NCBI GenBank assembly: GCA_965603475.1
Contig: CBFDDD010000001.1
Coordinates: 111,157-175,156 of the forward strand
DNA length: 64,000 bases
Direction of reading: 5' to 3'
DNA from: an uncultured Myxococcales bacterium
Lineage (GTDB): Bacteria; Myxococcota_A; UBA9160; UBA4427
In this document: positions 1-64,000 of the stretch, piece after piece
How the letters are laid out: each line of letters starts with the position of its first letter
How positions within the stretch are numbered: the first letter of the stretch is position 1
Notes under the pieces: generated by a model
Told to the model about the DNA's origin: nothing
The model's input: only the letters and a program-made list of their open reading frames with translations
Databases searched by the model: none
Program-made: the position numbers and the translations under genes

Positions 1-1389
1 CGAGTCGAAACCCTCGATCGCGTACCCGAAATTCTGTCGGCGTTGCCAACAGTCGAGTGTTGCGTCGTCGTTCCCTATTCGGGAGATGGGGGAAGCACGT
101 CGACGGCGACCTCCGATCGCGAGCAAATGACAATCGGTGAACGATCGGTCGACGTCGTTCATTGGATGGAAATCGTTCGGGCAAGCGATGAACCGAGGCT
201 CGAATTCGAGCGCCTTCCGATGAATCATCCGCTCTTCATCCTCTACTCCTCCGGCACGACCGGGAAACCCAAATGCATCGTGCACGGAGCGGGTGGAACC
301 CTGCTCCAGCATTTGAAGGAACATCGCCTGCACGTCGATCTCCGCGAGAACGATCGGTTCTTCTATTTCACGACCTGTGGATGGATGATGTGGAACTGGC
401 TCGTGTCGGGACTCGCGACCGGCGCGACTTTGGTTCTCTACGATGGATCGCCTTTTCATCCGGACGCCAGGCGACTCTGGGAACTCGCAAGTCGAGAACG
501 GGTCAACGTCTTCGGGATCTCGGCCAAATTCATCGATAGCGCGGCCAAGGCGGGCGTGTCGCCGCGTCGGGAGTTCGACCTCTCCTCGCTTCGTGCGATT
601 CTTTCGACGGGATCACCGTTGTCGCAGGATGGTTTCGATTATATCTATCGAGAGGTCGCATCGGACGTCCATCTCGCTTCGATTTCGGGGGGCACCGATA
701 TCGTGTCTTGCTTCGTGCTGGGGAGCCCGACGCTCCCCGTGCGACGAGGTGAGATCCAGTGCGCCGGGCTCGGCATGCAGGTCGAAGTCTTCGATGACCA
801 GGGTCATGCTCTCGTCGGGACACCGGGCGAACTCGTCTGCACGCGCCCCTTCCCGTCCATGCCGATCGGGTTCTGGAATGACCCGGGCGGAGCCCGCTAC
901 CGCGCGGCCTATTTCGAGCGCTTTCCCGGGGTCTGGTGTCACGGTGATTGGTGTCTCGCGACCGATTCAGGCGGATTCGTCATCCATGGGCGTTCAGATG
1001 CCGTCTTGAATCCGGGCGGTGTGCGCATCGGGACCGCGGAGATCTATTCGCAAGTCGAAGCCTTCGACGAGATCCTCGAGGCGATTGCGATTGGCCAGTC
1101 GTGGGAAGACGATGTCCGGGTCGTGCTTTTCGTTAAAATGACAGCCGGGTCGATTCTCGACGACGCCCTTCGCACGAAACTTCGCAGCCGAATAAGGAAG
1201 AACGCGTCGCCCCGGCACGTGCCCGCACGCATCGTCGAAGTCGTGGATATTCCACGTACCCGAAGTGGGAAGATCACAGAACTCGCCGTCCGTGACGTCG
1301 TGCATGGTCGTGAAGTCAAGAACGTCGAAGCGCTCTCGAATCCCGAAGCGCTCGAGTATTTCAGAGATCACGAGGAACTTCAAATCTGA
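1..1389 (+). CDS. acetoacetyl-CoA synthetase (acetoacetate-CoA ligase), 5' end cut by window edge
   Basis: Frame 1 is open from nt 1 into track ORF 43..1389. AMP-binding motif [15 protein letters not shown]-terminal [16 protein letters not shown] is typical of AACS-type acyl-CoA synthetases. Confidence 0.85.
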
Positions 1390-1486
1390 AACTGCGGGAA
1401 AGGCTTGCGGCGGCGGATCCTTCTGGAGGGAAAATGCGGAATCAAAGTCGAAATCAGCGCACGCTTTCGATCCCGGGCGTCGGGTG

Positions 1487-2707
1487 ATGGAAGAATTCAT
1501 CCGGGTCCAGAGCGTCGAGGCGATGGATATGCTCGCGTTGAGCGTCGTCGTGCTCTTTCTCGGCATGTATTTGAATCGTCGGTTCCGTTTTCTTTCGGAG
1601 AATTATATTCCGCCCGCAGTCACGGGCGGCTTGATCTTTTCGGTTGCGACCTGGTTGGTGTATGACCAACTCAGCATTCAGCTCGAATTCGACATGAGAA
1701 TCCGAGATCTTCTGCTGTTGGTCTTCTTCAGTACGGTGGGGCTTTCAGCAAGAGTCAAGACAGTCGTTGCGGGCGGAAAGTCGTTGGCCATTCTGGTCGG
1801 CGTAGCCGCGGTGTTCCTCGTGCTTCAGAACACGGTCGGTGTTGCAATTGCCCTGATGAGGGGGGCGCACCCGGCTTACGGGTTGCTCGCAGGGAGCATT
1901 TCCTTCGCGGGAGGACATGGCACGGCCATCGCGTGGGGTGCTGTTGCCGAAGAGGCCGGCTTCGCGCGTGCGGGCGAAATAGGGTTGGCCTTTGCAACAT
2001 TTGGGCTCGTGGCGGGAGGGCTCGTCGGCGGCCCGATTGCTCGTCGGCTCATGCGATCGGGTGGCCTCGAGGGCTCAGTCGAAGAAGTGTATAAAGACGG
2101 ACCGAAGATCGCGAAGGAACTCGCCGATCCGACCGAGTGGATCTATCCGGTCCTGGTCACATTGCTGGCCCTTGCACTGTGTGTGAGCTTGGGTGACCTG
2201 GTGAATCGCTATCTATTCATGCGGGATGTGCGGCTGCCAGGCTTTCTCACAGCCATGTTCGTTGGCATTCTCGTCACCAACTTTGCTGACACGATTCGAC
2301 GACCGCTCGCTCATGCCACGATCGATCGTTTCGGCGAGGTCAGCCTGCATATCTTTCTGGCGATGAGCATGATGGCGATCGAGCTGTGGGCGCTCGACGA
2401 CATGGCGAGCGTGATCATGATCGTGCTCGTGGCTCAGGTTCTTCTGATGACGGTCTTCGCCGTATTTGTCGTCTACCGGTTCATGGGTCGCAACTACGAC
2501 GCGGTCGTCATTGCGGCGGGCTTTGTCGGGATGGGGCTGGGCGCAACACCCGTCGCGATCGCGAATATGAATGCAGTCACCCACCGCTACGGACCTTCGA
2601 CGAAGGCCTTCCTCGTCGTTCCTTTGGTGGGCGCCTTTTTCATCGATATTCTCAATGCCGGAACGATCAACTTTTTCATCGATGTGATCAGGAACTACTT
2701 GGTCTGA
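1487..2707 (+). CDS. gltS: sodium/glutamate symporter GltS
   Basis: Polytopic membrane protein. N-terminus LALSVVVLFLGMYLNRRFRFLSENYIPPAVTGGL parallels E. coli GltS. The upstream part of ORF 1265..2707 overlaps the AACS tail. Start is ATG 1487, or alternatively 1523. Confidence 0.8.
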   Translation: MEEFIRVQSVEAMDMLALSVVVLFLGMYLNRRFRFLSENYIPPAVTGGLIFSVATWLVYDQLSIQLEFDMRIRDLLLLVFFSTVGLSARVKTVVAGGKSLAILVGVAAVFLVLQNTVGVAIALMRGAHPAYGLLAGSISFAGGHGTAIAWGAVAEEAGFARAGEIGLAFATFGLVAGGLVGGPIARRLMRSGGLEGSVEEVYKDGPKIAKELADPTEWIYPVLVTLLALALCVSLGDLVNRYLFMRDVRLPGFLTAMFVGILVTNFADTIRRPLAHATIDRFGEVSLHIFLAMSMMAIELWALDDMASVIMIVLVAQVLLMTVFAVFVVYRFMGRNYDAVVIAAGFVGMGLGATPVAIANMNAVTHRYGPSTKAFLVVPLVGAFFIDILNAGTINFFIDVIRNYLV

Positions 2708-2757
2708 CGATTCGAGCCGAAGCGGTCACGCGTCGATGTCCGGGTCAAATCGATGCA

Positions 2758-3741
2758 TTACACGAAGTGCGGTAGGACGCGCTCTGTAAACATTTCGAAC
2801 GATTTGTCGCTGAGTGGGGAGAGAAGCAGATAGTCGAGCGGGACCTCCTCTTCGAGGTGCTGAAGAATATCGACGACGCGCTCTGGACTGCCATGGATGA
2901 TGACGTCATCCATATAGTGTTCGACGTGATCGGGGATCTTGTCGTCCGAACGAAAACTGGCCAACGCTTGCTTCGGAATGTAGCCCGCGGTCCATTTCGC
3001 ACCGCGCTCCGCGATCGCTGCTGCCTGGGCATCGGTTTCCGCGACGGCAACGAGTCTTGCGGTCGGGATGTCGCGCGGCCCGAGGTCGTGTCCCGCCTTC
3101 TCGAGACCGGCCCGGTAGTGGCCCAGCTTTTGTGCGATGTCGGAATGGGCCGAATGCGGATCCATCAAGATCGAGAAGCCGCGGCTGGCCGCCCACTCGA
3201 TCGCACCGAGCGAACTTGCGGCCACCCAGGCCGGAGGGTGGGGGCGTTGACGTGGCTTCGGAAGGACTTCGACGTCCTTGTAGCTGTGGAACTCGCCTTC
3301 GAATGTGAGGCGCTCGTTCGACCAGGCCGCCAGTACGATTTCGACGGCTTCGCGGAAGCGCGCGGTACTCTCGTCTGGCGACACACCGAAGACGGACATC
3401 TCCGTCGGATCGAAGCCTCGTCCAGCGCCCCAGTTGACCCGGCCGTCGGTCAGGACGTCCAGCAAAGCAACCTCTTCGGCGATGCGGAGTGGATGGTAGA
3501 ACGCCGCGAGTGTGACCGCGGTGCCGATTCGTAGCCGCTCGGTTCGAGAGGCGATATGCATGGCCATCAGATGCACGGAGGGGCAGACGCTGTAGCTGCT
3601 GAAATGATGCTCGGCCAACCAGACGGCGTCGTAACCCGTTTTATCCATGACCTCGATCCGGTTGAGCGCGCGGGTGTAGACGTCTTCGAGCGGGATGCTC
3701 CGATCTCGCCAACCAAAGAATTGAAGCAAGCCGATTTTCAT
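2758..3741 (-). CDS. LLM-class (luciferase-like) flavin-dependent oxidoreductase
   Basis: MKIGLLQFF...GYDAVWLAEHHFSSYSVCPS...RLRIGTAVTL is the family signature. GGAGGAGG RBS upstream of ATG 3741. Confidence 0.85.
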   Translation of the reverse strand: MKIGLLQFFGWRDRSIPLEDVYTRALNRIEVMDKTGYDAVWLAEHHFSSYSVCPSVHLMAMHIASRTERLRIGTAVTLAAFYHPLRIAEEVALLDVLTDGRVNWGAGRGFDPTEMSVFGVSPDESTARFREAVEIVLAAWSNERLTFEGEFHSYKDVEVLPKPRQRPHPPAWVAASSLGAIEWAASRGFSILMDPHSAHSDIAQKLGHYRAGLEKAGHDLGPRDIPTARLVAVAETDAQAAAIAERGAKWTAGYIPKQALASFRSDDKIPDHVEHYMDDVIIHGSPERVVDILQHLEEEVPLDYLLLSPLSDKSFEMFTERVLPHFV

Positions 3742-3839
3742 TGATCTGACCTCCTCCCGAATCCTAGCGATTCTTTCGGCGGCTTGACGGCGTCGAGATC
3801 TCGCGAGCTGGAGGTCGAAGAATCAGGCATAATGAGCAA

Positions 3840-4238
3840 ATGGATGCACGCATCAGTCTCATTTCTCTCGGAGTTGAAGATCTCGATCGTTCGATCGAAT
3901 TCTATCGTGAGGGACTCGGGCTTCCGATGCGCGACGGACCGTCTGGGATTGCTTTCTTCACGACGAGTGGCACGTGGCTCTCGCTCTACCCGAGAGACAA
4001 GCTGGCTGACGACGCGCAGGTCGAAGCTTCGGGCTCCGGATTCAGGGGTTTCACTCTCGCGCATAACGTGAAAACCCGCGACGCCGTCGATGAGGTCATG
4101 CGCGAGGCGGTCGCCGCCGGCGCACAGATTCAGAAGCAACCGGTGGAGGCGAGCTGGGGTGGCTATTCAGGATATTTCCGGGATCCCGACGGGTTTCTCT
4201 GGGAAGTCGCCTGGAATCCCCATTTCTGGGTGGAGTGA
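3840..4238 (+). CDS. VOC/glyoxalase-bleomycin resistance family protein
   Basis: 132 aa. ISLGVEDLDRSIEFYREGLGL and C-terminal GYFRDPDGFLWEVAWNP are typical of the glyoxalase fold. Confidence 0.8.
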   Translation: MDARISLISLGVEDLDRSIEFYREGLGLPMRDGPSGIAFFTTSGTWLSLYPRDKLADDAQVEASGSGFRGFTLAHNVKTRDAVDEVMREAVAAGAQIQKQPVEASWGGYSGYFRDPDGFLWEVAWNPHFWVE

Positions 4239-4278
4239 TCTGCTTTCCTGTGGCATCCGAAGCAGCGCCAGGAAAGGT

Positions 4279-5574
4279 TCAGCCCCAGGCTTCCGCTTTG
4301 TAGATGACCCGTCCATCGTCCTCGACGATCCACGAGACGATTGGATTCAGGTGGTAGGGGGTGGCACCGGGGCCGCGCGCGTCGATGAGCGCCCGCCGCG
4401 TCGGCTGGACATAGCCCGTCTCGTCAGTCGCGCGGCTCGATAACTCCGCCGGACCGCCCCTCCATTGCCAGGGGAGTCTGAAGCGAGTGTGGGCCTTGGG
4501 AAGGACGGGACCTGCGAGGTTCGCATCCTGCCAGCGCCGTCCACCGTCCGTGCTCACCTCGACCTTGACGATTCGGCCGCGTCCGCTCCATGCGAGGCCA
4601 CGAATTTCGTTCCATCCGCGCTCGAGGGTCGAGGGGTAGGTCGGGCTGGTGATGACGGATCGAGCATCCATCGTGAAGCTGAACTGGCGAACTTTTCCGC
4701 CGCGAATAGGTTCTGTGTATTTCGAGGTCTCCTCTCGAGTGCCGAAGGGTCGATCGCTCACCTCGATTCGCCGCAACCATTTCACATTCGTGTTGCCCTC
4801 CCAGCCCGGAAGGAGCAGGCGAATCGGATACCCCTGCGCAGGCCGGATGGCCTCACCATTTTGCGCGTACGCGATGATCGCGTCATCGAGCGCCTTCTCG
4901 ATCGGGATCGAGCGCGACAGCATTGCCGCATCGGAACCTTCCGCGAGCAGCCATTTCGCGCCATTTCGGTAACCAACTGCGCGGAGCAAGGTCGAGAGCG
5001 CGACTCCCGTCCACTCGCTCTGGCTCGTGAGTCCGCATAGGAATTGAGGCGTCGTCTCCTCGCCCGCATCGATCCGCAGATTTCCTGAACACTCGAGAAA
5101 GCAGGTTTGGGTGACCGCGGGAAAGCGGAGCAGATCCCCGAGCGTGAACTTCAGAGGGCGGTCGACCATTCCATGGATGAGAAGTTCGTGCCGATTCGGG
5201 TCGATCGTCGGGATACCGGCGTGATGACGCTCGAAGTGAAGATCGGCCGGCGTCAGACTTCCGTGAAGTTCTTGCAGAGGCGTGCCCGAGATTCGCCCGT
5301 AGGCAGCCAGGCGTTCCGGGGATTCGAAGGCAGAGCGCTCCCCGAGTGGAGAGGGGCCGATACCGGGAATTCGGGTTGGATCGGCGGGGCCGGCCGACTC
5401 TTCTTCGCTGCAAGCGAGCCCAGCGAATGCCGTTCCCGCCGTACCGGCTAGCGCGGCGAGCATCTGGCGGCGCGTCCAATCAGCCTTTGCGGGGCCGCGT
5501 CCGGGCTTTTCGTGTTGAGCGGCCCTTTGGTCGTGCCGTTGCACTCGAGCCGATTTATTTTCGTCGGTCGTCAT
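4279..5574 (-). CDS. sulfite-oxidase-family molybdoenzyme (SorA/SoxC-like sulfite dehydrogenase), Tat-exported
   Basis: Twin-arginine signal TRRQMLAALAGTAG. Mo-ligand cysteine context FLECSGN. C-terminal dimerisation-domain-like region. Confidence 0.8.
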   Translation of the reverse strand: MTTDENKSARVQRHDQRAAQHEKPGRGPAKADWTRRQMLAALAGTAGTAFAGLACSEEESAGPADPTRIPGIGPSPLGERSAFESPERLAAYGRISGTPLQELHGSLTPADLHFERHHAGIPTIDPNRHELLIHGMVDRPLKFTLGDLLRFPAVTQTCFLECSGNLRIDAGEETTPQFLCGLTSQSEWTGVALSTLLRAVGYRNGAKWLLAEGSDAAMLSRSIPIEKALDDAIIAYAQNGEAIRPAQGYPIRLLLPGWEGNTNVKWLRRIEVSDRPFGTREETSKYTEPIRGGKVRQFSFTMDARSVITSPTYPSTLERGWNEIRGLAWSGRGRIVKVEVSTDGGRRWQDANLAGPVLPKAHTRFRLPWQWRGGPAELSSRATDETGYVQPTRRALIDARGPGATPYHLNPIVSWIVEDDGRVIYKAEAWG

Positions 5575-6221
5575 CGAATCTGGGGTCCTCCTCGCCGATC
5601 GTCGTCAACGAATCGGTCTCGCGCAGGCATGACGATCGACGGGAGATTGTGCCGGTCGAGCGTCGCGCCTTCGTCGAACAGATCATTCAGGAAGAGCAGG
5701 TATGCCGTGAGTGCGTACACTTCATTGTCATCGAGCGAGCCCGGTCGATCCAGGGGCATCGCGCGGCGCGTGTAGTCGAATATCGTCGTGGCCCAGGGCC
5801 AGTAGTTTCCAATCGTGCGTCGCACGCTCCGGTCGAGCGCGAAGGGAAATTCGTCGTTCGGGAGACGCCCAGCGAGGGTGTCAAAGGGACCGTTGCGTCC
5901 GTGCGCTCCGTGACATCCCTGACATCTTTCGAAATAGAGAAGACGGCCTGTTTCCACATTGCCCGACCCTTCGGGCAAACCCTCTCCGTCGGGCATCACA
6001 TCGACATCCCAGAGCGCGATCTCTTCGTCGGTGACCGGCCGGCCGGGGGCGGAGTGGCTGGGACCCTCGATGGCAGCGACCCCCGCCGGCTTCGCGTCTT
6101 GGGAGTCTTCGATCGAAGGTTCGCAGCCCGCCGTGACCAGCAGCATGTCCATTGCGATTGCGAATCGAATGAGTGCCTTCAGAGGGGTCAGATCGAGGCC
6201 GAAAGACGGACCGGGGTGCAT
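5571..6221 (-). CDS. c-type cytochrome lipoprotein, likely electron acceptor of the adjacent sulfite dehydrogenase
   Basis: Lipobox LLVTAGC. Single CQGCHG heme site. 4-nt ATGA overlap with the downstream Mo-subunit gene. Confidence 0.7.
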   Translation of the reverse strand: MHPGPSFGLDLTPLKALIRFAIAMDMLLVTAGCEPSIEDSQDAKPAGVAAIEGPSHSAPGRPVTDEEIALWDVDVMPDGEGLPEGSGNVETGRLLYFERCQGCHGAHGRNGPFDTLAGRLPNDEFPFALDRSVRRTIGNYWPWATTIFDYTRRAMPLDRPGSLDDNEVYALTAYLLFLNDLFDEGATLDRHNLPSIVMPARDRFVDDDRRGGPQIR

Positions 6222-6287
6222 TGATCCTCCTGCTGGGAGCCACGACCGAGCATACGCAATTATCCCGAAAGAGAACCGCTCGGCTCG

Positions 6288-6731
6288 CTATTTCCCGAGG
6301 TAGGACTCCAGACGATCCCCAAGCTTGTCGCCAAATTGTGCAAAGCGCCGGAGTTCCGCGGCCGGAAGGTCCGCCCATACTTCATTGATCGCGGTTTGCC
6401 GGGTGAGTCGCACGCGATCGAGAAGCCGCCGGCCCGCTGAGGTCAGGACATAGTTACGTTGACGACGATCTCCTTCGGCAATCGAAGATCGGATCAAGTC
6501 GCGTTCCAGAAGGCTGCGTACGAGTTTCGAGACCGCCGCGGGCGTGACTGAGCGATGCTGAGCGAATAGCGAAGGCATGAAATGGTCTGTTGCGATCTCT
6601 TCTAGCAACCCCCATTGACGAACGGAGAGTCCCGCCCCGAGGGCGATTTGTTCCCGGCGCTGATTGAATAGATCCGAAAGTCGCTGGAGGGCCTCGATGG
6701 CCTGATGAATTGTTTCCTGGCGTGTTGTCAT
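6288..6731 (-). CDS. MarR family transcriptional regulator
   Basis: 147 aa with a winged-helix pattern: LSVRQWGLLEEI...VSKLVRSLLERDLIRSS...DRRQRNYVLTSAGRRLL. Confidence 0.85.
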   Translation of the reverse strand: MTTRQETIHQAIEALQRLSDLFNQRREQIALGAGLSVRQWGLLEEIATDHFMPSLFAQHRSVTPAAVSKLVRSLLERDLIRSSIAEGDRRQRNYVLTSAGRRLLDRVRLTRQTAINEVWADLPAAELRRFAQFGDKLGDRLESYLGK

Positions 6732-6735
6732 TATG

Positions 6736-6751
6736 ATTAACCTAGGTTAAT
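6736..6751. promoter_or_regulatory. perfect 16-bp palindrome ATTAACCTAGGTTAAT, candidate MarR operator
   Basis: Read directly. It lies 5 nt upstream of the marR-family ATG, in the AT-rich divergent intergenic region shared with the methyltransferase gene. Confidence 0.5.
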
Positions 6752-6898
6752 AATTACCGAGAAGACAGTATAACGAAACGACCAGAACATCCACCCCGAA
6801 CACGGATGCCACAGGCTTGGAGCATTCGTTGGTGATCGAGAGAAACGCGGGTTGGAAAGATTGAGTCGAAAGACCAACTTCAAGGGAGCAATCGACGG

Positions 6899-7660
6899 AT
6901 GGGTATCAAGAGAAGCGTCCAACAGCAGTTTGGCCCGGTGGCCGACCAATACGCGACATTCGGCTATCACGCGGCGGGGCCGGATCTCGAGCCCATGCTC
7001 GAAGCGGGACAAATGTCGGGACAGGAACGCGTCCTCGACATCGGGAGTGGGCCGGGGCATACGGCGCTTCTGTTCGCGACCGAGGCAAGGGAGGTCGTGG
7101 CCTCAGATCCGACCGAAGCCATGCTCGACCAGGGCAGGCGGTTGGCAATTGAGCGGGGTCTCGACAATATTCGTTTCGAACGAACACCTGCCGAGAAGAT
7201 GCCGTTCGCGGACCACTCTTTCGATCGAGTGACATCACGACAAAGCGCGCACCACTACGCTGATGTTCGCGCTGCGCTGCGCGAGGTGGCACGGGTGTTG
7301 TCTTCGAGCGGTCGGTTCGTGTTGATCGACACGTTCTCACCCGAAGACGACGAGTTCGACAAGTTCTTGAATCAGATCGAGTTGATCCGGGACTCGAGCC
7401 ATATCCGCGACTACCGGGTTTCGGAATGGCGTGAGATGTTCGAAGAGGTCGATTTCGAACTCGAGGATGTCGCGGCCTGGGATATCCCACTCGAGTTCGA
7501 AGATTGGGTCACGCGATCGCGAACACCGGGTGAGGACGTTGCCGAGCTTCGCTCATGCCTCTACTCGGCGTCGGCGCGGGTGCGCGAACGATTTTCCGTG
7601 AATGACAGGGGAAATTGGTCCGTACCCATCGGACTCGTAGTCGGCACGCCGATGGGCTGA
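6899..7660 (+). CDS. class I SAM-dependent methyltransferase (Methyltransf_11/UbiE-like)
   Basis: Motif I VLDIGSGPGHTALLFA. AGGGAG RBS upstream. Confidence 0.85.
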   Translation: MGIKRSVQQQFGPVADQYATFGYHAAGPDLEPMLEAGQMSGQERVLDIGSGPGHTALLFATEAREVVASDPTEAMLDQGRRLAIERGLDNIRFERTPAEKMPFADHSFDRVTSRQSAHHYADVRAALREVARVLSSSGRFVLIDTFSPEDDEFDKFLNQIELIRDSSHIRDYRVSEWREMFEEVDFELEDVAAWDIPLEFEDWVTRSRTPGEDVAELRSCLYSASARVRERFSVNDRGNWSVPIGLVVGTPMG

Positions 7661-8107
7661 TCCACACTGGCGATGGCTTTGACTATCGTCGCCTCCTATT
7701 CCCAGATGCGACGCGTTCTGTCTCAAGCTTGGCGCTCTTGAGATTTTTGGCCCCACTCATCGGGTATCAGACCGCTCGGGACGCGCTCCTTTTCATTTTC
7801 CTCACCGTCGATTCGTTGCGCGAGATTCCCGCGCGCCAGAACACGGACCAGATGTCAGGTGGCAGCTGACGAGTGCGCCAGTGGTCAGCCATTGCTAAGC
7901 GCGCAATGCCGTCGAGGGCTTTCCGTATACGCTCTACAGCATGCTTCACGGTCCGAGCCGCAATAGCTGTCACGATGGTGAGCGGACGCTCTCCGAGAAG
8001 ACCGGCCACCAGGAATATGCGGTGTTATTCATCGAGAGGGAGTTCAAGAAGGAGCGTCTTCGCTACTTCCTGCCCGAGTTGGATCGCTGGTGAGCCGATC
8101 GAACGAA

Positions 8108-8147
8108 CGAGGCCGATGCGATTTCCTGACGAATTGCACCGGCCTCG
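8108..8147 (-). terminator. possible terminator hairpin downstream of the porin gene
   Basis: CGAGGCCG ... CGGCCTCG 8-bp stem with a large 24-nt loop, followed on the minus strand by TTCGTTCG. Confidence 0.3.
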
Positions 8148-8171
8148 GGGTCGAGCACTAGAGGCAGTTTA

Positions 8172-9536
8172 CTAGAACTTGACGTCCGCCTGGAGCCACC
8201 ACCGCCAGACGTTATTCGGTATGACGGCAACGCCGGGACCAGGTGTACTGTTGTTATCAGAACCGTCGAAGTAGGCCACTTTGGTCAACACGCTGAGGTA
8301 CTTGTTGATCGGCCGCTTCAGCACGACGTCGACTTCGTCACCGATCGAGTTGCCATCGTGGTGGGACCAGAAATGGTGATAGATCAAGCTGGCGTTGAGC
8401 TTCCAGGGAAGCTTCGGCGAAATGGAAGCAAAGAGATCCTGCAGCCCATCCAGCCCGCCGTTATTCAGGAAAACGTCCGCCCAGCCGTTGAACTTGTGCC
8501 CTGTGGCGAGCGGCGTGACGAATCGCCCGTCCCCATCGTCGCTACCGAGTAGCTCGTAACCGACGCCGAGCGCCCCCCAATCGCTCGGGGCCAATTTGAG
8601 CTGGCCCATGAAATAGTGGGTGTCGTAGTCGGCCGGGTTGTTTTCGTAGTCCGTTTGAAAGGCGTAGCTGGCTTCGTAGATCAGCTTGAGGTCATCGCTG
8701 ATCTCGGAGTCGCCGTTGAGCCTGAATCCGACGGTCGCAGAGGAGTTTCCCTGCGCCCGATTGAACTCGAAGAGATAGGCGAATGCGCTGATATCCACCG
8801 CGTCGAAGCCCGTGTAGGCGGCGTGGATGACGTGGTTGTTCGTTCTCCAGTCCTTCTGAGCGGTTGAGCCTTGATCCTTATCGCCGAAGATTCGGCGTGC
8901 GTACCGCATGTAGGTGTAGTTGACAGTCAGATCCTCGACGCCCAGGGAAGTACTCCCACTGACGGCATCGAAGGTCTGCTCGTTCTGACGCCAATCGACG
9001 TTGCCGACGAAGCGGGCATCGTCGAGGATGATTCGCTGCCGACCCAGCGTAAGGTTGGTGTCGAGCCAGTCCTTGCGGTTTAGATTGAGAAAGACCTGGT
9101 TGACCTCGGTCTTGGTCGGATCTGCAATGACCGTTTTGCCGCTCCCCCCTTCTGTTCCATCGTTGTACTGCCCGCCCGCGACCGCGGTGATATTCTCACC
9201 CTCTGCATAGGCCATCAAGCCCTTCCACGGCTTGGTGCCGTAGCCGAGACGCGTGCGCAATGTGTAGGCCTCAGACCGATTCAGCCCGTCCGCTCCCTTG
9301 TTGTCCTGGTCAGCGATTTCGACCCGCAGCCGCATGTCGAGAACCGGCTTTCCGTGGGTGACCGCGTACCAGAAATCGTCTTCCTTCGCGTTCTCGCTTC
9401 CTTCTTCTTCTTCTTCAGCAGCAGCAGCCGCCGCGCTGCTGAGCAGGAAGATGCTCACGAAGAGCAGTATCGATGTGAAGATCCGGATCGATTCGATCCG
9501 CCATCCGATTTGATTCGCTGGCTGAATGGAACTCAT
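8172..9536 (-). CDS. outer-membrane beta-barrel protein (alginate-export/porin-like family)
   Basis: Start ATG 9536 with GGGAG RBS. Signal peptide, then an AAAAAAEEEEEG linker. Alternating beta-strand pattern RLRVEIADQD...YTLRTRLGYG. C-terminal WWLQADVKF with terminal Phe is typical of OMPs. Confidence 0.7.
   Translation of the reverse strand: MSSIQPANQIGWRIESIRIFTSILLFVSIFLLSSAAAAAAEEEEEGSENAKEDDFWYAVTHGKPVLDMRLRVEIADQDNKGADGLNRSEAYTLRTRLGYGTKPWKGLMAYAEGENITAVAGGQYNDGTEGGSGKTVIADPTKTEVNQVFLNLNRKDWLDTNLTLGRQRIILDDARFVGNVDWRQNEQTFDAVSGSTSLGVEDLTVNYTYMRYARRIFGDKDQGSTAQKDWRTNNHVIHAAYTGFDAVDISAFAYLFEFNRAQGNSSATVGFRLNGDSEISDDLKLIYEASYAFQTDYENNPADYDTHYFMGQLKLAPSDWGALGVGYELLGSDDGDGRFVTPLATGHKFNGWADVFLNNGGLDGLQDLFASISPKLPWKLNASLIYHHFWSHHDGNSIGDEVDVVLKRPINKYLSVLTKVAYFDGSDNNSTPGPGVAVIPNNVWRWWLQADVKF
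9402..9434. repeat. trinucleotide microsatellite (TTC)5(AGC)4(CGC)2 inside the porin gene
   Basis: Read directly. It encodes AAAAAAEEEEE just after the predicted signal peptide. Confidence 0.9.
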
Positions 9537-9662
9537 GGTTCTCCCTCTCATTCTCTGTCTGCGGGCAGTGTAGTATTTCGGCCAGAATCGCCCCGTCGAC
9601 GACAGGTCGGAATGCTCTCTATAGCGTGCCGGCTGCCTTTTCGGGCATGCCGCCAAGCATGA

Positions 9663-10373
9663 CTATCTCCCCATCTTCTTTCTGGCCGAGACGAAGCCGT
9701 TGTTCGGCGTATTTACTTTATCCGCCTGGGCCGTTTGGCACATATTGCAGTTGTATCGCGCGCCGTACACGTCGTCGTTCTTCTCATAATCCTTGACGAC
9801 CCAGACTATCGAGTCATCGGGATTCCCCTTACCCATGACCGGCGCCTTGAAATGGCTGTCCGGGAGCGGAACGTCCTCCTTCGACGTCGCATTTTCGGGG
9901 TGATGACATTCGAGGCATTCGTTGGCATCCATGGTGAAATGAACCTCGGCCCACGCGAAGGCCCCGACTGCATCGGTCGCAGCCCCCAATGTGTTCGGGT
10001 CTGCTGGCAACGACTCTCCCAGCTCGAATCGGCGAAGTAGACTGTCGGAAGTCGGTACAGCCAGTTCAGTGCCATTGGGTGACAGAGCGAGCGAGCGAAC
10101 AGTTTGCGCAAACCCACTATCAGCCGAGGCGGACTCGACGAAGAGCGGCGGTCGAAGATGGCCGGTCGCGAGATCGTAGACATCGACGCGATCCGATGGA
10201 GTACCCAGCAGGAGTTGGTCCCGGTAGATCGCCAGGTCCAGCACCATATGGTCCGCCCGGACCGAGAGCATGGGACGGGATGCCTGGGCCTCGCTGGCGC
10301 TGGTCACGCCGACCACCATGGTCAGAAGAGAAAGAACGACCAGGGAGAACAACGATCGAATCGCATCGGGCAT
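9663..10373 (-). CDS. secreted NapB-like c-type cytochrome domain fused to an N-terminal domain of unknown family
   Basis: Signal peptide ...VTSASEAQA. The C-terminal 90 aa parallel NapB: CLECHHPEN...PDSHF...RYNCNMCQTAQADKVNTPNNGF. The first site is CxxCH and the second reads CxxCQ. Confidence 0.65.
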   Translation of the reverse strand: MPDAIRSLFSLVVLSLLTMVVGVTSASEAQASRPMLSVRADHMVLDLAIYRDQLLLGTPSDRVDVYDLATGHLRPPLFVESASADSGFAQTVRSLALSPNGTELAVPTSDSLLRRFELGESLPADPNTLGAATDAVGAFAWAEVHFTMDANECLECHHPENATSKEDVPLPDSHFKAPVMGKGNPDDSIVWVVKDYEKNDDVYGARYNCNMCQTAQADKVNTPNNGFVSARKKMGR

Positions 10374-10622
10374 CCAGCCCAGTACGCGAGGCGACGCACC
10401 GAATGGCGGATGCCCGCCAGGCAGATCCTCCTCGCGCCGAATCGGCCTTGGGGCGCGTTCTAGCGCGTCTACAGTGGGCGGGTGCTCACTGCGAGCAGTG
10501 GCGGAGGAGAACGCTCCCCGTCATTGTTGATCGATGTGTCGGGGTGTCGAGGTGGCCGACCGATTCTTGCGTCATTTCGTCACTGAGGATGTGTCACAAC
10601 ACCCCGTTTCGGATTCTGACGG

Positions 10623-11435
10623 CTATCCAGAAGGAATATTGTGGTCGATCGAGTCGCTAGGCGTCGGTGACCCGATCGCGTAGATGCCCTGGAAGGGCGC
10701 ACCGGGTAGGTCGAGGCCTCCGATTTCCCATTGGTAGTCATTCGACGTGAGGTTCGCCGTCATCGCGCGGAGTTCGTCCTGGCTGTAGCAGCGCAGGCAC
10801 GAAACGAATCCATCCCAGAAAATGAAGAATGGAATGACCGGGACCAGGTAGGTCAGTGGAATCCAGCTCCAGCGAAACGGACGCAGAAACGGAACGAGCA
10901 GGAGTGCCATGAACGGTACGAAGAGCATGCTGAGCAGCGCAAGCGGGTGCCGCGCGACCGATTCGAAAATGGCGATGGATGCGCGATCCTCGACCGCATT
11001 CGCGAGAATCGCCGTGGCTTGTGCGGGGCGGAAATGGTGTAGACCGCTGAAGAGCGTTCGGAGCCCCTTCAGGTTGTCCGGGACGGCGGTGGCGTCGACC
11101 GGCTCGAATTCCGCACTGATGGTCGGGTTGTCTCTGGTGATGCGTTCGAAGGCGTTCTGGTTCGGGTAGAGATCGGTAAGGGTCGCTGTCACGGTAGGGC
11201 CTCCCTGGTTCGCGATGACGGCGAGAGCCGAAGGCAACGGCCCAGAGCCGCCCGAGCAGAGATCGACGATCTGGTCCTGATTGGCGCGTTGCAGCGCTCT
11301 CGCGAGCATGGGTGCCATCACGTCTCCGATGCGTGCGAGACGAGCCGCCAACTCGAGGTAGGCAGTCCCTGCATCGCGAATGACCCCGGGAAACCAGGGC
11401 TGGTCTTCTAACTCGAAGAGATGGAATCGACGCAT
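10623..11435 (-). CDS. SAM-dependent methyltransferase-like protein with C-terminal membrane segments
   Basis: HLFELEDQPWFP N-terminus. Motif-I-like IVDLCSGGSGP. Hydrophobic LLSMLFVPFMALLLVPFL and VPVIPFFIFW. GAGGA RBS. Confidence 0.6.
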   Translation of the reverse strand: MRRFHLFELEDQPWFPGVIRDAGTAYLELAARLARIGDVMAPMLARALQRANQDQIVDLCSGGSGPLPSALAVIANQGGPTVTATLTDLYPNQNAFERITRDNPTISAEFEPVDATAVPDNLKGLRTLFSGLHHFRPAQATAILANAVEDRASIAIFESVARHPLALLSMLFVPFMALLLVPFLRPFRWSWIPLTYLVPVIPFFIFWDGFVSCLRCYSQDELRAMTANLTSNDYQWEIGGLDLPGAPFQGIYAIGSPTPSDSIDHNIPSG

Positions 11436-11592
11436 TCATCCTCGCGCGACGGCGGCCGTAAACTGCGACTACAGGGTGTTGCTTCGAGAAGAAGGGGTTC
11501 AGTCTGTTTTCTTCTCGTCGCTAGAACCATGTTTCGGGATACAATAGAACTCCTGTGTATAGACAACACGCGTAGACACGAAGGAGAACAAG

Positions 11593-13296
11593 ATGGCGGA
11601 TATCACTGGAGGCCAGGCGCTGGCGCGCTGTCTCGCACAAGAAGGCATTCGTTTCGTCTTCGGGCTGCCGTGTCCCGAGGTCGATCCATTGCTGGCAGCC
11701 CTCGAAGAGAATGGGATCCGACATGTCGCGGTGCGACACGAATCCGCTGGCGCGCACATGGCGGAAGGTCTCTACAAGACCACCGGCCAGGTCGCGGCCG
11801 TACTCGGAAACCCGGGGCCGGGCTCCGCAAATCTCCTGCCTGGCGTGATTACGGCGCGCCACGAAGGTGTTCCGCTCATCGCGATTACGTCGCAGCATCG
11901 CTCGGGCATCGTCTACCCGTCGACGCCCGCGACTTTTCAGGGGCAGGACCAACTCGGAGTCTTCGCACCCGCCGTAAAATGGGGCGGGCCGATCTTCAGC
12001 CACGAACGAATCGCCGAAGTGACGCGTCTGGCGTTTCGCGAAATGTGGGCTGGCCGGCCGGGGCCCGTGCAGTTGGAAGTCCCAGGGCCGGTCTTGTACG
12101 AGACGTTCGATGAATCGACACTCGTGCTCGTTCCGCCCGACCGCTATCGACCCGGCCCGATCCTTCCAAACGAGGCACAGCTCGAGCAAGTGGCGGATCT
12201 CCTCGCGAGTGCGGAGCGTCCAGCCGTGATCGCCGGGGCCGGTGTAGATCGAGCGAATGCGAACGAAGCAGTGTTGCAGTTGGTCGATCAGCTCGGCTGT
12301 CCTGTGATGACGAGCATGGCGGGGCGCTCCGCAGTGCCCAGCGATCATGACAATTTCGTGTTTGCCTTCGGTCAGTCGGGTGATCTGGTTCGGCGCGAGG
12401 CCGATGTCGTGTTGGTCGTGGGCTCACGACTCGGGAATCTGGACCTGCCCTTCGACAAATACTGGGGAGATCCCGACGTTCAGCAGATCATCCAGATCGA
12501 CATCGATCCAAGGCACATGGGTGTGTCTCGACCCATTGCACTCGGCATTCTGGCCGACGCACGTGCAGCGGTCGACGGTCTGGTTCAGATTCTCGACAAG
12601 CGGGGCGTCCGCCGCGAGAAGTCATCGGATCTCGAGCGCTACCGTGAACTCGATCGAACGGCACACGCGGCGCAGCAGGAGGCTGTCGCAGCCTGGTCGG
12701 GGGACGGAGTTCATCCAGCGCGGGTCATGCACGCAGTGGGGAATGTTTTTGGTCGTGATGCGGTCTACACCGCCGATGGGGGAAACACGTCCCTCTGGGC
12801 CGCGCTGGTACTGCCGCCGACTCGTCCTCGTTCCTATCACAATATTCTCGAGCTGGGCATGCTCGGAACAGGCATTCCCTCGGCGATCGGGGCGAAGCTC
12901 TCGAGTCCCGATCGGGACGTCGTGTGTGTCACAGGTGATGGCGCAGCGGGCTTCAATTTCATGGAGATGCAGTCTGCCGTGCGGGACGACATCCCGATTA
13001 CGACGGTCGTTTGTGCCGAAGGTTCGTGGACGATGGAAGTGCCCAACGAAAAGGCGCGCTATGGCCGAACTTTCGGAACCGAAATGGGTGAGGTTCGGTG
13101 GGATCGCGTCGGTGAAGGCCTGGGTTGTGCTGGTTTCTTCGTAGATCGGGTCGAGGACCTCGAACCCGCCCTCGAGAAAGCACGCGCATCGAACCAACCG
13201 GCGGTCGTTTGTGTCCGTACCAACCGCGACGCGAATCTATCTCTACCGGCCGATGCGATGGGACGCTTCTTCGAGGTCTATCAAGGTCCGGTCTAG
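11593..13296 (+). CDS. thiamine-pyrophosphate-dependent enzyme (acetolactate synthase-like family)
   Basis: N-terminal GGQALARCLAQEGIRFVFGLP. TPP-binding GDGAAGFNFMEMQSAVRD. AAGGAG RBS. Confidence 0.85.
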   Translation: MADITGGQALARCLAQEGIRFVFGLPCPEVDPLLAALEENGIRHVAVRHESAGAHMAEGLYKTTGQVAAVLGNPGPGSANLLPGVITARHEGVPLIAITSQHRSGIVYPSTPATFQGQDQLGVFAPAVKWGGPIFSHERIAEVTRLAFREMWAGRPGPVQLEVPGPVLYETFDESTLVLVPPDRYRPGPILPNEAQLEQVADLLASAERPAVIAGAGVDRANANEAVLQLVDQLGCPVMTSMAGRSAVPSDHDNFVFAFGQSGDLVRREADVVLVVGSRLGNLDLPFDKYWGDPDVQQIIQIDIDPRHMGVSRPIALGILADARAAVDGLVQILDKRGVRREKSSDLERYRELDRTAHAAQQEAVAAWSGDGVHPARVMHAVGNVFGRDAVYTADGGNTSLWAALVLPPTRPRSYHNILELGMLGTGIPSAIGAKLSSPDRDVVCVTGDGAAGFNFMEMQSAVRDDIPITTVVCAEGSWTMEVPNEKARYGRTFGTEMGEVRWDRVGEGLGCAGFFVDRVEDLEPALEKARASNQPAVVCVRTNRDANLSLPADAMGRFFEVYQGPV

Positions 13297-13317
13297 GGCT
13301 AGAGCCAGACGTACGCC

Positions 13318-13839
13318 CTACGGGACGTGTCTCGCGATGCATTCGATTTCGACGGCAGCGCCTAACGCGAGAACGGCACCGCCGACGGTAATCCGTGCGG
13401 GGGGTGTTTCCGGGAAGAATTTGGAATAGGCCTCGTTCATTTCCTGGAACGTGCTCATGTCCGCGAGGTAGACGCTGACTTTGACGACGTCGCTGAGGTC
13501 GGCACCGGCGGCCCGCAATACGGTCTCGATATTTCGCAACGTCTGTGTCGTCTGCGGCCCTGTTCCGCCCGGTGCGAGTTCGAATTTCTCGCCGAGCGTT
13601 CCCAATGTTCCCGATACGAAGATCAGCTCTCCGGCAACAGTGGCATGGGAGAATTGGGGCAGACGGCCCAGGCCATCCGCGATTACGGACCGGTTCGGTG
13701 TCATCGTCATTGTCCTCTCCTTCCCCTCTGCCGCGGCGACGCCGTGGAGGAGGGCGATACTACTCATGAAGCTGCCTATTCCGATACTGAAGAGCCTGAA
13801 AGAATTTGCGCGGTCACGTCGAGTCATGTCAGTTCTCAT
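13318..13839 (-). CDS. RidA/YjgF family protein, possibly with a signal peptide
   Basis: C-terminal PARITVGGAVLALGAAVEIECIA is the RidA signature. An alternative start at ATG 13710 has a strong GGAGAGGA RBS and gives a 130-aa cytoplasmic form. Confidence 0.75.
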   Translation of the reverse strand: MRTDMTRRDRANSFRLFSIGIGSFMSSIALLHGVAAAEGKERTMTMTPNRSVIADGLGRLPQFSHATVAGELIFVSGTLGTLGEKFELAPGGTGPQTTQTLRNIETVLRAAGADLSDVVKVSVYLADMSTFQEMNEAYSKFFPETPPARITVGGAVLALGAAVEIECIARHVP

Positions 13840-13968
13840 CTTCGGCAGGTCATTGGTTGTGGCACGGAAAAGCTAGCGCGGAGGCAGAGCAGGTGCAGTG
13901 TGGGTACTGTGTCGCGGCCGCAGTTGAAAAAATTGGCGAATCCTTCAATGAATCCATAGGTGGGCATC

Positions 13969-14871
13969 ATGCGTCTATTCTCGAAGATCCTCGGAGGAGC
14001 CCTGGTGATCGCCCTGGTTCTGGCCGCAATCGCGCTCGTCCCGCCGCATCTGCAGATTCGGAGCGTGGAACCCGCACTGCCTGACGTCCCCGGGCTTCGC
14101 GCCCTTCTTTCGGTAGAGAATGGCCCTGTCGGTATCCGTTATGTCAACACCTCGAGTCAGGCACTCGGGCAGGGCGAGTTGGGACACACGGTGTTTCTCG
14201 TAGAGTGGGCGAACGGCAGTCTCTTCATGGTCGACGCCGGGATGGATCGAAAAACGGCGGTCGAGTTTGGCAAGTTGATGGAATCGGTGTTGGGCGCTGA
14301 AGAGGCCGTTTCGCATGGCACCATCGCCGAGCTATTAGGCGAGGACACGATGCGCGTGATGGGTGTTGGCTATACCCATCTCCACATCGATCACGCCCAG
14401 GGGACGGTGCCTTTTTGCACGGTGCGAGGTTCGGGGGCTTCGGTCTTCCAGACTTCCTGGCAAGCCGATCTTCACAACTTCAATACAGAGGAGAGTGCTG
14501 GGATCGTGGCCGATTCTTGTCTGGAACCGGGAATGCTCGGCGAGGGTGCCGTCATGGCGGTCGATGGCTTCCCGGGACTTGGGCTCGTAGCGCTCGGAGG
14601 CCACACTCCCGGTTCGACCCTCTTTGCAGTCGCGGTCGGAGACCATCTCTGGCTTCTTTCGGGCGACATCTCGAATTCGAAGACCGACCTGCTCAACGAT
14701 ATCGGGAAGGGGTTTTTCTACAGCTACCTCGTCGTACCGGAACACACTGGACGGAGCGAACTGTTGCGTCCATGGCTCGCCGCGCTCGATGCGAAGGCGG
14801 ATACGACCGTGATCGTGTCCCACGATCTCCCGGACATCGCGGCGAGCGGAATGGCGGAGTACAGCCAGTAG
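13969..14871 (+). CDS. MBL-fold metallo-hydrolase with N-terminal signal/anchor
   Basis: HxHxDH motif YTHLHIDHAQG. AGGTGGG RBS before ATG 13969. The track ORF begins at GTG 13960. Confidence 0.8.
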   Translation: MRLFSKILGGALVIALVLAAIALVPPHLQIRSVEPALPDVPGLRALLSVENGPVGIRYVNTSSQALGQGELGHTVFLVEWANGSLFMVDAGMDRKTAVEFGKLMESVLGAEEAVSHGTIAELLGEDTMRVMGVGYTHLHIDHAQGTVPFCTVRGSGASVFQTSWQADLHNFNTEESAGIVADSCLEPGMLGEGAVMAVDGFPGLGLVALGGHTPGSTLFAVAVGDHLWLLSGDISNSKTDLLNDIGKGFFYSYLVVPEHTGRSELLRPWLAALDAKADTTVIVSHDLPDIAASGMAEYSQ

Positions 14872-14891
14872 CGGAGCGTCGAGGCTGTCGC

Positions 14892-15707
14892 CTACTGGCC
14901 CTTGAACTCCGGCCGCCGGCGCTCGCCCATTGCACGCACGCCCTCACGGAAGTCCTGGGTCTTTTGAAGCCTATCCTGCTCGGCTTTTTCTCGATCGGTG
15001 GCGACTCGAATCTGATCGGCGAGGTCCCCTCGTAGGGTTTCGCGGATCGATCGGATTGCGAGGGGCGCTGAGGTTGCGATCTCGACTGCCCACTCATGCG
15101 CGACGTCGCGCAGTTGATCCGCTGGGGCGAGACGGTCGCAGAGCCCCATCGCGTGAGCCTCTTCTCCGGGCACGCGTCGACCGGTGTAGAGCAGATCCAT
15201 TGCGACTTGTGAACCGACCAGATTGGGAAGCGTCACACTCAAACCGAAACCATGGTGGAAACCCAGCCGGGCGAAATTCGCGCTAAAGCGCGACTCGCTC
15301 GTGGCGACGCGAAAGTCGGAGTACAAGGCCAGGCCAAGCCCACCCCCGATGGCCGCCCCCTGGATGGCTGAGACGACCGGTGTTTCGGTTGCGAATAGAC
15401 GAACCGCCTCATCGTAGAGATGCACGTTGCTCTTCTTCCCGACAGATCCGGTCGTTCCAGAGCGTGGTGCTTCCGTCTGCGAGGACGGAGCCGAAAAGTT
15501 GGCGCCAGCGCAGAAGTGTTTTCCCTGTGCGCAGAGAACGACGGCGCGACATCGATCGTCCGCGTCCAGACGCTCGAGAGTGTCGGCAAGCTGACAGATG
15601 AGCGATTGATCGAAGAAATTCGCCGGTGGCCGTCGGATCTCCAGCGTCGTGACGAAATCGTCGCCCATTTCGATGCCAAGATCGCCGGTCTGCTTAGTCT
15701 CCGCCAT
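14892..15707 (-). CDS. enoyl-CoA hydratase/isomerase family protein
   Basis: Crotonase-fold motifs: FCAGANF, AIQGAAIGGGLGLAL. Confidence 0.9.
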   Translation of the reverse strand: MAETKQTGDLGIEMGDDFVTTLEIRRPPANFFDQSLICQLADTLERLDADDRCRAVVLCAQGKHFCAGANFSAPSSQTEAPRSGTTGSVGKKSNVHLYDEAVRLFATETPVVSAIQGAAIGGGLGLALYSDFRVATSESRFSANFARLGFHHGFGLSVTLPNLVGSQVAMDLLYTGRRVPGEEAHAMGLCDRLAPADQLRDVAHEWAVEIATSAPLAIRSIRETLRGDLADQIRVATDREKAEQDRLQKTQDFREGVRAMGERRRPEFKGQ

Positions 15708-15734
15708 ATTCGGGTCTCCTCGGTCTATTCGAAC

Positions 15735-16904
15735 CTATCTCGGCAGTCCAACCAGACTGCGAGAGATGATCATGCGCTGGACTTGTCCGGTTCCCTCGAC
15801 GATATCCATGGCCTTGGCATCGCGATAGAGCTTTTCGATGAGATGGTCGCCGCGTGCGCCGACGGCCCCGAGCAGCTCGAGCCCTTGCGAGGTCGCTTCT
15901 TGTGCGACCTGTGCGGCCAGCGCTTTGGACATGGAAGCTTCGACGATATTCGGACGTTGTTCGTCGGCGAGCTGTCCCGCTCTCAGACAGACGAGTCGCG
16001 CCATGCGCACCTTGCGAGCAATGGCTTCGATTCGGTCGCGTACGCGTGAGTCTGCAAGGAGATCGTGCTCGCGCGCAAAGCGGATGACTTCATCGAGCGC
16101 CGCGCGGCCAATGCCCACTGCGTTGGCCGCGATCACCGGCCGTCCGGCGTTGAAAGTCGACATCGCCGCCTTGAAGCCAGCCTTGCGTTCGTAGCGCGTC
16201 TCGCCGCCGAGCAAGTTGGCCGCGGGGACCCGAACATGATCGAGTGTGAAGGACGAGGACTCGTATGCCTTGAGTCCCATCTTCTTCTCGATCTTGAACG
16301 GACCGAGACCTTCGGCCCCCTGCTCGACAAAGAAGGCACGTTGGGCTGCGCGTCCCTTCGTCGGGTCGAGCGTTGCTTGCACGAGAATCCAGTCTGAACG
16401 TGAGGCGCCTCCAATGAAGCATTTTGCTCCGTTCAGTATCCAACCATCGCCATCCTTCTGGGCCCTGGTCTGGATGGCTGCAGCATCGGAGCCGGCTCCC
16501 GGCTCGGTCATTGCGAAACACGCCCATCGCGGACGATCGGGATTCACGAAGGGACCGAGGTAGCGTTCTTTCTGCTCGTCGGTCCCGCTGCCAATGACGC
16601 TGAGCTCCGGTAGGCCGGGTCCGGGTCCGGCGATCATGACACCGCGGTCCCAGTAGGCGAACTCCTCCGCCTGGAGCAGTCTGGTGAGCGTCGAAGACTT
16701 GTTCTGGGATTTCGGCGCGCCATCAGGTCGCCAACGGGTTCGTCCGTCCCCCCGTTCGAGGCAACGGTCGAAATAGGCGTGTCCGACGGGGATGGGTCGA
16801 GCCTCGCGATCGGCTTCGATGCCAACGGGACGAACCTGCTCTCGTCCCCAGATTTGAAGTTTCGCTAGCGAGTCCCTTGTGGCCTGGTCGAGTGAGAAAT
16901 CCAT
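15735..16904 (-). CDS. acyl-CoA dehydrogenase (catalytic-type subunit)
   Basis: ACAD fold. The catalytic-base context DIVEGTGQVQR is present. Confidence 0.9.
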   Translation of the reverse strand: MDFSLDQATRDSLAKLQIWGREQVRPVGIEADREARPIPVGHAYFDRCLERGDGRTRWRPDGAPKSQNKSSTLTRLLQAEEFAYWDRGVMIAGPGPGLPELSVIGSGTDEQKERYLGPFVNPDRPRWACFAMTEPGAGSDAAAIQTRAQKDGDGWILNGAKCFIGGASRSDWILVQATLDPTKGRAAQRAFFVEQGAEGLGPFKIEKKMGLKAYESSSFTLDHVRVPAANLLGGETRYERKAGFKAAMSTFNAGRPVIAANAVGIGRAALDEVIRFAREHDLLADSRVRDRIEAIARKVRMARLVCLRAGQLADEQRPNIVEASMSKALAAQVAQEATSQGLELLGAVGARGDHLIEKLYRDAKAMDIVEGTGQVQRMIISRSLVGLPR

Positions 16905-17965
16905 TAGAGCGCCTCCCCTATGCCGATTTCGAGGGGCGCATCACTCGTGCAAATCTGCTGGCCGGATTCCTCGACGGCGGCGTCGAAGCCACCGAATAAC
17001 AAACCGAGCGCGCGTGCCTCGCGCATATGTTTCTCGACCGGATAATCGGCCATGAAACCGTGGCCGCCTAGAATCTGTACGCCGTTGGGGCCGATCGATC
17101 TCGATGCATCGATACACTCGGCAAGCGCCGAGGCGGCTGCAGCAGCTGCGGGAAGGCCAGCATCGAGTCGCCATGCCGCCTCGTGCACGAGCAGGCGAGC
17201 GCCGTCGAGTGCCATCTGCATGTCTGTAATCAGAAACGCCAGGGCCTGGTGGTGGCCGATCGGCTTGCCGAAGGCCTTTCGTTCCTTTGCGTATTCCCGC
17301 GAAAAATCACAGGCGGCACGCATGACACCGAGCAGGAGTGAGGCGACATAGAGACGGGCGCGGGCGCGTGCCCGAGAAGCGCCGACCAGATCCGAAAGGT
17401 GGGAGCTCGTTTGGGCGTCTTCGATGCGAAGCGCGCCGGCACCCGCTGCACGGAGACCCGCACCGCGGATCGGCTCGATTGTAAATCCCTCGTGGATGAT
17501 CGCTGCCTGGTCAGTGGCCAGGACGACGATGGCGTCGACTTCGCTGGCGGGTACCCATGGACACGTTCCACTGACGCGATCCGCGTGGATCTGGAATTGG
17601 CCATCGAGATCCGTCACGAGGAGGATGCGGCCGTCGCCTTCGGTCAGCCGGGAAAGGTCGCCGCCCATTTCCACGATCGGATAAAGGGCGGGTCCAAGCC
17701 TATCCAGTGCAAGGGCCGCACCCGCGTCCGCTGCCCCGAGTTCCTCGTTCACCAACACGCGCGCGACACAGCCGAGTTCAGCGCCGCCCTCTTTCTCGGG
17801 CAGTTCGAGGCCCGCAAGACCGATTTCGGCGAACGCGCGTTGCGTCTCGGAATCGACTGCACGATCTGCTTCCGCGGTGCGCATGCGCGGCGCCAGCACA
17901 TCCTCACCGAAGCGACGCGCGGTTTCGGCGATCAGCAGAAGGTCGTCGTCGGGGGTCAGGTTCAT
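16904..17965 (-). CDS. acyl-CoA dehydrogenase family protein lacking the canonical catalytic Glu (beta-type subunit)
   Basis: ACAD-like GGHGFMADYPVEKHMREAR, followed by LLFGG where the family has I.EGT. TAATG stop/start overlap with the downstream ACAD. Confidence 0.8.
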   Translation of the reverse strand: MNLTPDDDLLLIAETARRFGEDVLAPRMRTAEADRAVDSETQRAFAEIGLAGLELPEKEGGAELGCVARVLVNEELGAADAGAALALDRLGPALYPIVEMGGDLSRLTEGDGRILLVTDLDGQFQIHADRVSGTCPWVPASEVDAIVVLATDQAAIIHEGFTIEPIRGAGLRAAGAGALRIEDAQTSSHLSDLVGASRARARARLYVASLLLGVMRAACDFSREYAKERKAFGKPIGHHQALAFLITDMQMALDGARLLVHEAAWRLDAGLPAAAAAASALAECIDASRSIGPNGVQILGGHGFMADYPVEKHMREARALGLLFGGFDAAVEESGQQICTSDAPLEIGIGEAL

Positions 17966-17980
17966 CGACTCATCCTCTTC

Positions 17981-18742
17981 TCATTCGATCCGTTCTAGAA
18001 ACGATTCAACACATTGATTGAAATGGGCCGGCTGGTGGAAATTCACGGCATGTCCTGCATTCGGGACGATCACGTGCTTAGCATCTGGAATCTTTTTCGC
18101 CATGTAGCTCGAGGCTGCATGATACGCGCGGTCCTTCTCGCCAACGATCACGAGCGCAGGTACGGCAATTTTTGCTAGCGAATCGATCACGGAGCTGTCG
18201 CGCTGGGTCAGCATCCCGCGGGCCGCCATGGCGAGGCCCGCGGTTGAGGTGTGATCGGAGGGATCCATCTCGCGATTCAATTTGGCCAGGTGTCCGAGTC
18301 CATCCCTTTCCAGGCGGTTTGCCAGGCCCATGGCCATCTCGTTCCATTCTTCACGCGGCGGGTCGCTCTTGTAGCCAGGGCCCGTGTCTATGATGAGCAA
18401 GGCACGGACTCGCTCGGGATGTTGCATGGCAAAGGCGAGTGACATGTAGCCACCCAATGAGTGGCCGCCGATAATCGCGCGCTCGTGGCCGAGGGCATCG
18501 AGCAGCGCTGCCATATCGGCCACTGTTTCCTCGACGCTGTACGCGGCCGGCTGGCCAGGGCTATCGGACCGGCCATGCCCGCGCCTGTCCCAACTGATCA
18601 CCTCATGCCGGTCACAGAAGGTCTCGGCCTGCCCGCGCCACATCTGTGACGTTGCCGCAAAGCCATGGGTCAACAGAACTGGCGGACCGGATCCGCGTGT
18701 CTCGTAGTAGAGAGACGACTCGTTTCTTTCGATCTTGCTCAA
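17981..18742 (-). CDS. alpha/beta hydrolase
   Basis: PVLLTHGF; nucleophile elbow GHSLGG; C-terminal GHAVNFHQP. TTG start, with an in-frame TGA immediately upstream. Confidence 0.85.
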   Translation of the reverse strand: MSKIERNESSLYYETRGSGPPVLLTHGFAATSQMWRGQAETFCDRHEVISWDRRGHGRSDSPGQPAAYSVEETVADMAALLDALGHERAIIGGHSLGGYMSLAFAMQHPERVRALLIIDTGPGYKSDPPREEWNEMAMGLANRLERDGLGHLAKLNREMDPSDHTSTAGLAMAARGMLTQRDSSVIDSLAKIAVPALVIVGEKDRAYHAASSYMAKKIPDAKHVIVPNAGHAVNFHQPAHFNQCVESFLERIE

Positions 18743-18847
18743 TCAATTTTCCCGCGCAGAGGACACATCGGCCAGGGGGACGCGCATTCGCCCCTACTCT
18801 ACACGACGGTTCTTCCTGTCCGACAGGCGTTTATTCGGGTCGGGTGG

Positions 18848-19153
18848 CTACGAGCCGCCAAGGCGATGGAAGACTGACTCTGGGGTGTCGCCCGATGCTT
18901 CGGAGGCGATTCCGCCAAGGCCGCGCGTAATGGATCGACAGATGCTCTCCGGGTCGGGGATGCCTCGACTCTCGAGTTCGGCGGGAAGGAGGCGCTCGAT
19001 GACGACCTGGATCTGCTCCGGCGTGACGGAGCTCGCCGCAAGCCCCGCACTTTTCAGCGCAAGACGAATGGTGCCGCGTGCTTCGATGCGACTGAAGGTG
19101 GTCGCGCTCTCGAGCGCGTTGCAGACGTGGGTGAATGCGGCGGAGTCTGCCAT
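18848..19153 (-). CDS. hypothetical small protein (101 aa)
   Basis: ATG 19153 onward reads protein-like. The upstream part of track ORF 18848..19543 is R-rich and runs through the TetR operator. No family recognised and the RBS is weak. Confidence 0.4.
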   Translation of the reverse strand: MADSAAFTHVCNALESATTFSRIEARGTIRLALKSAGLAASSVTPEQIQVVIERLLPAELESRGIPDPESICRSITRGLGGIASEASGDTPESVFHRLGGS

Positions 19154-19400
19154 CAGAAACTCGTTTCGGAGGCAGTGGAAGCGCCGAATCGTTCCTGACA
19201 CGCGGCCGTCGAAACGAGATAGAGCGAGCCTGCGAGCGTAGCCATGCAATCTCCGGAGGTGGCGTCGACGAACTGATCGGCACAGCGGGACTCTGAGCTG
19301 AGGCGAGCTGTACGGGCCGAGGCCTCGTGGCGGGCGATTCTCGCGAGTGCGGGCCGCGGCGCCGAGGCGGAATTTCGTCTGATCTGGACAATCTTCTGTC

Positions 19401-19431
19401 ACTAAACATTTAGTCTTGACTAAATGTTTAT
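19401..19431. promoter_or_regulatory. candidate TetR operator: ACTAAACATTTAGT-CTTG-ACTAAATGTTTAT
   Basis: 12-bp inverted arms TAAACATTTAGT / ACTAAATGTTTA with a 4-bp spacer. Each arm is itself near-palindromic. It sits in the AT-rich gap between the divergent TetR gene and the minus-strand operon. Confidence 0.5.
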
Positions 19432-19451
19432 GTGAAGGCAGACTGCCTGAC

Positions 19452-20153
19452 ATGTCAACGAGCAAGACAAGCCACCCACCACTCGCTTCAGGTGCAGATC
19501 CGAGATCGAAGCCGTCGAGTGGAGCCGCACTCGGCTCTCGCAAACGTCGTAGTCAGGCCGAACGTACGGCCGAGACCCGTTCGCGCCTGATCGATGCGAC
19601 GATCGACTGTCTCATCGACTCTGGCTATAGCGGGACGACGACCGTCGCGGTCTGTCAGCGCGGCGGCGTTTCACATGGATCTCTTCTCTACCACTACGGG
19701 ACGAGGGAGCGACTGCTTGGCGCGGCTCTGGACGCCGTCTACGAGCGGCTACGCAGGCCCGTCGTCGAGTCCCTCGAGCAGCTTCCGTTGGGCGAGGAGC
19801 GTGTCGACGCGCTGGTCGAGCTGATGTGGGGTGCCTTCGGAGCCCGGGAATTCAAGGCCGTGCTCGAGCTCTGGCTCGCGGCATCGAACCAGTCCGAAGT
19901 CGGCTGGGCCGTCTGGCCAGAAGCCGACGACTTCGATCGCGCGATTCAACCTTTAGCCGAGCATCTCTTTCCCGACGTCGCAGAGCGAATGCCCGATTTC
20001 TCGCTCTACATCAGTTTGATCTTTCAAGTCTTGCAGGGAATGGGGCTGGCGCATGCCACCTGGCCGCATGATGAAGAGGATCCCGTTCGAGCGCGGGTTC
20101 GCGAACTCCTCGGTCGGCTCGTGCGCGACGCTTTCCGGGTATCAGCGAAATAG
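19452..20153 (+). CDS. TetR/AcrR family transcriptional regulator
   Basis: HTH region TRSRLIDATIDCLIDSGYSGTTTVAVCQRGGVSHGSLLYHYGTRERLL. Confidence 0.85.
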   Translation: MSTSKTSHPPLASGADPRSKPSSGAALGSRKRRSQAERTAETRSRLIDATIDCLIDSGYSGTTTVAVCQRGGVSHGSLLYHYGTRERLLGAALDAVYERLRRPVVESLEQLPLGEERVDALVELMWGAFGAREFKAVLELWLAASNQSEVGWAVWPEADDFDRAIQPLAEHLFPDVAERMPDFSLYISLIFQVLQGMGLAHATWPHDEEDPVRARVRELLGRLVRDAFRVSAK

Positions 20154-20159
20154 TCAGAA

Positions 20160-21605
20160 ATGGGATCGACCATGCGAAGAATGATTCTGACGGCTGTATT
20201 GCTCGAGTTGGGCTTGTCCCTTCTATTGCTCGGATGCTTCTCGCCCCCGGACCTGCCGATCCCCGCACGCGAAGACGCCATCATTACTGGCGTCACCATC
20301 ATCAACCCTTTGGCAACTCGACTGGCGGATCACAGCATCGTCGTTCGGGACGGATTCATACGGGAAATGCGGCCACGACGCGCGAGCGACCCGGAGCCGA
20401 TCTGTGTCGACTGTTATGCCGTCCCTGGCCTGATCGACGTACACGTTCACACGCCGCCGCGGATCGTGTTGGGCAACCAACAGCTATTCGCGCTCCTCTA
20501 CCTCGCGCATGGCGTGACGACCGTTCGCGACGTGGGTGAATCGGAACCCAGTGTTGCGGAACTGGCGGCTCGTCTCAACGAGGGGAGCATGGTGGGTCCG
20601 CGGATGCTTCGTTGTGGCCCGGTGCTCGACGGTGATCCGCCCGGCTGGCCGGTGGCGGAGGTCGTACCCGACGGTCCCACGGGTCGGCGTATCGTCGATC
20701 GCCTCGCAAAAGACGGAGTCGACTGTATCAAGGTCTACAACGAGCTTTCGCGCGAAGCATTCGATGGGATCGCAGCGGCGGCTCGACGTCACGAGTTGCC
20801 CCTCGTGGGCCACGTGCCCCACGCGGTCGGGCTCGATCACGCGACGGATCTCGAGGTCCAGCACATGACGGGGATCCCCTATCTCTCGCAGCCGCGTCCT
20901 CCCCTTGGTTGGGACATCCGTGATGAAGATGTTCTGTCGCTTCGAGACGATGAGGTCGAGCATGCTCTCGGAGTGGCGCTGACCCGGCGGCTTTCTTTCA
21001 CGCCGACGTTGGCCAACTTCAGCTTGCGCCTGACGGCATCGGATCCAGCACGATTTCCTCCGAGCGTTGCTTCGCGAGTACTACCCGAGTATTGGGCCGA
21101 CGCCTGGGATCTGGTTGCCGGTCACCCTTCTACCCCAGAATCGATCGAACAGCGTCTACGTGCAGTCCCGGCGATGCGCGCGCTCGTCCGTCGTGCCCAC
21201 GAGCGCGGAATCGACGTTCTGGCGGGAACTGACACACTGATGCCGTGGGTTGTACCGGGTGATGCGCTGCATCGTGAAATGCTCGAACTCGAGAAGGCGT
21301 TGGGAAGTACGGAAGCAGCGCTGGCCGCCGCGACCGCAGTGAACGGTCGGCACCTGGCTCCCGGCGAGATCGGTCTGATCGCACCGGGGGCTCGGGCCGA
21401 CATTCTTCTGGTCACTGGGGATCCGACCGAGCGGCTCTCTTCGCTCCGCGACTGGCGGATCGTATTCGCCGACGGTCGTCGCTACGACCGCGAGACGCTC
21501 GACAGATGGCTGGACGACTATCAGCAACATTTTCACAGTTGGTTTCAGCGCTACGTCATGGGCCCGGTTGCGGGTGTCGCCGTCGGCCTGTTCGAGCACA
21601 GCTGA
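20160..21605 (+). CDS. amidohydrolase family lipoprotein
   Basis: Lipobox LLLLGC. Metal-binding LIDVHVHTP. Begins 6 nt after the TetR stop. Confidence 0.8.
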   Translation: MGSTMRRMILTAVLLELGLSLLLLGCFSPPDLPIPAREDAIITGVTIINPLATRLADHSIVVRDGFIREMRPRRASDPEPICVDCYAVPGLIDVHVHTPPRIVLGNQQLFALLYLAHGVTTVRDVGESEPSVAELAARLNEGSMVGPRMLRCGPVLDGDPPGWPVAEVVPDGPTGRRIVDRLAKDGVDCIKVYNELSREAFDGIAAAARRHELPLVGHVPHAVGLDHATDLEVQHMTGIPYLSQPRPPLGWDIRDEDVLSLRDDEVEHALGVALTRRLSFTPTLANFSLRLTASDPARFPPSVASRVLPEYWADAWDLVAGHPSTPESIEQRLRAVPAMRALVRRAHERGIDVLAGTDTLMPWVVPGDALHREMLELEKALGSTEAALAAATAVNGRHLAPGEIGLIAPGARADILLVTGDPTERLSSLRDWRIVFADGRRYDRETLDRWLDDYQQHFHSWFQRYVMGPVAGVAVGLFEHS

Positions 21606-21647
21606 AGCGCGCGCCCCGCGCGTTGACCGCGCGGGGCGCCAACGGCT

Positions 21648-22841
21648 TCATTGCATCTTGCGGTACATCGTCACTACGGCTGCACCGCCCAGGCCCAGGT
21701 TGTGCTGAAGGGCGATCTTGGCACCTTCGACCTGACGCGCGTCGGCTTGACCCCGGAGCTGCCAGCAGAGCTCTGCGCACTGGGCGAGGCCGGTCGCACC
21801 GAGCGGATGGCCCTTCGAGATCAGCCCGCCCGACGGGTTGACCACGACCTTGCCGCCGTAAGTCTGGGCCCCGGCATCGACGAACGCACCACCCTTGCCC
21901 TCTTCGCATAGCCCGAGCGCTTCGTACGTGATCATCTCATTGCAACTGAAACAATCGTGGAGCTCGACGACGTCGACGTTCTCGGGACCGAGACCCGATT
22001 GCTCGTAGACCTTCTGGGCAGCGGCCTTCGAGACGTCCGATCCGACCATTTTGATCATCGACTTTTCGTCGAAGGTGCTCGAGAAGTCTGTAGACATGTG
22101 CTGGCCGAGAATCTCGACGGCCTGGTCTTCGAGGCCATGCGCTCGGACGAAGTCCTCACTTGCGATGATCGCTGCGCCACCGCCGTCCGAGGTGGGACAG
22201 CATTGGAGCTTCGTGAGCGGGCCATAGACCGTGGGTGAGTCCAGGATTTCCTGGAGGCTGTACTCGTCGCGGAACTGGGAGTACGGATTGTTGACCGAGT
22301 GCTTGTGGTTCTTCCAACCGATCTTTGCGAATTGTTCGGCCGTCGTTCCGTAGCGTTCCATGTGTTCGAGGCCGGCATTGCCGAACATCTGGGGCGCGGC
22401 GGGGGCCTTCGCTTCGAAGCCCCGTTCCTCGACCATCACCTTGAAATGCTTGTCCATCGGCATGGTGCGATCGGTGTATTTCACACCGAGGGAGCCCTTT
22501 TCCATTTTTTCGAAGCCCATCGCCATGGTGCATTCGGAGAGGCCACCCTCGACGAATTGCTTGGCCATGAAGAGCGCGGTCGAGCCCGTCGAACAATTGT
22601 TGTTGACGTTGTAGATCGGAATGCCCGTGGTTCCGAGTTCGTAGAACGCGCGCTGGCCGCAAGTCGAATCGCCCGCGCAATAGCCGACCGCGGCCTGTTC
22701 GATGTCGTCGATCTTGAGGCCCGCGTCGGCGAGCGCCTTCTCGCCGGCTTCACGACCCATGTCGGGGTAGTCCCAATCCTTGGAACCGGGTTTTTCGAAT
22801 TTGGTCATACCGACACCGATCACGTACGCCTTGCGACCCAT
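21648..22841 (-). CDS. SCPx-type thiolase / lipid-transfer protein
   Basis: [19 protein letters not shown]... N-terminus and a C-terminal [17 protein letters not shown] thiolase signature. Confidence 0.9.
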
Positions 22842-23049
22842 TGAGGAGTCTCCTTTGGAGAAAGAGGGAGAAAAAGTCTGCGCAGCGCAGAGAGACTGCG
22901 AGCGAGGATCGAACCATAGCGACCCCGTCTCCGCTCGTCGTGGGCCCTATCTCAGGGCTACGCGGCAGACCCCCGCAACCTTCCGCGATGGCTACACTTC
23001 GAAAGCGATCGGAAAAGGCCGGCGGGAAAGCCGGAGGAGGGCAGCCAGC

Positions 23050-23967
23050 ATGCGTCTCGGGATCAATGGGACCGGATTGGTTCAGCGTGCGTCGATCGAC
23101 GCCATCGTGGAGGACGCTGCAACGGCGGCCGGAGATGGCTTCTCGAGTTACTGGCTGGCAGAGCATCCGACGGGGGGATTCGACGCGCTGACTGTACTCT
23201 CGGTCGTGGGCCAGCGAGTTGCGGACATCGAACTCGGCACGGCCATCGTTCCGACCTACCCGCGGCATCCGCTTGCGCTGGCCGGGCAGGTCTTGACGAT
23301 TCGTTCGCTCATTGGAGATCGGTTGACGCTTGGCATTGGTCTGTCGCACGAAACCATGATGGCCCAACTCGGGATTGGCTTCGAAAAGCCGATTCGGCAT
23401 CTGCGTGAATATCTCTCGATTCTGATGCCCCTGTTGACGGACGGGAAGGTCTCCTTCGATGGCGAAGTGCTGTCGTGTCACGCGGAAGTTTTTCAGGCGC
23501 CCGATGTGCCTTGTCCCGTTGTCGTGGCTGCGCTGGGTCCACAGGCGTTGAAGGTTGCTGGAGCCCGAACGCAGGGCACGACCCTTGCCTGGGTCGGCCC
23601 ACGGACAGTGCGTGAACATATCAAGCCGACGCTGACCGCGGCCGCCGAAGCATCGGGTCGTCCGGCGCCCAGGATCATCGCCACCCTCCCGGTTTGCGTG
23701 ACCGATGAGGTCGACTCGATACGCGGGCTCGTGACAAAGCTCCTCTCGAATTATGGGACGCTTCCCTCGTACCGTGCGATGTTCGATCGTGAGGGCGTCG
23801 AGGGTCCGGGGGAGCTCGCGCTCGTTGGCGACGAGTCATTCGTGCGCGCGAAGATCGAGGAACTGGCGGAGGCGGGCGTCACCGACTTTGCCGCGACGGA
23901 GTTCACGCCGACCTCAGCAGATCGCGCGCGTACTCGCGATCTGCTGAAGTCCGTTCTCGAGGAGTGA
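23050..23967 (+). CDS. LLM-class flavin/F420-dependent oxidoreductase
   Basis: ATG 23050 with GGAGGAGGG RBS. GFSSYWLAEHP, IELGTAIVPTYPRHP. The upstream part of ORF 22780..23967 is non-coding-like. Confidence 0.8.
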   Translation: MRLGINGTGLVQRASIDAIVEDAATAAGDGFSSYWLAEHPTGGFDALTVLSVVGQRVADIELGTAIVPTYPRHPLALAGQVLTIRSLIGDRLTLGIGLSHETMMAQLGIGFEKPIRHLREYLSILMPLLTDGKVSFDGEVLSCHAEVFQAPDVPCPVVVAALGPQALKVAGARTQGTTLAWVGPRTVREHIKPTLTAAAEASGRPAPRIIATLPVCVTDEVDSIRGLVTKLLSNYGTLPSYRAMFDREGVEGPGELALVGDESFVRAKIEELAEAGVTDFAATEFTPTSADRARTRDLLKSVLEE

Positions 23968-23970
23968 GCC

Positions 23971-25968
23971 ATGCATAATCGGCCGGTCGGATTGTTTCTT
24001 TTCAGTCTGCTGGCTTGTCTGGTGGGCTGCTCGCCGGCGGAGCTCCCGACGCCGGATCAGCCGGTCCGTTCCGTATCGGAATGGCCCGCTTATGGAGGCG
24101 ATCTCGGCGGGCAGCGCCACGCTGGAACCAGCGTCATTCGTCGAAACAACGTCGCCTCCCTCGGACATGCGTGGACCTATCGCCACGGAGACGTTTCGGG
24201 GAACGACGACGAAATTCCCAGCAGTACGGCCTTCGAGAACACGCCCATTCTCGTCGACGGCACGCTCTACTTCTGTACGCCCTTCAATCGCGTCATAGCG
24301 TTGGATCCGGTGTCGGGTACGGAGAAATGGGTTCACGATCCCGACATCGACATGACCGGCCGCTATGCCAATCAGCTCATCTGTCGTGGAGTGGCGGCGT
24401 GGTTGGATGAACAGTCCGGCCCCGAGTCGTCCTGTCAGCGCACGATCTTTACCGCAACGAACGACGCGCGACTGGTCGCGCTCGATGCCGGGACGGGCAA
24501 GCTCTGTCAGGCCTTCGGCACGAAGGGGGAGGTCGACCTCAACGCCGCTGCGGGTGAGCAAAAGTGGCAGGGTGAATATCAGGTGACCTCGCCGCCCGTC
24601 ATGGTCGGAGATGTCGTTGTGGTCGGCTCTGCTGTGAGCGACAACGCGAGAATCGATGCGCCGAGCGGCGTCGTTCGCGGTTTCGATGCGCGGAGTGGAC
24701 GCCTTCGATGGGCTTGGGACCTGGCTCCCCCCGACTTCGACTACGACAGCGGTCTTGTCAGCGATGCGGGCTACGCGCTGGGCACCCCGAACGTGTGGGC
24801 ACCGATGTCGGTGGACGCCGAGCGTGGGCTGGTCTTCGTTCCGACAGGAAACTCGGCACCGGACTACTACCACGGCGAGCGCAGCAATATGAACTACTAC
24901 GGAAGTTCAGTGGTGGCTCTTCGCGGTGAGAGCGGAGAGGTCGTTTGGCACTTCCAGACGGTGCACAACGATCTCTGGGACTTCGACGTTCCGGCGCAAC
25001 CTACGCTCACGAGCATCGAGATCGATGGTGAGTCACGCCCAGCTCTCGTGCAGGCGACGAAGATGGGGTTGCTCTTCGTGCTGGACCGCGAGACGGGAGA
25101 GCCGCTGCTGGAAGTCGAGGAGCGGCCGGTGACGACCGCGGGTGCCGTTCCGGGCGAAGTGCTTTCAAAGACCCAACCCTTTCCTGCGATCCCGATACTC
25201 GTTCGGGATCAGATCTCACCCGAAGATGCCTGGGGACTGACACCGTGGGACAAGGGCCAATGTCGCGAACTGATCGCGTCCCATCGATTCGACGGAATCT
25301 ACACACCGCCTTCGATCCAGGGCTCGATCATGTATCCGGGCAATGCGGGCGGCTCGAACTGGGGCGGCATCGCGGTTGATCCAGATCGTCAGCTGGCCTT
25401 CGTGAGGAGCTCCGACGTGCCTTGGATCGTTCGTCTCATTCCGCGGGCGGATTTCCAGGCCGAGCGCGAGGCCGATCCGAAGCATGAGTATGGGCCACAG
25501 ATCGGCACACCCTATGGGCTACGTCGTGACATGATGCTGTCCCCGCTCGGTTTGCCCTGCGTTGGACCTCCCTGGGGCACTTTGTCTGCGATTGACCTGC
25601 GCACGGGCGCGATTCGCTGGCAGGTCCCGCATGGAAGTCTCCGCGATCTCGCACCGATTCCGCTTCCTCTCGATTGGGGGATTCCGGGGATCGGGGGGCC
25701 GATCGTGACAGATACGAACATCGTATTCATCGCTGCCGCGATGGATGATTACCTTCGCGCCTTCGACGTGGAGACCGGCGACGAACTCTGGAAGGGGAGG
25801 TTGCCGGCTGGCGGCCAGGCGACCCCGATGAGTTACCGCGTCGAGTTTGAAGATGGCAGTGTCAGGCAGTACGTATTGATTGCGGCGGGTGGGCATTCGC
25901 GTGCCGGAACGCGAATGGGCGACCACCTCGTTGCGTTTGCACTCGACGAGAAGCCGTCTTCGGAATAG
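23971..25968 (+). CDS. PQQ-dependent dehydrogenase (glucose/quinate dehydrogenase family), lipoprotein
   Basis: Lipobox LLACLVGC. Propeller repeats: ENTPILVDGTLYFCTPFNRVIALDPVSGTEKW. GAGGAG RBS. Confidence 0.85.
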   Translation: MHNRPVGLFLFSLLACLVGCSPAELPTPDQPVRSVSEWPAYGGDLGGQRHAGTSVIRRNNVASLGHAWTYRHGDVSGNDDEIPSSTAFENTPILVDGTLYFCTPFNRVIALDPVSGTEKWVHDPDIDMTGRYANQLICRGVAAWLDEQSGPESSCQRTIFTATNDARLVALDAGTGKLCQAFGTKGEVDLNAAAGEQKWQGEYQVTSPPVMVGDVVVVGSAVSDNARIDAPSGVVRGFDARSGRLRWAWDLAPPDFDYDSGLVSDAGYALGTPNVWAPMSVDAERGLVFVPTGNSAPDYYHGERSNMNYYGSSVVALRGESGEVVWHFQTVHNDLWDFDVPAQPTLTSIEIDGESRPALVQATKMGLLFVLDRETGEPLLEVEERPVTTAGAVPGEVLSKTQPFPAIPILVRDQISPEDAWGLTPWDKGQCRELIASHRFDGIYTPPSIQGSIMYPGNAGGSNWGGIAVDPDRQLAFVRSSDVPWIVRLIPRADFQAEREADPKHEYGPQIGTPYGLRRDMMLSPLGLPCVGPPWGTLSAIDLRTGAIRWQVPHGSLRDLAPIPLPLDWGIPGIGGPIVTDTNIVFIAAAMDDYLRAFDVETGDELWKGRLPAGGQATPMSYRVEFEDGSVRQYVLIAAGGHSRAGTRMGDHLVAFALDEKPSSE

Positions 25969-25972
25969 TCGC

Positions 25973-26800
25973 CTAGCGCGTCGAACGGGCGATGGCCGAG
26001 AACTGCGCCGCCATTTCCTCGAGTTCGGCATCGAAGGGAATGTCATGGGGTGTGTAGCGGGGTGAGTACGTCCTCAGCAATTTTGGCAAGAGCCCCTTTC
26101 TGAGATCTGGTCCGGCTTCGCGCCGCCGCGCGCGAAGTCCAGCTTCTCCGCCGCAACGCTCGATGGCCTCCGGGTCGGCTTCGAGCATGTATCGCGTCAC
26201 GCGGCGAATGAAGCTTGCCATATGCCACTGCGCGTAGAGCCCCGCAATGAGACGGTAGGCGTAGCCTCCACAGACATGCTCGTAGACGTCGAAGGCAACC
26301 GTTCGATGTTCGAGTTCTTCGACCAGGTGCCATTGGAACAGTGCTCCGACAGACGGATGCATATTGGGGTCGGGACCACGTTCGAAACTGGAACGGGCCA
26401 CGGCAGTCGTGAGCGCCTCGAATCCTTCGGCGTAGGCGAGATTGAAGCGGAGAGAACGGGACTTCGAGAAACGTCGATAGTCGGCGTCCAGGACCTTCTC
26501 GAGTTCAGCGAGTTTTGGGAATCCCTGTAGCCGAATGGCATCGTTGAGGCGTATGTGCTGCCGATAGTGCTGCCCCTCCTGGGCGCTGAAGCGTTCGAGG
26601 TCATCGATCAGTTCGGGGTCGCTGATCTGCTTCTTGGCTTCCTTCATCGTGCGGATGAGGTAGGGCTCGAGGTAGGGAAGCAATAGTGAGAGCCCAATCA
26701 TGATGTAGGACTGCTCTGGATCTCCTGCGACGACGACGGGATCGATGTCGGCCGGAAAATCGAAATCCATCTGACGAACGACGATGGGTTGGTGGCTCAT
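25973..26800 (-). CDS. predicted metal-dependent hydrolase (PF10118-like)
   Basis: MDFDFPADIDP...FSAQEGQHYRQH pattern. ATG 26800 overlaps the upstream stop (ATGA). Confidence 0.7.
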   Translation of the reverse strand: MSHQPIVVRQMDFDFPADIDPVVVAGDPEQSYIMIGLSLLLPYLEPYLIRTMKEAKKQISDPELIDDLERFSAQEGQHYRQHIRLNDAIRLQGFPKLAELEKVLDADYRRFSKSRSLRFNLAYAEGFEALTTAVARSSFERGPDPNMHPSVGALFQWHLVEELEHRTVAFDVYEHVCGGYAYRLIAGLYAQWHMASFIRRVTRYMLEADPEAIERCGGEAGLRARRREAGPDLRKGLLPKLLRTYSPRYTPHDIPFDAELEEMAAQFSAIARSTR

Positions 26801-27663
26801 TCGGACCTCTTCATCTTCTCCCAGACCATCTCGGGCTGGACATCTTCCCCGAGCAGGGATAAAGGGTGTTGCCGATCGACGTGGCCCATCACGTTGCGAT
26901 ACATCGAGTAACCGATCAGTTCCTGGAGTCGTCGCGGATAGCTCGCGACGACATCTCGCGGAGTACCGAGCATCAGATTCTGTTGCTGACGACACCATCC
27001 GGCTACATATTGAATCGAGAGGCCATAACGTTCTACGTTCGAAGTCGAGTTGGGCCCCCCTCCGTGCCACGTCGACGCGTGGAGAACCAATACGCTTCCC
27101 GCCGGCATTTCGGCCATCACGACGGTGTTTTCGTCTTCGGGTTGCGGCACGATCTCGGGCTTCAGATGCGAGCCGGGAATCAGACGCGTCGCACCGTTAT
27201 CCTTTGTGAATTCCGACAGGGCCCATAACGTCGTGACCATCGTGGCCGGATGGGGACGAGGAAGGCTGATCATGCCGTCGTCGGCGTGCAGGAGCTGTTC
27301 GGTTTCTCCCGGACCGATGTGCATGGAAGTCGTGCCCGAAAGGAGGATGTCATCACCCAGGATGGATTCGACCGCGCTCAATATGGTCTCATTGGTGACA
27401 AGGTCCCTGAAGCGCGGGCCACGCGCGATCAGGTTGAAGATTCGTCGAGTCCGAAGGCCTTCGAATTCGTTGTTGCCGAACGCAATATCGAACTCACGCT
27501 CGACGCGATCGACTTCGGCAATGAGGCCTGCGCAAGTCGCCGTGTCGAGGACGTTGGGAATGATCGCGTAACCATGGGCGTCGACGAGCCCCGCGACCTC
27601 CGCTTTGAGATCGGCCGCGTCGGCCGGTACCGTATTCAGGCTGGCGATGTTCTTTGTGGCCAT
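26797..27663 (-). CDS. phytanoyl-CoA dioxygenase (PhyH) family Fe(II)/2OG oxygenase
   Basis: GYAIIPNVL, HxD in LLHADDG, distal His in VLHASTWHGGGPN. Confidence 0.8.
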   Translation of the reverse strand: MATKNIASLNTVPADAADLKAEVAGLVDAHGYAIIPNVLDTATCAGLIAEVDRVEREFDIAFGNNEFEGLRTRRIFNLIARGPRFRDLVTNETILSAVESILGDDILLSGTTSMHIGPGETEQLLHADDGMISLPRPHPATMVTTLWALSEFTKDNGATRLIPGSHLKPEIVPQPEDENTVVMAEMPAGSVLVLHASTWHGGGPNSTSNVERYGLSIQYVAGWCRQQQNLMLGTPRDVVASYPRRLQELIGYSMYRNVMGHVDRQHPLSLLGEDVQPEMVWEKMKRSE

Positions 27664-27697
27664 TTATGAATTCTAGCGCAGACCATCGAGAGGGTTG

Positions 27698-28342
27698 ATG
27701 ACTCGAACGGAACGTGAGCACGTCCTCGATCCGAACCGGACGATTACGATCGTTTCGGGGCTGCCTCGCTCGGGCACGTCGATGATGATGCAAATGCTCG
27801 ACGCTGCCGGGTTGGAGGTGGCGACGGACGGTCGTCGCATCGCGGATTCGGATAATCCCAAGGGCTATTTCGAACTCGATACCGTAAAGCGTCTGCGAGA
27901 GGATTCGTCGTTCTTGCAGGCTGTCGTCGGCCAGGCGGTCAAGGTCGTTTCGCCGCTCGTTCCGTTCTTGCCGCCGGAGTATGACTATCGAATCATCTCG
28001 ATGGAGCGCGATCTGGCTGAGGTCCTGACCTCCCAGCGCGTCATGCTTGATCGGCGGGGGCACAGCGACCTTCGTCAATCGGACGAAGAGGAAATCGCCG
28101 GGGCGTATCGTCACCAACTCGAGAAGGTCAATCTCTGGATGGCCGGGCAGCCGAACGTCCGCACTTGCTTCGTCTCGCATCGAAAGGCGCTGAACTCGCC
28201 AGCGGAAACGAGTTTGGCGGTTTCTGTGTTTCTAGATGAGACGGGTGCGTTCGCGGCGACGACGAATGGATCAAAAGCGCGTGAACTCGCCGCTACTCGC
28301 ATGGCTGCGGTCGTCGATCCCCATCTGTATCACGAGTGCTAG
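27698..28342 (+). CDS. sulfotransferase family protein
   Basis: PAPS-binding-loop-like [17 protein letters not shown]. About 215 aa. Confidence 0.65.
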
Positions 28343-29037
28343 TCCTTCGCCTCGAAGACTTCTCGATAGAAGACACCCGCGATGATTGCGCCCAAGATGG
28401 GGGCGACCCAGAAGAGCCAGAGCTGCTGGATGGCCCAGCCGCCTACGAAGATTGCGGGGCCAGTGCTGCGGGCGGGGTTGACCGAGAGATTCGTGACTGG
28501 AATTCCGATCAAGTGGATGAGGGTCAGACCAAGACCGATCGCGATAGGCGCGAAACCTGCCGGTGCACGCGAGTCGGTGGCACCCAGGATGATGAAAAGG
28601 AAGGCAAGGGTCAATACGACCTCGGCGACGAACGCCGAGCCGAGGGCATAGCCGCCTGGCGAATGCGCTCCAAAGCCGTTGGACGCGAATCCCGCAGCGA
28701 GATCGAATCCCGGTGCGCCGCTCGCGATGGAGTACAAGACGGCGCTGCCCGCGATCCCACCGACGAGCTGTGCGCCGATATAGGGAGCGAGTTCCGAGGC
28801 TGGGAAACGTCCACCCGCGACGAGTCCGATGGAGACTGCCGGATTCAAATGACAACCCGAGATATGGCCGATCGCATAGGCCATAGTGAGCACGGTGAGG
28901 CCGAAGGCGAGTGCGACGCCCAGGAAGCCAATGCCGACTTCGGGAAAGCCGGCGGCGAGCACCGCGCTCCCGCATCCGCCAAAGACCAACCAGAAAGTGC
29001 CGAATGCCTCTGCAATTGCGCGTTTTCCGAGACTCAT
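28339..29037 (-). CDS. aqpZ: aquaporin Z
   Basis: Two NPA boxes (HLNPAVS, VNPARS) and [26 protein letters not shown]. Confidence 0.95.
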
Positions 29038-29225
29038 GTCAATCCTCCCGATCGGAATTGCCCGACCACTGAAACGTATAGAAAAATTCGCTTCTCACCA
29101 TGGATTCTAGAATGATCGTCGCCCATTCCGAGTGCCATGGCCATCCGATCCTCTCGACATCGACGGGAATGTTTAGCTGGGCGCATAGCCAGTTCGGGAA
29201 GCGCGATGCCCTTTGATGGAATTGA

Positions 29226-30401
29226 CTAACTAATCACACCGTCTTTTCGATACGCGTCGATTTCAATCGAACTCAATCCCAAGCCAGTGAGCACGCGCTC
29301 GGTATCCTCCGCGTGGCTGGGAGGATGGCTGGAGGCTGGCAGTCGATCTCCGTGGAATCTGGCCGGGGATCGGATGATTCGCATCGCACCCATCGAGGGA
29401 TGGTGACGGACTTCGACTGTGCCGTTCGCACTGAGCTGTGGTTGTGACAGCGTCTCTTCGTGATCATGACACTTGGCTGCGGGCACGTGGTTCTCCCTCA
29501 ACCTTTTCAACACCTCGTCCGTCGTAAATTGTTTGAAGGCCTCCGCCAGTTCCTGACGATAGGCGTCCACATTCTTCATCAATGCCGGGATCGAGCTGAA
29601 ACGCTCGTCCTTCAGCAGGTCTTCCTTACCCAGGGCTCGCAGTAATCCTGCTCTCTGCTGACCCGTCGCCGCGGAGCAGGTGACTTCACCGTCCCGCGTG
29701 CTGGAAAGCTCGTAGAGCATGTCCGACAGCAGCGTCTGAATCTCGACATCCTCATCCACCAGGGTGTGGTTCATGAATGCATCGGGAAAAATGAAGAAGA
29801 GCCCCGCATCGAGCATCGAGAGATCGATGTGTTGCCCCTCTCCGTTTTTCTCCCGAACCAGTAGAGCGGCGGTGACGGCCTGGCAGGCGGAATAGGCCGT
29901 GATTTTGTCGCAGATCAGGTTGCGAACGAATGCCGGTGTCTCTTTGCCCTGCGAAGCGGCGATACCCGCGTGCGCCTGTATGACCGGGTCGTAGGCTGGC
30001 GCATTGGCCAGCGGTCCATCCTTGCCAAAGCCCGATATCGCAACGTAGACGAGGCGGGGATTGAGGGCCCTCAGCTTGTCACTGCCGAGATTTAGCTTGT
30101 CCATTACACCGGGTCGGAAATTGTGGATGACGACGTCGGCTTCCTCGACCAGCTGATGGATCAGACTCTGACCGGCCGGCTCCTTCAGGTTGATCCCAAT
30201 GGACTCCTTGCCGCGGTTGCAGTTGGCGAAGAGCGCCGAGATTCCTCCCTTGGCCGTCCCAATGTACCGCATGGGGTCGCCCACATCGGTGGGCTCGACC
30301 TTGATCACTCTCGCGCCCTGATCGGCCATCATCATGGCTGCGAAGGACGCTGTAATCATGGTCGAGAACTCGAGTACGGTGACATCTTCGAGCGGTTTCA
30401 T
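29226..30401 (-). CDS. family III CoA-transferase (CaiB/BaiF)
   Basis: MKPLEDVTVLEFSTMITASFAAMMMADQGARVIKVE N-terminus is typical of the family. GGAGGA RBS. Confidence 0.9.
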   Translation of the reverse strand: MKPLEDVTVLEFSTMITASFAAMMMADQGARVIKVEPTDVGDPMRYIGTAKGGISALFANCNRGKESIGINLKEPAGQSLIHQLVEEADVVIHNFRPGVMDKLNLGSDKLRALNPRLVYVAISGFGKDGPLANAPAYDPVIQAHAGIAASQGKETPAFVRNLICDKITAYSACQAVTAALLVREKNGEGQHIDLSMLDAGLFFIFPDAFMNHTLVDEDVEIQTLLSDMLYELSSTRDGEVTCSAATGQQRAGLLRALGKEDLLKDERFSSIPALMKNVDAYRQELAEAFKQFTTDEVLKRLRENHVPAAKCHDHEETLSQPQLSANGTVEVRHHPSMGAMRIIRSPARFHGDRLPASSHPPSHAEDTERVLTGLGLSSIEIDAYRKDGVIS

Positions 30402-30553
30402 CGCCTGGTCCTCCGGGAAATCAACTCATTGAACACGAGTTCGACCGGAATTCTGCGGAAGAACCCGGGTCTTCGAGAATAGCGTGTCTCGCACCCACGC
30501 TGGACCTTGCTGGCGGCGACGCCAATGAACGCAGCCAGTGGTTCAGCGGTGCG

Positions 30554-31198
30554 CTAGGACACGACGCCAAAACGAGCGGTATAGGCCAGCAGGAGCTGAG
30601 CACCGAAATACGCAGGAAGTCCCAAGGCAGAGTTCGCAAACCCGGATGAGACGAAGCGTTCGCGAGCTACGAAGACGTCGGAGATCCCGAATACGATTGC
30701 ACCGATCGCCAGTATGATTGGGGCGCCGGCTGCGACGGCGCTGATCGATGCGATGACCATGAAGGAAATCACGCCGATATAACTGACGACCGCGATACGA
30801 AAATCGTTTGGGACGTGTGGATGGAGCCAGCGCAGCGTGATCACCGCAAGTCCGCCGATCACCAATCCTCCGACGAGGAGTCCAGTCCAATCGAGCCCGA
30901 GTTGGTAGAACGCGATCGCATACACGATGTGGCCGAGCAGGAAGGCGCCAATTCCAGCGAGAAATCCGGTTGATTGACCTGGCGAAAGGAGGCAAGCGTC
31001 CCCGATCCAGCACAGGACGAGTCCACCCAGCAGAATCTCGCCATAGCTCGATTCGAGTGCGCCACAGGCCAGAGCCATTGCCAGAAATGCCGAAGCCGCG
31101 GACATCTTTGCGGCGATCTTCGCGATTCTCGAATCGGCCCATTCCGCGACGAGAAGGCAAGCGACGGCTGAGGCGCAGACGACGATAGAGGGAATCAT
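30554..31198 (-). CDS. YhhN-family membrane protein (lysoplasmalogenase family)
   Basis: About 8 TM segments, with WIGDACLL and GISDVFVARERF motifs characteristic of YhhN/TMEM86. Confidence 0.7.
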   Translation of the reverse strand: MIPSIVVCASAVACLLVAEWADSRIAKIAAKMSAASAFLAMALACGALESSYGEILLGGLVLCWIGDACLLSPGQSTGFLAGIGAFLLGHIVYAIAFYQLGLDWTGLLVGGLVIGGLAVITLRWLHPHVPNDFRIAVVSYIGVISFMVIASISAVAAGAPIILAIGAIVFGISDVFVARERFVSSGFANSALGLPAYFGAQLLLAYTARFGVVS

Positions 31199-31300
31199 GC
31201 AAATGCTCCGTGCCGCTTCGGGTCGGTCATGGAAGGTCGAGAGTCCTCGCGGCAGCTGGATGCTAGCGTTTCAGGGTTCCATGCTCGGGAGGAGAACCGA

Positions 31301-33181
31301 ATGATCAAAGGTTACGCGGGCCGCGTCCTCGAGATAGACCTGGCAACCCAGCGCTATTCGTTCCAGCCGCTCGACGAAGAGATCGCAAGACTCTACATCG
31401 GCGGCAAGGGCTACGGCACCCGGCTTCTCTACGATCGTACCGAGGCCGGTATCGATCCACTCGGCCCCGAGAATCCGCTGATCTTTGCGACCGGTCCACT
31501 GAATGGTTCCGTGGCGCCTCAGAGCAATCGGTTTGCGGTCGTCTGCAAGAGCCCTCTGACCGGTGGGATCGGCAATGCGACCTGCGGCGGAAACTACGCC
31601 TACGGCATGAAGCGAGCCGGGATCGACATCATCGTCGTCAGCAACCGGTCCGAGCGACCCGTTCGAATCGAAGTCAATGGGGATCGTGACGAGGTCGAGT
31701 TTCTCGACGCCGCGGATCTATGGGGCAAGGGCACCTACGAAACGCAGGAGATTCTCGGCAAGAAGAAAGCCCATGCTGTAATCGGTCCGGCCGGCGAGAA
31801 CCAGGTTCTCTTCGCCGGCATCGTTTCGAACGAGCGGATTGCGGGGCGCACGGGCGTCGGGGCCGTGATGGGATCGAAGCGATTGAAGGCCATCAGCGTG
31901 ACCGGGTCGCGCAAGCTCGAGATGGACGATCCCGAGGCGTTCAAGACGTATACCAAAGAAGTTCGCGAGATGTTCAAGGAACATCCGGTACTCGGAAGTT
32001 CGATGAAGCGCTTTGGGACCGCCGGTATCGTCAACACCACGAATGGGCGCGGCATGCTGCCCACGAAGAATTTTCAGCGCGGACATTTCGATGAGGCGAT
32101 GACGATCTCCGGTGAGTACATGGAGGACCATGAGCTGGTCGGAGTGAAGAGCAGCTGTCTGCACTGCCCTGTGACCTGTGGCCGGGATGTCGAGGTAGAC
32201 GGCAGGCGCGTCAAGGGTCCGGAATACGAAACGGTTGCGTTGATGGGGAGCAATCTCGAGATCGGAGACCTCAAGAAGGTTTCGGAGTGGAATTTCCTTG
32301 CGGATGACCTGGGGATGGACACGATCAGTCTCGGCGTGACGCTGAGCTTTGCGATGGAGCTGCAGGAGCGCGGCATGTTCGATGCGGGTGTTCGCTTTGG
32401 CGATGCCGAGGGCGTGAGCGAATTGATTCGAGATATCGGCCATCGACGTGGTGCAGGCAATGAACTCGCGGACGGCTCGAAAAGGATGAGCGAGCGAATC
32501 GGTGGTCATGAATTTGCCATGCACGTCAAGGGCCTCGAACTTTCGGCCTACGATCCACGAGGTTCCTTCGCCCAGGGTGTCGAATATGCGACAACCAATC
32601 GTGGAGGCTGCCATGTTCAAGGCGCGAGCATGTATCTCGAATCGATCGGTCCGCTCACGATCAATCCGCAGAACCTCAAGCTCAAGGCCGATATTCCAGT
32701 TCTGATGCAGAATACGGCGTGCGCGATCAACTCGATGGTGCTTTGCATCTTTACGACGTATGGAATGTTTCCTGCAGCCATTCACAACATGGATCCGAAA
32801 TCGCTGACGCACCGAATGATGTCGAAGGCCTTCGAGAATTCGGGCCCGATGATGCGAATGGCGATGGGCATGAAGGGCAAGCCGATACTCTGGTTCGAGA
32901 AATGGCTGACCTATATCACGGGGCAGACCTTCTCTTCGGGCCACCTGCAGGAGATCGGCGGTCGGATCTTCAATCTCGAGCGGATGTACAATCTGCGCGA
33001 GGGTTTGACTAGCAAGGACGATACGCTGCCTCCGCGCCTCCTGAATGAATCGATCTACGACAACATGGACGCCGGCCATCCCCTGGCAGAGCTGTTGCCC
33101 CGCTACTACAAGCTGCGAGGCTGGAACGCAGATGGGGTGCCGAACCGCGACACCCTGGACCGACTCCAGATCAGTATCTAA
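31301..33181 (+). CDS. aor: aldehyde:ferredoxin oxidoreductase (tungsto/molybdopterin AOR family)
   Basis: MIKGYAGRVLEIDL start. AOR N-domain. 4Fe-4S ligands CLHCPVTCGR (CxxCxxxC). The C-terminal LPPR...YYKLRGW is typical of AOR. Confidence 0.9.
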   Translation: MIKGYAGRVLEIDLATQRYSFQPLDEEIARLYIGGKGYGTRLLYDRTEAGIDPLGPENPLIFATGPLNGSVAPQSNRFAVVCKSPLTGGIGNATCGGNYAYGMKRAGIDIIVVSNRSERPVRIEVNGDRDEVEFLDAADLWGKGTYETQEILGKKKAHAVIGPAGENQVLFAGIVSNERIAGRTGVGAVMGSKRLKAISVTGSRKLEMDDPEAFKTYTKEVREMFKEHPVLGSSMKRFGTAGIVNTTNGRGMLPTKNFQRGHFDEAMTISGEYMEDHELVGVKSSCLHCPVTCGRDVEVDGRRVKGPEYETVALMGSNLEIGDLKKVSEWNFLADDLGMDTISLGVTLSFAMELQERGMFDAGVRFGDAEGVSELIRDIGHRRGAGNELADGSKRMSERIGGHEFAMHVKGLELSAYDPRGSFAQGVEYATTNRGGCHVQGASMYLESIGPLTINPQNLKLKADIPVLMQNTACAINSMVLCIFTTYGMFPAAIHNMDPKSLTHRMMSKAFENSGPMMRMAMGMKGKPILWFEKWLTYITGQTFSSGHLQEIGGRIFNLERMYNLREGLTSKDDTLPPRLLNESIYDNMDAGHPLAELLPRYYKLRGWNADGVPNRDTLDRLQISI

Positions 33182-33207
33182 CCCGGCATAGACCAGTTGA
33201 GGAACGA

Positions 33208-33471
33208 ATGATGAGTATTCGGGTCGAGTTGACCTACGACATGAGCAAGGCTCTGGGCCTTCAGAGTTTCGACATCGATTCCGCGGCGACCGTGCGAGAC
33301 GTCGTGGAGCAGACCGAGACGCGCTTCGAACGGGGCGATGAATTCTCGAAGCTCGCTCGTCTCGCGGCGATCGCTGTCAACGGTGTACTGGTCAGCCACC
33401 GCAAGGGCATGAAGACCAGGTTGACGGATGGTGATCGAGTGGGGTTCGTGAAGGCTGCGGCCGGCGGATGA
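33208..33471 (+). CDS. MoaD/ThiS-family ubiquitin-like small protein
   Basis: 87 aa ending ...GDRVGFVKAAAGG (C-terminal GG). Lies immediately downstream of aor. Confidence 0.7.
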   Translation: MMSIRVELTYDMSKALGLQSFDIDSAATVRDVVEQTETRFERGDEFSKLARLAAIAVNGVLVSHRKGMKTRLTDGDRVGFVKAAAGG

Positions 33472-34184
33472 GCGATCAAACCGTGTCCAAACGAATCATC
33501 GTCGAGCCGAGCCCGACCGTCAGTCATGCCATCGAAACGCGGCGCTCGGTGCGGGCCTATCTGTCCGATCCGGTCCCCGAGGAGATCGTGCGCGAGATTC
33601 TCTCCTGTGCGAGTCGCGCCGCGTCTGGAGGAAACCTCCAGCCGTGGAAGGTGAGTGTGCTTGCGGGCGAGGTGCGTGATGCTTTCGTGAATACAGTCGC
33701 CGAGCGAATGAAAGAAACCCCTTTCGGCGAAGGCCAGGAGTATGCGATCTATCCTGCCGATCTGGAGGAGCCCTATCGAGGGCGTCGATTCAAGGTCGCG
33801 ATGGACATGTACGGTCTGGTTGGAATCGAGCGTGCCGACAAAGTGGCGCGGGCACAACAAATGGCGTTGAATTTTTCGTTCTTCGGCGCGCCGGTGGGCA
33901 TGTTCATCAGCATCGACCGCAAAATGGGGCCACCACAGTTTGCCGACCTGGGAATTTTTCTCCAGAACGTGATGCTCCTTGCGCGTGAGCGCGGACTGCA
34001 TACCTGCGCTCAGGAAGCTTGGTCGACCTGGGGGAAATCGATTCGAGAGTTCACGAGCATCGGAGAGGACGAGATGGTGTTTTGCGGCGTGGCTCTTGGC
34101 TATGCGGATCCCGACGCCGTGATCAATGATCTCTATACGGAACGTGCGTCGGTAGACGAGTTCGCTCAATTTCAAGGGTTCTGA
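33468..34184 (+). CDS. nitroreductase family flavoprotein
   Basis: RRSVRAYLSDPVPEEIVREIL...ASGGNLQPW pattern. ATGA overlap with the MoaD-like gene. Confidence 0.8.
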   Translation: MSDQTVSKRIIVEPSPTVSHAIETRRSVRAYLSDPVPEEIVREILSCASRAASGGNLQPWKVSVLAGEVRDAFVNTVAERMKETPFGEGQEYAIYPADLEEPYRGRRFKVAMDMYGLVGIERADKVARAQQMALNFSFFGAPVGMFISIDRKMGPPQFADLGIFLQNVMLLARERGLHTCAQEAWSTWGKSIREFTSIGEDEMVFCGVALGYADPDAVINDLYTERASVDEFAQFQGF

Positions 34185-34240
34185 CAAGTTCCAGAGGTTC
34201 TGACACGTTTCAGAAGTTCTGACAGCTCCAGAGGTTCTGA
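34170..34240. repeat. 4 tandem copies (period 19, 19, 18 bp) of YTYCARRRGTTCTGA, starting with the last codons and stop of the nitroreductase gene
   Basis: Copies start at 34170, 34189, 34208 and 34226: TTTCAAGGGTTCTGA / TTCCAGAGGTTCTGA / TTTCAGAAGTTCTGA / CTCCAGAGGTTCTGA. Confidence 0.9.
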
Positions 34241-34250
34241 ACCGGGCCGA

Positions 34251-34886
34251 TCAGAGCAGCAACGCAACGAGTTCGCTCGGGGCATTTGCGAAGCGATTGG
34301 CTCCTGCCTGCGTCAGTTCTTCTGAGGATCCGTAGCCATAGAGCACTCCAATGGCAGAGACTCCATTGTCTAGAGCCCCGATGATGTCATGCTTTCTGTC
34401 GCCGACCATGGTCGCGTCGCCCGCGTCGATCTGAGTTTCTGAAAGCGCGTATCGAAGCAGTTCCGACTTGTTTGTCCGGGTACCGTTCAGCTCCGAGCCG
34501 AAGACGTCGCTGAAATAGTCGATCAGATCGAAATGCTCGAGGATCTGGCGGACATAGATCTGCGGCTTGCTCGAGGCGACGCAGAGCCGAACGCCCGCAC
34601 TCCGTATCGTCGAAAGCGCATCATTGATCCCGGAGTAGGGCGTGTTTTCGTAGAGACCGACGCTCGAGAAACGCTCGCGGTAGTGAGCGACGGCCGCCTG
34701 CGCTCGATCGTGGCCGACCAGCGTCTGGAAATTTTCGAGCAGCGGCGGGCCGATACACCAGAGCAGGTCATTGGCTTCAGGTACGTCCACGCCGAGCCTT
34801 TCCAGCGCAAACTGAATCGAGCCCGTGATGCCGACCATCGGGTCGGTCAGCGTACCGTCGAGATCGAAGAAGATGGTCCGGCTCAT
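34251..34886 (-). CDS. HAD-family hydrolase (phosphoglycolate phosphatase-like)
   Basis: Motif I IFFDLDGTLTD. Motif IV MVGDRKHDI. Confidence 0.85.
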   Translation of the reverse strand: MSRTIFFDLDGTLTDPMVGITGSIQFALERLGVDVPEANDLLWCIGPPLLENFQTLVGHDRAQAAVAHYRERFSSVGLYENTPYSGINDALSTIRSAGVRLCVASSKPQIYVRQILEHFDLIDYFSDVFGSELNGTRTNKSELLRYALSETQIDAGDATMVGDRKHDIIGALDNGVSAIGVLYGYGSSEELTQAGANRFANAPSELVALLL

Positions 34887-35057
34887 GCCCAGAGTCTTAG
34901 CGCTGATTGGCCAGAATGGGGTGGGCGTTGGTCTCCGGGGTGGAATCGCCGGGGCCGTCGGGATGTCGTACGCTGGCTATCTGGTCGAAGTCGAATATTG
35001 GGCTCGCGAAACCAGGCGAATGGGGCGAAGGACGGCACAAGGGCGGAGGAAGAGGAA

Positions 35058-35960
35058 ATGGCGGCAGCGACGAACGCACAGGGGCTCGATGTCATGCGGC
35101 TCTCGGGTTCCCTGGGAGCCGAGGTCCGGGGGATTTCTCTCGAGAAAGCGGGACCGGAAGATGCGAATCGAATCCGCTCGCTCCTGATGGATCACCAGGT
35201 TCTCTTTTTTCCTGATCAGCATCTCACGCCGGATACGCACATTGCGTTCGGCGAGCTCTTTGGTGAACTCGAGGCGCATCCGAATCTGGAGCTCGGTGGG
35301 GAGCGTCCCGAGTTTTTCGAGTTGCACGCCTCTGGTGGCAAGGGCGCGATCGCGGACGAATGGCACAGCGATCTCACCTGCCAGGAGAGTCCCTCGGTCT
35401 TCGCGATTCTGCACATGGTGAAGTGTCCGCCGGTCGGTGGAGACACGATGTGGTCGAATATGTACAAGGCCTACGACGAGCTGACGCCGCCGATGCAGGA
35501 GTTCTGTGAAGGATTGAGTGCACTTCACGATGCCCACCCGCATGACCATCCCGAAAGGATGGCTGTCCACCCGGTGGTTCGGGTTCATCCGGAGACGGGG
35601 CGCAAATCCCTCTTCGTGAACGAACATTTTACGAGGCGCATCGTCGAGCTGAGCCATGAGGAGAGTGAGGCGCTGCTCCGATTTTTGACCGGCTGGGCGA
35701 CGAACGCCCGTTTTGCAATGCGCTATCGATGGTCTGAAGGCACGATCGCGATGTGGGACAACCGCTGTACCCAGCACTGCGTCCTCAATGATTTCGAGGG
35801 AGAGCGAGTCATCCAGCGTGTGACGGTGATGGGGGATTTGCCCGAGCCGGCAGCGGCGCCGCGTTGGGAACCCTGCATTCAACCGGTCAGTGCGGCGAGC
35901 CGCCACGACCGGCAGTTGAAGGCCTATCTCAAGAGTGTTGGTGGTCGTAATCGGACTTGA
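35058..35960 (+). CDS. TauD/TfdA-family Fe(II)/2OG dioxygenase
   Basis: ATG 35058 with GGAGGAAGAGG RBS. WHSDLTCQESPS (HxD). C-terminal WDNRCTQH. Confidence 0.85.
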   Translation: MAAATNAQGLDVMRLSGSLGAEVRGISLEKAGPEDANRIRSLLMDHQVLFFPDQHLTPDTHIAFGELFGELEAHPNLELGGERPEFFELHASGGKGAIADEWHSDLTCQESPSVFAILHMVKCPPVGGDTMWSNMYKAYDELTPPMQEFCEGLSALHDAHPHDHPERMAVHPVVRVHPETGRKSLFVNEHFTRRIVELSHEESEALLRFLTGWATNARFAMRYRWSEGTIAMWDNRCTQHCVLNDFEGERVIQRVTVMGDLPEPAAAPRWEPCIQPVSAASRHDRQLKAYLKSVGGRNRT

Positions 35961-35998
35961 GCGGATCGAAGGGCCAGCTTTCGAAAGGAGCGATCTTC

Positions 35999-36475
35999 AT
36001 GACACCCGACAGCCTCTTCATGATCTGTAACAACGGTGTGCTGCCGGCCTGGCTCCTGCTCGCGTTTGCGCCCTCGTGGTCATGGACCCAGCGTATCGTC
36101 CATCAGATCTGGATTCCGATCCTGCTGGGATGCGTCTACCTCGGCGTGCTCTTGACGAGCCCCGAGGCACCCGAGGGCGGCGGGTTCTCGAGCCTCCGCG
36201 GCGTCATGACGTCGTTCACGAGCCCCCATTTTGCCCTCGTGGGTTGGGTCCACTACCTCGCTTTCGACCTTTTTGTCGGCGCATGGGAAGTACGCGACGC
36301 GCAGCGCCGATCGATCTCCCATTTATTGGTCGTACCCTGCCTCTTGCTGACCCTGATGCTAGGCCCGGTCGGGCTACTCGCTTACCTCGGCCTTCGCTTC
36401 GGACTGAAGCGTGAAGTCTCTCTGGATGAATCGACACGATCGACAGAGGGAGATGCCAGCCATGGAAGTGAGTGA
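35999..36475 (+). CDS. ABA4-like/DUF4281 membrane protein
   Basis: AAGGAG RBS before ATG 35999. LPAWLLLAFAPSW... and HYLAFDLFVG motifs as I recall them for DUF4281. Confidence 0.6.
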   Translation: MTPDSLFMICNNGVLPAWLLLAFAPSWSWTQRIVHQIWIPILLGCVYLGVLLTSPEAPEGGGFSSLRGVMTSFTSPHFALVGWVHYLAFDLFVGAWEVRDAQRRSISHLLVVPCLLLTLMLGPVGLLAYLGLRFGLKREVSLDESTRSTEGDASHGSE

Positions 36476-37013
36476 GGAAATCGGCCCCAAGGAAGCCAGG
36501 TTCATCGATGCGCAGCGGATGTTTTTCGTTGGGACGGCACCGCTTTCGGCGGAGGGACATGTCAATGTCTCGCCGAAGGGCTATGCGAGCTTTGCGCGGC
36601 TCGGAGTTCGGCGAGTCGCCTATGTCGACCTGGGTGGAAGCGGGATCGAGACCCACGCCCATCTGCGCGAGAACGGTCGCATCTGTCTGATGTTTTGCGC
36701 TTTCGAGGGTGATCCCCTCATTCTGCGGCTCTACGGCGAAGGGCGCGCCTATCAATACGGCACGCCGGAATTCGAAGCCCTGCGCGGTCATTTCCCCGAG
36801 ATCGATGTACCTGTTCGCGGCATCATCGACGTCTCATTGACACGTGTCCAGCGTTCGTGCGGTTGGGCCGTTCCCAACTACGAATATGCGGGTGACCGCG
36901 ATGTCTTGCGGAAACACAACGCCAAGAGAACACAGGCCGAGTTCATGGCGCGGCGCATCGAGTCGAATGCTTCCAGCATCGATGGCCTGCCCGGACTCGA
37001 ATCTTCGGATTAA
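36462..37013 (+). CDS. pyridoxamine 5'-phosphate oxidase family protein
   Basis: FIDAQRMFFVGTAPLSAEGHVNVSPKG pattern. Overlaps the previous gene by 14 nt. Confidence 0.75.
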   Translation: MEVSEEIGPKEARFIDAQRMFFVGTAPLSAEGHVNVSPKGYASFARLGVRRVAYVDLGGSGIETHAHLRENGRICLMFCAFEGDPLILRLYGEGRAYQYGTPEFEALRGHFPEIDVPVRGIIDVSLTRVQRSCGWAVPNYEYAGDRDVLRKHNAKRTQAEFMARRIESNASSIDGLPGLESSD

Positions 37014-37038
37014 TTGCCATCCATCTCTGCGGCTTGGC

Positions 37039-37254
37039 TCAGCCGAGCTGATTCAAGATTTCCGAATCTTCGGGGAAGCGGCCTTCGTCATGTTTCGAGA
37101 AGATGAGCTTTCCATCCACCTCGACGTCAAAAATTCCACCTCGACCAGCGATTAGCTCGGGCGTGATTTCGTGTTTCTGCTGGATCTTGGCCGCCAGACT
37201 GGCGGCCCGGGGTTTGAAGTTTCAACTCGCGCAGTATGTAATTCGGATGAGCAT
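37039..37254 (-). CDS. SelW/Rdx-family selenoprotein (71 aa, Sec at codon 11, CxxU)
   Basis: Absent from the ORF track because it is split by TGA 37222-37224. GGGAGG RBS before ATG 37254. Reads MLIRITYCAS-U-NFKPRAASLAAKIQQKHEITPELIAGRGGIFDVEVDGKLIFSKHDEGRFPEDSEILNQLG. CxxU sits at the family redox motif and the C-terminal G.GG.F.V...G.LIFSK...G.FP pattern is present. Confidence 0.8.
37189..37207 (-). promoter_or_regulatory. putative bacterial SECIS hairpin for the SelW-like gene
   Basis: Minus strand GGCCGCC-AGUCU-GGCGGCC: 7-bp stem, GU in the loop, starting 14 nt after the UGA. Confidence 0.6.
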
Positions 37255-37299
37255 TTTTTCCTCCCGAGCCGGATCCTAGTTGAAGCGATCCCCTCAACC

Positions 37300-38625
37300 T
37301 TATCCCTCGTCGACGCCCTTGGGCGCTTGCTGCTTCATGAATCCGAACATGTAGCCCGCCACACGACGCATCTGGATTTCTTCCGCGCCCTCTGTGATGC
37401 GATATCGGCGGTGGTGACGGTAGATGTGTTCGAAGGGCTTGTGACGCGAATAGCCGAGCCCCCCGTGGACCTGCATTGCGCGATCCGCCGCGTTACAGCA
37501 GAGCCGATTCGACCAGTAATTACACATCGAGACCTTGTCCGAGACCGAGAATGCGCCGTACTCGTCCATCATCCAGGCCGTCTTGTGAATTAGAGCGCGC
37601 AACATTTCACACTGGGTCTGTAGCTCGACGAGTGGGAATTGAATGGCCTGATTGGTGGCCAATGGTTTGCCAAAGGGCTTGCGAACCTGGGCATACTCGA
37701 CAGACTGATCGATGCAGAACTGGGCGGCACCGAGGCTCGAGGCCGCCTGGCGGATTCGGTTTTCGTTGAAGAAGTGCTGCACGACGGCAAGCCCCCGGCC
37801 TTCGCCGCCGAAGATCGCGTCGTCCGGGACCACGACGTCGGTGAACGACACCCGGCCGTGGTCCGTTGGCATGTTGAAGGTCCAGAGCATTTCTTCGATC
37901 TTTACGCCCGGCGCATCCATCGGTACCAGGAAGGCCGTGATTCCTCGGCCATCGCCCGCCTTACCACTCGTTCGAGCCATGACCATGTCGTACTTGGCCT
38001 TGTGGATCCCGGTATTCCAGGTTTTCTCGCCGTTGATGCGCCAGCTGTCGCCCTCGCGTACAGCGACCGTCTCCATATGTGTGGCATCGGAGCCATGCTC
38101 GGGTTCGGTGATTCCGAAGGCAAAGCCGCGCTGGCCTGTTGCCATGGCGTCGACCCATTCGGCCTGTTGGGCCTCGGTCCCGTACTCGAGCATCAACAGC
38201 AGGCCCACGTTGTTGCCTACGATCGAATGTTCGTTCTGGAGGTCATTGTGAAGTCCGAGGCCGCGACGTGCCAGATGCTCGCGAATGATCGCCATGCCGA
38301 GGTTGTTCCCATCGCGTCCGCCGTATTTCTTGGCGAGGGGATAGCGAAAATGTCCGGCCGCATCGGCAAGTCGTCGCGCCTCCGCAAGGAGCGCCTCCCA
38401 TACTTCGTTGGGAAGCCCGCCTCGCTCCCAATCGGTGCGCGCATCTTCGCGGCGATGATCGAAGAAGCGGATATTGTCGTCCTGTTGTTCGAGGGGCAGG
38501 ATTTCACGCTCGATAAAGGCATCGAGTTCATCGAGGTAGGCTGCGAGGTCTTTGGGGATGTCGAAATTCAAGGGGATGTCCTTCTGGTTGACGGGCTTCC
38601 GGGTGGTGGAATCGGCGTTAGGCAT
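37300..38625 (-). CDS. acyl-CoA dehydrogenase family protein
   Basis: 441 aa ACAD fold. Catalytic context RITEGAEEIQ. Confidence 0.9.
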   Translation of the reverse strand: MPNADSTTRKPVNQKDIPLNFDIPKDLAAYLDELDAFIEREILPLEQQDDNIRFFDHRREDARTDWERGGLPNEVWEALLAEARRLADAAGHFRYPLAKKYGGRDGNNLGMAIIREHLARRGLGLHNDLQNEHSIVGNNVGLLLMLEYGTEAQQAEWVDAMATGQRGFAFGITEPEHGSDATHMETVAVREGDSWRINGEKTWNTGIHKAKYDMVMARTSGKAGDGRGITAFLVPMDAPGVKIEEMLWTFNMPTDHGRVSFTDVVVPDDAIFGGEGRGLAVVQHFFNENRIRQAASSLGAAQFCIDQSVEYAQVRKPFGKPLATNQAIQFPLVELQTQCEMLRALIHKTAWMMDEYGAFSVSDKVSMCNYWSNRLCCNAADRAMQVHGGLGYSRHKPFEHIYRHHRRYRITEGAEEIQMRRVAGYMFGFMKQQAPKGVDEG

Positions 38626-38742
38626 CTTCCGGGCGATTTCGTGAGAATTCTACCACGCCTGGCGCTCTGGTCTGATGGAATCTCTCTTCGGTCCCGCTAC
38701 CCGCCATCTGCTATCCATTCTGTACTCTCAGGAGGCCGCCTG

Positions 38743-39645
38743 ATGCCCGATTCACCGATTACGCACCGCAGCTTCGTTTCCTACATCGATCGTACCCGTG
38801 AGTACTATGCAGCACAGGGCTACGAAAGGCCCTACCGCTGGGCACACCATGCGTCCGTTCCCTTTGCGAAACTCGAGAAACCCCTCGCCGAGTCGCGTGT
38901 CGCGGTCGTCACGACCGCGAGCCCATTCGTCGATCCGGCTGCGCGCGAAGATGTCGTCGGCGACGGCAAGCAGGTCTGGTCGGGTGAAACCGCCGTCACA
39001 CCGGATCGGCTCTACACCGATGATCTCGCATGGGACAAGGAAACCACACACACCAACGACGTAGAATCCTTCGTTCCGCTCGGTTCTCTGCGCGCGTTCG
39101 TCAGGGAGGGTCGCATCGGATCGCTCGCCAAACGCTTCCACGGTGTGCCGACGGACTACAGCCAGCGTCGTACCCTCGAACAAGACGCGCCAGAGATCCT
39201 CGCCCGATGCCGAGAGGACGCGGTCGATATCGCACTGCTCGTCCCGCTCTGACCCGTCTGTCACCAGACCGTGAGTCTGGTCGCACGCGTATTGGAAGAG
39301 AACGGCATCCCGACCGTCGTCGTCGGCTCCGCACGCGACATTGTGGAAGAGTGCGGCGTTCCACGTTTCCTCTTCACTGATTTTCCGCTCGGAAACCCGT
39401 GTGGCAAGCCAGACGACGGCATGATGCAGCGCGACATAGTCGGCTACGCGTTCGATCTTCTCGAAACGGCTCGCCTTCCCCGGACGACCGTACAGACACC
39501 GTTCATCTGGGGGGAAGACGCTTCATGGAAGGAACGTTACGCGCGGGTCGACGCGGAGGCTTCTGAGCGCCTTCGCCAGGCCGGCAATGCGAGGCGCGTT
39601 GAGCAGGAACACGCGAAAGCGACAGGCCGCGCCCGATCGACGTAG
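38743..39645 (+). CDS. glycine/sarcosine/betaine/D-proline reductase selenoprotein B (GRDB) family protein, Sec at codon 170
   Basis: AGGAGG RBS before ATG 38743. The tail of track ORF 37639..39252 and ORF 39271..39645 share a frame and are joined by TGA 39250-39252. Reads ...DAVDIALLVPL-U-PVCHQTVSLVARVLEENGIPTVVVG...FPLGNPCGKP, collinear with the GrdB Sec region. Confidence 0.8.
39263..39281 (+). promoter_or_regulatory. putative bacterial SECIS hairpin for the GrdB-like gene
   Basis: ACCAGAC-CGUGA-GUCUGGU: 7-bp stem, GU in the loop, starting 10 nt after the UGA. Confidence 0.6.
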
Positions 39646-39705
39646 AGGGGTGGAGAGGGAGGTCGCAGAATCGGGCATTTCCCTGCGACGGTCCGGCGTG
39701 AGTCT

Positions 39706-39714
39706 TGATATAAT
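39706..39714 (+). promoter_or_regulatory. extended -10 element TGATATAAT just upstream of the plsB start
   Basis: Consensus TATAAT with an upstream TG, only 5-8 nt before GTG 39720 / ATG 39723, and no SD sequence. This suggests a leaderless or very short-leader mRNA. Confidence 0.3.
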
Positions 39715-39719
39715 CGTTC

Positions 39720-42188
39720 GTGATGCCCGACGTCGATTTTCGATCCGAATCCAAGTCCAAGGTCATGGCCCCGCGTCATGAAGAGCCCGTCTGGCCGGAG
39801 ACGGCAGGCGGGGACGTCGTTTTCCTGATCGACGCAGCCAGTCGCTTCGAGACCAGACTCCTGCATGCCTGGATCGCGCGCCATCGTGCGGATTCCGCCG
39901 CTTCCGGCGCGAAGGTGGAGATCTTGACGCTTCCATCCTCACGTCGTCGACGTGGACGCCTGGATCCCGGATTGGAACCGATCCTGGCTTCGGGGGATGA
40001 TCCGCAGTTGGTGCCGCTGCGCATTGCGTGGCTCGCCCCCGAACGAGAGGGCCGCCGCGAAGTCAGGCCTTCGGACTTGTTGACCCTGGCGGATCCGCGA
40101 GATCCGGACCGACTCCGCGAGCGCTACCTCTATTGGCGGACGCCCGAACGTTGTCGGATCGTGTTGGGGCAGTCAGCACCTGTTTCGGCGGTGCGCAGGC
40201 GTTGGCGTCGGGCGGCTGGAGCGGATTCGGGTAACACGCAGAGCTTCCCCGACTACGTTGCGCGGCAGGCCGCGTTGACACTGGAGCGAGCCGAACGACA
40301 CATACGCGGTGCGCGCTACAAGGTGCCCAGCCTGGTTCGCGAGGACATCCTCGCGAGGCCCGCATTTCAGGGTGAGCTCCATCATCTGGCCCGCAAATTG
40401 GGTCGGACTGATGCGAGAGTGTTGGTTGAAGCGACAGCGGATCTTCGTGAGATCGCGGCTGGCCATACGCCGCTCGCGATCGACATCGTCGTCCGGCTCT
40501 GGCGCTTCATGTATTCCCGCGGCTACGACGAAAAGCTCCGTTACGATCCTGCCGAGCTACGAGTCGTGAGCGCGCTCGCGCAACAGCATCCGGTCGTTTT
40601 TCTGCCGTCACACAAATCAAACCTCGACCATGGCGTGCTGCAAACGATCCTGCACGAAAATGGCATGCCGCCCAATCATACGGCCGGCGGAATCAACATG
40701 AATTTCTTTCCGCTCGGACCGCTCGTGCGGCGGAGTGGGATCTTCTTCATTCGGCGTAGCTTCAAGGACGACGAGGTCTACAAGCTCGTCCTGCGTCACT
40801 ACGTCGACTATCTGATCTCGAAGCGTTTTCCTCTCGAGTGGTATATCGAAGGGGGTCGCTCCCGATCCGGCAAACTCCTGCCGCCGCGCTTCGGCTTGTT
40901 GGCGTACGTGGTCGATGCCTATCAGCGAGGGCATAGCGACGATGTCTATCTCGTGCCGGTCTCGATCTGTTACGACCAGATCTCCGATGTCTCCGACTAC
41001 GTCGCGGAGCAGCGCGGAGGCGACAAGGAGAGCGAGGGGTTTGGCTGGTTCGTTCGTTTCATTCGCAGGCTGGGGCGGCGTTACGGGCGGATCAATATTC
41101 GCTTCGGAGAGCCGGTCTCGCTGGCCACGTCGCTGGGGCCCCCGAATCCGGAGGCCTTGCCCGATCCGAACGAGATGAATGTCGAATTACAGAAGCTGGC
41201 TTTCGAAGTCTGTGTCCGAATCAATCGGGCTACGCCGATTACGCCGGTCTCGCTGATTTGCCTGGCCTTGTTGAGTCGGGGAGATCGCGCACTCACTCGA
41301 ACGGATATGGTCGATGCGCTCGTGAACCTGCGGGGCTACGTGGAGCGTCGTAAGCTTCCGACGTCGGAGGAACTCGACCTGGATACGGCCGAGGGTGTCG
41401 CGCGAACGATGGACGCGTTGGTCGAGAGCGGTCTACTGACGATCTACGACGAGGGCCCGGAACCCGTGTATGGAATTGCGTCGGGTCAGCATCTGGGCGC
41501 CGCCTACTACCGAAACACCATCATCCACTATTTCCTGACGGGCGCGATCGCCGAAGTTTCCCTGCTCCGTGCGGCCGAAAAGGACGTAGAGGACAGGTCG
41601 GCGGCGTTCTGGGAAGCGGCTCTGGACTTACGGGATCTCCTCAAGTTCGAGTTCTTCTTCGCAGAGAAGGACGTCTTCCAGGCGGAGATTCGTCGGGAGC
41701 TCAGCCATCACGTCGTGGACTGGGAGGCGCGACTCGACGAGGGCGCAGAGGCGATTCAGGAAATATTCATCCGCATCAGCCCACTCCACGCTCATCGAGT
41801 GCTTCGCCCCTTCCTCGAGGCCTACCGCGTGGTGGGCGATGTACTGGAATCTCACGACACGGGGGAACCGATCGACGAAGCGGCATTCCTTTCGGAATGC
41901 CTGGGACTCGGCCATCAGTACACGCTACAGCGCCACATCAAGCGACAAGAATCGGTTTCAAAGGTGCTCTTCGGGACTGCCGTCAAACTCGCGCGCAATC
42001 GCGAACTCTGGGAGCCTGGTGAGTCGAAACAGGAGCTGAAAGACGCACGCAGGCGCTTCGCAGTGGAGATACGTGCTGCGATCCGCCGTGTCGACGCCGT
42101 CGAGGCGATGGTTCGAGCGCGTCTAGCGGGTCTCGCCCCCCCGGCCGCATCGGTCGCGACGAGTCGGAAGAACCCGACGGACACCTGA
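39720..42188 (+). CDS. plsB: glycerol-3-phosphate 1-O-acyltransferase PlsB
   Basis: About 820 aa. Acyltransferase HX4D block VFLPSHKSNLDH, plus FFIRRSF and YIEGGRSRSGK motifs. Confidence 0.9.
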   Translation: MMPDVDFRSESKSKVMAPRHEEPVWPETAGGDVVFLIDAASRFETRLLHAWIARHRADSAASGAKVEILTLPSSRRRRGRLDPGLEPILASGDDPQLVPLRIAWLAPEREGRREVRPSDLLTLADPRDPDRLRERYLYWRTPERCRIVLGQSAPVSAVRRRWRRAAGADSGNTQSFPDYVARQAALTLERAERHIRGARYKVPSLVREDILARPAFQGELHHLARKLGRTDARVLVEATADLREIAAGHTPLAIDIVVRLWRFMYSRGYDEKLRYDPAELRVVSALAQQHPVVFLPSHKSNLDHGVLQTILHENGMPPNHTAGGINMNFFPLGPLVRRSGIFFIRRSFKDDEVYKLVLRHYVDYLISKRFPLEWYIEGGRSRSGKLLPPRFGLLAYVVDAYQRGHSDDVYLVPVSICYDQISDVSDYVAEQRGGDKESEGFGWFVRFIRRLGRRYGRINIRFGEPVSLATSLGPPNPEALPDPNEMNVELQKLAFEVCVRINRATPITPVSLICLALLSRGDRALTRTDMVDALVNLRGYVERRKLPTSEELDLDTAEGVARTMDALVESGLLTIYDEGPEPVYGIASGQHLGAAYYRNTIIHYFLTGAIAEVSLLRAAEKDVEDRSAAFWEAALDLRDLLKFEFFFAEKDVFQAEIRRELSHHVVDWEARLDEGAEAIQEIFIRISPLHAHRVLRPFLEAYRVVGDVLESHDTGEPIDEAAFLSECLGLGHQYTLQRHIKRQESVSKVLFGTAVKLARNRELWEPGESKQELKDARRRFAVEIRAAIRRVDAVEAMVRARLAGLAPPAASVATSRKNPTDT

Positions 42189-42191
42189 TCA

Positions 42192-42210
42192 GATTTCCCA
42201 CATGGAAATC
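42192..42210. terminator. hairpin between convergent plsB and CBS genes
   Basis: GATTTCC-CACAT-GGAAATC, 7-bp stem. No clear U-tract on either strand. Confidence 0.3.
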
Positions 42211-42226
42211 GATTCACCCCTGGCGT

Positions 42227-42700
42227 TCAGCGAAGCAGCGCCACCATGTCGAAGACCGAGACGAGGCCAACCAACGGACCTTCGTCATTGTCCGGGTCGA
42301 GTACCAATACCCGGTGGATCCGATGCTTCAAGAAGAGATCCGCAATCTCGTTGATCGGTGTATCTCGGCGGACGGAAATCGCACCCGCCGTCATGACTTG
42401 GGAGACACTCCGCTGCGTCAGGCGATCTTCGAACTCTTCGATGTCCGTCATCCACTCTTCGGGCGCAAACGAGGAGCCGGCCTCGTAGTAGTGTAGATCC
42501 ATGACGGCGTCGTCGTGTGTTTCATTCGCGATACGCAGCAGATCTCGGGCACTGATGACGCCGACGACGTCCCCGCCATCGTCGACGACCGGCGCTCCAC
42601 TGATGTCCTCCTGGACGAAGAGTCGATAGACCGCCAAGAGTGGCGAATCCGCCGCCACCGTGACGACCCGTTGTTCCATGATGTCTTCGGCGACCGTCAC
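42227..42700 (-). CDS. CBS-domain pair protein
   Basis: Two CBS repeats: IMEQRVVTV...GAPVVDDGGDVVGVISARDLL; VMTAGAISV...HRIHRVLVLD...LVGLVSVFDMV. GTG start with AAGGAG RBS. Confidence 0.8.
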   Translation of the reverse strand: MTVAEDIMEQRVVTVAADSPLLAVYRLFVQEDISGAPVVDDGGDVVGVISARDLLRIANETHDDAVMDLHYYEAGSSFAPEEWMTDIEEFEDRLTQRSVSQVMTAGAISVRRDTPINEIADLFLKHRIHRVLVLDPDNDEGPLVGLVSVFDMVALLR

Positions 42701-42926
42701 GATGTACTCCTTCTGGGCTGAATTGGATCCTCAGCCTACATCATGTCGTCCCACGTGGGTTCTCAGGCCCGAGGAATAGTTGAGTATTGCGAAGCGATGG
42801 TGCATCCCATCGCTGCGGCACGCCCAGGCGCGAATGTGGCGGTTTGGCACAATCTGCCGGTCGATCTGTGATCCGAAAATATGACGCATCTCGCCTATGA
42901 TCGGACCGAGACGGAGGAGAGACTCG

Positions 42927-44597
42927 ATGAAGACGGATGTAGAGATTGCGAGGGAGGCAACGCCTCGCCCGATCGTAGATGTGGCTCGGGATCTCGGGCT
43001 CTCGGAGGAGGATCTTCACCCCTATGGTCGCGATGTCGCGAAGGTCGACCTCGGCGTCCTCGACAGACCACGTGCTCTGAAGGGCAAGTCGCGGCTCGTG
43101 CTGGTCTCGGCGATCACGCCGACCCCGGCGGGCGAGGGCAAGACGACGACCTGTGTCGGTCTGGCAGACGCACTCTCGCGAATCGGAGAGTCGGTTTGCC
43201 TTGCTCTTCGCGAGCCCTCGTTGGGGCCCTGCATGGGTGTAAAGGGGGGCGCTGCTGGCGGGGGTTATAGCCAGGTGATCCCCATGGAGCGCATCAATTT
43301 GCATTTTACAGGGGACTTCCACGCCATCACCTCTGCCAATAACCTGCTGTCTGCGATGCTCGACAATCATATTCACCAGGGCAACGCGCTCGACATCGAT
43401 GTGCGTCGTATCCTGTGGCGTCGGGTTCTGGATCTGAACGATCGGGCACTGAGGCATGCCATCGTGGGGCTGGGCGGACCGACTCATGGCGTCCCGCGCG
43501 AAGCGGGTTTCGATATCACGGCCGCCTCGGAAGTCATGGCCATGCTGTGTCTGGCGACGGACGCAGATGATCTACGCGCGAGACTCGATCGAACCCTCGT
43601 GGCTTTCAACCGCAGCGGTGGGACGGTGACCGCAAGCGATCTGGGTGCGAGCGGAGCGATGCACGCACTACTCCACGAAGCTCTGCGTCCGAATCTCGTT
43701 CAGACCCTCGAAGGAACCCCCGCCTTCGTCCACGGGGGTCCCTTTGCCAACATCGCCCACGGCTGCAATAGCGTTTTCGCTACGCGGATGGCGATGCACA
43801 CCGCGGATTGGTGTATTACCGAAGCCGGATTCGGCTTTGATCTCGGCGCCGAGAAATTCTTCGATATCAAGTGTCAGGGCGCTGGGCTCGATACGGCAGC
43901 CGTCGTGCTCGTGGCAACGATCCGTGCGCTCAAGATGCATGGAGGCTGTAAGAAAAGCGAACTGGGGGAACCGAATACCGAGGCAGTGAGACGCGGTCTC
44001 CCCAATCTGGAGAAGCACCTCGAAAGCATTCATTGCTTTGGCGAGCGTTCGATCGTCGCGATCAACCGCTTCGCCGCTGATACCGCCGAGGAAGTTGCTG
44101 TCGTACGCGAGTGTTGTGAGGCGCTTGGTATCCCGGTCGCGGAAACCGACCACCACGCACGTGGCGGAGAGGGCGCTGAGAATCTTGCCCGGACCCTCGT
44201 GCAACACGCAGAGGCATCGAATACGCCCTTTAGCCCGCTCTACGATTGGAACGACGATATCAAGGACAAGATTTCGGCCGTCACCCGAGCAATGTATGGA
44301 GCCGATTCGGTGTCCTACACCAAGAAAGCGCAACGGGATCTGCGCGAGGTCGAAAGCCTGGGCTACGCGGGGCTTCCGGTCTGCATTGCGAAGATTCCGG
44401 GTTCCCTGTCCGACGATGCCAAACTACGCGGACGGCCCCGTGATTTCGAGATCACAGTGAGAGGTGTTCAGGTGAACGCAGGTGCTGGTTTCCTCGTGGT
44501 TCTCACCGGCGACATCATGCGAATGCCGGGCCTTCCGCGACGTCCCCTGGCCGAATCGATCGATGTGGAGAATGGTCAAATTGTTGGCCTCTCGTAG
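42927..44597 (+). CDS. fhs: formate--tetrahydrofolate ligase
   Basis: DVEIAREATPRPI..., P-loop ITPTPAGEGKTTT, and GGAAGGGYSQV are all diagnostic. GGAGGAGAG RBS before ATG 42927. Confidence 0.95.
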   Translation: MKTDVEIAREATPRPIVDVARDLGLSEEDLHPYGRDVAKVDLGVLDRPRALKGKSRLVLVSAITPTPAGEGKTTTCVGLADALSRIGESVCLALREPSLGPCMGVKGGAAGGGYSQVIPMERINLHFTGDFHAITSANNLLSAMLDNHIHQGNALDIDVRRILWRRVLDLNDRALRHAIVGLGGPTHGVPREAGFDITAASEVMAMLCLATDADDLRARLDRTLVAFNRSGGTVTASDLGASGAMHALLHEALRPNLVQTLEGTPAFVHGGPFANIAHGCNSVFATRMAMHTADWCITEAGFGFDLGAEKFFDIKCQGAGLDTAAVVLVATIRALKMHGGCKKSELGEPNTEAVRRGLPNLEKHLESIHCFGERSIVAINRFAADTAEEVAVVRECCEALGIPVAETDHHARGGEGAENLARTLVQHAEASNTPFSPLYDWNDDIKDKISAVTRAMYGADSVSYTKKAQRDLREVESLGYAGLPVCIAKIPGSLSDDAKLRGRPRDFEITVRGVQVNAGAGFLVVLTGDIMRMPGLPRRPLAESIDVENGQIVGLS

Positions 44598-44764
44598 CCA
44601 GCGATCATCGATCGATTCGCGTGCGGTTCTGCGCCTCTGACCGGGGGCGAAATGCCGCTCTTCATTCGCGAGTCTCGCCGGAAATACCGGGTACGAAGGT
44701 AGAAAACGGCACACGATTTGCTTTACTTCCAGCTACGGGATGAACCCGATCGGAGGACCGTCCA

Positions 44765-45163
44765 ATGGCAGCCAGGAAATCGACCCGAAAAGTGGCGGTG
44801 AAGAAGAAGGCCACGAAAAAATCTGCTCGAAAGAAGACCGCGCGGAAGAAGGCAACGCGAAAGAAGGCTGCCAAGAAGAAGGCGGCAAAACGTTCCACCA
44901 TCGACATCGTCGGGTCCGAGCTTCCCAAGTCGCTCAAGGCTTTTGGACGCCAGTGTCGACGCGATTTGAGTGCGATCGAGAAGCAGATCGAAATCGCTGG
45001 CAAGGATACGCGGCGAAGTCTGACGCGGATCGTGCGCGATGCGAGCCATCAGCTCGGCACGCTGGAAGCACGCGGCGAACGGGAGTGGCGCAAACTTTCA
45101 CGTAACGCAAAGCGCGACATCGAGCGAATCGTTCGACGTGTGCAGAAGGCGACTGGCCGCTAG
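44765..45163 (+). CDS. histone H1-like lysine/alanine-rich protein with a C-terminal coiled-coil (phasin-like?) domain
   Basis: N-terminal 44 aa KKKATKKSARKKTARKKATRKKAAKKKAAK, then about 88 aa helical. GGAGGA RBS. Confidence 0.6.
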   Translation: MAARKSTRKVAVKKKATKKSARKKTARKKATRKKAAKKKAAKRSTIDIVGSELPKSLKAFGRQCRRDLSAIEKQIEIAGKDTRRSLTRIVRDASHQLGTLEARGEREWRKLSRNAKRDIERIVRRVQKATGR

Positions 45164-45180
45164 GTCACGCGGCGACAAAT

Positions 45181-46431
45181 TCAGTCGAAGAACTCGAGTT
45201 CTCGCATGAAGCGAAGCATCTGCTCCAGATACTCGCCACGGTCGAGATGAAGTAGATGGTTGCCGGGGAACCAGTGAATCCGACATCGATCCCAATGGTC
45301 CCAGAGTAGCCGGGAATGTTTGGGCGGAGCCATACGGTCGCCGACGCCACCGATGATCATGAGACGTTCCTTGGCGATCGCTGGTCGATGGGTGAGCGGC
45401 GTCGTGGGCGCGAGAAGTCGACGGCCGTCCTTGATCGATAGGTCGAGTGCTGTGAGTCCCATCCGAATCGCGAGTCCCGTCGGCTGCCATTCGAGGATCA
45501 GGTCGAAGGGGCTCACGACCGGCACGTTGGGAATCGCGAACTGAAGACGATCTTCGACGCTGGCGAGCAGCGCTGCGGTCCAGCCTCCGAGGCTGATGCC
45601 CGTGATGCCTACCTTTGTGACGCCACGTTCTTCCTCGAGCCAGTCGATCAGGGCGCGTAGCTCGCAAACGGCTTGCGCCATGTGCTCGTTGATCGCACCG
45701 AGTCCGCAGGCAAAGAAGCCGTGACCGCTGTAGAGAGACCAGGGCTCCTGGCGCAATCCGTGATGGGGCAGGGTGTAGAGAATGACGTCGCAGCCCTTCT
45801 CGTAGTACGACTGCAACGCAAAGAAGCGTTCATTGATCCAATAGGGATCGGCCATGAAGCCGTGTACCGCGATGAGCGTCGGGCGCGGCCCGTCGCCCGG
45901 TCGATCGTGTCGCCAATGGCGTGCGCGCGCTACCCGGCTGTGATCGTGTCGATTGTAACGCTCTCGATAATTGGGGCTGAAGGGCTGGTAGGGCGACTCG
46001 AACTTGATGCCCTCACAGACGCCGTTGGATGGTTTGAAATATCCCGAGCGCGGTGAGTAGCAGGTGACATCAATTTTTTCAGAAGGCGGCGAAAACATGC
46101 CTGCGGGATCGTTTTCGACCAGGTCGAGATAGCTCTGCAGGTCTTGTCTGCTTTCTGCAGCCCGTAGCCCGAGTCGGCCATGCGGGAGTGGCAACAAGCT
46201 TGCGGGTAGGGCGGTCAGGCTGAGCAGGCTGGCACCGGCGGTCCGAATCGCGAGATCGCCGAGCGCGGTGACGTTCACACGGAGCCAGTCGCGCGGCTCC
46301 AACTCGAAGCCCTCGGGTCGCTGTGCAAAATTGCTTTCGAGGTTCTCCCACCAGAGGCCCTCGGGCATGATCGAAGGAGAGTGGGCAAACGTCTCATGAG
46401 CAATTCGCGAAACGATACTCGAACGTGGCAT
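45181..46431 (-). CDS. alpha/beta hydrolase (ABHD18/DUF2048-like)
   Basis: Nucleophile elbow GISLGG. Start ATG 46431. The longer track ORF (to 47394) overlaps the permease gene and is R-rich. Confidence 0.75.
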   Translation of the reverse strand: MPRSSIVSRIAHETFAHSPSIMPEGLWWENLESNFAQRPEGFELEPRDWLRVNVTALGDLAIRTAGASLLSLTALPASLLPLPHGRLGLRAAESRQDLQSYLDLVENDPAGMFSPPSEKIDVTCYSPRSGYFKPSNGVCEGIKFESPYQPFSPNYRERYNRHDHSRVARARHWRHDRPGDGPRPTLIAVHGFMADPYWINERFFALQSYYEKGCDVILYTLPHHGLRQEPWSLYSGHGFFACGLGAINEHMAQAVCELRALIDWLEEERGVTKVGITGISLGGWTAALLASVEDRLQFAIPNVPVVSPFDLILEWQPTGLAIRMGLTALDLSIKDGRRLLAPTTPLTHRPAIAKERLMIIGGVGDRMAPPKHSRLLWDHWDRCRIHWFPGNHLLHLDRGEYLEQMLRFMRELEFFD

Positions 46432-46548
46432 GAAGAGTCCTCGTAACGGACGGCTCGAAGCAGACAACCCTCCCCGTGAGAGCTGACCTTCTCGAAATTC
46501 TCGTTCCGACGATACATGGCGTTGGCGTCGTCGTGCTACTTCTAAGAG

Positions 46549-47949
46549 ATGGCTACAGATGACGAGGGGGGAATCGAGGTCGCGGTTTCGCTCGAGCGCG
46601 GTCTCGGCGTCGTAAGCACATGCATGCTCGGGCTGGGCGCGATGATCGGGGCGGGCATCTTCGTCTTGATCGGACACGCATCTGCGCTTGCAGGTCCGGC
46701 GATCGTGCTCGCTTTTTTGCTCAATGCCGGTTTCGCTGTCACTGTGGGGGCTTGCTATGCAGAGCTTGCCGTTGCGTTTCCGCGGACGGGTGGTGCGTAT
46801 GTCTGGGTCGGTGAGGCCTTCGGGCGACGGATCGGCTTCCTGGCAGGCTTCTGTTCGTGGGGCGCGCAGACGATCGCGTGTGCTCTCTACGCACTCGGAT
46901 TTGGCATGTTTGCCGTCGAAATCGTGCGGCGTGCGAGTCCTACGACGACCTGGGTCACGCCCGCATCCGAGTCCGGTCTGTCTCCCCTCATTTTTGCGCT
47001 GCTGCTGCTGAGTTCGCTGGCGGCGATCAATATCCGAGGCGCCCGGGAAACCGGGCGCGCCGAGATCGCGATTACGGGTCTCAAGATCGTACTCCTCATC
47101 GCACTCGTCGCGAGCGGTGCCTTCGCGCTCGCTGGCAGCCCGGATCCGGTGGAACCGTTTCGCCCCTTCCTGCCCGAGGGCATGCGCGGTGTGTTGGCGG
47201 CGATGGGACTGATCTTCATCGCATTCGAGGGCTACGAGATCATCGCGCAGACGCGTGAGGAGGTCGTTGCTCCCGCGCGCACGCTTCCGCGGGCAATCTT
47301 CATGTCGATTGGAATCGCGTGCGTGCTCTATGTTGCCGTTGCGATCGCGATGTTCGCTGCGATCAGTCCGCCAGCCGGTGTCGCAGCGCATCAATATCTT
47401 GGCACCCTCGGTGAGCTCGGACTCGTGGAGGCGGCTGGGATATTGCTTCCAGCCGGAGACAAGGTGCTCCTCATTGCCGGTTTGGCGAGTACGGCGAGCG
47501 CCCTCAACGCGACGATCTACAGTGCGAGCCGGATCGCCCTCGCCATGGGCAGAGAAGGCGACTTTCCGGAGCGCGTTGCACGGGTCGATCCAAAGCGTCG
47601 TACACCAGTCGCTGCGATCGCACTCACCGCCTTCGCGTGCACCGCGGCGACGATCGTGTTGCCGCTGCCAGATGTCGCGGCTGCTGCGAACCTGCTCTTC
47701 TTCCTTGTTTTCATGAGCGTCGCCGCCGCTTTGATCCGACTTCGTCTGTCTCGTCCGGCACTTCCGCGCCCCTTCCGTGTGCCCTTCGTTCCGTGGTGGC
47801 CTGGCACGGCGTTGGTTGGCGGCGTCGTACTCTCGATTCCGTTATTCGATCTGAGCCCAGCGGGTTGGACCTTCGCTGGCGTGTGGGTCGCGATCGGATT
47901 CGCGCTCGCTCCACAAGAGGATGGAGCGAATGAGAAGAGCGGGGGGTAA
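46549..47949 (+). CDS. APC-family amino acid permease
   Basis: About 12 TM segments. GLGAMIGAGIFVLIG signature. Confidence 0.85.
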   Translation: MATDDEGGIEVAVSLERGLGVVSTCMLGLGAMIGAGIFVLIGHASALAGPAIVLAFLLNAGFAVTVGACYAELAVAFPRTGGAYVWVGEAFGRRIGFLAGFCSWGAQTIACALYALGFGMFAVEIVRRASPTTTWVTPASESGLSPLIFALLLLSSLAAINIRGARETGRAEIAITGLKIVLLIALVASGAFALAGSPDPVEPFRPFLPEGMRGVLAAMGLIFIAFEGYEIIAQTREEVVAPARTLPRAIFMSIGIACVLYVAVAIAMFAAISPPAGVAAHQYLGTLGELGLVEAAGILLPAGDKVLLIAGLASTASALNATIYSASRIALAMGREGDFPERVARVDPKRRTPVAAIALTAFACTAATIVLPLPDVAAAANLLFFLVFMSVAAALIRLRLSRPALPRPFRVPFVPWWPGTALVGGVVLSIPLFDLSPAGWTFAGVWVAIGFALAPQEDGANEKSGG

Positions 47950-47998
47950 ACGGGAGAGCGACCGGCGCCGAGTGCGTGCAGGGTGGGAATCTGGGAAC

Positions 47999-48637
47999 AT
48001 GAGCAAGATGCGATGGTGGTTGTCATTAATGTCGATTCTCGTCTTGCTCGGCGGAATCGGCGTGGTCGGAAGCGATCGACTCGAACGAGACAACGATTTT
48101 TGCAACGCCTGCCACCTCCCCGGCGATACGCCACTGCATCTCGAGATCAGGCGGGTTTTCGATCGCGTCATTCCGCAGAATCTCGCTGGCGTACATGGCC
48201 GCGGTTGGGTGGAGGAGCGTGAGGAGCCAGACTTTCGTTGCATCGATTGCCACGCCGGCAGGGGAGTGCTCGAACGAGGCGCGGTCAAGATTCTCTCCGC
48301 CCGCGACGGTCTTCGCTACCTGATCGGCAAATTCGACGAGCCAGAGGAAATGTCTTTCGATCTTTCGAAGCAGACCTGTCGGAGCTGCCATCCCAGTTTC
48401 CGACATTCAGCCGCACCCGGCTGGACGCTGAGGGCCTACCACGGCGATCCAAACCACGATGGGGTCGATGCGCCCCGATGCGTTCGTTGTCATTCGGTAC
48501 ACGAGGCAGACGGAGATGCCTTCGCCTATTTCATGAATCGAGAGCGAGTCGACCAGCAGTGTCGCGAATGCCATGTCCCGGGCGGCCCGAAGCAGATTCA
48601 ATCGTTGGTCGAAGCAGGAGAAGATCGCAGCGGGTGA
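47999..48637 (+). CDS. membrane-anchored multiheme c-type cytochrome (five CxxCH; NapC/NirT-like topology)
   Basis: N-terminal TM helix WWLSLMSILVLLGGIGVVG. Heme sites CNACH, CIDCH, CRSCH, CVRCH, CRECH. Confidence 0.75.
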   Translation: MSKMRWWLSLMSILVLLGGIGVVGSDRLERDNDFCNACHLPGDTPLHLEIRRVFDRVIPQNLAGVHGRGWVEEREEPDFRCIDCHAGRGVLERGAVKILSARDGLRYLIGKFDEPEEMSFDLSKQTCRSCHPSFRHSAAPGWTLRAYHGDPNHDGVDAPRCVRCHSVHEADGDAFAYFMNRERVDQQCRECHVPGGPKQIQSLVEAGEDRSG

Positions 48638-48698
48638 AAATGGAGCTCCGACAGCCGGCTCTTCGACGCTTCCGGCATCAAGTTCTAGTCTTTATGGG

Positions 48699-49454
48699 AT
48701 GAACCCGACACTTCCGACGATTTCACTCGTGAACTTGCTCGCGGCATTTGTCCCGAGCGTCCTACTGCTGGTGATCATGCACCGCTGGTCGTTGAAGGCG
48801 GTTTCCGCGCTCTATGCGAATGCCCGGATGCTCGCTCAACTGCTCGCGGTCGGTTACGTACTCACCTACGTGTTCGAGACCGATCGCCCGGCCCTCATCG
48901 TAGGTGTCGTTCTTGTGATGATCCTGGTTTCGGCATGGATCGCGCTTCGTCCTCTAGCTCATCGCGGGCTGACCAATTATTCGCTCGCGCTCGTTTCGAT
49001 CTCAGCGAGCGGACTGAGCATGCTCGTGATCGTCACGCAGTGGGTCCTCGAGTTGCCGCGCTGGTTCGAGCCGAGCTTCGTCGTGCCGCTTGCGGGAATG
49101 ATCTTTGCCAATGCGATGAATACCGTGAGTCTTGCGGCTGAACGATTCGAATCCGAACTGGGTCGGGGCGAGAATCGATTCGACGCTCGGCGAACGGCCC
49201 TCGACGCGTCGCTGATTCCGCAGATCAATGGATTGCTCGCGGTCGGGATCGTGTCATTGCCGGGGATGATGACCGGGCAGATCCTTTCGGGTATCGAGCC
49301 AATGGTGGCGGTTCGCTATCAGATCATGGTGATGTGTATGGTTTTTGGATCGGGCGGTCTTGGCGCTGCGGCGTACCTAGCGCTTCAGAGCGGGCGGTCG
49401 CAGCCTGATTCCGAGGCAAAAGGTCGAGCGCCGCATACCAGCGGTGGCGACTGA
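48699..49454 (+). CDS. fetB: UPF0014/FetB-family ABC permease subunit (no ATPase partner adjacent)
   Basis: LLAVGYVLTYVF, PLAGMIFANAM, VGIVSLPGMMTGQIL and RYQIMV all parallel E. coli FetB (YbbM). Confidence 0.8.
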   Translation: MNPTLPTISLVNLLAAFVPSVLLLVIMHRWSLKAVSALYANARMLAQLLAVGYVLTYVFETDRPALIVGVVLVMILVSAWIALRPLAHRGLTNYSLALVSISASGLSMLVIVTQWVLELPRWFEPSFVVPLAGMIFANAMNTVSLAAERFESELGRGENRFDARRTALDASLIPQINGLLAVGIVSLPGMMTGQILSGIEPMVAVRYQIMVMCMVFGSGGLGAAAYLALQSGRSQPDSEAKGRAPHTSGGD

Positions 49455-49486
49455 CGCGATCGGCGGCGATTTACAGCGATGGAGGG

Positions 49487-50164
49487 CTAAGGGACGTCGA
49501 ACTCGATCACGATGACCTCGAAGAGTCCTGGCGTCAGCATGCCTCTGCGCTCCAGGACTCGCCCCCCCTCTTCGACGCGAACCATGTAGACGCCCTCACT
49601 CTTGGCGTCGCCCGAGACGCTTGTTTCTTCGCAGCGTCCGTGAAAGTCGACACCGACTCGGTAGCGCCCGGCGATCGGGCTTGGGAAATAGATTGCTTCG
49701 ACTCGTGGTGAAGGGTCGCTACAGCGACGATCGTCGAGGAGTCGCCCGCCGCTGCGCGTTGGTGTGTTCGCGAAATAGGCCGATTCGTGAAGAGGATCCG
49801 TGACGAAGAGGTCGAGATCTGCCACATCATCGAAGGCGAGTCGGACCAGCAGGCCGCTGGAGAGATCGTCGGGCGCCGGCTCGGCGAGCACGGCCTGGAG
49901 GCGGGTGAGGCGAGCGGTCTGCTCGGCATCGAAGTCTCGACTGCGAGCTTCGGTCGTCGACGGCGCTCGAACCGGCGCAATCGGACGTGATGGCCCGCAG
50001 GCGGTCGCCATGAAAAGAACTGTAAGCGCGAGCAGGCTACAAAGGGTGCGCCGCGTCGATGTGGGCGGGCATAAGCACCAGGTGATACCTTTTTGAACGT
50101 GGCGTCTTGCGGGGTGTTGTACAGGGTGCAATAGGCTCTGTAGTACGAAAGGATGGCTCGACAT
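49487..50164 (-). CDS. hypothetical lipoprotein (YfaP/DUF2135-like C-terminal domain?)
   Basis: Lipobox LFMATACG. DLDLFVTDPLHESAYFANTPTRSGGRLLDD...GRYRVGV resembles the DUF2135 pattern. Start uncertain. Confidence 0.45.
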   Translation of the reverse strand: MSSHPFVLQSLLHPVQHPARRHVQKGITWCLCPPTSTRRTLCSLLALTVLFMATACGPSRPIAPVRAPSTTEARSRDFDAEQTARLTRLQAVLAEPAPDDLSSGLLVRLAFDDVADLDLFVTDPLHESAYFANTPTRSGGRLLDDRRCSDPSPRVEAIYFPSPIAGRYRVGVDFHGRCEETSVSGDAKSEGVYMVRVEEGGRVLERRGMLTPGLFEVIVIEFDVP

Positions 50165-50270
50165 GTCTTTCCCGTTGATCTTTTCGGTCTCTACTCGGGT
50201 GGCTCGTTGGCGCTTCGGATGCGCTTCGTTGCGTTCCCATAGCCTATCATCGCTACGCGGATTCGGTTGC

Positions 50271-52079
50271 ATGATCGTTTTGCTTGTGGCTGTCGTACCG
50301 AGCTCAGCGAAGTCGGCTGAGCAGACGATTCGCGGGCATGTGCGCGATGCTGAAGGGGCACCGATCGCTGCCGCCATGGTCTCGTTGCGTCAGGGTACGC
50401 CATTCCATGAACGAACAGTCTTTTCGGACCATGCCGGTGCCTATCAGAGCACATTGAAGGCCGGTGAGGCGTTTGCAGTACGAGTGCGACGCATCGGTTG
50501 GCGCGACCTTGGCCACGCCGATGTCGCGCCACTCTCAGAGGAGGCCGCGGCATCCTACGACTTCAGCCTCGAGCGCGAAACGGATGCCGCTGCCCTTGCC
50601 GCTCAGCTGCCCGCGAATCGTTGGTTCAGTCTTCTACTCCAGGAAATCGATGACGACGTGCAGCGCGAGGAATTCGTGCGACAGTGCACCTATTGTCATC
50701 AGCAGGGCAACGTCGCAACGCGTCGTTTGCGAAACGACGAAGAGTGGCAGAAAGTGCTCTCGTTGATGGCGCGCATGGGCGGTACGTTGTCACCGGAGCT
50801 GCGTGAGCAGATTCCGGCGTTGTGGCGACAGGCCTATGACCCCGAACGCTCCGTTGCGGCTCTGGTCGATACGACTCCTGGAGTTGAACTCGCAGCCGTG
50901 CCCGAAGCGAAAGTGTTGCGTGCCTCTGTCGACGAATGGGCGCTCGGGCATGAAGCTTCGATGCAGCACGATCTCGCTGTGCATCCCGACGGCCGCGTCT
51001 ATAGCGTCGACATGATGCAGGATGAGCTCTATCGCTTCGATCCGAAGACGGAAGCTCGGGACTCTTTTCGCCTGCCACACGGCGACCTTCCCATGGGCGG
51101 CGTATTCGGCGCGGCCAGCGGTCCGCTCCCGCCCTATGCGAACTCGTATGTGGGTCCCCACTCTCTTCAGGTCGCGCCAGACGGGGCGATCTGGATCACC
51201 CTCGCGCTCGGCAGTCAGCTCGCTCGCTTCGACACCGGCACAGAAGAGTGGGAGATTCATGAGCTCGAAGAAGGCATCTATCCGCACACCCTGCGCTTCG
51301 ACCATGAGGGCCGGATCTGGTACACGATGGCGGTCTCGAACCATGTCGGAATGCTCGATCCGGCCACCGGCGAGCAGAAGAGCATCAGTCTGCCCGCGAC
51401 CAGCTTTGGCCAGGCTTTCGCGCTGCGCATGATTCCTATCGGACTCTGGCTGAGCCAATACATCGACATCTCTGGCATGGCCAGCGGTGAGGGCGGTGGA
51501 GGGGGCGTCCGTATGCCCGTTCCCTATGGCATCGACGTCGCGCCGGACGGCCATATCTGGTTCAGTCAGCTCAATGAAAACAGGATCGGCCGCATCGATC
51601 CAGAAACCCTCGACGTGGAGATGATCGAGACGCCCTTCAGCGCGCCACGTCGATTGCGTTTCGATTCACAGGGACGCCTCTGGATCCCGGGTTTCTCCTC
51701 GGGACTGATCTCGCGTTTTGATCCGGAGACCCGCGAGTTCAAGAGCTACCCACTGCCGATCGAGCCGCTCGGTACCGAGACACCCTACGCGCTCAATGTG
51801 CAGCCCCATACGGATTCGGTCTGGATCTGTGGCACCAACAGCGACAGCTTGATCCGGTTCGAGCCGGATCAGGAGGCGTTCACCGTGTATCCGCTGCCGA
51901 CTCGGGTGACCTACACCCGCGAAATCGACTTCGATGACGAGGGTCGAGTCTGGACTTCCAACTCGAATCTTCCCGCTTGGCAGATCGAAGGCGGGATGCC
52001 CCGGATCCTGCGCCTCGACCCGTCGTTCGTACCCGCAGCCGCGAGCCAGCTGAGGGTGACATTGGTGGAAGAACGCTAG
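50271..52079 (+). CDS. secreted fusion protein: carboxypeptidase-regulatory-like domain + single CxxCH heme site + Vgb/NHL-like beta-propeller repeats
   Basis: IRGHVRDAEGAPIAAAMVSL (CarboxypepD_reg-like). CTYCH. Repeated GPHSLQVAPDGAIWIT / PHTLRFDHEGRIWYT / PYGIDVAPDGHIWFS blades. Start uncertain (50163-50271). Confidence 0.65.
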   Translation: MIVLLVAVVPSSAKSAEQTIRGHVRDAEGAPIAAAMVSLRQGTPFHERTVFSDHAGAYQSTLKAGEAFAVRVRRIGWRDLGHADVAPLSEEAAASYDFSLERETDAAALAAQLPANRWFSLLLQEIDDDVQREEFVRQCTYCHQQGNVATRRLRNDEEWQKVLSLMARMGGTLSPELREQIPALWRQAYDPERSVAALVDTTPGVELAAVPEAKVLRASVDEWALGHEASMQHDLAVHPDGRVYSVDMMQDELYRFDPKTEARDSFRLPHGDLPMGGVFGAASGPLPPYANSYVGPHSLQVAPDGAIWITLALGSQLARFDTGTEEWEIHELEEGIYPHTLRFDHEGRIWYTMAVSNHVGMLDPATGEQKSISLPATSFGQAFALRMIPIGLWLSQYIDISGMASGEGGGGGVRMPVPYGIDVAPDGHIWFSQLNENRIGRIDPETLDVEMIETPFSAPRRLRFDSQGRLWIPGFSSGLISRFDPETREFKSYPLPIEPLGTETPYALNVQPHTDSVWICGTNSDSLIRFEPDQEAFTVYPLPTRVTYTREIDFDDEGRVWTSNSNLPAWQIEGGMPRILRLDPSFVPAAASQLRVTLVEER

Positions 52080-52134
52080 GCGGTCGACGCTTCGTCTTCC
52101 GTTGGCGTCATTGATCCAATAGCGAGGGAAGCCC

Positions 52135-53340
52135 ATGTCCGTGGATCTACGAACGCGTTCGGATACCGACCAGGCTCCGGTCGACGTCGGGCCATTCTTT
52201 CGTGAAACCCTGCCAGGGCTGCTCGACGTCAACCATTCAATGCTTGCGTCGGGCGCGAGCGAACTGTCGCTCGACGCGTTCTGCATCGAGACGGACGGCG
52301 AGCCCTGGACGCTATCCTGGATCGGAGACCGCGTTTCGGTTTCGCCGGGGCACGACGGTCAGGGCCGGGTACGGCTGACCGCCGAGCAGCTCTCCGACAT
52401 CGTGAACGACCAGAGTACGCCGATTGCCCTGATGAGCAACGCGATCCTGGATATGCCGGAGGGCGGCCTGCCGGACTTCCTGAACTGGTGGCTGGTACTC
52501 CGTTCGGTGATCGACGCTCGTCCGATTCACGCACGCGGCGATGTGAGATTCAAAACGGACGTTCGTCGGAGCTTCACACTGGACGATTCCGATGAGGAGA
52601 TGCGCGCGTTTCTCGAGGACGCGGGCTACCTGCACATCAAAGGTCTTTTCAGCCGGGCCGAGATGGCGGAGGTCGAAGCGGATTTTCCAGTTGCCGCACC
52701 GCACTTCGAGAAGGGTGACCCGAAGGCGTGGTTCGCAACGACACGGGATGGAGTCGAGCATCTGGTGCGCATGGAGGGCTTCGATCGATATTCGCCGGCG
52801 ACCGTGGCTCTGATCGACGAGGATCGCTTCCAACGCATCGGAGACATCCCTGGAATTGGACACGTCAGTGCACGCAAGCCGGGTGCTCGCGTCGGCGCGC
52901 TGAGCAAGCCCATCGGTGTTGTGAAGGGCATCTCTGATGTGCCTTGGCACAAGGACTGCAGCCTGGGTCGTCATTCCTATGAGTGCTGCTCCCTCACGGT
53001 CGGCATCTCAGTGACGGGTGCGGATGCGGAATCGGGACAACTGCGCGTGGTGCCGGGATCCCACCGCGCGCTGGTATGGCCGGCACCGTGTATCCAGCCT
53101 GGCCTCGACCTGGAAGCGATCGATCTACCCACTCGAACGGGCGACGTGACCGTCCATCTGAGCTGCACACAACATATGAGTCAGGCGCCGAGCGTTCGAA
53201 CGCGCAAGGTGCTCTACACGGGGTTCGGTCAAAAGCCCGCCGATGCCGAAGCGGCCCAGCGAAATCGTCTGCGCCTCGATGCCGTTCGCAGCAAGACCCA
53301 TACGAGGGTTTCACAGGAGCCCGGCTATCAGGGCGAATGA
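52135..53340 (+). CDS. PhyH-family dioxygenase with N-terminal extension (SCP2-like?)
   Basis: GYLHIKGLFS, PWHKD (HxD), VVPGSHR. Confidence 0.7.
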   Translation: MSVDLRTRSDTDQAPVDVGPFFRETLPGLLDVNHSMLASGASELSLDAFCIETDGEPWTLSWIGDRVSVSPGHDGQGRVRLTAEQLSDIVNDQSTPIALMSNAILDMPEGGLPDFLNWWLVLRSVIDARPIHARGDVRFKTDVRRSFTLDDSDEEMRAFLEDAGYLHIKGLFSRAEMAEVEADFPVAAPHFEKGDPKAWFATTRDGVEHLVRMEGFDRYSPATVALIDEDRFQRIGDIPGIGHVSARKPGARVGALSKPIGVVKGISDVPWHKDCSLGRHSYECCSLTVGISVTGADAESGQLRVVPGSHRALVWPAPCIQPGLDLEAIDLPTRTGDVTVHLSCTQHMSQAPSVRTRKVLYTGFGQKPADAEAAQRNRLRLDAVRSKTHTRVSQEPGYQGE

Positions 53341-53488
53341 CGAGCACGGCCGACCGTGATCAGGAACGGCATCCGACCTCGCTTTGTTTCTAGCCAAAGA
53401 CGAGGCTATGCGGAAGCCAGCGAGCGTTCTCGCGAGTCGTGAAACGTTCTTGGTTGGTGAGGTGGGTGGCAGTCGCTTGGGAAACAAG

Positions 53489-53520
53489 CCGAGGACGCCC
53501 ACCTGGGCGAGCGTCCTCGG
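53489..53520 (-). terminator. rho-independent-type terminator of the cold-shock gene
   Basis: CCGAGGACGC...GCGTCCTCGG 10-bp inverted repeat 16 nt past the csp stop, followed on the minus strand by CTTGTTTCC. Confidence 0.55.
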
Positions 53521-53535
53521 TGAATCCTGAGCGGA

Positions 53536-53730
53536 CTAGACTACGGTGATGTTCTCGGCGCGGGAGCCCTTGGGGCCCTGTCCGATTGTGAACTCGACCT
53601 GCTGGCCTTCGCGCAGATCTTCGTAGCGGACATCCTGGAGCGCAGACATGTGGAAGAAGATTTCTTCACCATCGCCCGCGATGAATCCAAAGCCCTTGTC
53701 CGTAAGTTTCTTGATTGTTCCTTGAGCCAC
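53536..53730 (-). CDS. CspA-family cold-shock protein
   Basis: (M)AQGTIKKLTDKGFGFIAGDGEEIFFHMSAL...: RNP1 KGFGFI and RNP2-like FFH. GTG start with GAAGGAGGG RBS. The longer track ORF upstream is its 5' UTR. Confidence 0.9.
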   Translation of the reverse strand: MAQGTIKKLTDKGFGFIAGDGEEIFFHMSALQDVRYEDLREGQQVEFTIGQGPKGSRAENITVV

Positions 53731-54178
53731 GTTGGCCCTCCTTCTGTGTAGTAAGAGACGTTCCACGGGACCGAACCTTTTTGGCCCGGCACTCGCGGAA
53801 GTTGGCAGTTCTCTGTTGAGCTGTGGTTCGAATTCCAGTCGCCGCGCAGATTCTGTCGTTGGGAAACTGTTTATAGCAGTTAGCGGACGATCGCGATCCC
53901 TCCGATCGAAACTCCTTCCATTCCGGCGTTGAGCGACGGCCGTGAGGAGCGCTCCAGGCGAGTTGATTGGCTTTGAGTGAGAGCAGGACGACACCCGAGG
54001 GGACGGCTTGGCACCGGTCGATCAATTTTCGACCCACAGTGGGGCTGGATCGAGTGGCTCGCCGCAAAATGAAATGGCTCGGCCCGATGGCTTACGAGCG
54101 TGACGCCCACCTCTGCGGAATTCAGGTACCCTCGTCGGGCAATTCAGTCCGTTCCGATCCCACACAGGAGAACGATCA

Positions 54179-54652
54179 ATGTCCAGCCTGCATGATTTCG
54201 AAGCGCCGTCGATCACGGGCGAGCCGATACGGCTCTCCGAGTTCGAAGGCCAGCTCTGCCTCGTCGTCAACGTCGCCAGCCGTTGAGGACTCACTGACCA
54301 GTACGCAGGTCTGCGTACCCTACACGACGACAACGATGGGCTCAGTGTTCTCGGCTTTCCCTGCAATCAGTTCGGTGCCCAGGAACCCGGAACCGACGCC
54401 GAAATTCTCGAGTTCGCCACTTCGAAATACGGGGCGAGTTTCCCGATGTTCTCGAAAATCGAGGTCAACGGCGACGGATCCAGTGAGATTTATCAGTTCC
54501 TCAAGGCGGGTCACCCCGACGAAGAGGGCAAGGAAGATATCGCCTGGAACTTCACTAAATTTCTGGTTGGGCGCGACGGGCAGGTGCTGCAGCGCTTTGC
54601 ACCACAGGTGACGCCCGAGGAGATCGGCGAGGCGGCGAAGGCTCATCTCTAG
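54179..54652 (+). CDS. gpx: glutathione peroxidase, selenocysteine form (Sec at codon 36)
   Basis: AGGAG RBS before ATG 54179. Reads ...LCLVVNVASR-U-GLTDQYAGL...LGFPCNQFGAQEPG...WNFTKFLVGRDG. The track lists only the C-terminal 68 aa (54446..54652). TGA 54284-54286 sits at the catalytic Cys/Sec position. Confidence 0.85.
54301..54318 (+). promoter_or_regulatory. putative bacterial SECIS hairpin for gpx
   Basis: GUACGCA-GGUC-UGCGUAC: 7-bp stem, GU in the loop, starting 14 nt after the UGA. Confidence 0.6.
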
Positions 54653-54715
54653 ACGATCGATCACTCGTCACTCATAAGAGAAGGATCGAGGATCCGTGTG
54701 ATCTTCAGCTGGTCC

Positions 54716-55561
54716 TCAGTCATCCATGAAGGCTTCGAAGGCCTTTTCATAGTCCGGGTGCCATCGCGATAGAGGTGGTCGGTTGTGGATCAGGTCTCCC
54801 ATGGCCCATTCCATCCGTTTGTTGTCGACTTCACGGCTGACGTCGTTGTCGGGACACAAGACATAGAATTCCCCACGGCCCACGGATTCGAGGAGGAAGT
54901 CGACCACCTGCTCTGCGGTCCAGGCCCCATCGGGTTTTTCGGGGAGGAACCGACGCATCATTCCGGTGTAGGTGAAGCCAGGAACCAGCAGGTGGGCGCT
55001 GACCCGACAATTCTCGGTGTTGCGGAGGCTGTGTTGCAGGGCTTCCGTCGCGGCTTTGATGCCCGCTTTGCTGACGTTGTAGGCGGGGCTTCCGGGGGGC
55101 GAGGTGATGCCCTGTTTCGAGCCGGTGTTGATGATCAGGCCGGGGGTTCCTTGCTCGATCATGTTGGGCGCGAAGGCGTGTGCGCCGTTGATGACGCCCC
55201 ACAAGTTGACGCCGAGTACCTGTTCCCAGTTTTCGTATTCCGTCCAGCTGTCGGTTGGTCGACCGATGCCAGCGTTGTTCATCAAGACATCGACCTGCCC
55301 GTAGGTCTCGAAGGCACGATTGCGGAGCTTCTGAAGCTCGTCCAACCTGGAAACATCGGTTCGGATCGCGATGGCGCTGCTGTTGGTGTTGTTGCTGCTG
55401 ACTTCGGTTACGGCCTGTTCCAGCTTCTCTGCATCGATATCGGCCATGCACACGCGCATGCCGAGAGCGGCGAACTTCTTCGCGGCGGCCAACCCGATTC
55501 CGTCGGCAGCGCCGGTGATGACGGCGACGTTTTCGGCTGCGAATGCGGGATGGGTACTCAT
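54716..55561 (-). CDS. SDR-family oxidoreductase
   Basis: VITGAADGIGLA (TGxxxGxG), NNAG, YNVSK (YxxxK). Confidence 0.9.
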   Translation of the reverse strand: MSTHPAFAAENVAVITGAADGIGLAAAKKFAALGMRVCMADIDAEKLEQAVTEVSSNNTNSSAIAIRTDVSRLDELQKLRNRAFETYGQVDVLMNNAGIGRPTDSWTEYENWEQVLGVNLWGVINGAHAFAPNMIEQGTPGLIINTGSKQGITSPPGSPAYNVSKAGIKAATEALQHSLRNTENCRVSAHLLVPGFTYTGMMRRFLPEKPDGAWTAEQVVDFLLESVGRGEFYVLCPDNDVSREVDNKRMEWAMGDLIHNRPPLSRWHPDYEKAFEAFMDD

Positions 55562-55586
55562 GGGGGGACTCCTCTTCGGGTGCCCG

Positions 55587-56582
55587 CTAGAGGTAGCGCC
55601 TCTTCAGCCAGTCCACCATGAGCGCGTTCAGCTCATCGGGCTTCTCTTGTTGAGTCCAATGGCCGCATTCTTCGATCATGTGAATCTCGAGATCACTGCA
55701 CAATTCCGGCATTCCTTCGGCGAGGGCGGGACGCAGCGCGAGATCCCATTCGGCGGTCACCATCAGACAAGGCAGCTCGAGTTTCTGGACGCCCGTGGCG
55801 GGAAAGAGCTCTCGGTTGCGATCCAGGTTGCGGTACCAGTTGATCCCGCCACGAAATCCGGTCGCCTCGAAGGTTCGGACATAGGTTTCGAGTTCTTCTT
55901 TGCTGAGGAGCGGTTTACCGATCGGCTCGGTCTCTGAGAGCCGAAGAAAGGGATTGGCATCCGCTTCGGTCATGCCCGCAGCGGGATCCATCAGCGATTC
56001 GCGGTCGGGTTTCTCTGCTCGGCGCATGAGGAGTTCGAAGCAGGGGCGAACCAGCTCGTCCATCACACCTTCCGCAATGCCCGGCTCCTGGAACCAGAGC
56101 AGGTACAGCTTGTCGGGGTTCGGGAAGGCGAGGCGAAGGAGGTCGGTCCCCGGAAAGAGCGCGTAGGGTGTATTCACGCCGATCGACCCGGCCGTGCGAT
56201 CAGGATACAGGACCGGCATGGCCCAGCTGACCTGACCTCCCCAATCGTGGCCGGCGTAGACAGCTTTTTCGACGTTCAGCAGGTCGAGGATCCCCACGAG
56301 ATCAGATGTGAGGTGCTCGAGATCGTATTCGCCAATCGGGGAGGGCGAATCGCTCGCCCCGTAGCCGCGTTGATCTGGCACGATGACCCGGAAGCCAGCC
56401 TCGACCAGGGGTTGCACTTGATGCCGCCACGAGTAGGCGAGTTCGGGGAATCCGTGTGAGAGAACGATCGCGGGTCCTTCTCCCGCGACGTGCACTGAGA
56501 GTTCGATCGGTGCGATCGTGTTTCCCGCCGCGCCAGTTCGCTCCGGCAGCTGCATCTTGACGGCGTCAGGCCACATTGTCAT
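55587..56582 (-). CDS. alpha/beta hydrolase, epoxide-hydrolase-like
   Basis: LSHGFPELAYSWRHQ, DQRGYGASD, GHDWGG. Confidence 0.85.
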   Translation of the reverse strand: MTMWPDAVKMQLPERTGAAGNTIAPIELSVHVAGEGPAIVLSHGFPELAYSWRHQVQPLVEAGFRVIVPDQRGYGASDSPSPIGEYDLEHLTSDLVGILDLLNVEKAVYAGHDWGGQVSWAMPVLYPDRTAGSIGVNTPYALFPGTDLLRLAFPNPDKLYLLWFQEPGIAEGVMDELVRPCFELLMRRAEKPDRESLMDPAAGMTEADANPFLRLSETEPIGKPLLSKEELETYVRTFEATGFRGGINWYRNLDRNRELFPATGVQKLELPCLMVTAEWDLALRPALAEGMPELCSDLEIHMIEECGHWTQQEKPDELNALMVDWLKRRYL

Positions 56583-56619
56583 GGATTCTCTCCAGCTTCA
56601 CTGTTTCCGACCTAACGTC

Positions 56620-58332
56620 CTATGCCGCCGTCTGCGGACCACGAATGACCTTGCCCGGTAGAGCGCCGGTTGCGACACCGTCTTCATAGGTCACTTCGCC
56701 GTTCACGATCGTCTTGAGATAGCCGTCGACCTTTTGAATGATTCTACGGCCCGATTTCGGCAGGTCGTAGACCATTGTCGGCGGATGCAGATGCAAGGCT
56801 TCGAGATCGATCAGGTTCAAGTCCGCTTTCATGCCAGGTGCGATGACGCCTCGATCCTCGAGGCCGTAGAGGGCCGCCGTGTCGTGGGTCTGGATCTTGA
56901 CCATCTTCTCGAGCGGAATCCGGTCACCTCGATCTCGGTCACGTACCCAATGGGTCAACATGAACGTCGGCATACTCGCGTCGGCGATCAGACCGCAATG
57001 AGCCCCGCCGTCGCTCAATCCGAGGACGGTCGTCTCGTCGAGCAGCATCTCGCGAAGATGATCGTGATTGTAGAAGGCGTAGTTGCCCAGCGGCGCGAAG
57101 AGGTAGCCCTGGCCGTCCTGCTCGAGCATGAGGTCATAGGCGAGTTCCTGGGGTGTGACACCGAGCTCGGCCGCGCGATCCGCCACGCTTTGTTGCTTGG
57201 TCGGCTCGTAGTCCGGTGAGTCGTGGATTGGAAAGAACTTCGCGAAGTTGTTGAGAACGGCCACCAGGAAACCTGCTTTGGCAGTCGGATCTTCGGAGAG
57301 GATCTGCTTACGGACTTCGGGCTTGCGCAGCTCGGCCAACATCTCCTCATGGGGAAGGTCGGCAATCTTCTTGAACGAGGGATGGGTAATGAAGGGATGC
57401 AGAGAAGTGATGAAGCCCATCAGCATGCCCGTCGGCCGGCCGGGAATCTGGGGTCGAAGAATGACCCCTTCGTCTGCCAGGTCAGCGGCCTTCTGGAGCG
57501 TTGCGCGCCAGCCGTCCGGATCGAAGTCCGTTTGAGCCACGACGAAGGTGATCGGGCGTCCGGTCTCCCTGCAATATTGTGTCATCCAGTCGAGATCGGG
57601 GTCTTTTCCTTGATGGTCCGAGACCATCTCGAAGACACCGTGTCCCACTTCGCCGAGCGTGCGACCGAGTGCGAGCATTTCTTTGGCCGTCGAGTTGGTA
57701 CCGGGAATCAGCTCTCCGGCTTTGTCGCGATGCAGGACTGTTCGTGAAGTCGAGAACCCAAGTGCACCGGCCTCGAGCCCTTCACGTGTGATGTCAGCCA
57801 TTTCCTTGATCTCTTCGTCGGTGGCGATGTCGCGATAGGACCCTTCGTTCCCCATCACATAGGCGCGGATGGCGCTATGGGGCATCTGGGCTCCGATATC
57901 GATCGCACGAGGAAATTTTTCGAGCGCGTCGAGGTATTCGGGAAAGCTCTCCCACTTCCAATCGATCCCTTCGGCGAGGGCCGTGCCGGGGATGTCTTCG
58001 ACCGACTCCATCATTTCGATCAGATTCTGTTCTTCGCCGGGTCGAACCGGGGCGAAGCCGACGCCGCAATTCCCCATCACGATGGTCGTGACACCATGCC
58101 AACTCGAGGGCGTGACGTAGGGGTCCCAGGTCACCTGCCCGTCGTAATGGGTGTGAACGTCGACCCAACCGGGGGCCAGCACGTTGCCGGCGGCATCGAT
58201 CTCTTGTTTGCCCTCACCCGTCACTTCTCCGACGGAAACGATGCGGCCTGCGTCGATGGCGACATCGCCTTTGAATCGATCGTTTCCAGTACCGTCGACG
58301 ATGGTGGCATTCCGAATCACGAGATCGTGCAT
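56620..58332 (-). CDS. N-acyl-D-amino-acid deacylase (D-aminoacylase) family amidohydrolase
   Basis: MHDLVIRNATIVDGTGN...APGWVDVHTHYDGQ. AAGGAG RBS before ATG 58332. Confidence 0.85.
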   Translation of the reverse strand: MHDLVIRNATIVDGTGNDRFKGDVAIDAGRIVSVGEVTGEGKQEIDAAGNVLAPGWVDVHTHYDGQVTWDPYVTPSSWHGVTTIVMGNCGVGFAPVRPGEEQNLIEMMESVEDIPGTALAEGIDWKWESFPEYLDALEKFPRAIDIGAQMPHSAIRAYVMGNEGSYRDIATDEEIKEMADITREGLEAGALGFSTSRTVLHRDKAGELIPGTNSTAKEMLALGRTLGEVGHGVFEMVSDHQGKDPDLDWMTQYCRETGRPITFVVAQTDFDPDGWRATLQKAADLADEGVILRPQIPGRPTGMLMGFITSLHPFITHPSFKKIADLPHEEMLAELRKPEVRKQILSEDPTAKAGFLVAVLNNFAKFFPIHDSPDYEPTKQQSVADRAAELGVTPQELAYDLMLEQDGQGYLFAPLGNYAFYNHDHLREMLLDETTVLGLSDGGAHCGLIADASMPTFMLTHWVRDRDRGDRIPLEKMVKIQTHDTAALYGLEDRGVIAPGMKADLNLIDLEALHLHPPTMVYDLPKSGRRIIQKVDGYLKTIVNGEVTYEDGVATGALPGKVIRGPQTAA

Positions 58333-58390
58333 GGAGGGTCTCCTTGGGTTTGGGGGGCGAATATCGCAAAATACTGATAGACCTGTCAAA

Positions 58391-58404
58391 TGAAAGTTCT
58401 TTCA
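58391..58404. promoter_or_regulatory. palindrome TGAAAG-TT-CTTTCA, candidate operator of the second TetR
   Basis: Read directly, in the 102-bp divergent region between the deacylase and TetR genes. Confidence 0.4.
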
Positions 58405-58434
58405 CTTTGGCATCAGCTTCGGTAGCCTGCTGTC

Positions 58435-59070
58435 ATGCAGATCGCCCCAAGTGTGCCAGAAACCAGACCCCGAGAGGCTGTAGGTCGCCGAGAACGCAAG
58501 AAGCTCGAAACGCGTAGTGCACTGCATCGAGCGGCTCTCGATCTCTTCGCGAAGAATGGATTTCGCCATACCCGAATCAGCGAGATCGTGGATGTCGTCG
58601 ACGTGTCCGAGAGCACCTTCTTTCGATATTTCGACAGCAAGGAGGGCGTGGCGCTCGAAGGCATCCGTCAACGGGCCGAGGCGATCGTCGCCGCAGTCAG
58701 GGAGCGGCCCGTTTCGGAGTCGCCGATCGATGCCTGCCTTGCGGTGAATCGGAGCGATCAGTTGCCCGGCCATCGACTCCAGCAAGCAGATCTGCCCGGC
58801 CTGGAACTCTTCCGCAAGACTCCGGAGTTGGCCTCCCGGGCCCATCTCATGTTCAGCCAGATCGTTTCCGATCTGGCTCAGGATTTTGCACGCCGCCTCG
58901 GCAAGGATGCCTCGAGCCTCGAGGTTCGGTTGCAGGCCCATGCGGTCATCGCGGCATCGACCGTGGCCCTGGAAGTCTGGATCGAAGATCCCGCTGGGTC
59001 GGATCCCCAGAAGCTATCCGAGCAAGCGCTGATGAGGCTCCGTGATGGCCTTCAGTCGGATGTCGATTGA
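58435..59070 (+). CDS. TetR/AcrR family transcriptional regulator
   Basis: RERKKLETRSALHRAALDLFAKNGFRHTRISEIVDVVDVSESTFFRYF. Confidence 0.85.
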   Translation: MQIAPSVPETRPREAVGRRERKKLETRSALHRAALDLFAKNGFRHTRISEIVDVVDVSESTFFRYFDSKEGVALEGIRQRAEAIVAAVRERPVSESPIDACLAVNRSDQLPGHRLQQADLPGLELFRKTPELASRAHLMFSQIVSDLAQDFARRLGKDASSLEVRLQAHAVIAASTVALEVWIEDPAGSDPQKLSEQALMRLRDGLQSDVD

Positions 59071-60590
59071 TGTCGGAAGACGTGGACCTGAAAGACAGCG
59101 TAAAGGACATCGTCGTCGTCGGAGGAAGCATTGCTGGCCTGGCCGCCAGTCTGGCTCTTCGAGGCGCCGGCCATCGCGTACACATTATCGAGTCGGATTC
59201 GATCAGCGAAGAAAAAACCCCACTCGAAGCCTTCGAGCGCTGGGATCGTCGCGGTTCCCCCCAGGCCCGTCACACCCACGCCTTCCTGGCTCGGCTTCAT
59301 CAGCTCATCAAGCAACACGCGCCCGATCTTCTCGATCGCCTGCTGGAGGCGGGTGCCGAGGAACTCGAGTTCAAGGATCGAATTCCGCCGACGATCGAGA
59401 ATCCAGAGTTCATCGCGAGCGACGATGAGATTACGATGATTGCATGCCGTCGCATCACCTTCGAGTGGGTCCTGCGGCGCTATCTGTTCAACGACCTGGG
59501 CGTCACGAGCGAAGAGGGATCTGTCGTCACAGGTCTCATCCGAGATGAACGAAGCGGCCGAATACCGCGAGTCTGCGGAGTTCGCTATCGCGACGCCAAC
59601 GGGCTCGAGAAGACACGATCGGCCGATTTCGTGTTGGACGCGAGCGGTCGGCGTACGAAATGTGCGGATTGGTTGAAGGAGATCGGGTGTGCTGCTCCAC
59701 GAAAGGAGAGCGAACCTTGTGGGATCGTCTATTCATCGCGTTTCTATCGGCTGCAACCCAACGCGAAACAGCCGTTTACTTCGGGCTTTGCTGGCGGTGA
59801 CCTCGGATATCTGCGCTACGGCGTCTTTCCCTGCGATTCGGGCCTCTTCTCGCTGATCATCGCGGCGTCTCCCGAGGATCGCGGCATGCGCGCACTCAAG
59901 CAGAACGAAGGATTTGAAGCGGCTCTGCGCGTACTCCCCATGAGTCGCGAGTGGCTGGTGCCAGGCCTTTCAGAACCGATCGGTGACGTACACACGATGG
60001 CCGGGCTCAACAACGCACGGCGCCTGTTCATTGCGGATGGCGAACCACTGGCGCTGGGCTTTCAGCCGATTGGTGACGCCCTCTGTCATGCCAACCCACT
60101 ACTGGGTCGAGGCTGCACGTATGCCTTCATCCAGGCCTATCTGTTCACAGACGCGATGGCAGCGCATTCGAATGATTTGCGGGAGTTGGCCTTGTCCTTC
60201 GATCGCGGGGTGGAGGCAGAGATCATCCCTGGTTACGAATTCATTCGGACTGGCGATCGAAATTTCATTCGCAACGAACGCGTTGTCCGAGAAGGCCGGG
60301 ATCCGCTCGAAGTCGAACCGGAAACCGAGGAGGAAAAGCAGCAGATTTTTCTGGGACGCCTCGTGCGTGACGGTTTCGTGCCCGCCATGCAGACCGATAT
60401 CCATGTGTTACGTGCGTTCACCCGTGCAATGAACGTCCTCGAGCCCATGGAGAAGATGTTCAAGGACCCGGACATCATGGCCCGAGCCATGAAGGCCTAT
60501 GGGGAGAAGGAAACGCGAGAGAAACCTGTTCTTGGGCCGAGTCACGACGAGATGGTCGAGTTGCTCTTGAAGCAGGATGCGGCGCCCTGA
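59070..60590 (+). CDS. FAD-dependent oxidoreductase/monooxygenase
   Basis: Rossmann DIVVVGGSIAGLAASLALRGAGHRVHIIE. ATG overlaps the TetR TGA by 1 nt. Confidence 0.75.
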   Translation: MSEDVDLKDSVKDIVVVGGSIAGLAASLALRGAGHRVHIIESDSISEEKTPLEAFERWDRRGSPQARHTHAFLARLHQLIKQHAPDLLDRLLEAGAEELEFKDRIPPTIENPEFIASDDEITMIACRRITFEWVLRRYLFNDLGVTSEEGSVVTGLIRDERSGRIPRVCGVRYRDANGLEKTRSADFVLDASGRRTKCADWLKEIGCAAPRKESEPCGIVYSSRFYRLQPNAKQPFTSGFAGGDLGYLRYGVFPCDSGLFSLIIAASPEDRGMRALKQNEGFEAALRVLPMSREWLVPGLSEPIGDVHTMAGLNNARRLFIADGEPLALGFQPIGDALCHANPLLGRGCTYAFIQAYLFTDAMAAHSNDLRELALSFDRGVEAEIIPGYEFIRTGDRNFIRNERVVREGRDPLEVEPETEEEKQQIFLGRLVRDGFVPAMQTDIHVLRAFTRAMNVLEPMEKMFKDPDIMARAMKAYGEKETREKPVLGPSHDEMVELLLKQDAAP

Positions 60591-60659
60591 GCGAACCCTT
60601 CGAGTCCCTATGAATGCTGGGGCGATGCTCTCGGTCGATGTCGTCGGCGCGAGCGTTCT

Positions 60660-60710
60660 TGACTAATAGGCGTCGCTGACTAATAGGCATTGCTGACTAA
60701 TAGGAGTAGC
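60660..60710. repeat. 3 tandem 17-bp repeats TGACTAATAGG(N6), overlapping the stop of the TBDR remnant
   Basis: TGACTAATAGGCGTCGC / TGACTAATAGGCATTGC / TGACTAATAGGAGTAGC, read directly. Confidence 0.9.
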
Positions 60711-61243
60711 CGACTCGAAATCCGACGCTGCGCGGCTGGTCGATCGTGTGCACTCGATAGATCGACTGGAGGACTTCCTGGTTCGTCTTGGTTGACTCAT
60801 TTTCGAGATTGCGTGCGAAAATCTCGCCCCAGAATTGTTCGGTGATCGAGCTCCAGATGATCCGAACGTCCGTGCGCGTATAGGCGGGTGTCACGTCCTT
60901 GGAATTGCCATATTGCCGGAAGGCGATTTCGTCGCGGTAGTAGACGTCGACTCGCGGGGCGAGGCTTCCCCATCGACCGATGTCGAAGGTGTATTGCGCC
61001 CCGGCGGAGACCGTGAATCGAGGGCTGCGGGGCAATCGATTTCGATTCAAATTGACCTGCGCAACCCGGTCGGCGGGATTGAGCTGGCTGAAATCCTGGA
61101 TCGGTCTCGTCGGCCTCGAGTTCAAACGAATCAGGCTCTTCGCCTGCTGAGCCTTCGATCTGGGCCAATGCAGGAGGGACGGCCGATGCGATGATCGCCA
61201 GCTCGACGGCCAGCGTGACTCCCAGCGTGAAAAGGAGGCGCAT
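60697..61243 (-). pseudogene. decayed TonB-dependent receptor (signal peptide plus last ~130 aa of barrel, frame-disrupted)
   Basis: ATG 61243 gives signal peptide MRLLFTLGVTLAVELAIIASAVPPALAQ in one frame. The TBDR C-terminus NRLPRSPRFTVSAGAQYTF...VGFRVGYSY lies in another frame. The plug and most of the barrel are missing. Confidence 0.55.
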
Positions 61244-61591
61244 CGGCGGTCGTCGTATTCGATTCGTGTGATGGCTCTCTGGCGAGTTCTCCCCAAGGCT
61301 CTCTTCTGGTTCCAGAATTTCGTGATGGAGCGTGTAGAACATGCAAGTATTCTCCAGCTGTCCGATACTCTTGGAGCGAATTTCAAAATGCGATGGTGAA
61401 CTATTTCTGTTAACTAATATTTCGTATCGAAAATTTTGTAACGACACCAAAGATTTGCAGAACTATCTCGAAACCGGACCTGGCTTGCGCTATCGCGCGC
61501 AAGCGTGGCAGCGCTCACGCTATGGCATTATGCGATGCGACTAAGACTAACGGGGCTTCGGCTCGGGGTGGAGTGATGAGAAGGAGCCGAG

Positions 61592-62710
61592 ATGGCCATC
61601 CAGTCACAGAGCCGCGAGGCCTTGCGCGAGCTGATCGAGCTACTACAAGAGGTCGATCAGCACTGGTGCAGCGAAGAGCGCAATCTGGCTTCCGCCGAAG
61701 ATGTTGCCGGCTCTCATCGAGCACTGATGCACATCCTGGAGGCCGGGCTAGTTGGGTACTTCGAGCAGGACGCGCGTACGCCGGACTTTCGGCGCATCGT
61801 TACGCCGAGCCGCAAGCTCACGGGAGACAACAGCGATGCCATCTACTTCGATGCCCCGCTCGATCCTCGCTACGCCTATGTGGTTCGCGGCAATCTGAAT
61901 CAGGCCGTCTACTTCTCGATGACGATCGAGGAGGGTGCCGCGGACGGAAATATCCCGACCGCGACCTGTGGGGTCATCAACGATCGTCAGATCGATGTCG
62001 ACACCGACGGAAATTTCAGCGTCCATCTCGGCGGGCAATCGCGGGACCGGAACTGGTTGCCGCTGACCGAGAAGGCATCTCGGGTGACGACTCGCCACTA
62101 CTTCGAGAATGCAGTGCCTGCGGCGATGGATCCGCTACTCGAACCGATCATGCGAATCGAATGCATCAGTGAGACCGAGGTGCCGCCGCCTCCGAACGAC
62201 GAAAGTGTGAGCGCCGGCATTCGACGCGTGTGCAACATGGTCCGCACTCGCACGCTGGAGATGCCGCAGCTTGCTGGCGCCGAGTCACCCGCATTCGTGT
62301 CGACGACACCGAACACGTTTCCCAAACCGCAGCCACCCGGTACTTTCGGCTTGGCCGCCGCGGATGCACATTATTCGATGGCGATCTTCGTGCTCGCCCC
62401 GGACGAGGCGCTCGTGATGACCGGGCGATGGCCGGACTGCCGCTTCGGAAGCGTCTGTCTTTGGAATCGCTTTCAGCAGACCTTCGACTATCTGAATCGC
62501 GACGTGTCGCTGAATCGTGCCCAGACGCAGACCGATGAAGACGGTCGCTTCAGCATGATCCTGGCCCATGAGGACCCGGGCTTGCCCAACTGGCTGGACA
62601 CCGAGGGGAATTCATTCGGCCTTGTGTTCTGGCGCTTCTTCCTGGTGGAAGGGGAGGTTGAAACGCCGCAGGCCAAGGTGGTCAAGCTGGCGGACGTTAG
62701 AAATGCATAG
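61592..62710 (+). CDS. DUF1214-domain protein
   Basis: AAGGAG RBS. DNSDAIYFDAPLDPRYAYVVRG...RHYF pattern as I recall it for DUF1214/DUF1254 proteins. Confidence 0.6.
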   Translation: MAIQSQSREALRELIELLQEVDQHWCSEERNLASAEDVAGSHRALMHILEAGLVGYFEQDARTPDFRRIVTPSRKLTGDNSDAIYFDAPLDPRYAYVVRGNLNQAVYFSMTIEEGAADGNIPTATCGVINDRQIDVDTDGNFSVHLGGQSRDRNWLPLTEKASRVTTRHYFENAVPAAMDPLLEPIMRIECISETEVPPPPNDESVSAGIRRVCNMVRTRTLEMPQLAGAESPAFVSTTPNTFPKPQPPGTFGLAAADAHYSMAIFVLAPDEALVMTGRWPDCRFGSVCLWNRFQQTFDYLNRDVSLNRAQTQTDEDGRFSMILAHEDPGLPNWLDTEGNSFGLVFWRFFLVEGEVETPQAKVVKLADVRNA

Positions 62711-62748
62711 TGCGCCGGGTCACCCTGCCCATGGCAGCAAGGGCCAGT

Positions 62749-64000
62749 TCAGTCGAGACCGCCCTGCCCAGCGTCCACGACGACAGGCTCGAGGCTTCGG
62801 TGTTCCTTCGGGATCCAGTCGTTCGATCCCTTGCGAATATTTGCGAAGACCAGCTCGGGCAGGCTGACGAAGGTCCCCCGTAGACCGCGAACCAGGATGT
62901 CTCCGCGATCGAGCGGAGCCGCCAGGACTCCGAGAACGCTCTCGCCCAACGCGGCCACCAGATTCACTGCCCCGAAAAGTGGACGCAGAAACGGGGTGTC
63001 ATCGGTGAAGAAGACGAAGAACGAATCATTCGCGTTTCGATGATAGGTCGTCGACGTGAAAGTGTTGGACTCCCGCAGTGCCACTCGAATCGGGCTCTCT
63101 CGGTTCTTCATTGTCTGCAAGCGCAATTGGCGGTACGAGAGGATCGTCTCTCGTTGGATGACTCGATAACGTCCGTTGACCTCTCGCGCCGACACGAAGG
63201 GAATGAAAGCCAGGCTGTATCGGCTGCCGACATAACCACCGAGTCGCTGTTCCGAAATTTCGACAGAGTTCTCGAAACTGTCGTTCAGGGTCTCGAAAAT
63301 CGCTGTTGCACAGTTCTGGCTGAAGAGGTCGTAGCGATGGAGCCGCCGCATAGCGCGCGAGTAGGACCGCTCCCGCTCTCGCGCGTGTTTCAGGTCTTCT
63401 GAGAGTTGTGAACCGGAGCGCTGTGGCCAGAGTGGAACCCGATAGGGCGCGGCGAGCGTGGGCACGAGATGGCCCTGCGCGACTCGAATCGAAGGCTGAC
63501 CGCGCAAGCCGCGCAGCATCTCGAAATAGCGATTGCTTCTCTCCTCCAATCGTTCCCATGCAAGCTCGTCCGGAGCGGCGGCGTTTCGGAAATAGGCGCG
63601 CGACGCCTCGAGCTGTTTCTGGTTCTCCGAAAGCATGATCCCTTCGACATCCCCATGTTGATCGATCTCGACATGACCGAGGTCTTCGGACTCTTCGGGA
63701 AAGGTGTCGAGGAAGACGAGGCGCCCGCTCGCGACGGATTGATTCAATGCCGATAGCCTCGCCATTCCGACCAGAAGTGTCTGGCCCCAATCCGGACGTC
63801 GGGAAGCAGCGAGCTCCACGAGCTGTCCGGTCAATTTCTTCGCATATCGCGCAAGCACCTGGATTTCTTCGGAGTCGAGCACGAAGGAGTCGTGGAGTGG
63901 AGCGTGATGAGTGGTGGTAGCGAGAGGACGCGCCTCCTCTAGCGTGTCGAGTGCCGCCAACCCGGCAGCCAGATCGACCCAGCGGTTCGAATAGGCCCGC
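62749..64000 (-). CDS. DUF4105/Lnb-N-terminal-like protein, 5' end beyond window
   Basis: The frame stays open to nt 64000. YDLFSQNCATAIFETLN resembles the DUF4105 core motif. Confidence 0.5.
   Translation of the reverse strand, partial: RAYSNRWVDLAAGLAALDTLEEARPLATTTHHAPLHDSFVLDSEEIQVLARYAKKLTGQLVELAASRRPDWGQTLLVGMARLSALNQSVASGRLVFLDTFPEESEDLGHVEIDQHGDVEGIMLSENQKQLEASRAYFRNAAAPDELAWERLEERSNRYFEMLRGLRGQPSIRVAQGHLVPTLAAPYRVPLWPQRSGSQLSEDLKHARERERSYSRAMRRLHRYDLFSQNCATAIFETLNDSFENSVEISEQRLGGYVGSRYSLAFIPFVSAREVNGRYRVIQRETILSYRQLRLQTMKNRESPIRVALRESNTFTSTTYHRNANDSFFVFFTDDTPFLRPLFGAVNLVAALGESVLGVLAAPLDRGDILVRGLRGTFVSLPELVFANIRKGSNDWIPKEHRSLEPVVVDAGQGGLD

Follow-up and report, generated by a model that had tools for sequence, protein, structure and literature searches.

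Among prokaryotic selenoprotein families, the SelW-like one is the most abundant in the Sargasso Sea, with 48 genes described (PMC1088965), and its members hold the same rank in the GOS data, which contain 427 SelW-like selenoprotein genes and 56 Cys homologues (PMC2398784). They have also been catalogued across sequenced bacterial genomes (PMC1794560), and for the bacterial members a role in redox reactions and binding to glutathione have been proposed (PMC1088965). In bacteria, the hallmark of the SECIS element is a small apical loop that contains a G (PMC1088965). In the fdhF mRNA of E. coli, G23 and U24 are the conserved bases of the apical loop, and G23 contacts SelB (PMC8659212).

The locus described here is a 286-bp gap between two open reading frames in a 64-kb stretch of DNA (positions 1-64000, hereafter the window). 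We are highly confident that this gap contains a real gene, overlooked by ORF finders, which encodes a SelW-like selenoprotein of the Rdx family with 71 residues. The locus carries a conserved Rdx gene with a UGA at the redox position, followed by a structured element that is under selection at the RNA level, and the in-frame UGA very likely encodes selenocysteine.

Position, frame and family of the SelW-like gene

The SelW-like gene lies on the minus strand at 37039..37254, within the gap that extends from the end of a PNPOx-like ORF (37013) to the stop of an acyl-CoA dehydrogenase (ACAD) gene (37300), and which an earlier sequence-only reading had counted as 285 bp, one short of its actual length. 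Minus-strand translation starts with the ATG at 37254-37252, preceded by a Shine-Dalgarno-like GGGAGG that can be read from the sequence at 37260..37265 (minus strand) with a 5-nt spacer to the start codon. The frame runs MLIRITYCAS-TGA(37224-37222)-NFKPRAASLAAKIQQKHEITPELIAGRGGIFDVEVDGKLIFSKHDEGRFPEDSEILNQLG and ends at the terminal TGA stop at 37041-37039, which gives 71 codons when the UGA is counted, 60 of them sense codons downstream of it. The start codon, the ribosome binding site and the 71-codon frame interrupted by UGA had all been proposed from the sequence alone, and both the sequence and its translation bear them out. The gap had likewise been described as empty in the ORF track, and the ORF list (at least 40 aa) indeed has no entry in the SelW-like frame; none of the competing ORFs within the gap, whichever their strand, matches a Pfam family. 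Base composition around the gene is unremarkable and the GC content is flat. ATG 37254 is supported as the start, because the equivalent codon, ten codons before the selenocysteine, is ATG, GTG or TTG in 72 of 77 related genes.

The membership of the product in the Rdx (SelW/SelT/SelH) family, which had been proposed from the sequence together with a profile search, is upheld by three models. With selenocysteine entered as cysteine, the product matches Pfam Rdx (PF10262) over residues 3-69 with 68.6 bits (E 5.6e-19; cut-off 22.6 bits), TIGR02174 (CXXU_selWTH) with 59.4 bits (cut-off 34.2) and the equivalog model NF041051, named "SelT/SelW/SelH family (seleno)protein", with 92.6 bits (cut-off 88), and thus passes the curated thresholds of all three. 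The 60 residues after the UGA score 46.4 bits against PF10262 when taken alone, and the addition of the ten codons before the UGA and of the Sec/Cys position itself lifts this score by about 22 bits. The CxxU redox motif (37222..37233, minus strand) consists of Cys8 (TGC, 37233-37231), Ala, Ser and Sec11 (TGA, 37224-37222), and it stands directly after the N-terminal beta-strand in the context ITY-C-A-S-U-NF. Furthermore, eight solved structures of the Rdx family match the product by sequence over residues 3-68, including 2ljk, 2fa8 and 2npb, and in the two printed alignments the CxxC column of MIEN1 (2ljk) and of Atu0228 (2fa8) coincides with C8-x-x-U11. From these matches we infer that the product has the thioredoxin-like fold of the Rdx family.

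Relatives were collected in a genome scan of one genome per species (GTDB representatives), which yielded 457 confirmed relatives, and the best 80 loci were kept for comparison. These best 80 are 51-83% identical to the SelW-like gene of the window, and each of them contains an in-frame [YF]-C-x-x-TGA-[NDH]-[YF], with the TGA always in the CxxU column (80/80); the conservation of the UGA at orthologous loci, a check that the sequence-only reading had named, is therefore complete in this set. The peptide before the UGA, M-x-I-x-I-T-Y-C, is conserved among the same 80 relatives. Their labels cover at least six major lineages, with Planctomycetota, Phycisphaerae, Acidobacteriota/Thermoanaerobaculia, Myxococcota/Deltaproteobacteria, Gammaproteobacteria, Verrucomicrobiales and Spirochaetes among them.

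The hairpin downstream of the UGA

A SECIS-like hairpin is found at 37189..37207 on the minus strand, formed by GGCCGCC (37207-37201), AGUCU and GGCGGCC (37195-37189). It lies inside the coding sequence, where it encodes (R)AASLAA, and its perfect 7-bp stem starts exactly 14 nt after the UGA, just as had been described from the sequence alone; RNAfold extends the stem by an A-U pair to 8 bp, which leaves a GUC loop. The hairpin thus has the form described for bacterial elements, being located just downstream of the UGA and having a small apical loop with a G.

The element resembles the fdhF SECIS of E. coli in that both are hairpins inside the coding sequence, a short distance past the UGA, with G-U in the apical loop. 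The two differ in several details, since the spacing from the UGA to the stem is 14 nt here and 11 nt in fdhF, the 5' arm of the fdhF stem has a bulged U whereas the stem here is perfect, and the loop is 3-5 nt long here (A-GUC-U) while that of fdhF is GGUC. The 11-nt spacing and the bulged U define the fdhF element, but a bacterial SECIS need not have them.

A hairpin of this kind might also have no role in recoding, and could be either a transcription attenuator or a by-product of encoding the palindromic-looking AASLAA in G+C-rich DNA. The alanine codons (GCN) in the two arms are bound to pair at their first and second positions, and the stem pairs at these positions are partly forced by the protein because the stem encodes a conserved A-A-S-L-A-A. 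The evidence from the single sequence is weak as well, since its fold has a z-score of only -1.44 in DNA of 60% GC, and 15 of 200 shuffles fold equally well. The case for a hairpin beyond chance therefore rests on comparison with the relatives.

In that comparison, the hairpin occurs at the same offset from the UGA in all 81 sequences (the window and the best 80 relatives). In the ungapped alignment, 88.7% of the cells of the 8-pair structure are paired, and sliding the 3' partner by 1-3 columns either way lowers this to 20-52%. The covariation score is 0.256, compared with 0.116 ± 0.009 in shuffles, and was reached by none of 500 shuffles. In three of the stem pairs both partners are third codon positions, and two of these three show variation yet stay paired in 99-100% of the sequences, namely the pair of columns 27-39 (CG 55, GC 12, UA 7, GU 4, UG 2, unpaired 1) and that of columns 30-36 (CG 77, UA 2, AU 1, GC 1). 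Pairs 25-41 and 28-38 are disrupted in 20-28 of the 81 sequences, which would fit a by-product of coding, but the covariation at synonymous third positions would not.

The codon usage of the loop (alignment columns 31-35; window 37200-37196) can be compared with that of other serines. Where the loop encodes serine, AGT is used without exception (55 of 55 genes, from several phyla), whereas the same genes use AGT at only 7 of their 206 other serines (~3%) and at 2 of 77 occurrences of the invariant serine of the FSK motif. Where glycine replaces the serine, it is encoded by GGT in 20 of 21 genes. As the loop codon is AGU, or GGU in nearly all glycine cases, the loop G-U is kept at the RNA level, and it is invariant or nearly so across the 81 sequences. 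By virtue of this internal codon control, the loop AGU is the strongest evidence for selection on the RNA, and protein coding cannot account for it. The conservation of the hairpin, which the sequence-only reading had also singled out for checking, thus extends to its place in all relatives, to covariation of its stem and to the loop G-U. Finally, no U-tract follows the stem, so the hairpin is not an intrinsic terminator, which speaks against an attenuator. Altogether, a hairpin without a recoding role is very unlikely, and the preferred reading is that of a bacterial SECIS element.

Gene neighbourhood and a second selenoprotein candidate

The ACAD gene (37300..38625, minus strand, identified by its Pfam match) ends 45 nt before the SelW-like start codon. 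On the minus strand, nothing resembling a promoter or a terminator was found between the two genes, and the SelW-like gene probably shares a transcript with the ACAD gene. On its other side the gap is flanked by the PNPOx-like ORF (36411-37013, plus strand). The start of this ORF is likely over-extended, as it overlaps the ABA4-like ORF by 65 nt and relatives align from residue 18; the same is likely for the start of 34533-35960 (plus strand), a 475-aa ORF in which the TauD match begins at residue 190. No sign of a mobile element was noted in the vicinity of the SelW-like gene. Acyl-CoA and redox metabolism dominate the window as a whole (1-64000), which encodes three acyl-CoA dehydrogenases, a thiolase, an enoyl-CoA hydratase and a family III CoA-transferase. 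Its redox genes include an aldehyde:ferredoxin oxidoreductase, a PQQ dehydrogenase, a sulfite-oxidase-like molybdoenzyme with cytochrome c and a multihaem cytochrome, and a formate-tetrahydrofolate ligase is also encoded.

A second selenoprotein candidate is located 1.5 kb from the SelW-like gene, on the plus strand at 38743-39645. Its frame begins with the Met at 38743, meets an in-frame TGA at 39250-39252 and continues past it to 39645. Around the UGA it reads ...DIALLVPL-U-PVCHQTVSLVARVLEENGIP..., which places the selenocysteine in a UxxC motif (LLVPL-U-PVC). With selenocysteine entered as cysteine, the product matches the D-proline reductase PrdB model TIGR04483 (E 3.3e-24, below the curated cut-off), and it also matches other models of the selenoprotein B family (PrdB/GrdB), all of them below their curated cut-offs, for which reason this candidate is called a distant PrdB-like protein. 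No solved structural relative of it was found by sequence. The UxxC motif is listed for marine PrdB selenoproteins (PMC2398784), and PrdB is prominent in marine data (PMC1088965, PMC2398784). The UGA of the PrdB-like gene is followed by a hairpin of its own, ACCAGAC-CGUGA-GUCUGGU, with G-U in the loop, and both the UGA and the hairpin are kept in the relative L001, which is 76% identical. In ORF lists the gene is split into an artefactual 537-aa ORF and a 124-aa fragment.

A brute-force scan of the window for an in-frame TGA with a redox motif returned about 170 mostly spurious candidates in this DNA of 60% GC, among which only the SelW-like and the PrdB-like genes have support. Within the 64-kb window itself, no tRNA-Sec was found (ARAGORN detected no tRNA at all, and Rfam no family), and Pfam scans detected no selA, selB or selD in the 43 ORFs that they covered. 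The organism is nevertheless very likely to decode selenocysteine, because there are two genes of known selenoprotein families, each with its UGA in the expected place and a hairpin of its own.

The gene order PrdB-like, ACAD, SelW-like, PNPOx-like, ABA4-like and TauD-like is common to the window and to the loci L001 and L002, the ACAD and SelW-like products of which are 75-86% identical to those of the window; the other loci do not have it. The taxonomic labels of the closest syntenic relatives, L001, L002 and L047, are inconsistent (uncultured Spirochaetaceae, Deltaproteobacteria bacterium UBA4427 and Gammaproteobacteria bacterium UBA2965), and the organism of the window is probably a member of a poorly classified lineage known from MAGs only. 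A further locus, L081, is a 4.3-kb ENA metagenome contig that matches the window at ~35.9-40.2 kb; its ACAD and PNPOx-like genes are 100% identical to those of the window, and the sole difference is the UGA column of the PrdB-like query. In the public calls for this contig, an antisense 62-aa ORF (3539-3727, minus strand) lies over the SelW-like gene, and the PrdB-like gene is represented by a 124-aa C-terminal fragment (1049-1423, minus strand) and an antisense 170-aa ORF (1430-1942, plus strand). Both antisense ORFs are spurious, and the contig illustrates how the recoding of UGA misleads automatic annotation at this locus.

When neighbours were clustered over 78 SelW-like loci, no conserved partner emerged, and no true neighbour was present in more than six loci, so that outside the closest relatives the context offers no hint of function. 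One large cluster (29 loci) was discarded, as it consists of the antisense frame of the SelW-like gene itself. The PNPOx-like gene was found only in L001, L002 and L081. The SelW-like protein could conceivably act as a dedicated selenol/thiol redox partner of the PrdB-like UxxC selenoprotein, with the two forming a two-selenoprotein reductase module around the ACAD. For bacterial SelW-like proteins, this would be the first physiological partner to be defined; such an arrangement is unlikely, with linkage of the PrdB-like, ACAD and SelW-like genes seen only in the window, in L081 and in L001 and L002 (75-83% identity), and with no neighbour conserved across the other ~76 loci.

Decoding of the UGA and comparison with known systems

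In the proposed mechanism, an mRNA that is probably common with the upstream acyl-CoA dehydrogenase would be translated from ATG 37254, and the ribosome would reach the UGA at codon 11. The G+C hairpin of 7-8 bp located 14 nt downstream, with its G-U loop, would then serve as the SECIS element. If decoding follows the E. coli model, the loop would be bound by SelB-GTP with its Sec-tRNA(Sec), and selenocysteine would be delivered in place of termination by RF2, so that translation proceeds to the ordinary TGA stop at 37041-37039. From what is known of the family, Cys8-x-x-Sec11 is expected to cycle between the selenolate/thiol and the selenenylsulfide, and the product is probably a small thiol-dependent oxidoreductase with an antioxidant or redox-relay role.

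Public annotation presents a different picture. In a search of 5.8 billion predicted proteins, all homologues retrieved were N-terminally truncated, with 42-61 aa and a start after the position of the UGA, and several of these bear the name "selenoprotein W-related protein" or "SelT/SelW/SelH family protein". Since every database homologue is called in this shortened form, one might suppose that the UGA terminates translation and that the true product is a protein of the database type (~42-61 aa), started downstream of the UGA. In the window, however, no ATG, GTG or TTG follows the UGA in frame until the GTG at Val46, which leaves only about 26 codons, and no ORF of at least 40 aa is listed in this frame. 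The shortened calls are also devoid of beta-strand 1 and of the redox motif, both of which define the family, while the ten upstream codons, the start codon and the ribosome binding site are conserved, and the full-length match stands 22 bits above that of the fragment. A downstream start is thus highly improbable, and the full-length selenoprotein remains the preferred product; the SelW-like gene looks unannotated because gene callers stop at the UGA.

It is just as improbable that the UGA is read as Trp, Gly or Cys, through a reassigned code or leaky read-through and without selenocysteine. The support for Sec machinery in this genome is indirect, which would leave room for such decoding, but the SelW-like gene of the window itself ends in TGA, as do 42 of 76 homologues, and UGA is therefore not generally reassigned but serves as a stop in these genomes. 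Moreover, a position-specific hairpin with a G-U loop is the signature of SelB-dependent recoding, and the UGA column is the Cys/Sec redox position of the Rdx family. Decay of a Cys-form Rdx gene to one without a functional product, for which a one-base change from TGC to TGA would give the same picture and with which the lack of sel genes in the 64-kb window would agree, can practically be dismissed, as the TGA stands in the same column in 80/80 relatives from several phyla that are not assembly copies of one sequence (51-83% identity to the window), the protein sequence is kept on both sides of the UGA with the frame intact to a normal stop, and the downstream RNA element is under selection. 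Incorporation of selenocysteine accordingly stays the favoured reading of the UGA.

With regard to its significance, the value of the locus is mainly one of annotation, as standard ORF callers fail to see a redox gene and, close to it, a second selenoprotein gene. With the annotation corrected, the organism can be regarded as a likely user of selenocysteine, and its selenoproteome gains two entries. In addition, the loop AGU in 55/55 genes and the synonymous covariation of the stem offer a clean textbook case of an RNA signal that constrains a coding sequence.

Among the known systems, mammalian selenoprotein W belongs to the same Rdx family by sequence (mouse protein, 2npb; E 7.5e-4), as does MIEN1/C17orf37 (2ljk; E 3.6e-8), which is a Cys form. 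Eukaryotic SelW depends on a SECIS in the 3'-UTR with SBP2 and eEFSec, in contrast to the element described here, which is part of the coding region. The bacterial Rdx proteins that are Cys forms and have solved structures (Atu0228 2fa8, SAV_2001 3dex, 2oka, 2ojl, 2p0g and 2obk) are homologous over residues 3-68, and the aligned redox motif is YCTQCNW in Atu0228 and YCASUNF in the SelW-like product. These proteins carry CxxC, have ~100-108 residues as solved and need no recoding.

The closest counterparts are the bacterial SelW-like selenoproteins described by Zhang, Gladyshev and colleagues (2005-2008), which have the same small size (~70-80 aa), the CxxU after the first beta-strand, the same GGxFxV...G.LIFSK...GRFP core and the same SECIS hairpin within the coding sequence after the UGA. 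The family, the motif and the type of SECIS have been described since 2005 and a dedicated NCBIfam model exists, hence the SelW-like gene is an ordinary annotation miss in a known family. The window copy is at most 83% identical to any sequence found in the representative genomes, and it shares its ACAD and PrdB-like context only with its closest relatives; nothing of substance separates it from the known bacterial SelW-like selenoproteins.

Follow-up and report, generated by a model that had tools for sequence, protein, structure and literature searches.

Three predicted selenocysteine codons and their hairpins in a selenoprotein-rich genome of an uncultured Myxococcota-like bacterium

Three in-frame TGA codons in a 64-kb window (the whole stretch of DNA analysed, 64,000 nucleotides) are very probably selenocysteine (Sec) codons of unrelated redox proteins – a SelW-like protein, a PrdB/GrdB-like protein and a glutathione peroxidase (GPx) – each recoded by a bacterial SECIS element. 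All three codons are where the earlier note had placed them, and we read them as Sec rather than stop because Pfam domains run through the TGA and the U falls at a known catalytic Cys position; in 40 related genomes the TGA is kept in 10 to 22 orthologues per gene. The genome is a 208-contig MAG (92.7% complete, 1.7% contamination) with two haem-copper oxidases, and the host is an uncultured, Myxococcota-like aerobe, probably marine; its placement is based on what the nearest homologues are named and on the genomes that share the GPx UGA and hairpin pattern. Sec decoding via a SECIS is well known and its understanding is unchanged by these findings; the new part is the unusually selenoprotein-rich aerobic lineage.

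The full Sec machinery, whose absence the earlier note had named as counting against its reading, is present in this one genome, which has the Sec-decoding trait of selA, selB, selD and a tRNA-Sec with anticodon UCA. The matches to selA (TIGR00474, 536.6 bits), selB (TIGR00475, 277.5 bits) and selD (TIGR00476, 255.1 bits) are all above cut-off; SelB has the SelB-wing_2 and SelB-wing_3 domains (SECIS-binding winged helices), and SelD is part of an Ndh-SelD fusion. The tRNA-Sec is found with RF01852 (66.8 bits) and by ARAGORN as tRNA-SeC (tca). These genes are on contigs C19, C7, C27 and C10 and the three window genes are on another contig, in agreement with the earlier observation that the window holds no sel genes or tRNA-Sec. 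Each candidate SECIS here is a short hairpin within the coding sequence, with an apical loop 17–22 nt past the UGA that has a G and then a U. By the mechanism known from E. coli and Moorella, the C-terminal winged-helix domain of SelB would bind this loop and tether SelB-GTP-Sec-tRNA(Sec), bringing it to the ribosomal A site as the UGA arrives, and the tethered complex would outcompete release factor 2. SelB binding and Sec insertion are predicted here; what is directly established is where the sites and hairpins lie, how they are conserved and covary, how Sec and Cys forms pair up, that the machinery is present, and how many genes there are.

Three genes with in-frame UGA codons

The SelW-like gene (Rdx family; 37039..37254, minus strand) has 71 codons and a TGA stop at 37041..37039, with a GGGAGG ribosome-binding site and the ATG 6 nt further on. 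The predicted Sec codon (37224..37222, minus strand) is residue 11, in a CxxU motif near the N-terminus (YCASU; C8-A-S-U11), and the protein matches both Pfam PF10262 (68.6 bits, cut-off 22.6) and, at 92.6 bits (cut-off 88), the NCBIfam model NF041051, 'SelT/SelW/SelH family (seleno)protein'. One TGA is kept in 22 orthologues from the genomes of relatives, and the same column is TGC or TGT in three Cys-type paralogues that were read (L202-L204). The candidate SECIS, hairpin 1 (37207..37189, minus strand; GGCCGCC-AGUCU-GGCGGCC), follows after a gap of 14 nt and has a bare energy of -15.3 kcal/mol; in an alternative form an extra A-U pair extends the stem to 8 bp and leaves the loop GUC. When the 22 orthologues are aligned, 91% of cells are paired, against no more than 46% in slid controls, with double changes at three pairs and, in most orthologues, a 1x1 mismatch at pair 5.

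The PrdB/GrdB-like gene (38743..39645, plus strand; 300 codons) is preceded by an AGGAGG ribosome-binding site, and its predicted Sec codon (39250..39252, plus strand) is residue 170, in a UxxC motif (UPVC; U170-P-V-C173). TGA is present in ~57 of 60 matches homologous to this gene (41 genomes) and is in the same column at all 20 loci examined. Hairpin 2 (39263..39281, plus strand; ACCAGAC-CGUGA-GUCUGGU) has a gap of 10 nt, a bare energy of -9.1 kcal/mol and a possible, partly conserved, lower-stem extension to 39255..39289; paired cells amount to 94% in the alignment (slid controls, 46% or less), with two-sided changes at pairs 15-31 (CG/UA) and 19-27 (AU/UA/GC). The family assignment is loose because the window copy scores below the Pfam PF07355 cut-off (17.5 bits, cut-off 22) and the NCBIfam equivalog cut-offs (TIGR04483, 85.6 vs 300; TIGR01918, 39.2 vs 65.45); paralogues on C57, C51 and C164 score 27.6-44.5 bits with PF07355, passing Pfam only. 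The clostridial D-proline reductase (PrdB) and glycine reductase (GrdB) likewise have Sec at the equivalent place in UxxC, and the window protein is weakly homologous to GrdB in that protein's C-terminal half (PF07355), but it is far under the equivalog cut-offs and its host is an aerobe. There are no matches to PF09338, the PrdA/GrdE pyruvoyl partner, in the 92.7%-complete MAG, a search that also gave none in 14 control genomes and had no positive control. The gene's neighbours encode an acyl-CoA dehydrogenase and a PlsB-like acyltransferase, and the role of the protein is probably not proline reduction. A PDB sequence search with this protein as query gave no match.

The GPx gene (54179..54652, plus strand; 157 codons), with an AGGAG ribosome-binding site on its 5' side, has its predicted Sec codon (54284..54286, plus strand) at residue 36, within the peroxidatic NVASxUG motif (NVASRUG), and matches Pfam PF00255 over residues 4-109 (127.5 bits, cut-off 27). 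Ten Sec orthologues were found, in genomes where Cys-type GPx paralogues co-occur, and the Sec column is TGC or TGT in ten Cys paralogues. Hairpin 3 (54301..54318, plus strand; GUACGCA-GGUC-UGCGUAC; gap 14 nt; bare energy -8.5 kcal/mol) is identical in all ten Sec orthologues (63-89% amino-acid identity), and the UGA and hairpin pattern is shared by the genomes of at least 119 species from several phyla.

The hairpins and competing explanations

The common geometry described in the earlier note is borne out: stems are perfect over 7 bp, gaps are 14, 10 and 14 nt, and loops are AGUCU, CGUGA and GGUC. The stems had also been called GC-rich, which is correct for hairpin 1 (7 of 7 pairs), but hairpins 2 and 3 (4 of 7 each) are about at the genome average of 61%. 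A strict pattern with these features (gap 10-14, 7 bp Watson-Crick stem, loop 4-5 with GU) follows 206 of the 853,171 in-frame sense codons in the genome (0.024%) and two of the 917 TGA codons that end long ORFs (0.2%), compared with all three sites here and 9 of 31 genome-wide; the similar frequencies that would have weakened the earlier proposal are thus not seen. A looser pattern (gap 8-16, loop 3-7, GU optional) has a background of 0.5%. Three of three sites with the strict pattern is far beyond chance, even with the pattern fitted post hoc. Folding energies relative to shuffles are not remarkable (z = -2.15, -0.66 and +0.23 for hairpins 1, 2 and 3), single-sequence energies not being exceptional in a genome of 61% GC, and the weight of the evidence is in position, conservation and covariation. 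Ranking of TGAs by RNAfold energy alone was discarded, as it placed 16 of 271 under the 5% control threshold (13.6 expected) and gave no discrimination in this GC-rich genome.

The SECIS of E. coli fdhF is the archetype of these elements, and the window hairpins are likewise inside an ORF and directly 3' of the UGA with no essential difference from it or from the bSECIS model, although their three stems are short and perfect and do not have a bulged U. In the bSECIS model of Zhang and Gladyshev (summarised in PMC13188914) the apical loop is 3-9 nt and the upper stem 4-16 bp, at least one G is within loop positions 1-2 and is usually followed by G or U, the UGA-to-apical-loop spacing is 16-37 nt, and the minimum free energy is -7.5 kcal/mol or better (PMC13188914). 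The window hairpins measure 5 (or 3), 5 and 4 nt in the loop and 7 (or 8), 7 and 7 bp in the stem, and the loop G is in all three (aGUcu, cGUga, GGUc); their spacings are 21 or 22, 17 and 21 nt, and their bare energies all lie within the limit. The likeness to SelB-dependent bacterial SECIS elements claimed earlier holds for every sequence and structure feature of the consensus; the predicted SelB binding and Sec insertion have indirect support from the wing_2 and wing_3 domains of SelB and from the covariation. Across the genome, a G is at loop positions 1-2 in 29 of 30 sites analysed (the exception is C92:6380), and the best hairpin has a narrower spacing than the 16-37 nt of the model (16-25 nt at 27 of 30). 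The geometry is not the organism-specific descriptor that the earlier note took it to be, as it is the general bacterial consensus (PMC13188914) and the strict pattern recovers only 9 of the 31 Sec sites, with real sites making up 9 of its 51 TGA matches.

We consider it very unlikely that the TGAs are real stops in pseudogenes or split genes, with the downstream frames being relics or separate small ORFs. The three genes are indeed split in stop-based ORF lists, but the TGA is exactly at the catalytic Cys column, is spanned by single Pfam domains, and is kept in 10-22 orthologues (44-89% identity) with frames intact on both sides; moreover, chains ending at residue 10 (SelW-like) or 35 (GPx) would have no fold at all. 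Stop-restart is conceivable for one by-product gene of the analysis, the FG-GAP/ASPIC gene at C6:62390. A genome-wide reassignment of TGA (to Trp or Gly) has nothing specific in its favour and is effectively refuted. The code is not reassigned because TGA ends more of the long ORFs than any other stop (917 of 1583, 58%); reading it as sense in the 36-56 kb region leads to implausible merging of ORFs with many odd codons per frame, and among 45 tRNAs there is no suppressor tRNA(UCA) besides tRNA-Sec. Assembly errors, conceivable in a fragmented MAG, have an equally negligible probability, with the same TGAs present in 10-22 other species that were assembled independently.

It is also highly improbable that the hairpins are a by-product of conserved amino acids and GC-rich codon usage, with any read-through being independent of a SECIS. 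The energy z-scores are unremarkable for two of the three, and 7% of sense codons are followed by some generic hairpin of -7.5 kcal/mol or better; however, a hairpin with its loop 16-25 nt past the UGA is present at 18 of the 22 Sec sites found without a hairpin criterion, against this 7% background. The ten Cys-type GPx paralogues have a similar peptide region, yet the hairpin cannot form in them, and synonymous sites do not change within the GPx hairpin, although they vary on its flanks. Hairpins 1 and 2 have compensatory double changes, some of which are non-synonymous. Recoding of the three UGAs as Sec is the reading that we carry forward.

The genome-wide selenoproteome

A scan of the genome identified at least 31 selenoprotein genes, nearly all in thiol-redox families, with thiol-peroxidase and thiol-disulfide families accounting for almost all Sec uses. 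The large selenoproteome anticipated in the earlier note is evident when these are set against a database mean of ~3.5 selenoproteins per Sec-using species (57,630 proteins, 16,621 species; PMC13326102). The window density of three genes in 64 kb cannot be extrapolated to the whole genome, where the average is ~1 per 170 kb. Two congeners have the trio in synteny, and the chance of three within 17 kb, given ~30 genes in 5.2 Mb, is estimated at ~0.1 genome-wide; the clustering is only mildly unusual and we make no claim of a selenoprotein operon. Sec formate dehydrogenase is absent, none of the 12 molybdopterin enzymes in the genome having an in-frame stop. Maintenance of the Sec trait is usually attributed to formate dehydrogenase, and here Sec is used heavily in an aerobe that does not have this enzyme.

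Several other TGAs were set aside. One example is a fourth window candidate at 48409 on the minus strand, which has no hairpin and is Phe at that column in a paralogue; the gene on the other strand is for a multi-haem cytochrome c, in which there are five CxxCH motifs. The single-TGA merged ORFs in the window at 39720..42488, 42780..44597 and 49800..52079 failed the combined coding and hairpin filters. Outside the 31-gene count are C11:5417, C77:15221 and C16:29914, which have no Pfam support, and C101:3431, C79:708 and C3:103356, which are non-coding in appearance.

Stop-based gene finders get all of the ~31 genes wrong, either calling a fragment or missing the gene, and the antioxidant and redox capacity of the lineage is therefore under-read in public annotation. 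The undercount by stop-based annotation that had been suspected is visible in public protein sets, which hold truncated versions of such genes: there are 306-aa pieces of a 449-aa enzyme, and ~100 public clusters end exactly at one TGA.

Comparison with known selenoproteomes

Three of the 31 Sec families have no match in the selenoprotein catalogues consulted, among them the lists of the marine metagenome papers (PMC1088965; PMC2398784), and we offer them as candidates to such catalogues. One is a fusion of rhodanese with a PLP enzyme resembling cysteine synthase (motif L-U/C-PAPGxPEGAI), another is an FG-GAP/ASPIC-UnbV protein for which homologues that are not selenoproteins have no Cys at this position, and the third is a small membrane protein in which the motif is CGFT-U/C (CGFTU). 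In two orthologues of the FG-GAP/ASPIC gene an ATG is 0-6 nt past the TGA, which is why stop-restart is conceivable at this locus. We propose only tentatively, and with slightly more doubt than confidence, that the lineage, with at least 31 Sec genes and no Sec formate dehydrogenase, is one of the most selenoprotein-rich aerobes known and that at least one of the three candidates is a genuine uncatalogued family present as truncated ORFs in public databases.

Apart from these three, the genome has the family set of the marine metagenome selenoproteomes of the Sargasso Sea (PMC1088965) and GOS (PMC2398784), with SelW-like (CxxU), 'PrdB' pfam07355 (UxxC), GPx, Prx (TxxU), Prx-like/Trx-like (UxxC), AhpD-like (CxxU), UGSC, deiodinase-like and ArsC-like proteins, and Ndh-SelD fusions with Cys are also present there (PMC1088965; PMC2398784). 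Those are from unlinked reads, whereas here 31 genes are in one genome, and an 'orphan' marine metagenome selenoproteome (SelW-like, PrdB-like, UGSC, AhpD-like and others) is now tied to a concrete genome and genus. Selenoprotein-rich bacteria on record are the Olavius algarvensis Delta-1 symbiont (at least 57), a Methylomirabilota MAG (63), Desulfosediminicola (40-46) and Syntrophobacter fumaroxidans (39) (PMC13188914, PMC12013277). The 31 genes here are well under the record, although as in those bacteria the selenoproteome is ~10x the bacterial mean. The record-rich bacteria are mostly anaerobes with Sec genes that include FdhA, Hdr, Grd and hydrogenases, whereas this genome, with no Sec-FdhA and two haem-copper oxidases, has Sec almost exclusively in proteins of thiol-redox defence.

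In-frame TGA codons in the window and their relatives

All three selenocysteine (Sec, U) sites are exactly where the earlier note had placed them, as are the hairpins 3′ of each codon. Site 1 is in a minus-strand, SelW-like gene of 71 residues (ATG 37254 to stop 37041..37039; MLIRITYCAS-U-NFKPRAASLAAK...), with the TGA at 37224..37222 and the hairpin GGCCGCC-AGUCU-GGCGGCC 14 nt past it. Site 2 (TGA 39250) is in a plus-strand, PrdB-like gene of 300 residues (ATG 38743 to 39645; ...DIALLVPL-U-PVCHQTVSLV...) that has AGGAGG 5′ of its ATG, and the hairpin ACCAGAC-CGUGA-GUCUGGU is 10 nt past the TGA. Site 3 (TGA 54284) is in a plus-strand glutathione peroxidase (GPx) gene of 157 residues (ATG 54179 to 54652; ...VVNVASR-U-GLTDQYAGLRT...) with AGGAG 5′ of the ATG and the hairpin GUACGCA-GGUC-UGCGUAC 14 nt past the TGA. 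The stems had been described as GC-rich, which holds for the first but not for the other two (4/7 GC each); the window, which corresponds to C1:111157-175156 of the source genome, is 61% GC.

Protein 1 matches Pfam Rdx/SelW (PF10262; 68.6 bits) and clears the cut-off of the curated NCBIfam model 'SelT/SelW/SelH family (seleno)protein'. In protein 3 one GSHPx domain (PF00255; 127.5 bits) spans residues 4–109, and U36 is therefore read straight through. The match of protein 2 to Pfam GRDB (PF07355) is weak (17.5 bits, below the cut-off of 22), and the protein is far under the NCBIfam equivalog cut-offs for PrdB and GrdB; its family is the 'proline reductase PrdB, pfam07355, UxxC' of the marine-metagenome papers, where it is among the commonest marine selenoproteins (PMC2398784, PMC1088965).

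The codons are conserved in the 40 related genomes searched (24 congeneric and 16 from elsewhere in the same order). TGA is present in 22 SelW-like orthologues, in 10 GPx orthologues (63–89% identity) and in ~57 of ~60 PrdB-like matches, and at the identical column in all 20 PrdB-like loci examined. Among true stops, too, TGA is the most frequent, ending 917 of the 1583 long ORFs. GPx also has a second clade, of Cys type (47–60% identity), which has a copy on contig C22 of the source genome (G000) and reads TGC or TGT at the Sec codon. Distant Cys-type SelW-like paralogues (30–40% identity) are without an in-frame TGA, and the three that were read (L202–L204) have TGC or TGT at the Sec column. 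Errors, pseudogenes and code reassignment are each conceivable sources of in-frame TGAs, and all are excluded because TGA is kept in the orthologues and replaced by TGC or TGT in the Cys paralogues.

The genes between the three Sec genes have ordinary functions, and include an acyl-CoA dehydrogenase (37303..38625, minus strand), a PlsB-like acyltransferase (39720..42188), a formate-tetrahydrofolate ligase (42897..44597), an amino-acid permease (46549..47949, plus strand) and a multi-haem cytochrome (47921..48637), together with a UPF0014 membrane protein, a beta-propeller protein and a PhyH-like dioxygenase. A minus-strand ORF of 737 aa (45181-47394) overlaps the permease gene; the N-terminal half is rich in Arg and probably spurious, and the genuine gene is probably confined to the C-terminal part, which is hydrolase-like in appearance. 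The trio is on one contig in the congener G011 (G011:C30:33681-39132) with its relative order unchanged, although the GPx and PrdB-like genes are 2.2 kb apart there and 14.5 kb apart in the window, a difference of ~12 kb between the genomes. A second congener, G012, has the same arrangement as G011, split over contigs C263 and C50.

Sec genes and Sec machinery of the source genome

With a codon model trained on the 1583 long ORFs, we scored the sequence on either side of each in-frame TGA, and searched for hairpins with a loop start 14–30 nt 3′ of the TGA; 22 sites have a hairpin score ≥18, against 5.6 expected. By a hairpin-independent route, 1053 'coding on both sides' TGA sites were compared with the genome's own six-frame translation, and only those with Cys or another TGA in the same column of paralogues were retained. 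The total is 31 Sec genes; with the genome 92.7% complete this is a minimum, and the large selenoproteome that had been proposed is thus borne out. A single Pfam domain extends across the TGA in 28 of these: SelW-like (C1:148380), GPx (C1:165440), four PrdB-like (C1:150406, C57:24133, C51:29424, C164:2110), three Prx with TxxU (C15:958, C117:6139, C92:6380), four Prx-like with UxxC/T (C64:5611, C2:57228, C154:349, C3:44007), three ResA-like with WAxxUGC (C9:50638, C48:10492, C40:14781), two PRXL2-like/SDR fusions (C49:13932, C13:33393), four AhpD/CMD with CxxU (C13:14895, C145:4788, C93:12819, C108:1608), two AhpD-related with CFYUT (C33:4253, C61:15602), UGSC (C44:7385), two deiodinase-like (C21:31605, C29:11667) and ArsC-like (C107:3687). 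None of the 12 molybdopterin oxidoreductases in G000 has an in-frame stop, no Sec formate dehydrogenase was found, and there are two haem-copper oxidase subunit I genes. The selenoproteome is of an aerobe type, almost exclusively of thiol-redox proteins.

The machinery for Sec insertion is all in G000: selA (C19; 536.6 bits), selB (C7; 277.5 bits; 647 aa with GTP_EFTU, SelB beta-barrel, SelB-wing_2 and SelB-wing_3 domains), selD (G000:C27:38684-40906, L010:334-2556; 255.1 bits; 740 aa, Cys type) and tRNA-Sec (C10:26436-26534; anticodon UCA; Rfam 66.8 bits; SeC by ARAGORN). SelD is fused at its N terminus to a pyridine-nucleotide-disulfide oxidoreductase ('Ndh-SelD'), like the fusion described by GOS for marine bacteria. 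We found no selenouridine synthase in G000.

The remaining three genes, included on comparative evidence, represent candidate selenoprotein families for specialist attention; neither Pfam nor NCBIfam has a selenoprotein model for any of them. One is a cysteine-synthase-like PLP enzyme fused to a rhodanese (449 aa; G000:C47:25648-26994; ...ELDDDL-U-PLPGSPEGAIA), with the TGA (C47:26035) within the PALP domain (Pfam). The TGA and an invariant hairpin (GGUCCCC-GGA-GGGGGCC) are kept in 14 congeners (L205–L218), and Cys is at the Sec column in 15/15 full-length homologues (60–75% identity; motif LCPAPGAPEGAI); in public sets the Sec forms are present as 306-aa fragments. Another is a small membrane protein (136 aa; G000:C132:9493-9900; TGA C132:9802; motif ATPRCGFT-U) that belongs to no Pfam or NCBIfam family. 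Among its loci (L228–L234), five relatives retain both the TGA and a hairpin of the form GACCACCG-GGN-CGGUGGUC, and one homologue has Cys.

The third candidate is an FG-GAP/ASPIC-UnbV protein (777 aa; G000:C6:62066-62959; ...GPIEDDV-U-LEMMEG) which, like the PALP-rhodanese fusion, did not turn up in keyword searches of four selenoproteome papers. A strong hairpin is downstream of its TGA (C6:62390), and precisely this codon is where ~100 public protein clusters end. Among its loci (L221–L226), the site and hairpin are kept in one congener. One in-frame TGA falls within the match in each of three more distant homologues (L223, L225 and L226); by eye, that in L223 and L225 appears a few residues off and is followed by SECIS-like hairpins of different sequence. 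In homologues without Sec the site is occupied by L, E or W and not by Cys. Two orthologues have an ATG shortly past the TGA, so translation may conceivably stop and restart here instead of inserting Sec.

SECIS hairpins

Across 20 PrdB-like sequences 94% of cells in the hairpin are paired, compared with 8–46% in slid controls, with double-sided changes at two pairs (CG/UA; AU/UA/GC) and a lower stem that is conserved in part. In the SelW-like hairpin (22 sequences) 91% of cells are paired, with double changes at three pairs; a 1x1 mismatch at pair 5 is seen in most relatives but not in the window copy. The 21-nt GPx hairpin is identical in 10/10 Sec orthologues, whereas the synonymous sites around it vary, and it cannot form in the Cys GPx paralogues (QYDGLQRLY vs QYAGLRTLH). 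At least 119 species-representative genomes have it, together with its UGA (window 54284-54320; pattern matches L061–L140), in letter-identical form; their labels include Gammaproteobacteria/Pseudomonadales, Myxococcota, Acidimicrobiales, Binatia and Spirochaetaceae. This identity points either to a very strong constraint on the RNA or to horizontal transfer of the gene along with its SECIS. Single-sequence MFE z-scores of the three window hairpins are unremarkable (−2.15, −0.66 and +0.23), and hairpin stability by itself is therefore no proof.

A strict descriptor (gap 10–14 nt, 7 bp Watson-Crick stem, loop of 4–5 nt with GU) is rare in the background: it follows 0.024% of the 853,171 sense codons read in frame, and of the 917 long ORFs that end in TGA, 2 have it after the stop; the sense-codon figure is 0.14% without the GU requirement and 0.5% for a wide version (gap 8–16, loop 3–7, no GU). 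The earlier note had offered this geometry as organism-specific, which did not hold. The descriptor matches 9 of the 31 Sec sites (C132 judged by inspection), and a genome scan matched 51 TGA triplets where ~33 are expected by chance (sensitivity ~29%, positive predictive value ~18%). Homology on both TGA flanks is an indispensable filter for such matches. A generic contiguous hairpin meeting the published bacterial consensus (bSECIS; PMC13188914) is present at 26/30 sites versus 7% of sense codons, and at 18 of the 22 sites detected without a hairpin criterion; in the other four the stem contains mismatches or additional G-U pairs, or the loop is atypical. The three window hairpins are ordinary members of the bSECIS class, not an organism-specific form.

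Comparison with known selenoproteomes

The original observation is confirmed and its Sec interpretation supported, with a practical consequence for genome annotation. Sec decoding here is the textbook mechanism in known families; the selenoproteomes of the Sargasso Sea and of GOS contain the three window families and nearly all others (PMC1088965, PMC2398784). The host lineage is new and unusually Sec-rich, and looks aerobic. The closest full-length homologues are labelled Myxococcota, and others Deltaproteobacteria and Planctomycetota; a full-text literature search for Myxococcota with selenoprotein gave nothing relevant. The 31 genes are ~9x the mean of BSepDB (57,630 proteins in 16,621 species; PMC13326102) and fewer than the record counts of at least 57 and 63 (PMC13188914). 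The selenoprotein-richest organisms are predominantly anaerobes (PMC13188914), whereas G000 looks aerobic and is without Sec-FdhA, and it is Sec richness in such an apparent aerobe that is the noteworthy part.

Follow-up and report, generated by a model that had tools for sequence, protein, structure and literature searches.

Within the 64,000-nucleotide stretch of DNA analysed here (the window), the listed ORF 37639–39252 ends at a TGA triplet and, after six sense codons (39253–39270), a second listed ORF opens in the same frame with GTG at 39271. This locus raises the question of whether the TGA terminates a protein or is read as selenocysteine (Sec) and, in the latter case, what kind of protein is produced. 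The initial annotation had joined both ORFs into one gene for a selenoprotein of the GrdB family standing apart from its usual partners, and every coordinate it gave was correct when checked against the sequence. The comparisons described below indicate that 38743–39645 is one real gene in which the in-frame UGA almost certainly serves as a Sec codon; the affiliation of the protein had to be revised.

Reading frame across the UGA codon

One frame runs from ATG 38743 through the TGA to the TAG at 39643–39645 (Table 1), and the N-termini of the homologues (MPDSPITH) correspond to this ATG. As the homologues begin at its equivalent and the preceding part of the first listed ORF overlaps the acyl-CoA dehydrogenase (ACAD) gene of the minus strand, that part is non-coding. 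The fusion of the two ORFs into one gene agrees with the close relatives, where both halves are in frame, and with the Cys-containing homologues, which are unbroken, about 291 aa long and collinear with the 300-codon product. Of the 120 best database matches, 117 have Cys in the column of UGA170, within the sequence C-P-V-C-H-Q, and across over 5,000 homologues of full length this column is the first Cys of the same invariant motif, all six positions of which (C170, P171, V172, C173, H174 and Q175) are invariant in the family alignments. The UGA thus occupies the Sec/Cys position of a UxxC arrangement, as had been proposed from the window alone.

Table 1. Features of the selenoprotein locus and its surroundings (window coordinates)
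Feature	Position	Strand	Remarks
Non-coding upstream part of listed ORF 37639..39252	37639..38742	+	antisense shadow of the ACAD gene
Acyl-CoA dehydrogenase (ACAD) gene, divergent	37300..38625	-	context, not shown as a partner; Pfam domains in syntenic L001
Shine-Dalgarno-like AGGAGG	38730..38735	+	7 nt before ATG 38743; direct sequence reading
PrdB-like selenoprotein CDS (very probable)	38743..39645	+	300 codons including Sec170; stop TAG 39643–39645; translation
UGA codon 170, probably read as Sec	39250..39252	+	first position of the U-P-V-C-H-Q motif
Candidate SECIS lower stem (interrupted helix)	39255..39289	+	weakly supported; in the minimum-energy fold
Cys173 codon TGT	39259..39261	+	predicted resolving Cys of the UxxC pair; invariant column C173
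Putative SECIS apical hairpin	39263..39281	+	7-bp stem starting 10 nt past the UGA; arms ACCAGAC (39263–39269) and GUCUGGU (39275–39281), loop CGUGA (39270–39274)
plsB-type glycerol-3-phosphate acyltransferase gene	39720..42188	+	context; Pfam Acyltransferase and GPAT_C in syntenic L001

The same TGA is present in seven contigs (L001–L007) assembled from different samples and encoding proteins of 94–96% identity, as well as in every one of the at least 120 genome loci listed, the hosts of which are scattered over many phyla and include Alpha-, Beta-, Gamma- and Deltaproteobacteria, Myxococcota, Acidimicrobiia, Dehalococcoidia, Methylomirabilota, Rokubacteria, Binatia and two cultured strains. 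The identity of the triplet in independent assemblies speaks against an assembly error. Comparison of the close relatives indicates that the 130 codons downstream of the TGA are under purifying selection, the divergence being mostly synonymous and confined largely to third positions on both sides of the triplet; past the TGA the window differs from contig L003 by 15 synonymous and five non-synonymous codon changes, with 16 of the 21 base changes in the third position.

If the TGA were a true stop, whether through decay to a pseudogene, through a nonsense mutation or through faulty assembly, the two ORFs would be remnants or two separate small proteins. Gene callers do cut the gene into ORFs of 169 aa and 117/124 aa, TGA is the most frequent ordinary stop in the window (21 of the 42 genes) and a GTG stands six codons past it. 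This GTG, however, has no ribosome-binding site and lies inside the loop of an RNA hairpin, the Cys homologues are single polypeptides, and neither the persistence of the TGA in at least 120 species-level genomes nor the synonymous-dominated divergence continuing beyond it, nor the covariation of a hairpin specific to the Sec forms (see below), would be expected of a broken gene. The conserved TGA, the purifying selection and the covarying hairpin effectively refute a true stop in any of these forms, which appears scarcely credible to us. The use of TGA as the ordinary stop in half of the window genes also speaks against a global reassignment of the codon, and a scan of the window for other coding-like frames interrupted by a single TGA yielded none beyond shadow frames and adjacent genes.

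The RNA hairpin downstream of the UGA

A bacterial SECIS element, as exemplified by E. coli fdhF, is a hairpin located within the coding sequence some 10–11 nt past the UGA and carrying G and U in its apical loop. The 7-bp hairpin noted in the initial annotation is present as described and resembles the fdhF type in its position 10 nt past the UGA, in its size and in the G-U-G of the loop. It departs from that type in the loop sequence CGUGA and in the poor conservation of the lower stem, where among 114 distinct Sec sequences the pairs 8-38, 11-35 and 12-34 are well kept and the others are found in less than half; in addition, no SECIS or other RNA family of Rfam was matched in the whole window at gathering thresholds or in the UGA region at permissive E-values. 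In the single window sequence the hairpin folds no better than shuffled versions (z = -0.01), so its significance rests on the comparative data.

The comparison was made between Sec forms from species genomes and Cys forms mostly from soil metagenomes, which are different collections, and the pattern used to select both sets fixes part of the 5' arm of the hairpin; with these limits, all seven pairs are formed in 87 of 117 Sec forms and in only five of 118 Cys forms (p = 1e-31), the mean hairpin energies being -8.5 and -3.7 kcal/mol, respectively (p = 8e-29). Synonymous codons that build the hairpin are fixed in the Sec forms only: ACC for Thr (97% of Sec against 55% of Cys forms), GUG for Val (93% against 29%), AGU for Ser (83% against 10%) and YUG for Leu (100% against 57%). 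The third base of the His codon is associated with its partner base in the Sec forms (p = 6e-20) and not in the Cys forms (p = 0.76). Compensatory pairs occur among the Sec forms (CG 75 and UA 30; GC 100 and AU 9), the covariation score of 0.148, compared with 0.116 in shuffles, was reached by none of 500 shuffles, and 84% of the cells are paired, as opposed to 23–42% when the 3' partners are slid. By these alignments, the hairpin is kept only in the UGA-containing members of the family, and it is kept with compensatory changes.

The conservation of the loop nucleotides at synonymous sites (in the ACC and GUG codons) points to recognition by a sequence-specific protein. It bears on another explanation, according to which the UGA is decoded without the canonical SelB–Sec route, through near-cognate read-through with Trp or Cys or through insertion of Cys by the Sec machinery, the hairpin being a general stimulator of read-through or a selenium-responsive expression switch. 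Such loop conservation is not expected of a mere roadblock, and the position, size and G-U-G loop of the hairpin fit the bacterial SECIS pattern. The passages on this family in two SECIS-based surveys likewise accept it as a selenoprotein (PMC1088965, PMC2398784). What could be adduced in favour of non-canonical decoding is that Cys serves at position 170 in thousands of homologues and that the Sec machinery did not turn up in the DNA searched: selA, selB, selC and selD were not found in the 64-kb window or in 1.66 Mb of other, unrelated loci, and neither tRNA-Sec (sought with ARAGORN) nor SelD (sought with a query sequence) turned up in any of the retrieved DNA. On balance we consider decoding of this kind very unlikely. 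Under the preferred Sec decoding, SelB–GTP–Sec-tRNA(Sec) bound to the hairpin would deliver Sec to the ribosome halted at the UGA, by analogy with the E. coli fdhF model, and a shortage of selenium or SelB would yield a truncated product of 169 residues.

Relation to proline and glycine reductases

The family has been present in selenoprotein surveys since 2005, so the observation of a Sec codon in it is correct and not new. The Sargasso Sea selenoproteome of that year, as far as its entries for the family go, files it as 'Proline reductase PrdB', with one entry under 'GrdB', and ranks it third in abundance with 42 Sec genes and one Cys homologue (PMC1088965); the corresponding part of the GOS selenoproteome of 2008 counts 235 Sec and 110 Cys sequences under the name 'Proline reductase PrdB' (PMC2398784). 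Both place it among the most abundant marine selenoproteins and, in the passages that concern it, treat it as D-proline reductase with no mention of the missing PrdA partner (PMC1088965, PMC2398784). In the GOS supplement the sequence PVCHQ occurs 86 times, at least two of the occurrences standing under '#Proline reductase'. The Sargasso entry AACY01093821 is 60% identical to the window protein over 176 residues and has the same LLVPL-U-PVCHQTV motif, while in AACY01202822, the one labelled 'GrdB', the same TGA is followed by CCCGTCTGCCACCAGACCGTGAGTCTGGTTGCC, which is the same hairpin (DNA past the TGA: CCCGTCTGCCACCAGACCGTGAGTCTGG). The window gene belongs to the same family as these marine genes; only its host and setting differ. 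Our literature search retrieved no paper that sets the family apart from PrdB or characterises it, and database annotations of its relatives read 'D-proline reductase (dithiol) PrdB' or 'glycine reductase'.

Membership in the GrdB family, as the protein was initially classified, stands only in the sense of homology within the selenoprotein B superfamily. The Pfam GRDB model (PF07355) gave 17.5 bits, under its cut-off of 22, and TIGR01918 and TIGR01917 gave 39.2 and 33.9 bits, below their cut-offs of 65.45 and 602. The GrdB-family matches have E-values of 1e-8 to 1e-10 and are confined to model positions of about 200–430, the Pfam match stopping at position 344 of 347, which is residue 166, just ahead of the UGA. 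GrdB, GrdF and GrdH share the UxxC motif with the window protein, but the latter lacks the N-terminal half of some 200 residues of GrdB, which is about 430 residues long. The GrdB motif has been described as UxxCxxC (PMC13188914), whereas the window motif, U-P-V-C-H-Q-T, has no third Cys.

The protein is nearer to PrdB. The PrdB model TIGR04483 matches it with 85.6 bits (E = 3.3e-24), not reaching the curated equivalog cut-off of 300 bits, and alignment of the family with genuine PrdB by hhalign (99.7%, E = 8e-27, 208 columns, 28% identity) covers the full PrdB length and sets LCPVCHQT opposite GCGTCHRS. The U/C-x-x-C-H motif corresponds residue for residue, UGA170 being aligned with the first Cys of the PrdB CGTCH motif and Cys173 with its invariant C154; Cys variants occur in both families, and the segment P-R-x-x-x-x-x-x-P-x-G-x-x-x-G-x-P followed by MQ is common to them. 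From the PrdB of Clostridia it differs in several respects. PrdB has 241 aa and the window protein 300, with an additional N-terminus of about 40 residues and a C-terminal helix; the invariant M-G-G-G-G loop of PrdB is replaced by V-P-T-E-Y-S-Q-R-K and its SHGG-D-N-DVNKD segment by W-D-K-E-x-T-H-T-x-D, both replacements being invariant in the family; and PrdB is encoded in a prd operon, in contrast to the window gene, the hosts of which are aerobic.

The genomic surroundings bear out the earlier impression of a gene without partners. No grd or prd partner genes were detected within 10 kb in the syntenic contig L001 or among the window ORFs scanned, and grdA/E/C/D and thioredoxin genes of the kind found in GrdB clusters are absent both near the window gene and from the related loci. 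A survey of the orthologues extended this result: the 122 Sec loci contained neither prdA or grd partners nor any conserved neighbour family, clustering of all their ORFs having given no partner family represented in over 15 loci. The Pfam-annotated neighbours of three Cys-form loci had no member in common, and about 240 loci lacked a conserved neighbour of any kind.

One may still suppose that the gene encodes a genuine PrdB, or a B subunit of glycine or betaine reductase, whose prdA/prdC or grdA/E/C/D partners reside elsewhere in the genome. The clear homology with an aligned UxxCH motif, the annotation of the relatives and the marine literature, in the sections that place the family under PrdB, are in line with this supposition, but it has to contend with the low scores against TIGR04483, TIGR01918 and PF07355, the substitution of both characteristic PrdB segments, the want of a conserved neighbour in any of the loci and the provenance of the hosts, which are soil and ocean aerobes. 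The window itself encodes a PQQ dehydrogenase, TauD/PhyH dioxygenases and ACADs, confirming the aerobic, fatty-acid-degrading background initially suggested, and in such hosts Stickland fermentation is not expected. We therefore regard a genuine PrdB or GrdB subunit as improbable. Given the scores below the cut-offs, the absence of the GGGG loop and the lack of prdA/grd partners at the loci, the protein is, as far as sequence can tell, a stand-alone relative of PrdB and not a D-proline or glycine reductase.

Possible role and hosts of the protein

With considerable confidence we assign 38743–39645 as the gene for a stand-alone PrdB-like selenoprotein of about 33 kDa, in which Sec would be decoded as proposed above and would have a redox function. 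A structure model was obtained from a Cys orthologue, P0002, 58% identical to the window protein; it has a pLDDT of 86 and places a strand at 160–164, the Cys at 167 and a helix at 168–183 (P0002 numbering). This model and the homology to PrdB suggest that Sec170 caps the N-terminus of a helix following a beta-strand and may act as the nucleophile, that Cys173 may resolve the resulting adduct to form a selenenyl-sulfide, and that the latter may be re-reduced by a cellular dithiol such as thioredoxin. A sequence-profile search of the PDB gave no match at E <= 10, and Foldseek with the P0002 model found nothing below E = 1e-3, just generic Rossmann-like resemblances, so no function can be transferred from structure.

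The substrate is probably not D-proline bound to pyruvoyl-PrdA, as no such partner is present in the neighbourhood and the glycine-rich loop of PrdB is replaced. Our best guess, held with low confidence, is the reduction of some activated carboxylate or acyl compound; it is prompted by adenylate-forming ligases fused or adjacent to family members and by neighbours acting on acyl-CoA. Three proteins (P0128, P0130 and P0131) join the family domain to adenylate-forming ligases, and in five loci (L039, L099, L153, L185 and L068) the gene immediately upstream is of the AMP-binding type. A sister subfamily and about 4% of the loci show ligase fusion or adjacency. Among about 120 Sec loci, an ACAD gene is located within 8 kb in 13–15 and is the immediate neighbour in about five, but these neighbours may simply mirror ACAD-rich genomes, since the window alone encodes three ACADs. 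The plsB-type gene is on the same strand 74 nt downstream of the selenoprotein gene, with no terminator-like site found between the two; this adjacency is restricted to the closest relatives L001 and L002, the other 240 loci all lacking it. That the family represents a self-contained aerobic Sec/Cys enzyme performing a new reduction of a ligase-activated carboxylate or acyl substrate, and no subunit of a proline or glycine reductase, is a tentative idea that we consider possible though doubtful.

The host genome has about 60% GC, and its closest named relatives are Myxococcota and 'Deltaproteobacteria' MAGs (72–74% identity). This Myxococcota-like aerobe is one more host of a selenoprotein family that ranks with the most abundant of ocean and soil. 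For annotation, the finding means that a single selenoprotein gene with a recoded UGA should take the place of the two listed ORFs, and hundreds of split public protein entries call for the same merging, many representatives of the family clusters stopping at the Sec position or starting just past it. The label 'PrdB' has been carried for twenty years, yet the tests of PrdB membership failed and no PrdA partner is present at the loci. The question of the substrate is not first opened by the window gene, but it is tractable, since the Sec form exists in the cultured Enhydrobacter aerosaccus ATCC 27094 (locus L088; LLVPT-U-PVCHQTVSLTAR) and Cys forms in cultured Bradyrhizobium. Complete chromosomes also bear the Sec form, an example being NZ_OZ257251.1 of a Reyranella sp. 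MAG (locus L014). If the tentative reading outlined above were true, a selenoprotein ranking among the most abundant in the environment would be a mis-annotated enzyme of novel chemistry.

Reading frame and the in-frame UGA

The initial annotation had joined the 3′ part of one listed ORF (37639..39252) and a second ORF (39271..39645) into a single gene with an in-frame UGA, and the AGGAGG, ATG, TGA, six intervening codons, GTG, TAG and inverted repeat that it described were all present at the positions collected in the table. The long 5′ part of the first ORF, opposite the acyl-CoA dehydrogenase gene, is non-coding.

Features of the window around and beyond the PrdB-like gene
Feature	Position	Strand	Remark
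SorAB-like pair	4279-6221	-	sulfite-oxidase-like molybdoenzyme and cytochrome c
Beta-oxidation-type cluster	14892-22841		enoyl-CoA hydratase, two acyl-CoA dehydrogenases, alpha/beta hydrolase, TetR regulator, amidohydrolase, thiolase
PQQ-dependent dehydrogenase	23971-25968
PhyH dioxygenases	26797-27663 and 52135-53340
Aldehyde:ferredoxin oxidoreductase (AFOR_N/AFOR_C), then ThiS-like and nitroreductase genes	31229-34184		Pfam, via syntenic L001 (a close relative)
Acyl-CoA dehydrogenase gene, divergent	37300-38625	-	opposite 5′ part of ORF 37639..39252
AGGAGG	38730-38735	+	read from sequence
ATG start, PrdB-like gene	38743	+	sequence; closest database relatives begin MPDSPITH, the same ATG
In-frame TGA	39250-39252	+	read from sequence
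Inverted repeat ACCAGAC/CGUGA/GUCUGGU	39263-39281	+	begins 10 nt past UGA
GTG opening second ORF	39271	+	six sense codons after TGA, in frame
TAG stop	39643-39645	+	read from sequence

A database search returned more than 5,400 homologues of the read-through protein, the full-length ones having about 291 residues, and alignment bore out the proposed Cys/Sec column at codon 170, with Cys at the TGA column in 117 of the 120 best matches, inside an invariant C-P-V-C-H-Q motif. Two clusters come closest, at 96% and 94% identity; each has 169 residues and ends at the TGA codon. Their DNA, present on seven contigs from different samples and assemblers, carries in every case the TGA, an open frame and the equivalent stop. 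In the three lineages compared, divergence 3′ of the TGA resembles that 5′ of it, being mainly synonymous and at third positions; downstream of the TGA, 15 codon changes between the window and L003, another close relative, are synonymous and 5 non-synonymous, and 16 of the 21 altered bases are at third positions. Such a pattern rules out both an assembly error and a recent pseudogene. As an ordinary stop, TGA is used more often in the window than either of the others (21 of 42 genes), and the genetic code is therefore the standard one. The segment 38743-39645 is one gene, in which UGA almost certainly encodes selenocysteine.

The hairpin downstream of the UGA

Taken alone, the inverted repeat of the window showed no folding excess over shuffles (z = -0.01), and no Rfam family matched its region. 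We compared 117 Sec-form sequences (TGA at the codon-170 column) with 118 Cys-form sequences (a Cys codon there) obtained from metagenome contigs by an analogous pattern; the sets stem from separate collections, and both search patterns constrain part of the 5′ arm, so that the contrast depends on the unconstrained 3′ arm and the degenerate positions. The 7-bp hairpin of the initial annotation proved to be maintained in the Sec forms.

Hairpin properties in Sec and Cys forms
Property	Sec	Cys	p
All seven stem pairs	87/117	5/118	1e-31
At least 6 stem pairs	113/117	44/118
Thr codon ACC	97%	55%
Val codon GUG	93%	29%
Ser codon AGU	83%	10% (AGC 71%)
Leu codon YUG	100%	57%
Mean hairpin energy, kcal/mol	-8.5	-3.7	8e-29

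Compensatory change is seen at two stem pairs among the Sec forms (C-G 75, U-A 30; G-C 100, A-U 9), the C-G/U-A pair coupling a synonymous change of the His codon to a Val/Ile replacement (p = 6e-20 in Sec forms, p = 0.76 in Cys forms). The loop CGUGA occurs in 94 of 117 Sec forms, its bases falling at synonymous positions. The covariation score from pair counts was reached by none of 500 shuffles, and paired cells fall from 84% to 23-42% when the 3′ partners are slid. The Sec-versus-Cys comparison is decisive for the significance of the hairpin. Good support is confined to the 7-bp apical helix and does not extend to the lower stem in the minimum-energy fold of the window sequence. Its position, size and G/U-containing loop presumably fit a bacterial SECIS of the E. 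coli fdhF type.

Relation to PrdB and to published selenoproteomes

Assignment to the GrdB family stood as regards homology but not as regards the nearest family: the closest NCBIfam model is PrdB (TIGR04483, E = 3.3e-24, 85.6 bits against a cut-off of 300), GrdH, GrdF and GrdB being more distant, and the Pfam GRDB score is 17.5 against 22 bits. A second NCBIfam score was 39.2 against 65.45 bits, and all NCBIfam scores lie far under the curated cut-offs. Against a profile of genuine PrdB (proteins from Clostridium sporogenes/botulinum, Spiroplasma and Caldicellulosiruptor), the family profile aligned with a probability of 99.7% (E = 8e-27, 208 columns, 28% identity). The family's L-C-P-V-C-H-Q-T aligns with G-C-G-T-C-H-R-S of PrdB, which puts the UGA at the Sec/Cys site of PrdB's UxxC motif, where it had been placed initially. 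The invariant M-G-G-G-G loop and SHGG-D-N-DVNKD segment of PrdB are replaced in the family, which has its own invariant segments V-P-T-E-Y-S-Q-R-K and W-D-K-E-x-T-H-T-x-D, and the PrdB-like protein has about 40 extra N-terminal residues and a C-terminal helix. Judged by model score, these segments and the lack of prd genes nearby, the family departs from PrdB, which argues that the customary label is wrong.

A confident AlphaFold model (pLDDT 86), available for a Cys orthologue with 58% identity, has the first Cys capping the N-terminus of a helix that immediately follows a beta-strand, as is usual for a redox-active CxxC. No solved structure was similar to the family by sequence or to this model by fold. 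The initial observation and its interpretation were correct: a single gene, with a UGA that almost certainly encodes selenocysteine, specifies a stand-alone relative of PrdB/GrdB.

In the 2005 Sargasso Sea selenoproteome (PMC1088965) 'Proline reductase PrdB' ranks third in abundance among selenoprotein families; it has a UxxC motif, 42 Sec genes and a single Cys homologue. Entries of the supplement have the motif of the window protein, among them AACY01093821 with 60% identity to it over 176 residues, and AACY01202822, the sole 'glycine reductase selenoprotein B' of that set, is a PrdB-like family member with U-PVCHQTVSLVARHLEAN and the window's hairpin after the TGA (PMC1088965), so that published GrdB and PrdB counts in aerobic marine samples probably describe this orphan family. 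The 2008 GOS study counts 235 Sec and 110 Cys sequences, and PVCHQ occurs 86 times in its supplement, two sampled occurrences standing under '#Proline reductase' (PMC2398784). Later reviews file the family under 'D-proline reductase'; our literature search found no paper separating it from true PrdB or characterising it. The window gene adds a member to a family that has been listed among predicted selenoproteins for two decades, and its surprise value is accordingly modest.

Distribution, neighbourhood and possible links to acyl metabolism

A DNA pattern for TGA-Pro-Val-Cys-His-Gln-Thr-Val, searched against one genome per species, matched at least 120 loci, and 120 of 120 were true family members conserved on both sides of the TGA. 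Hosts among the matches listed include Alpha-, Beta-, Gamma- and Deltaproteobacteria, Myxococcota, Acidimicrobiia, Dehalococcoidia, Methylomirabilota, Rokubacteria, Binatia and others, with Enhydrobacter aerosaccus ATCC 27094 and Rhodospirillaceae bacterium CCH5-H10 as cultured carriers; among named relatives, Myxococcota/'Deltaproteobacteria' MAGs come closest to the window protein (72-74% identity). Several single MAGs hold two different Sec-containing copies on separate contigs (L040/L050, L029/L077, L052/L098, L015/L093), so one genome can contain paralogous selenoprotein copies. Loci L021, L090 and L098 represent a divergent subfamily (...VSV-PPLSS-ARPPRQVIRRLNIGAT-GRP) whose C-terminus is shorter. 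Among the representatives of 50%-identity clusters, many stop at profile position 157 (about 160-175 aa) or begin at positions 160-165 (about 115-135 aa), so that split halves of Sec-form genes are numerous in public protein sets.

The window shares its gene order here with L001: CoA transferase, YhhN, aldehyde:ferredoxin oxidoreductase, ThiS-like, nitroreductase, HAD, TauD, ABA4-like, PNPOx-like, divergent acyl-CoA dehydrogenase, PrdB-like gene, plsB, CBS protein and formate-tetrahydrofolate ligase. The grd, prd and thioredoxin-system genes, initially noted as missing nearby, were absent from the 64-kb window, as were sel genes and tRNA. Any given neighbouring family occurs in at most 15 of the 122 Sec loci, nothing is common to three Cys-form loci whose neighbours are annotated, and plsB adjacency is restricted to the closest relatives; the gene is therefore typically solitary. 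The aerobic, fatty-acid-degrading background proposed earlier agrees with the PQQ dehydrogenase, PhyH dioxygenases, luciferase-like monooxygenase, sulfite-oxidase-like molybdoenzyme with cytochrome c, and beta-oxidation enzymes elsewhere in the window, and the beta-oxidation cluster, PQQ-dependent dehydrogenase and PhyH dioxygenases support a lifestyle on lipid or alkane-derived substrates. The aldehyde:ferredoxin oxidoreductase is of the tungsten type usually associated with anaerobes, here amid an otherwise aerobic gene set.

A SorAB-like pair also lies in L248, a Bradyrhizobium Cys-form locus (2844-4632), about 1.4 kb upstream of the homologue with one MFS gene between; since the window's pair is 33 kb from the gene, this is probably coincidence. 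At 6001-8183 of L248 the Cys-form gene, preceded by the MFS transporter gene, overlaps a downstream 436-residue TPR-like gene by 4 bases, an arrangement that may be a lineage-specific operon.

In 13-15 Sec loci an acyl-CoA dehydrogenase gene is no more than 8 kb away, and in about five it is the immediate neighbour; with AMP-binding ligases these enzymes make up two recurrent, weak links. Three distinct 50%-identity clusters (P0128, P0130 with 805 residues, P0131) have a complete AMP-binding (adenylate-forming) ligase fused N-terminally to a Cys-form PrdB-like domain, and a ligase gene stands directly upstream on the same strand at L039, L099, L153, L185 and L068, two of these five being Sec forms. 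Fusion and adjacency point to a possible functional link to carboxylate activation, and the ligase fusions offer a testable lead on the function of the PrdB-like family.

Follow-up and report, generated by a model that had tools for sequence, protein, structure and literature searches.

A probable selenocysteine glutathione peroxidase gene with a coding-region SECIS hairpin in an uncultured Myxococcales bacterium

The question raised by this locus is whether a TGA codon inside a glutathione peroxidase (GPx) frame is a true stop, or is read as selenocysteine (Sec). In the window, by which we mean the whole 64-kb stretch of DNA from an uncultured Myxococcales bacterium that was analysed, the mechanical list of open reading frames contains only a 68-aa C-terminal piece of this frame, which explains the shortened annotation track: since gene callers take UGA for a stop, the Sec-GPx appears as a 68-aa fragment. 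Comparison with related loci leads us to propose that 54179-54652 is, with high probability, a functional gene for a Sec-GPx, apparently of the monomer type, with Sec as the peroxidatic residue. The features needed for the argument are these:

54166-54170, plus strand: Shine-Dalgarno-like AGGAG, 8 nt 5' of ATG 54179, read from the sequence
54179-54652, plus strand: full Sec-GPx coding sequence, 157 codons including UGA as Sec36, with the TAG stop at 54650-54652
54284-54286, plus strand: in-frame UGA, the putative peroxidatic residue U36, in the motif NVASR-U-GLT (UxxT)
54301-54318, plus strand: predicted bacterial SECIS hairpin, 7-bp stem of 54301-54307 with 54312-54318, GGUC loop at 54308-54311
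54356-54391, plus strand: FPCNQFGAQEPG block, residues 60-71, including Gln68 of the catalytic tetrad (54380-54382)
54416-54418, plus strand: Ala80, at the site of the resolving Cys in Cys-type GPx ('F-C' of the Cys block)
54446-54652, plus strand: 68-aa ORF from standard calling, the C-terminal part of the GPx frame from internal Met90
54545-54568, plus strand: WNFTKFLV block, residues 123-130, with Trp123 and Asn124 of the catalytic tetrad

Read through the TGA, the frame runs in the order MSSLHDFEAPSITGEPIRLSEFEGQLCLVVNVASR-TGA-GLTDQYAGLRTLHDD...WNFTKFLVGRDGQVLQRF...AHL and then reaches TAG 54650-54652, and the 157 codons contain this single in-frame TGA and no further stops or frameshifts. 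The start at ATG 54179 is supported by homologues, 100 of the 113 Sec forms having Met at alignment position 1. What a preliminary description of this DNA had stated on the AGGAG, the ATG, the TGA, the hairpin and the 68-aa ORF all matches the sequence. The practical consequence is a correction of annotation, as the gene of an antioxidant enzyme is now represented by the 68-aa fragment alone.

For profile searches we used the translation with Cys in place of the TGA. It matches Pfam PF00255 (GSHPx) with 127.5 bits (cutoff 27, E = 2e-37) over the entire profile, positions 1-108 of 108. GPx structures in the PDB match with E-values of 5e-40 to 1e-33 over residues 2-149; poplar GPx5 (2p5q, 7e-40) and yeast Hyr1 (3cmi, 2e-37) are among the best, Schistosoma GPx is also found, and human GPx4 is matched by phmmer at E ~1e-33 to 1e-34 over residues 3-147. 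Monomeric GPx4 and GPx5 align end to end with the 157-aa chain, while tetrameric GPx1 aligns partially, over residues 1-113. In an alignment of the window protein with 160 relatives and human GPX4, the tetrad U36/Q68/W123/N124 falls on U46/Q81/W136/N137 of GPX4. Gln68 is invariant in all 161 of 161 aligned sequences, and the WNFTKFLV block with Trp123 and Asn124 is invariant except in one truncated sequence. The TGA at 54284-54286 falls in the column where 48 Cys forms have their catalytic Cys and human GPX4 has its Sec. Both the assignment to the GPx family and the placing of the TGA at the peroxidatic Cys/Sec site, as originally described from the signature blocks, are thus borne out, with blocks and tetrad intact. 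The comparison with BtuE-type enzymes made at the same time stands in part. The fold and the signature blocks are shared, but identity as a BtuE equivalog is rejected, as the score for NCBIfam NF007900 is 165.4 bits against a cutoff of 270 and the resolving Cys is absent. The protein also scores below the cutoff of TIGR02540 (gpx7), with 128 bits against 207.

The decisive evidence on the TGA comes from orthologues, a comparison that the preliminary description had proposed as a check. As relatives we took the best 80 loci from species-representative genomes and the best 80 from metagenomes. TGA is found at the catalytic codon in 59 of the 80 best genome loci (58 by regular expression, with L016 added by eye) and in 54 of the 80 best metagenome loci, or 113 of 160 together. 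Most carriers belong to the Acidimicrobiia (Ilumatobacteraceae and relatives) or to the Gammaproteobacteria, the latter comprising Pseudomonadales (in the GTDB sense), OM182, Halioglobus and Azotimanducaceae; the TGA also occurs in Myxococcota and in a single cultured isolate, Salinilacustrithrix flava. The nearest relatives among the best loci, L137 (89% aa identity over the part present) and L081 (84% aa identity), have the TGA, an identical hairpin and the same architecture as the window gene. L137 is syntenic with the window (PhyH-CSD-GPx) and yet only 76-85% identical to it in DNA, so that it must come from an independent, diverged organism, and neither an error of sequencing nor an inactivating mutation of recent date can account for the TGA. 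In the alignment of Sec forms the amino acids are kept on both sides of the TGA while codons vary synonymously, and purifying selection acts on the ORF before as well as after the TGA. Such conservation of residues with synonymous codon change on either side points to the two halves being translated as one frame.

The second line of evidence is the RNA hairpin GUACGCA-GGUC-UGCGUAC, a perfect 7-bp stem that begins 14 nt after the TGA. In the published bSECIS model the apical loop has 3-9 nt, the upper stem 4-16 bp and the first two loop positions have G, with a distance from UGA to the apical loop of 16-37 nt and a minimum free energy (MFE) of at most -7.5 kcal/mol (PMC13188914). The hairpin in the window agrees with the model on every count, having a loop of 4 nt with G at positions 1 and 2, a stem of 7 bp, the loop 21 nt past the UGA and an MFE of -9.5 kcal/mol. 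The stability of the 18-nt hairpin alone is unusual (z = -3.2, equalled by 2 of 200 shuffles). For the 62 nt that follow the UGA the folding energy is unremarkable (z = +0.5), and a lower stem that would take in the UGA is predicted but lacks conservation. The significant structure is the 18-nt hairpin only and no longer fold. Described initially by its position and pairing, the hairpin thus fits the published SECIS model, and the codon data below add selection at the RNA level. Rfam families, the models SECIS_1 to SECIS_5 included, gave no match in the whole window at the gathering threshold, and no match at E <= 10 in 54150-54700. Typical SECIS elements of bacteria are reportedly not well captured by the Rfam models (bioRxiv 10.64898/2026.04.03.716425), and the missing match is therefore not evidence against a bSECIS.

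How strongly is this hairpin conserved as RNA rather than as peptide? Among 56 different sequences of the TGA form, pairing is kept in 98.7% of pair cells. Changes in the stem that keep the structure include 14 cases of U:A to U:G, a C:G to U:A in L083, and a G:C to A:U in four sequences, achieved by the paired nonsynonymous changes of Ala43 to Thr and Arg46 to Cys. In Sec forms, codon entropy is 0-0.45 bits over codons +5 to +10 (alignment columns 16-35) against 1.4-2.3 bits, in the same sequences, at the fourfold and sixfold codons immediately flanking the hairpin. The hairpin codons of Cys forms vary normally (0.9-1.8 bits). The edges of the frozen zone coincide with the borders of the hairpin, the third bases of codons +4 and +11 being free to vary. 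Judged by this codon pattern, the putative SECIS is maintained by selection on RNA. Strict covariation statistics are weak because the hairpin is nearly invariant: covariation is sparse, with one pair changing on both sides (A1 alignment), and the measure 'pairs changed on both sides' is matched by 163 of 500 shuffles. The hairpin also appears to be visible in the protein. The 3' arm includes the CGU codon of Arg46, a residue that 100 of 113 Sec forms share and that is replaced by Glu or Gln in 44 of 48 Cys forms. The peptide QYAGLR(T/A) (54305-54318, codons 43-47) probably reflects, in large part, the demands of the RNA fold.

With this element in place, decoding would proceed as follows. The hairpin 54301-54318 would form in the mRNA just 3' of UGA 54284-54286 during translation, the Sec-specific elongation factor SelB, loaded with Sec-tRNA(Sec), would bind the GGUC apical loop, and Sec would be delivered at the UGA in competition with release factor 2, translation then running on to TAG 54650. 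The closest comparison is the SECIS of E. coli fdhF, likewise a coding-region stem-loop right after the UGA, with an apex GCAGGUCUGC (GCA-GGUC-UGC) identical to that of the window hairpin. The fdhF SECIS sequence was confirmed at 100% identity within fdhF of 5,419 E. coli genomes. In fdhF, SelB contacts G23 and U24 of the GGUC loop. The window hairpin differs in that its loop is one codon (3 nt) farther from the UGA (+25 to +28 versus +22 to +25), its 7-bp stem is perfect and has no counterpart of the bulged U17 of fdhF, and its predicted stability is higher (-9.5 kcal/mol versus -5.7 kcal/mol for the fdhF minihelix). As the SECIS of the clade is nearly invariant and fdhF-like, recombinant expression in E. 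coli may work without re-engineering. A search of the window for the fdhF-like apex CGCAGGTCTGCG with at most one mismatch found the GPx site only; such an apex is expected 0.77 times by chance and occurs at least once in 49 of 100 shuffles, so that a single hit is not in itself above chance.

Could the TGA nevertheless be a true stop in a pseudogene or split gene, with at most a 35-aa N-terminal peptide or the 68-aa fragment from Met90 being made? This reading agrees with standard calling, which yields the 68-aa fragment only, and with the content of the window, where no selA, selB or selD domains were found in 40 scanned ORFs and where the tRNA scan returned 0 tRNAs and hence no tRNA-Sec. 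However, it would leave the same TGA in 113 of the 160 best related loci from several phyla without a reason, together with two halves that both keep their amino acids despite synonymous variation, an invariant tetrad and 157 codons free of any other stop or frameshift. A pseudogene would also not maintain an RNA-selected hairpin after its TGA. We regard this reading as highly improbable, and the comparative data, taken as they stand, effectively refute it.

When a neighbour-joining tree was computed after masking of the catalytic column, the Sec forms fell into one contiguous clade, within which four Cys forms are nested, three of the four also being without Cys80. The window GPx groups with the gammaproteobacterial members. 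The hairpin is lost in three of the nested Cys forms: its stability is -0.4 kcal/mol in L102, -2.1 kcal/mol in the Cys copy of L035 and -4.6 kcal/mol in L028. This is what relaxed constraint predicts after a change from UGA to UGY.

Two of these loci deserve a separate description. At L102:4106-4150 (LXNI01000048.1) the Cys form has TGT and a local protein sequence nearly the same as that of the Sec form L013:3106-3150, with a decayed hairpin, CAATACGCAGGTCTTTGTAC, of -0.4 kcal/mol. L102 looks like a recent reversion from Sec to Cys, and L028 shows the same pattern. An Ilumatobacteraceae MAG (L035:3001-3950, JBEBGL010000007.1) contains a tandem pair of GPx genes, of which the first is a Cys form (TGC at 3106) without the resolving Cys and without the hairpin and the second, directly after it, is a Sec form (TGA at 3573) with a full SECIS hairpin. 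They could be a duplicated pair, perhaps with the Cys copy as backup at low selenium.

There is also a small chance that the UGA is read through without Sec, by near-cognate insertion of Trp or Cys or by SelB-delivered Cys at low selenium, so that the enzyme would be mostly a non-Sec GPx in vivo. Low-level UGA suppression is known in other systems, as is Cys insertion at Sec codons under selenium limitation, and the switch of three clade members to Cys codons (L028, L102 and the L035 Cys copy) indicates that a Cys version appears viable. However, suppression independent of a SECIS would not select for the hairpin, and an enzyme with Trp as its peroxidatic residue would be inactive. That TGA rather than TGC has been kept over the long term across phyla also argues that Sec itself is selected. 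Insertion of Sec as the normal outcome is in our view much the better explanation, and read-through without it is very unlikely.

The Sec clade is set apart from the Cys forms by a further residue. Position 80 is Cys in 45 of 48 Cys forms and in none of the 113 Sec forms (Ala in 100, Val in 13), and human GPX4 also has Ala in this column. By the 2-Cys GPx criterion the window protein is not of that type, as it has Ala80 where the resolving Cys is expected. This distribution also bears on the idea that the true codon is TGC or TGT, and that a sequencing or assembly error has turned an ordinary Cys-GPx into an apparent Sec form. Such an error would take a single base (A versus C or T). Against it, the independent assemblies of L137 and L081 carry the TGA and the identical hairpin, and the window gene has the other traits of a Sec form (the full hairpin, Arg46 and Ala80), whereas genuine Cys forms are without the hairpin and 45 of 48 of them have Cys80. 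An error at this base is hardly credible. A reassigned genetic code is rejected, since TGA is the usual stop of other genes in the window, ending ordinary ones for example at 42186 and 2705.

With Sec at position 36 the catalytic cycle would probably differ from that of the Cys enzymes. Within the GPx family, Sec-GPx are recycled by glutathione (GSH) and Cys-GPx by thioredoxin via the resolving Cys. E. coli BtuE, yeast Gpx3/Hyr1 and poplar GPx5 have the fold and the signature blocks in common with the window protein, but they use a peroxidatic and a resolving Cys and are recycled by thioredoxin, while the window protein has the predicted Sec36 together with Ala80. Since Cys80 is absent from all Sec forms, the use of Sec appears to accompany the loss of canonical 2-Cys recycling, which suggests for the Sec clade a GPx4-like mechanism without a resolving Cys. 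Sec36 would reduce hydroperoxides with the help of Gln68, Trp123 and Asn124, and the likeliest cycle would lead from the selenol to the selenenic acid, then to a selenenylsulfide with an external thiol and back to the selenol. As the Sec forms lack the resolving Cys, the selenenic acid would most likely be recycled directly by external thiols, that is by glutathione or by another low-molecular-weight or protein thiol, as in GPx4. The correlation between Sec and the missing resolving Cys thus predicts a recycling chemistry unlike that of BtuE or Gpx3-type enzymes. The faster catalysis that the preliminary description expected of a Sec form would accord with the general chemistry of selenoenzymes. 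Mammalian GPx4 resembles the window protein in its peroxidatic Sec, the same Gln/Trp/Asn tetrad, Ala at the resolving site and the short chain, which in the window protein is probably of the monomer type as well. It differs in having a eukaryotic 3'-UTR SECIS with SBP2/eEFSec instead of a coding-region hairpin with SelB; its substrate is phospholipid hydroperoxides, and the relationship is at the level of the family, the window protein not being an orthologue.

Another column of the alignment also separates the two groups. Residue 102 (54482-54484 in the window, Ser there) is Cys in 72 of 113 Sec forms and in 3 of 48 Cys forms, which usually have His at this position. In those members of the Sec clade that have it (~64%), Cys102 could act as a resolving thiol in place of Cys80.

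How new is such a protein? Bacterial Sec-GPx have been described as a family since 2004-2005 (PMC1088965, PMC1794560, PMC13188914). A Sec-GPx was reported in Treponema denticola (PMC1794560), the Sargasso Sea set contained five Sec-GPx sequences that have the UxxT motif together with a bacterial SECIS (PMC1088965), and in reviews of 2022 and 2026 the GPX-like selenoproteins of prokaryotes are 'predicted with high confidence' (PMC9312934, PMC13188914), the later one still not counting them among the verified ones. The window protein shares with these selenoproteins (T. denticola Gpx WP_010957027.1 and those of the Sargasso Sea and GOS sets) the PF00255 family and the sequence U-G-L-T, which fits the UxxT redox motif known from GPx selenoproteins of bacteria (PMC1088965, PMC13188914). 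They likewise have UGA at the peroxidatic site and a coding-region SECIS just 3' of it, and their Cys homologues are far commoner. We find no difference in kind from any of them, T. denticola Gpx being likened by description. The statement in the preliminary description that a Sec form is comparatively unusual is correct across all bacterial GPx, where the GOS survey counted 40 Sec against 3,287 Cys forms (PMC2398784), but not within the protein's own clade, where Sec is the norm. The predicted protein is, in short, a member of a known selenoprotein family that is rare among bacterial GPx and the norm in its own clade. The clade described here is much larger and taxonomically broader than the handful of the early papers, with more than 110 loci, mainly in Acidimicrobiia and Gammaproteobacteria, and Sec-GPx is the dominant form in this large clade from environmental members of these two groups. 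Three points go somewhat beyond the cited literature: the perfect correlation between Sec and the absence of the resolving Cys, the near-invariant fdhF-like SECIS across phyla, and the decay of the SECIS in nested Cys forms. The current understanding of selenoproteins is not overturned by any of this.

A more far-reaching interpretation, which we offer tentatively and consider rather less probable than its negation, is that the Sec clade represents a distinct class of GPx in which the 2-Cys thioredoxin cycle was swapped for a GPx4-like Sec cycle, and that this class moved as a unit among Acidimicrobiia, Gammaproteobacteria and Myxococcota, together with a near-invariant fdhF-like SECIS read by the SelB of unrelated phyla. 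If this were true, hosts with and without glutathione synthesis would have to use different reductants, and the near-universal GGUC minihelix would be a portable cassette for Sec insertion.

The presence of a Sec-GPx gene implies that the host decodes selenocysteine. No tRNA-Sec lies beside the GPx gene in the 58 Sec loci scanned, and clustering of the genes flanking the Sec loci revealed neither a universal operon partner nor a linked sel gene. When the window was scanned for other pairs of ORFs split by TGA and followed by hairpins, no second selenoprotein candidate stood out, the off-frame high-GC3 noise being heavy. A scan for promoter consensus sequences 5' of the GPx gene gave no match. 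Standing alone, the GPx gene is flanked upstream by a divergent cold-shock-domain gene and downstream by a convergent short-chain dehydrogenase (SDR) gene. The window has a G+C content of ~60% and also encodes outer-membrane proteins and a PlsB-type acyltransferase. Together with the grouping of the GPx, these traits would by themselves make a gammaproteobacterial host probable.

Several other genes in the window are worth recording. The cold-shock-domain ORF next to the GPx gene (53536-53994, minus strand) has 152 aa by the mechanical call, with the domain itself confined to residues 91-151, and L137 conserves residues 48-152 of it; possible reasons are a genuine extension at the N-terminus and a true start that is internal. 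Four ORFs with coding-like GC3 match no Pfam family at E <= 1e-5: 59067-60590 (plus strand, 507 aa), 62749-63960 (minus strand, 403 aa), 33261-34187 (minus strand, 308 aa) and 10623-11435 (minus strand, 270 aa). The ORF at 60697-61386 (minus strand, 229 aa) matches only the C-terminal end of the beta-barrel of TonB-dependent receptors (profile positions 355-421 of 436), perhaps because the receptor gene is truncated or frameshifted or because its start was mis-called. A full-length aldehyde:ferredoxin oxidoreductase is encoded at 31229-33181 (plus strand; AFOR_N 403 bits, AFOR_C 245 bits). Enzymes of this kind typically depend on tungsten or molybdenum and are found mostly in anaerobes. The rest of the window looks like DNA of an aerobic heterotroph: it encodes a PQQ dehydrogenase (23971-25968) as well as many acyl-CoA dehydrogenases.
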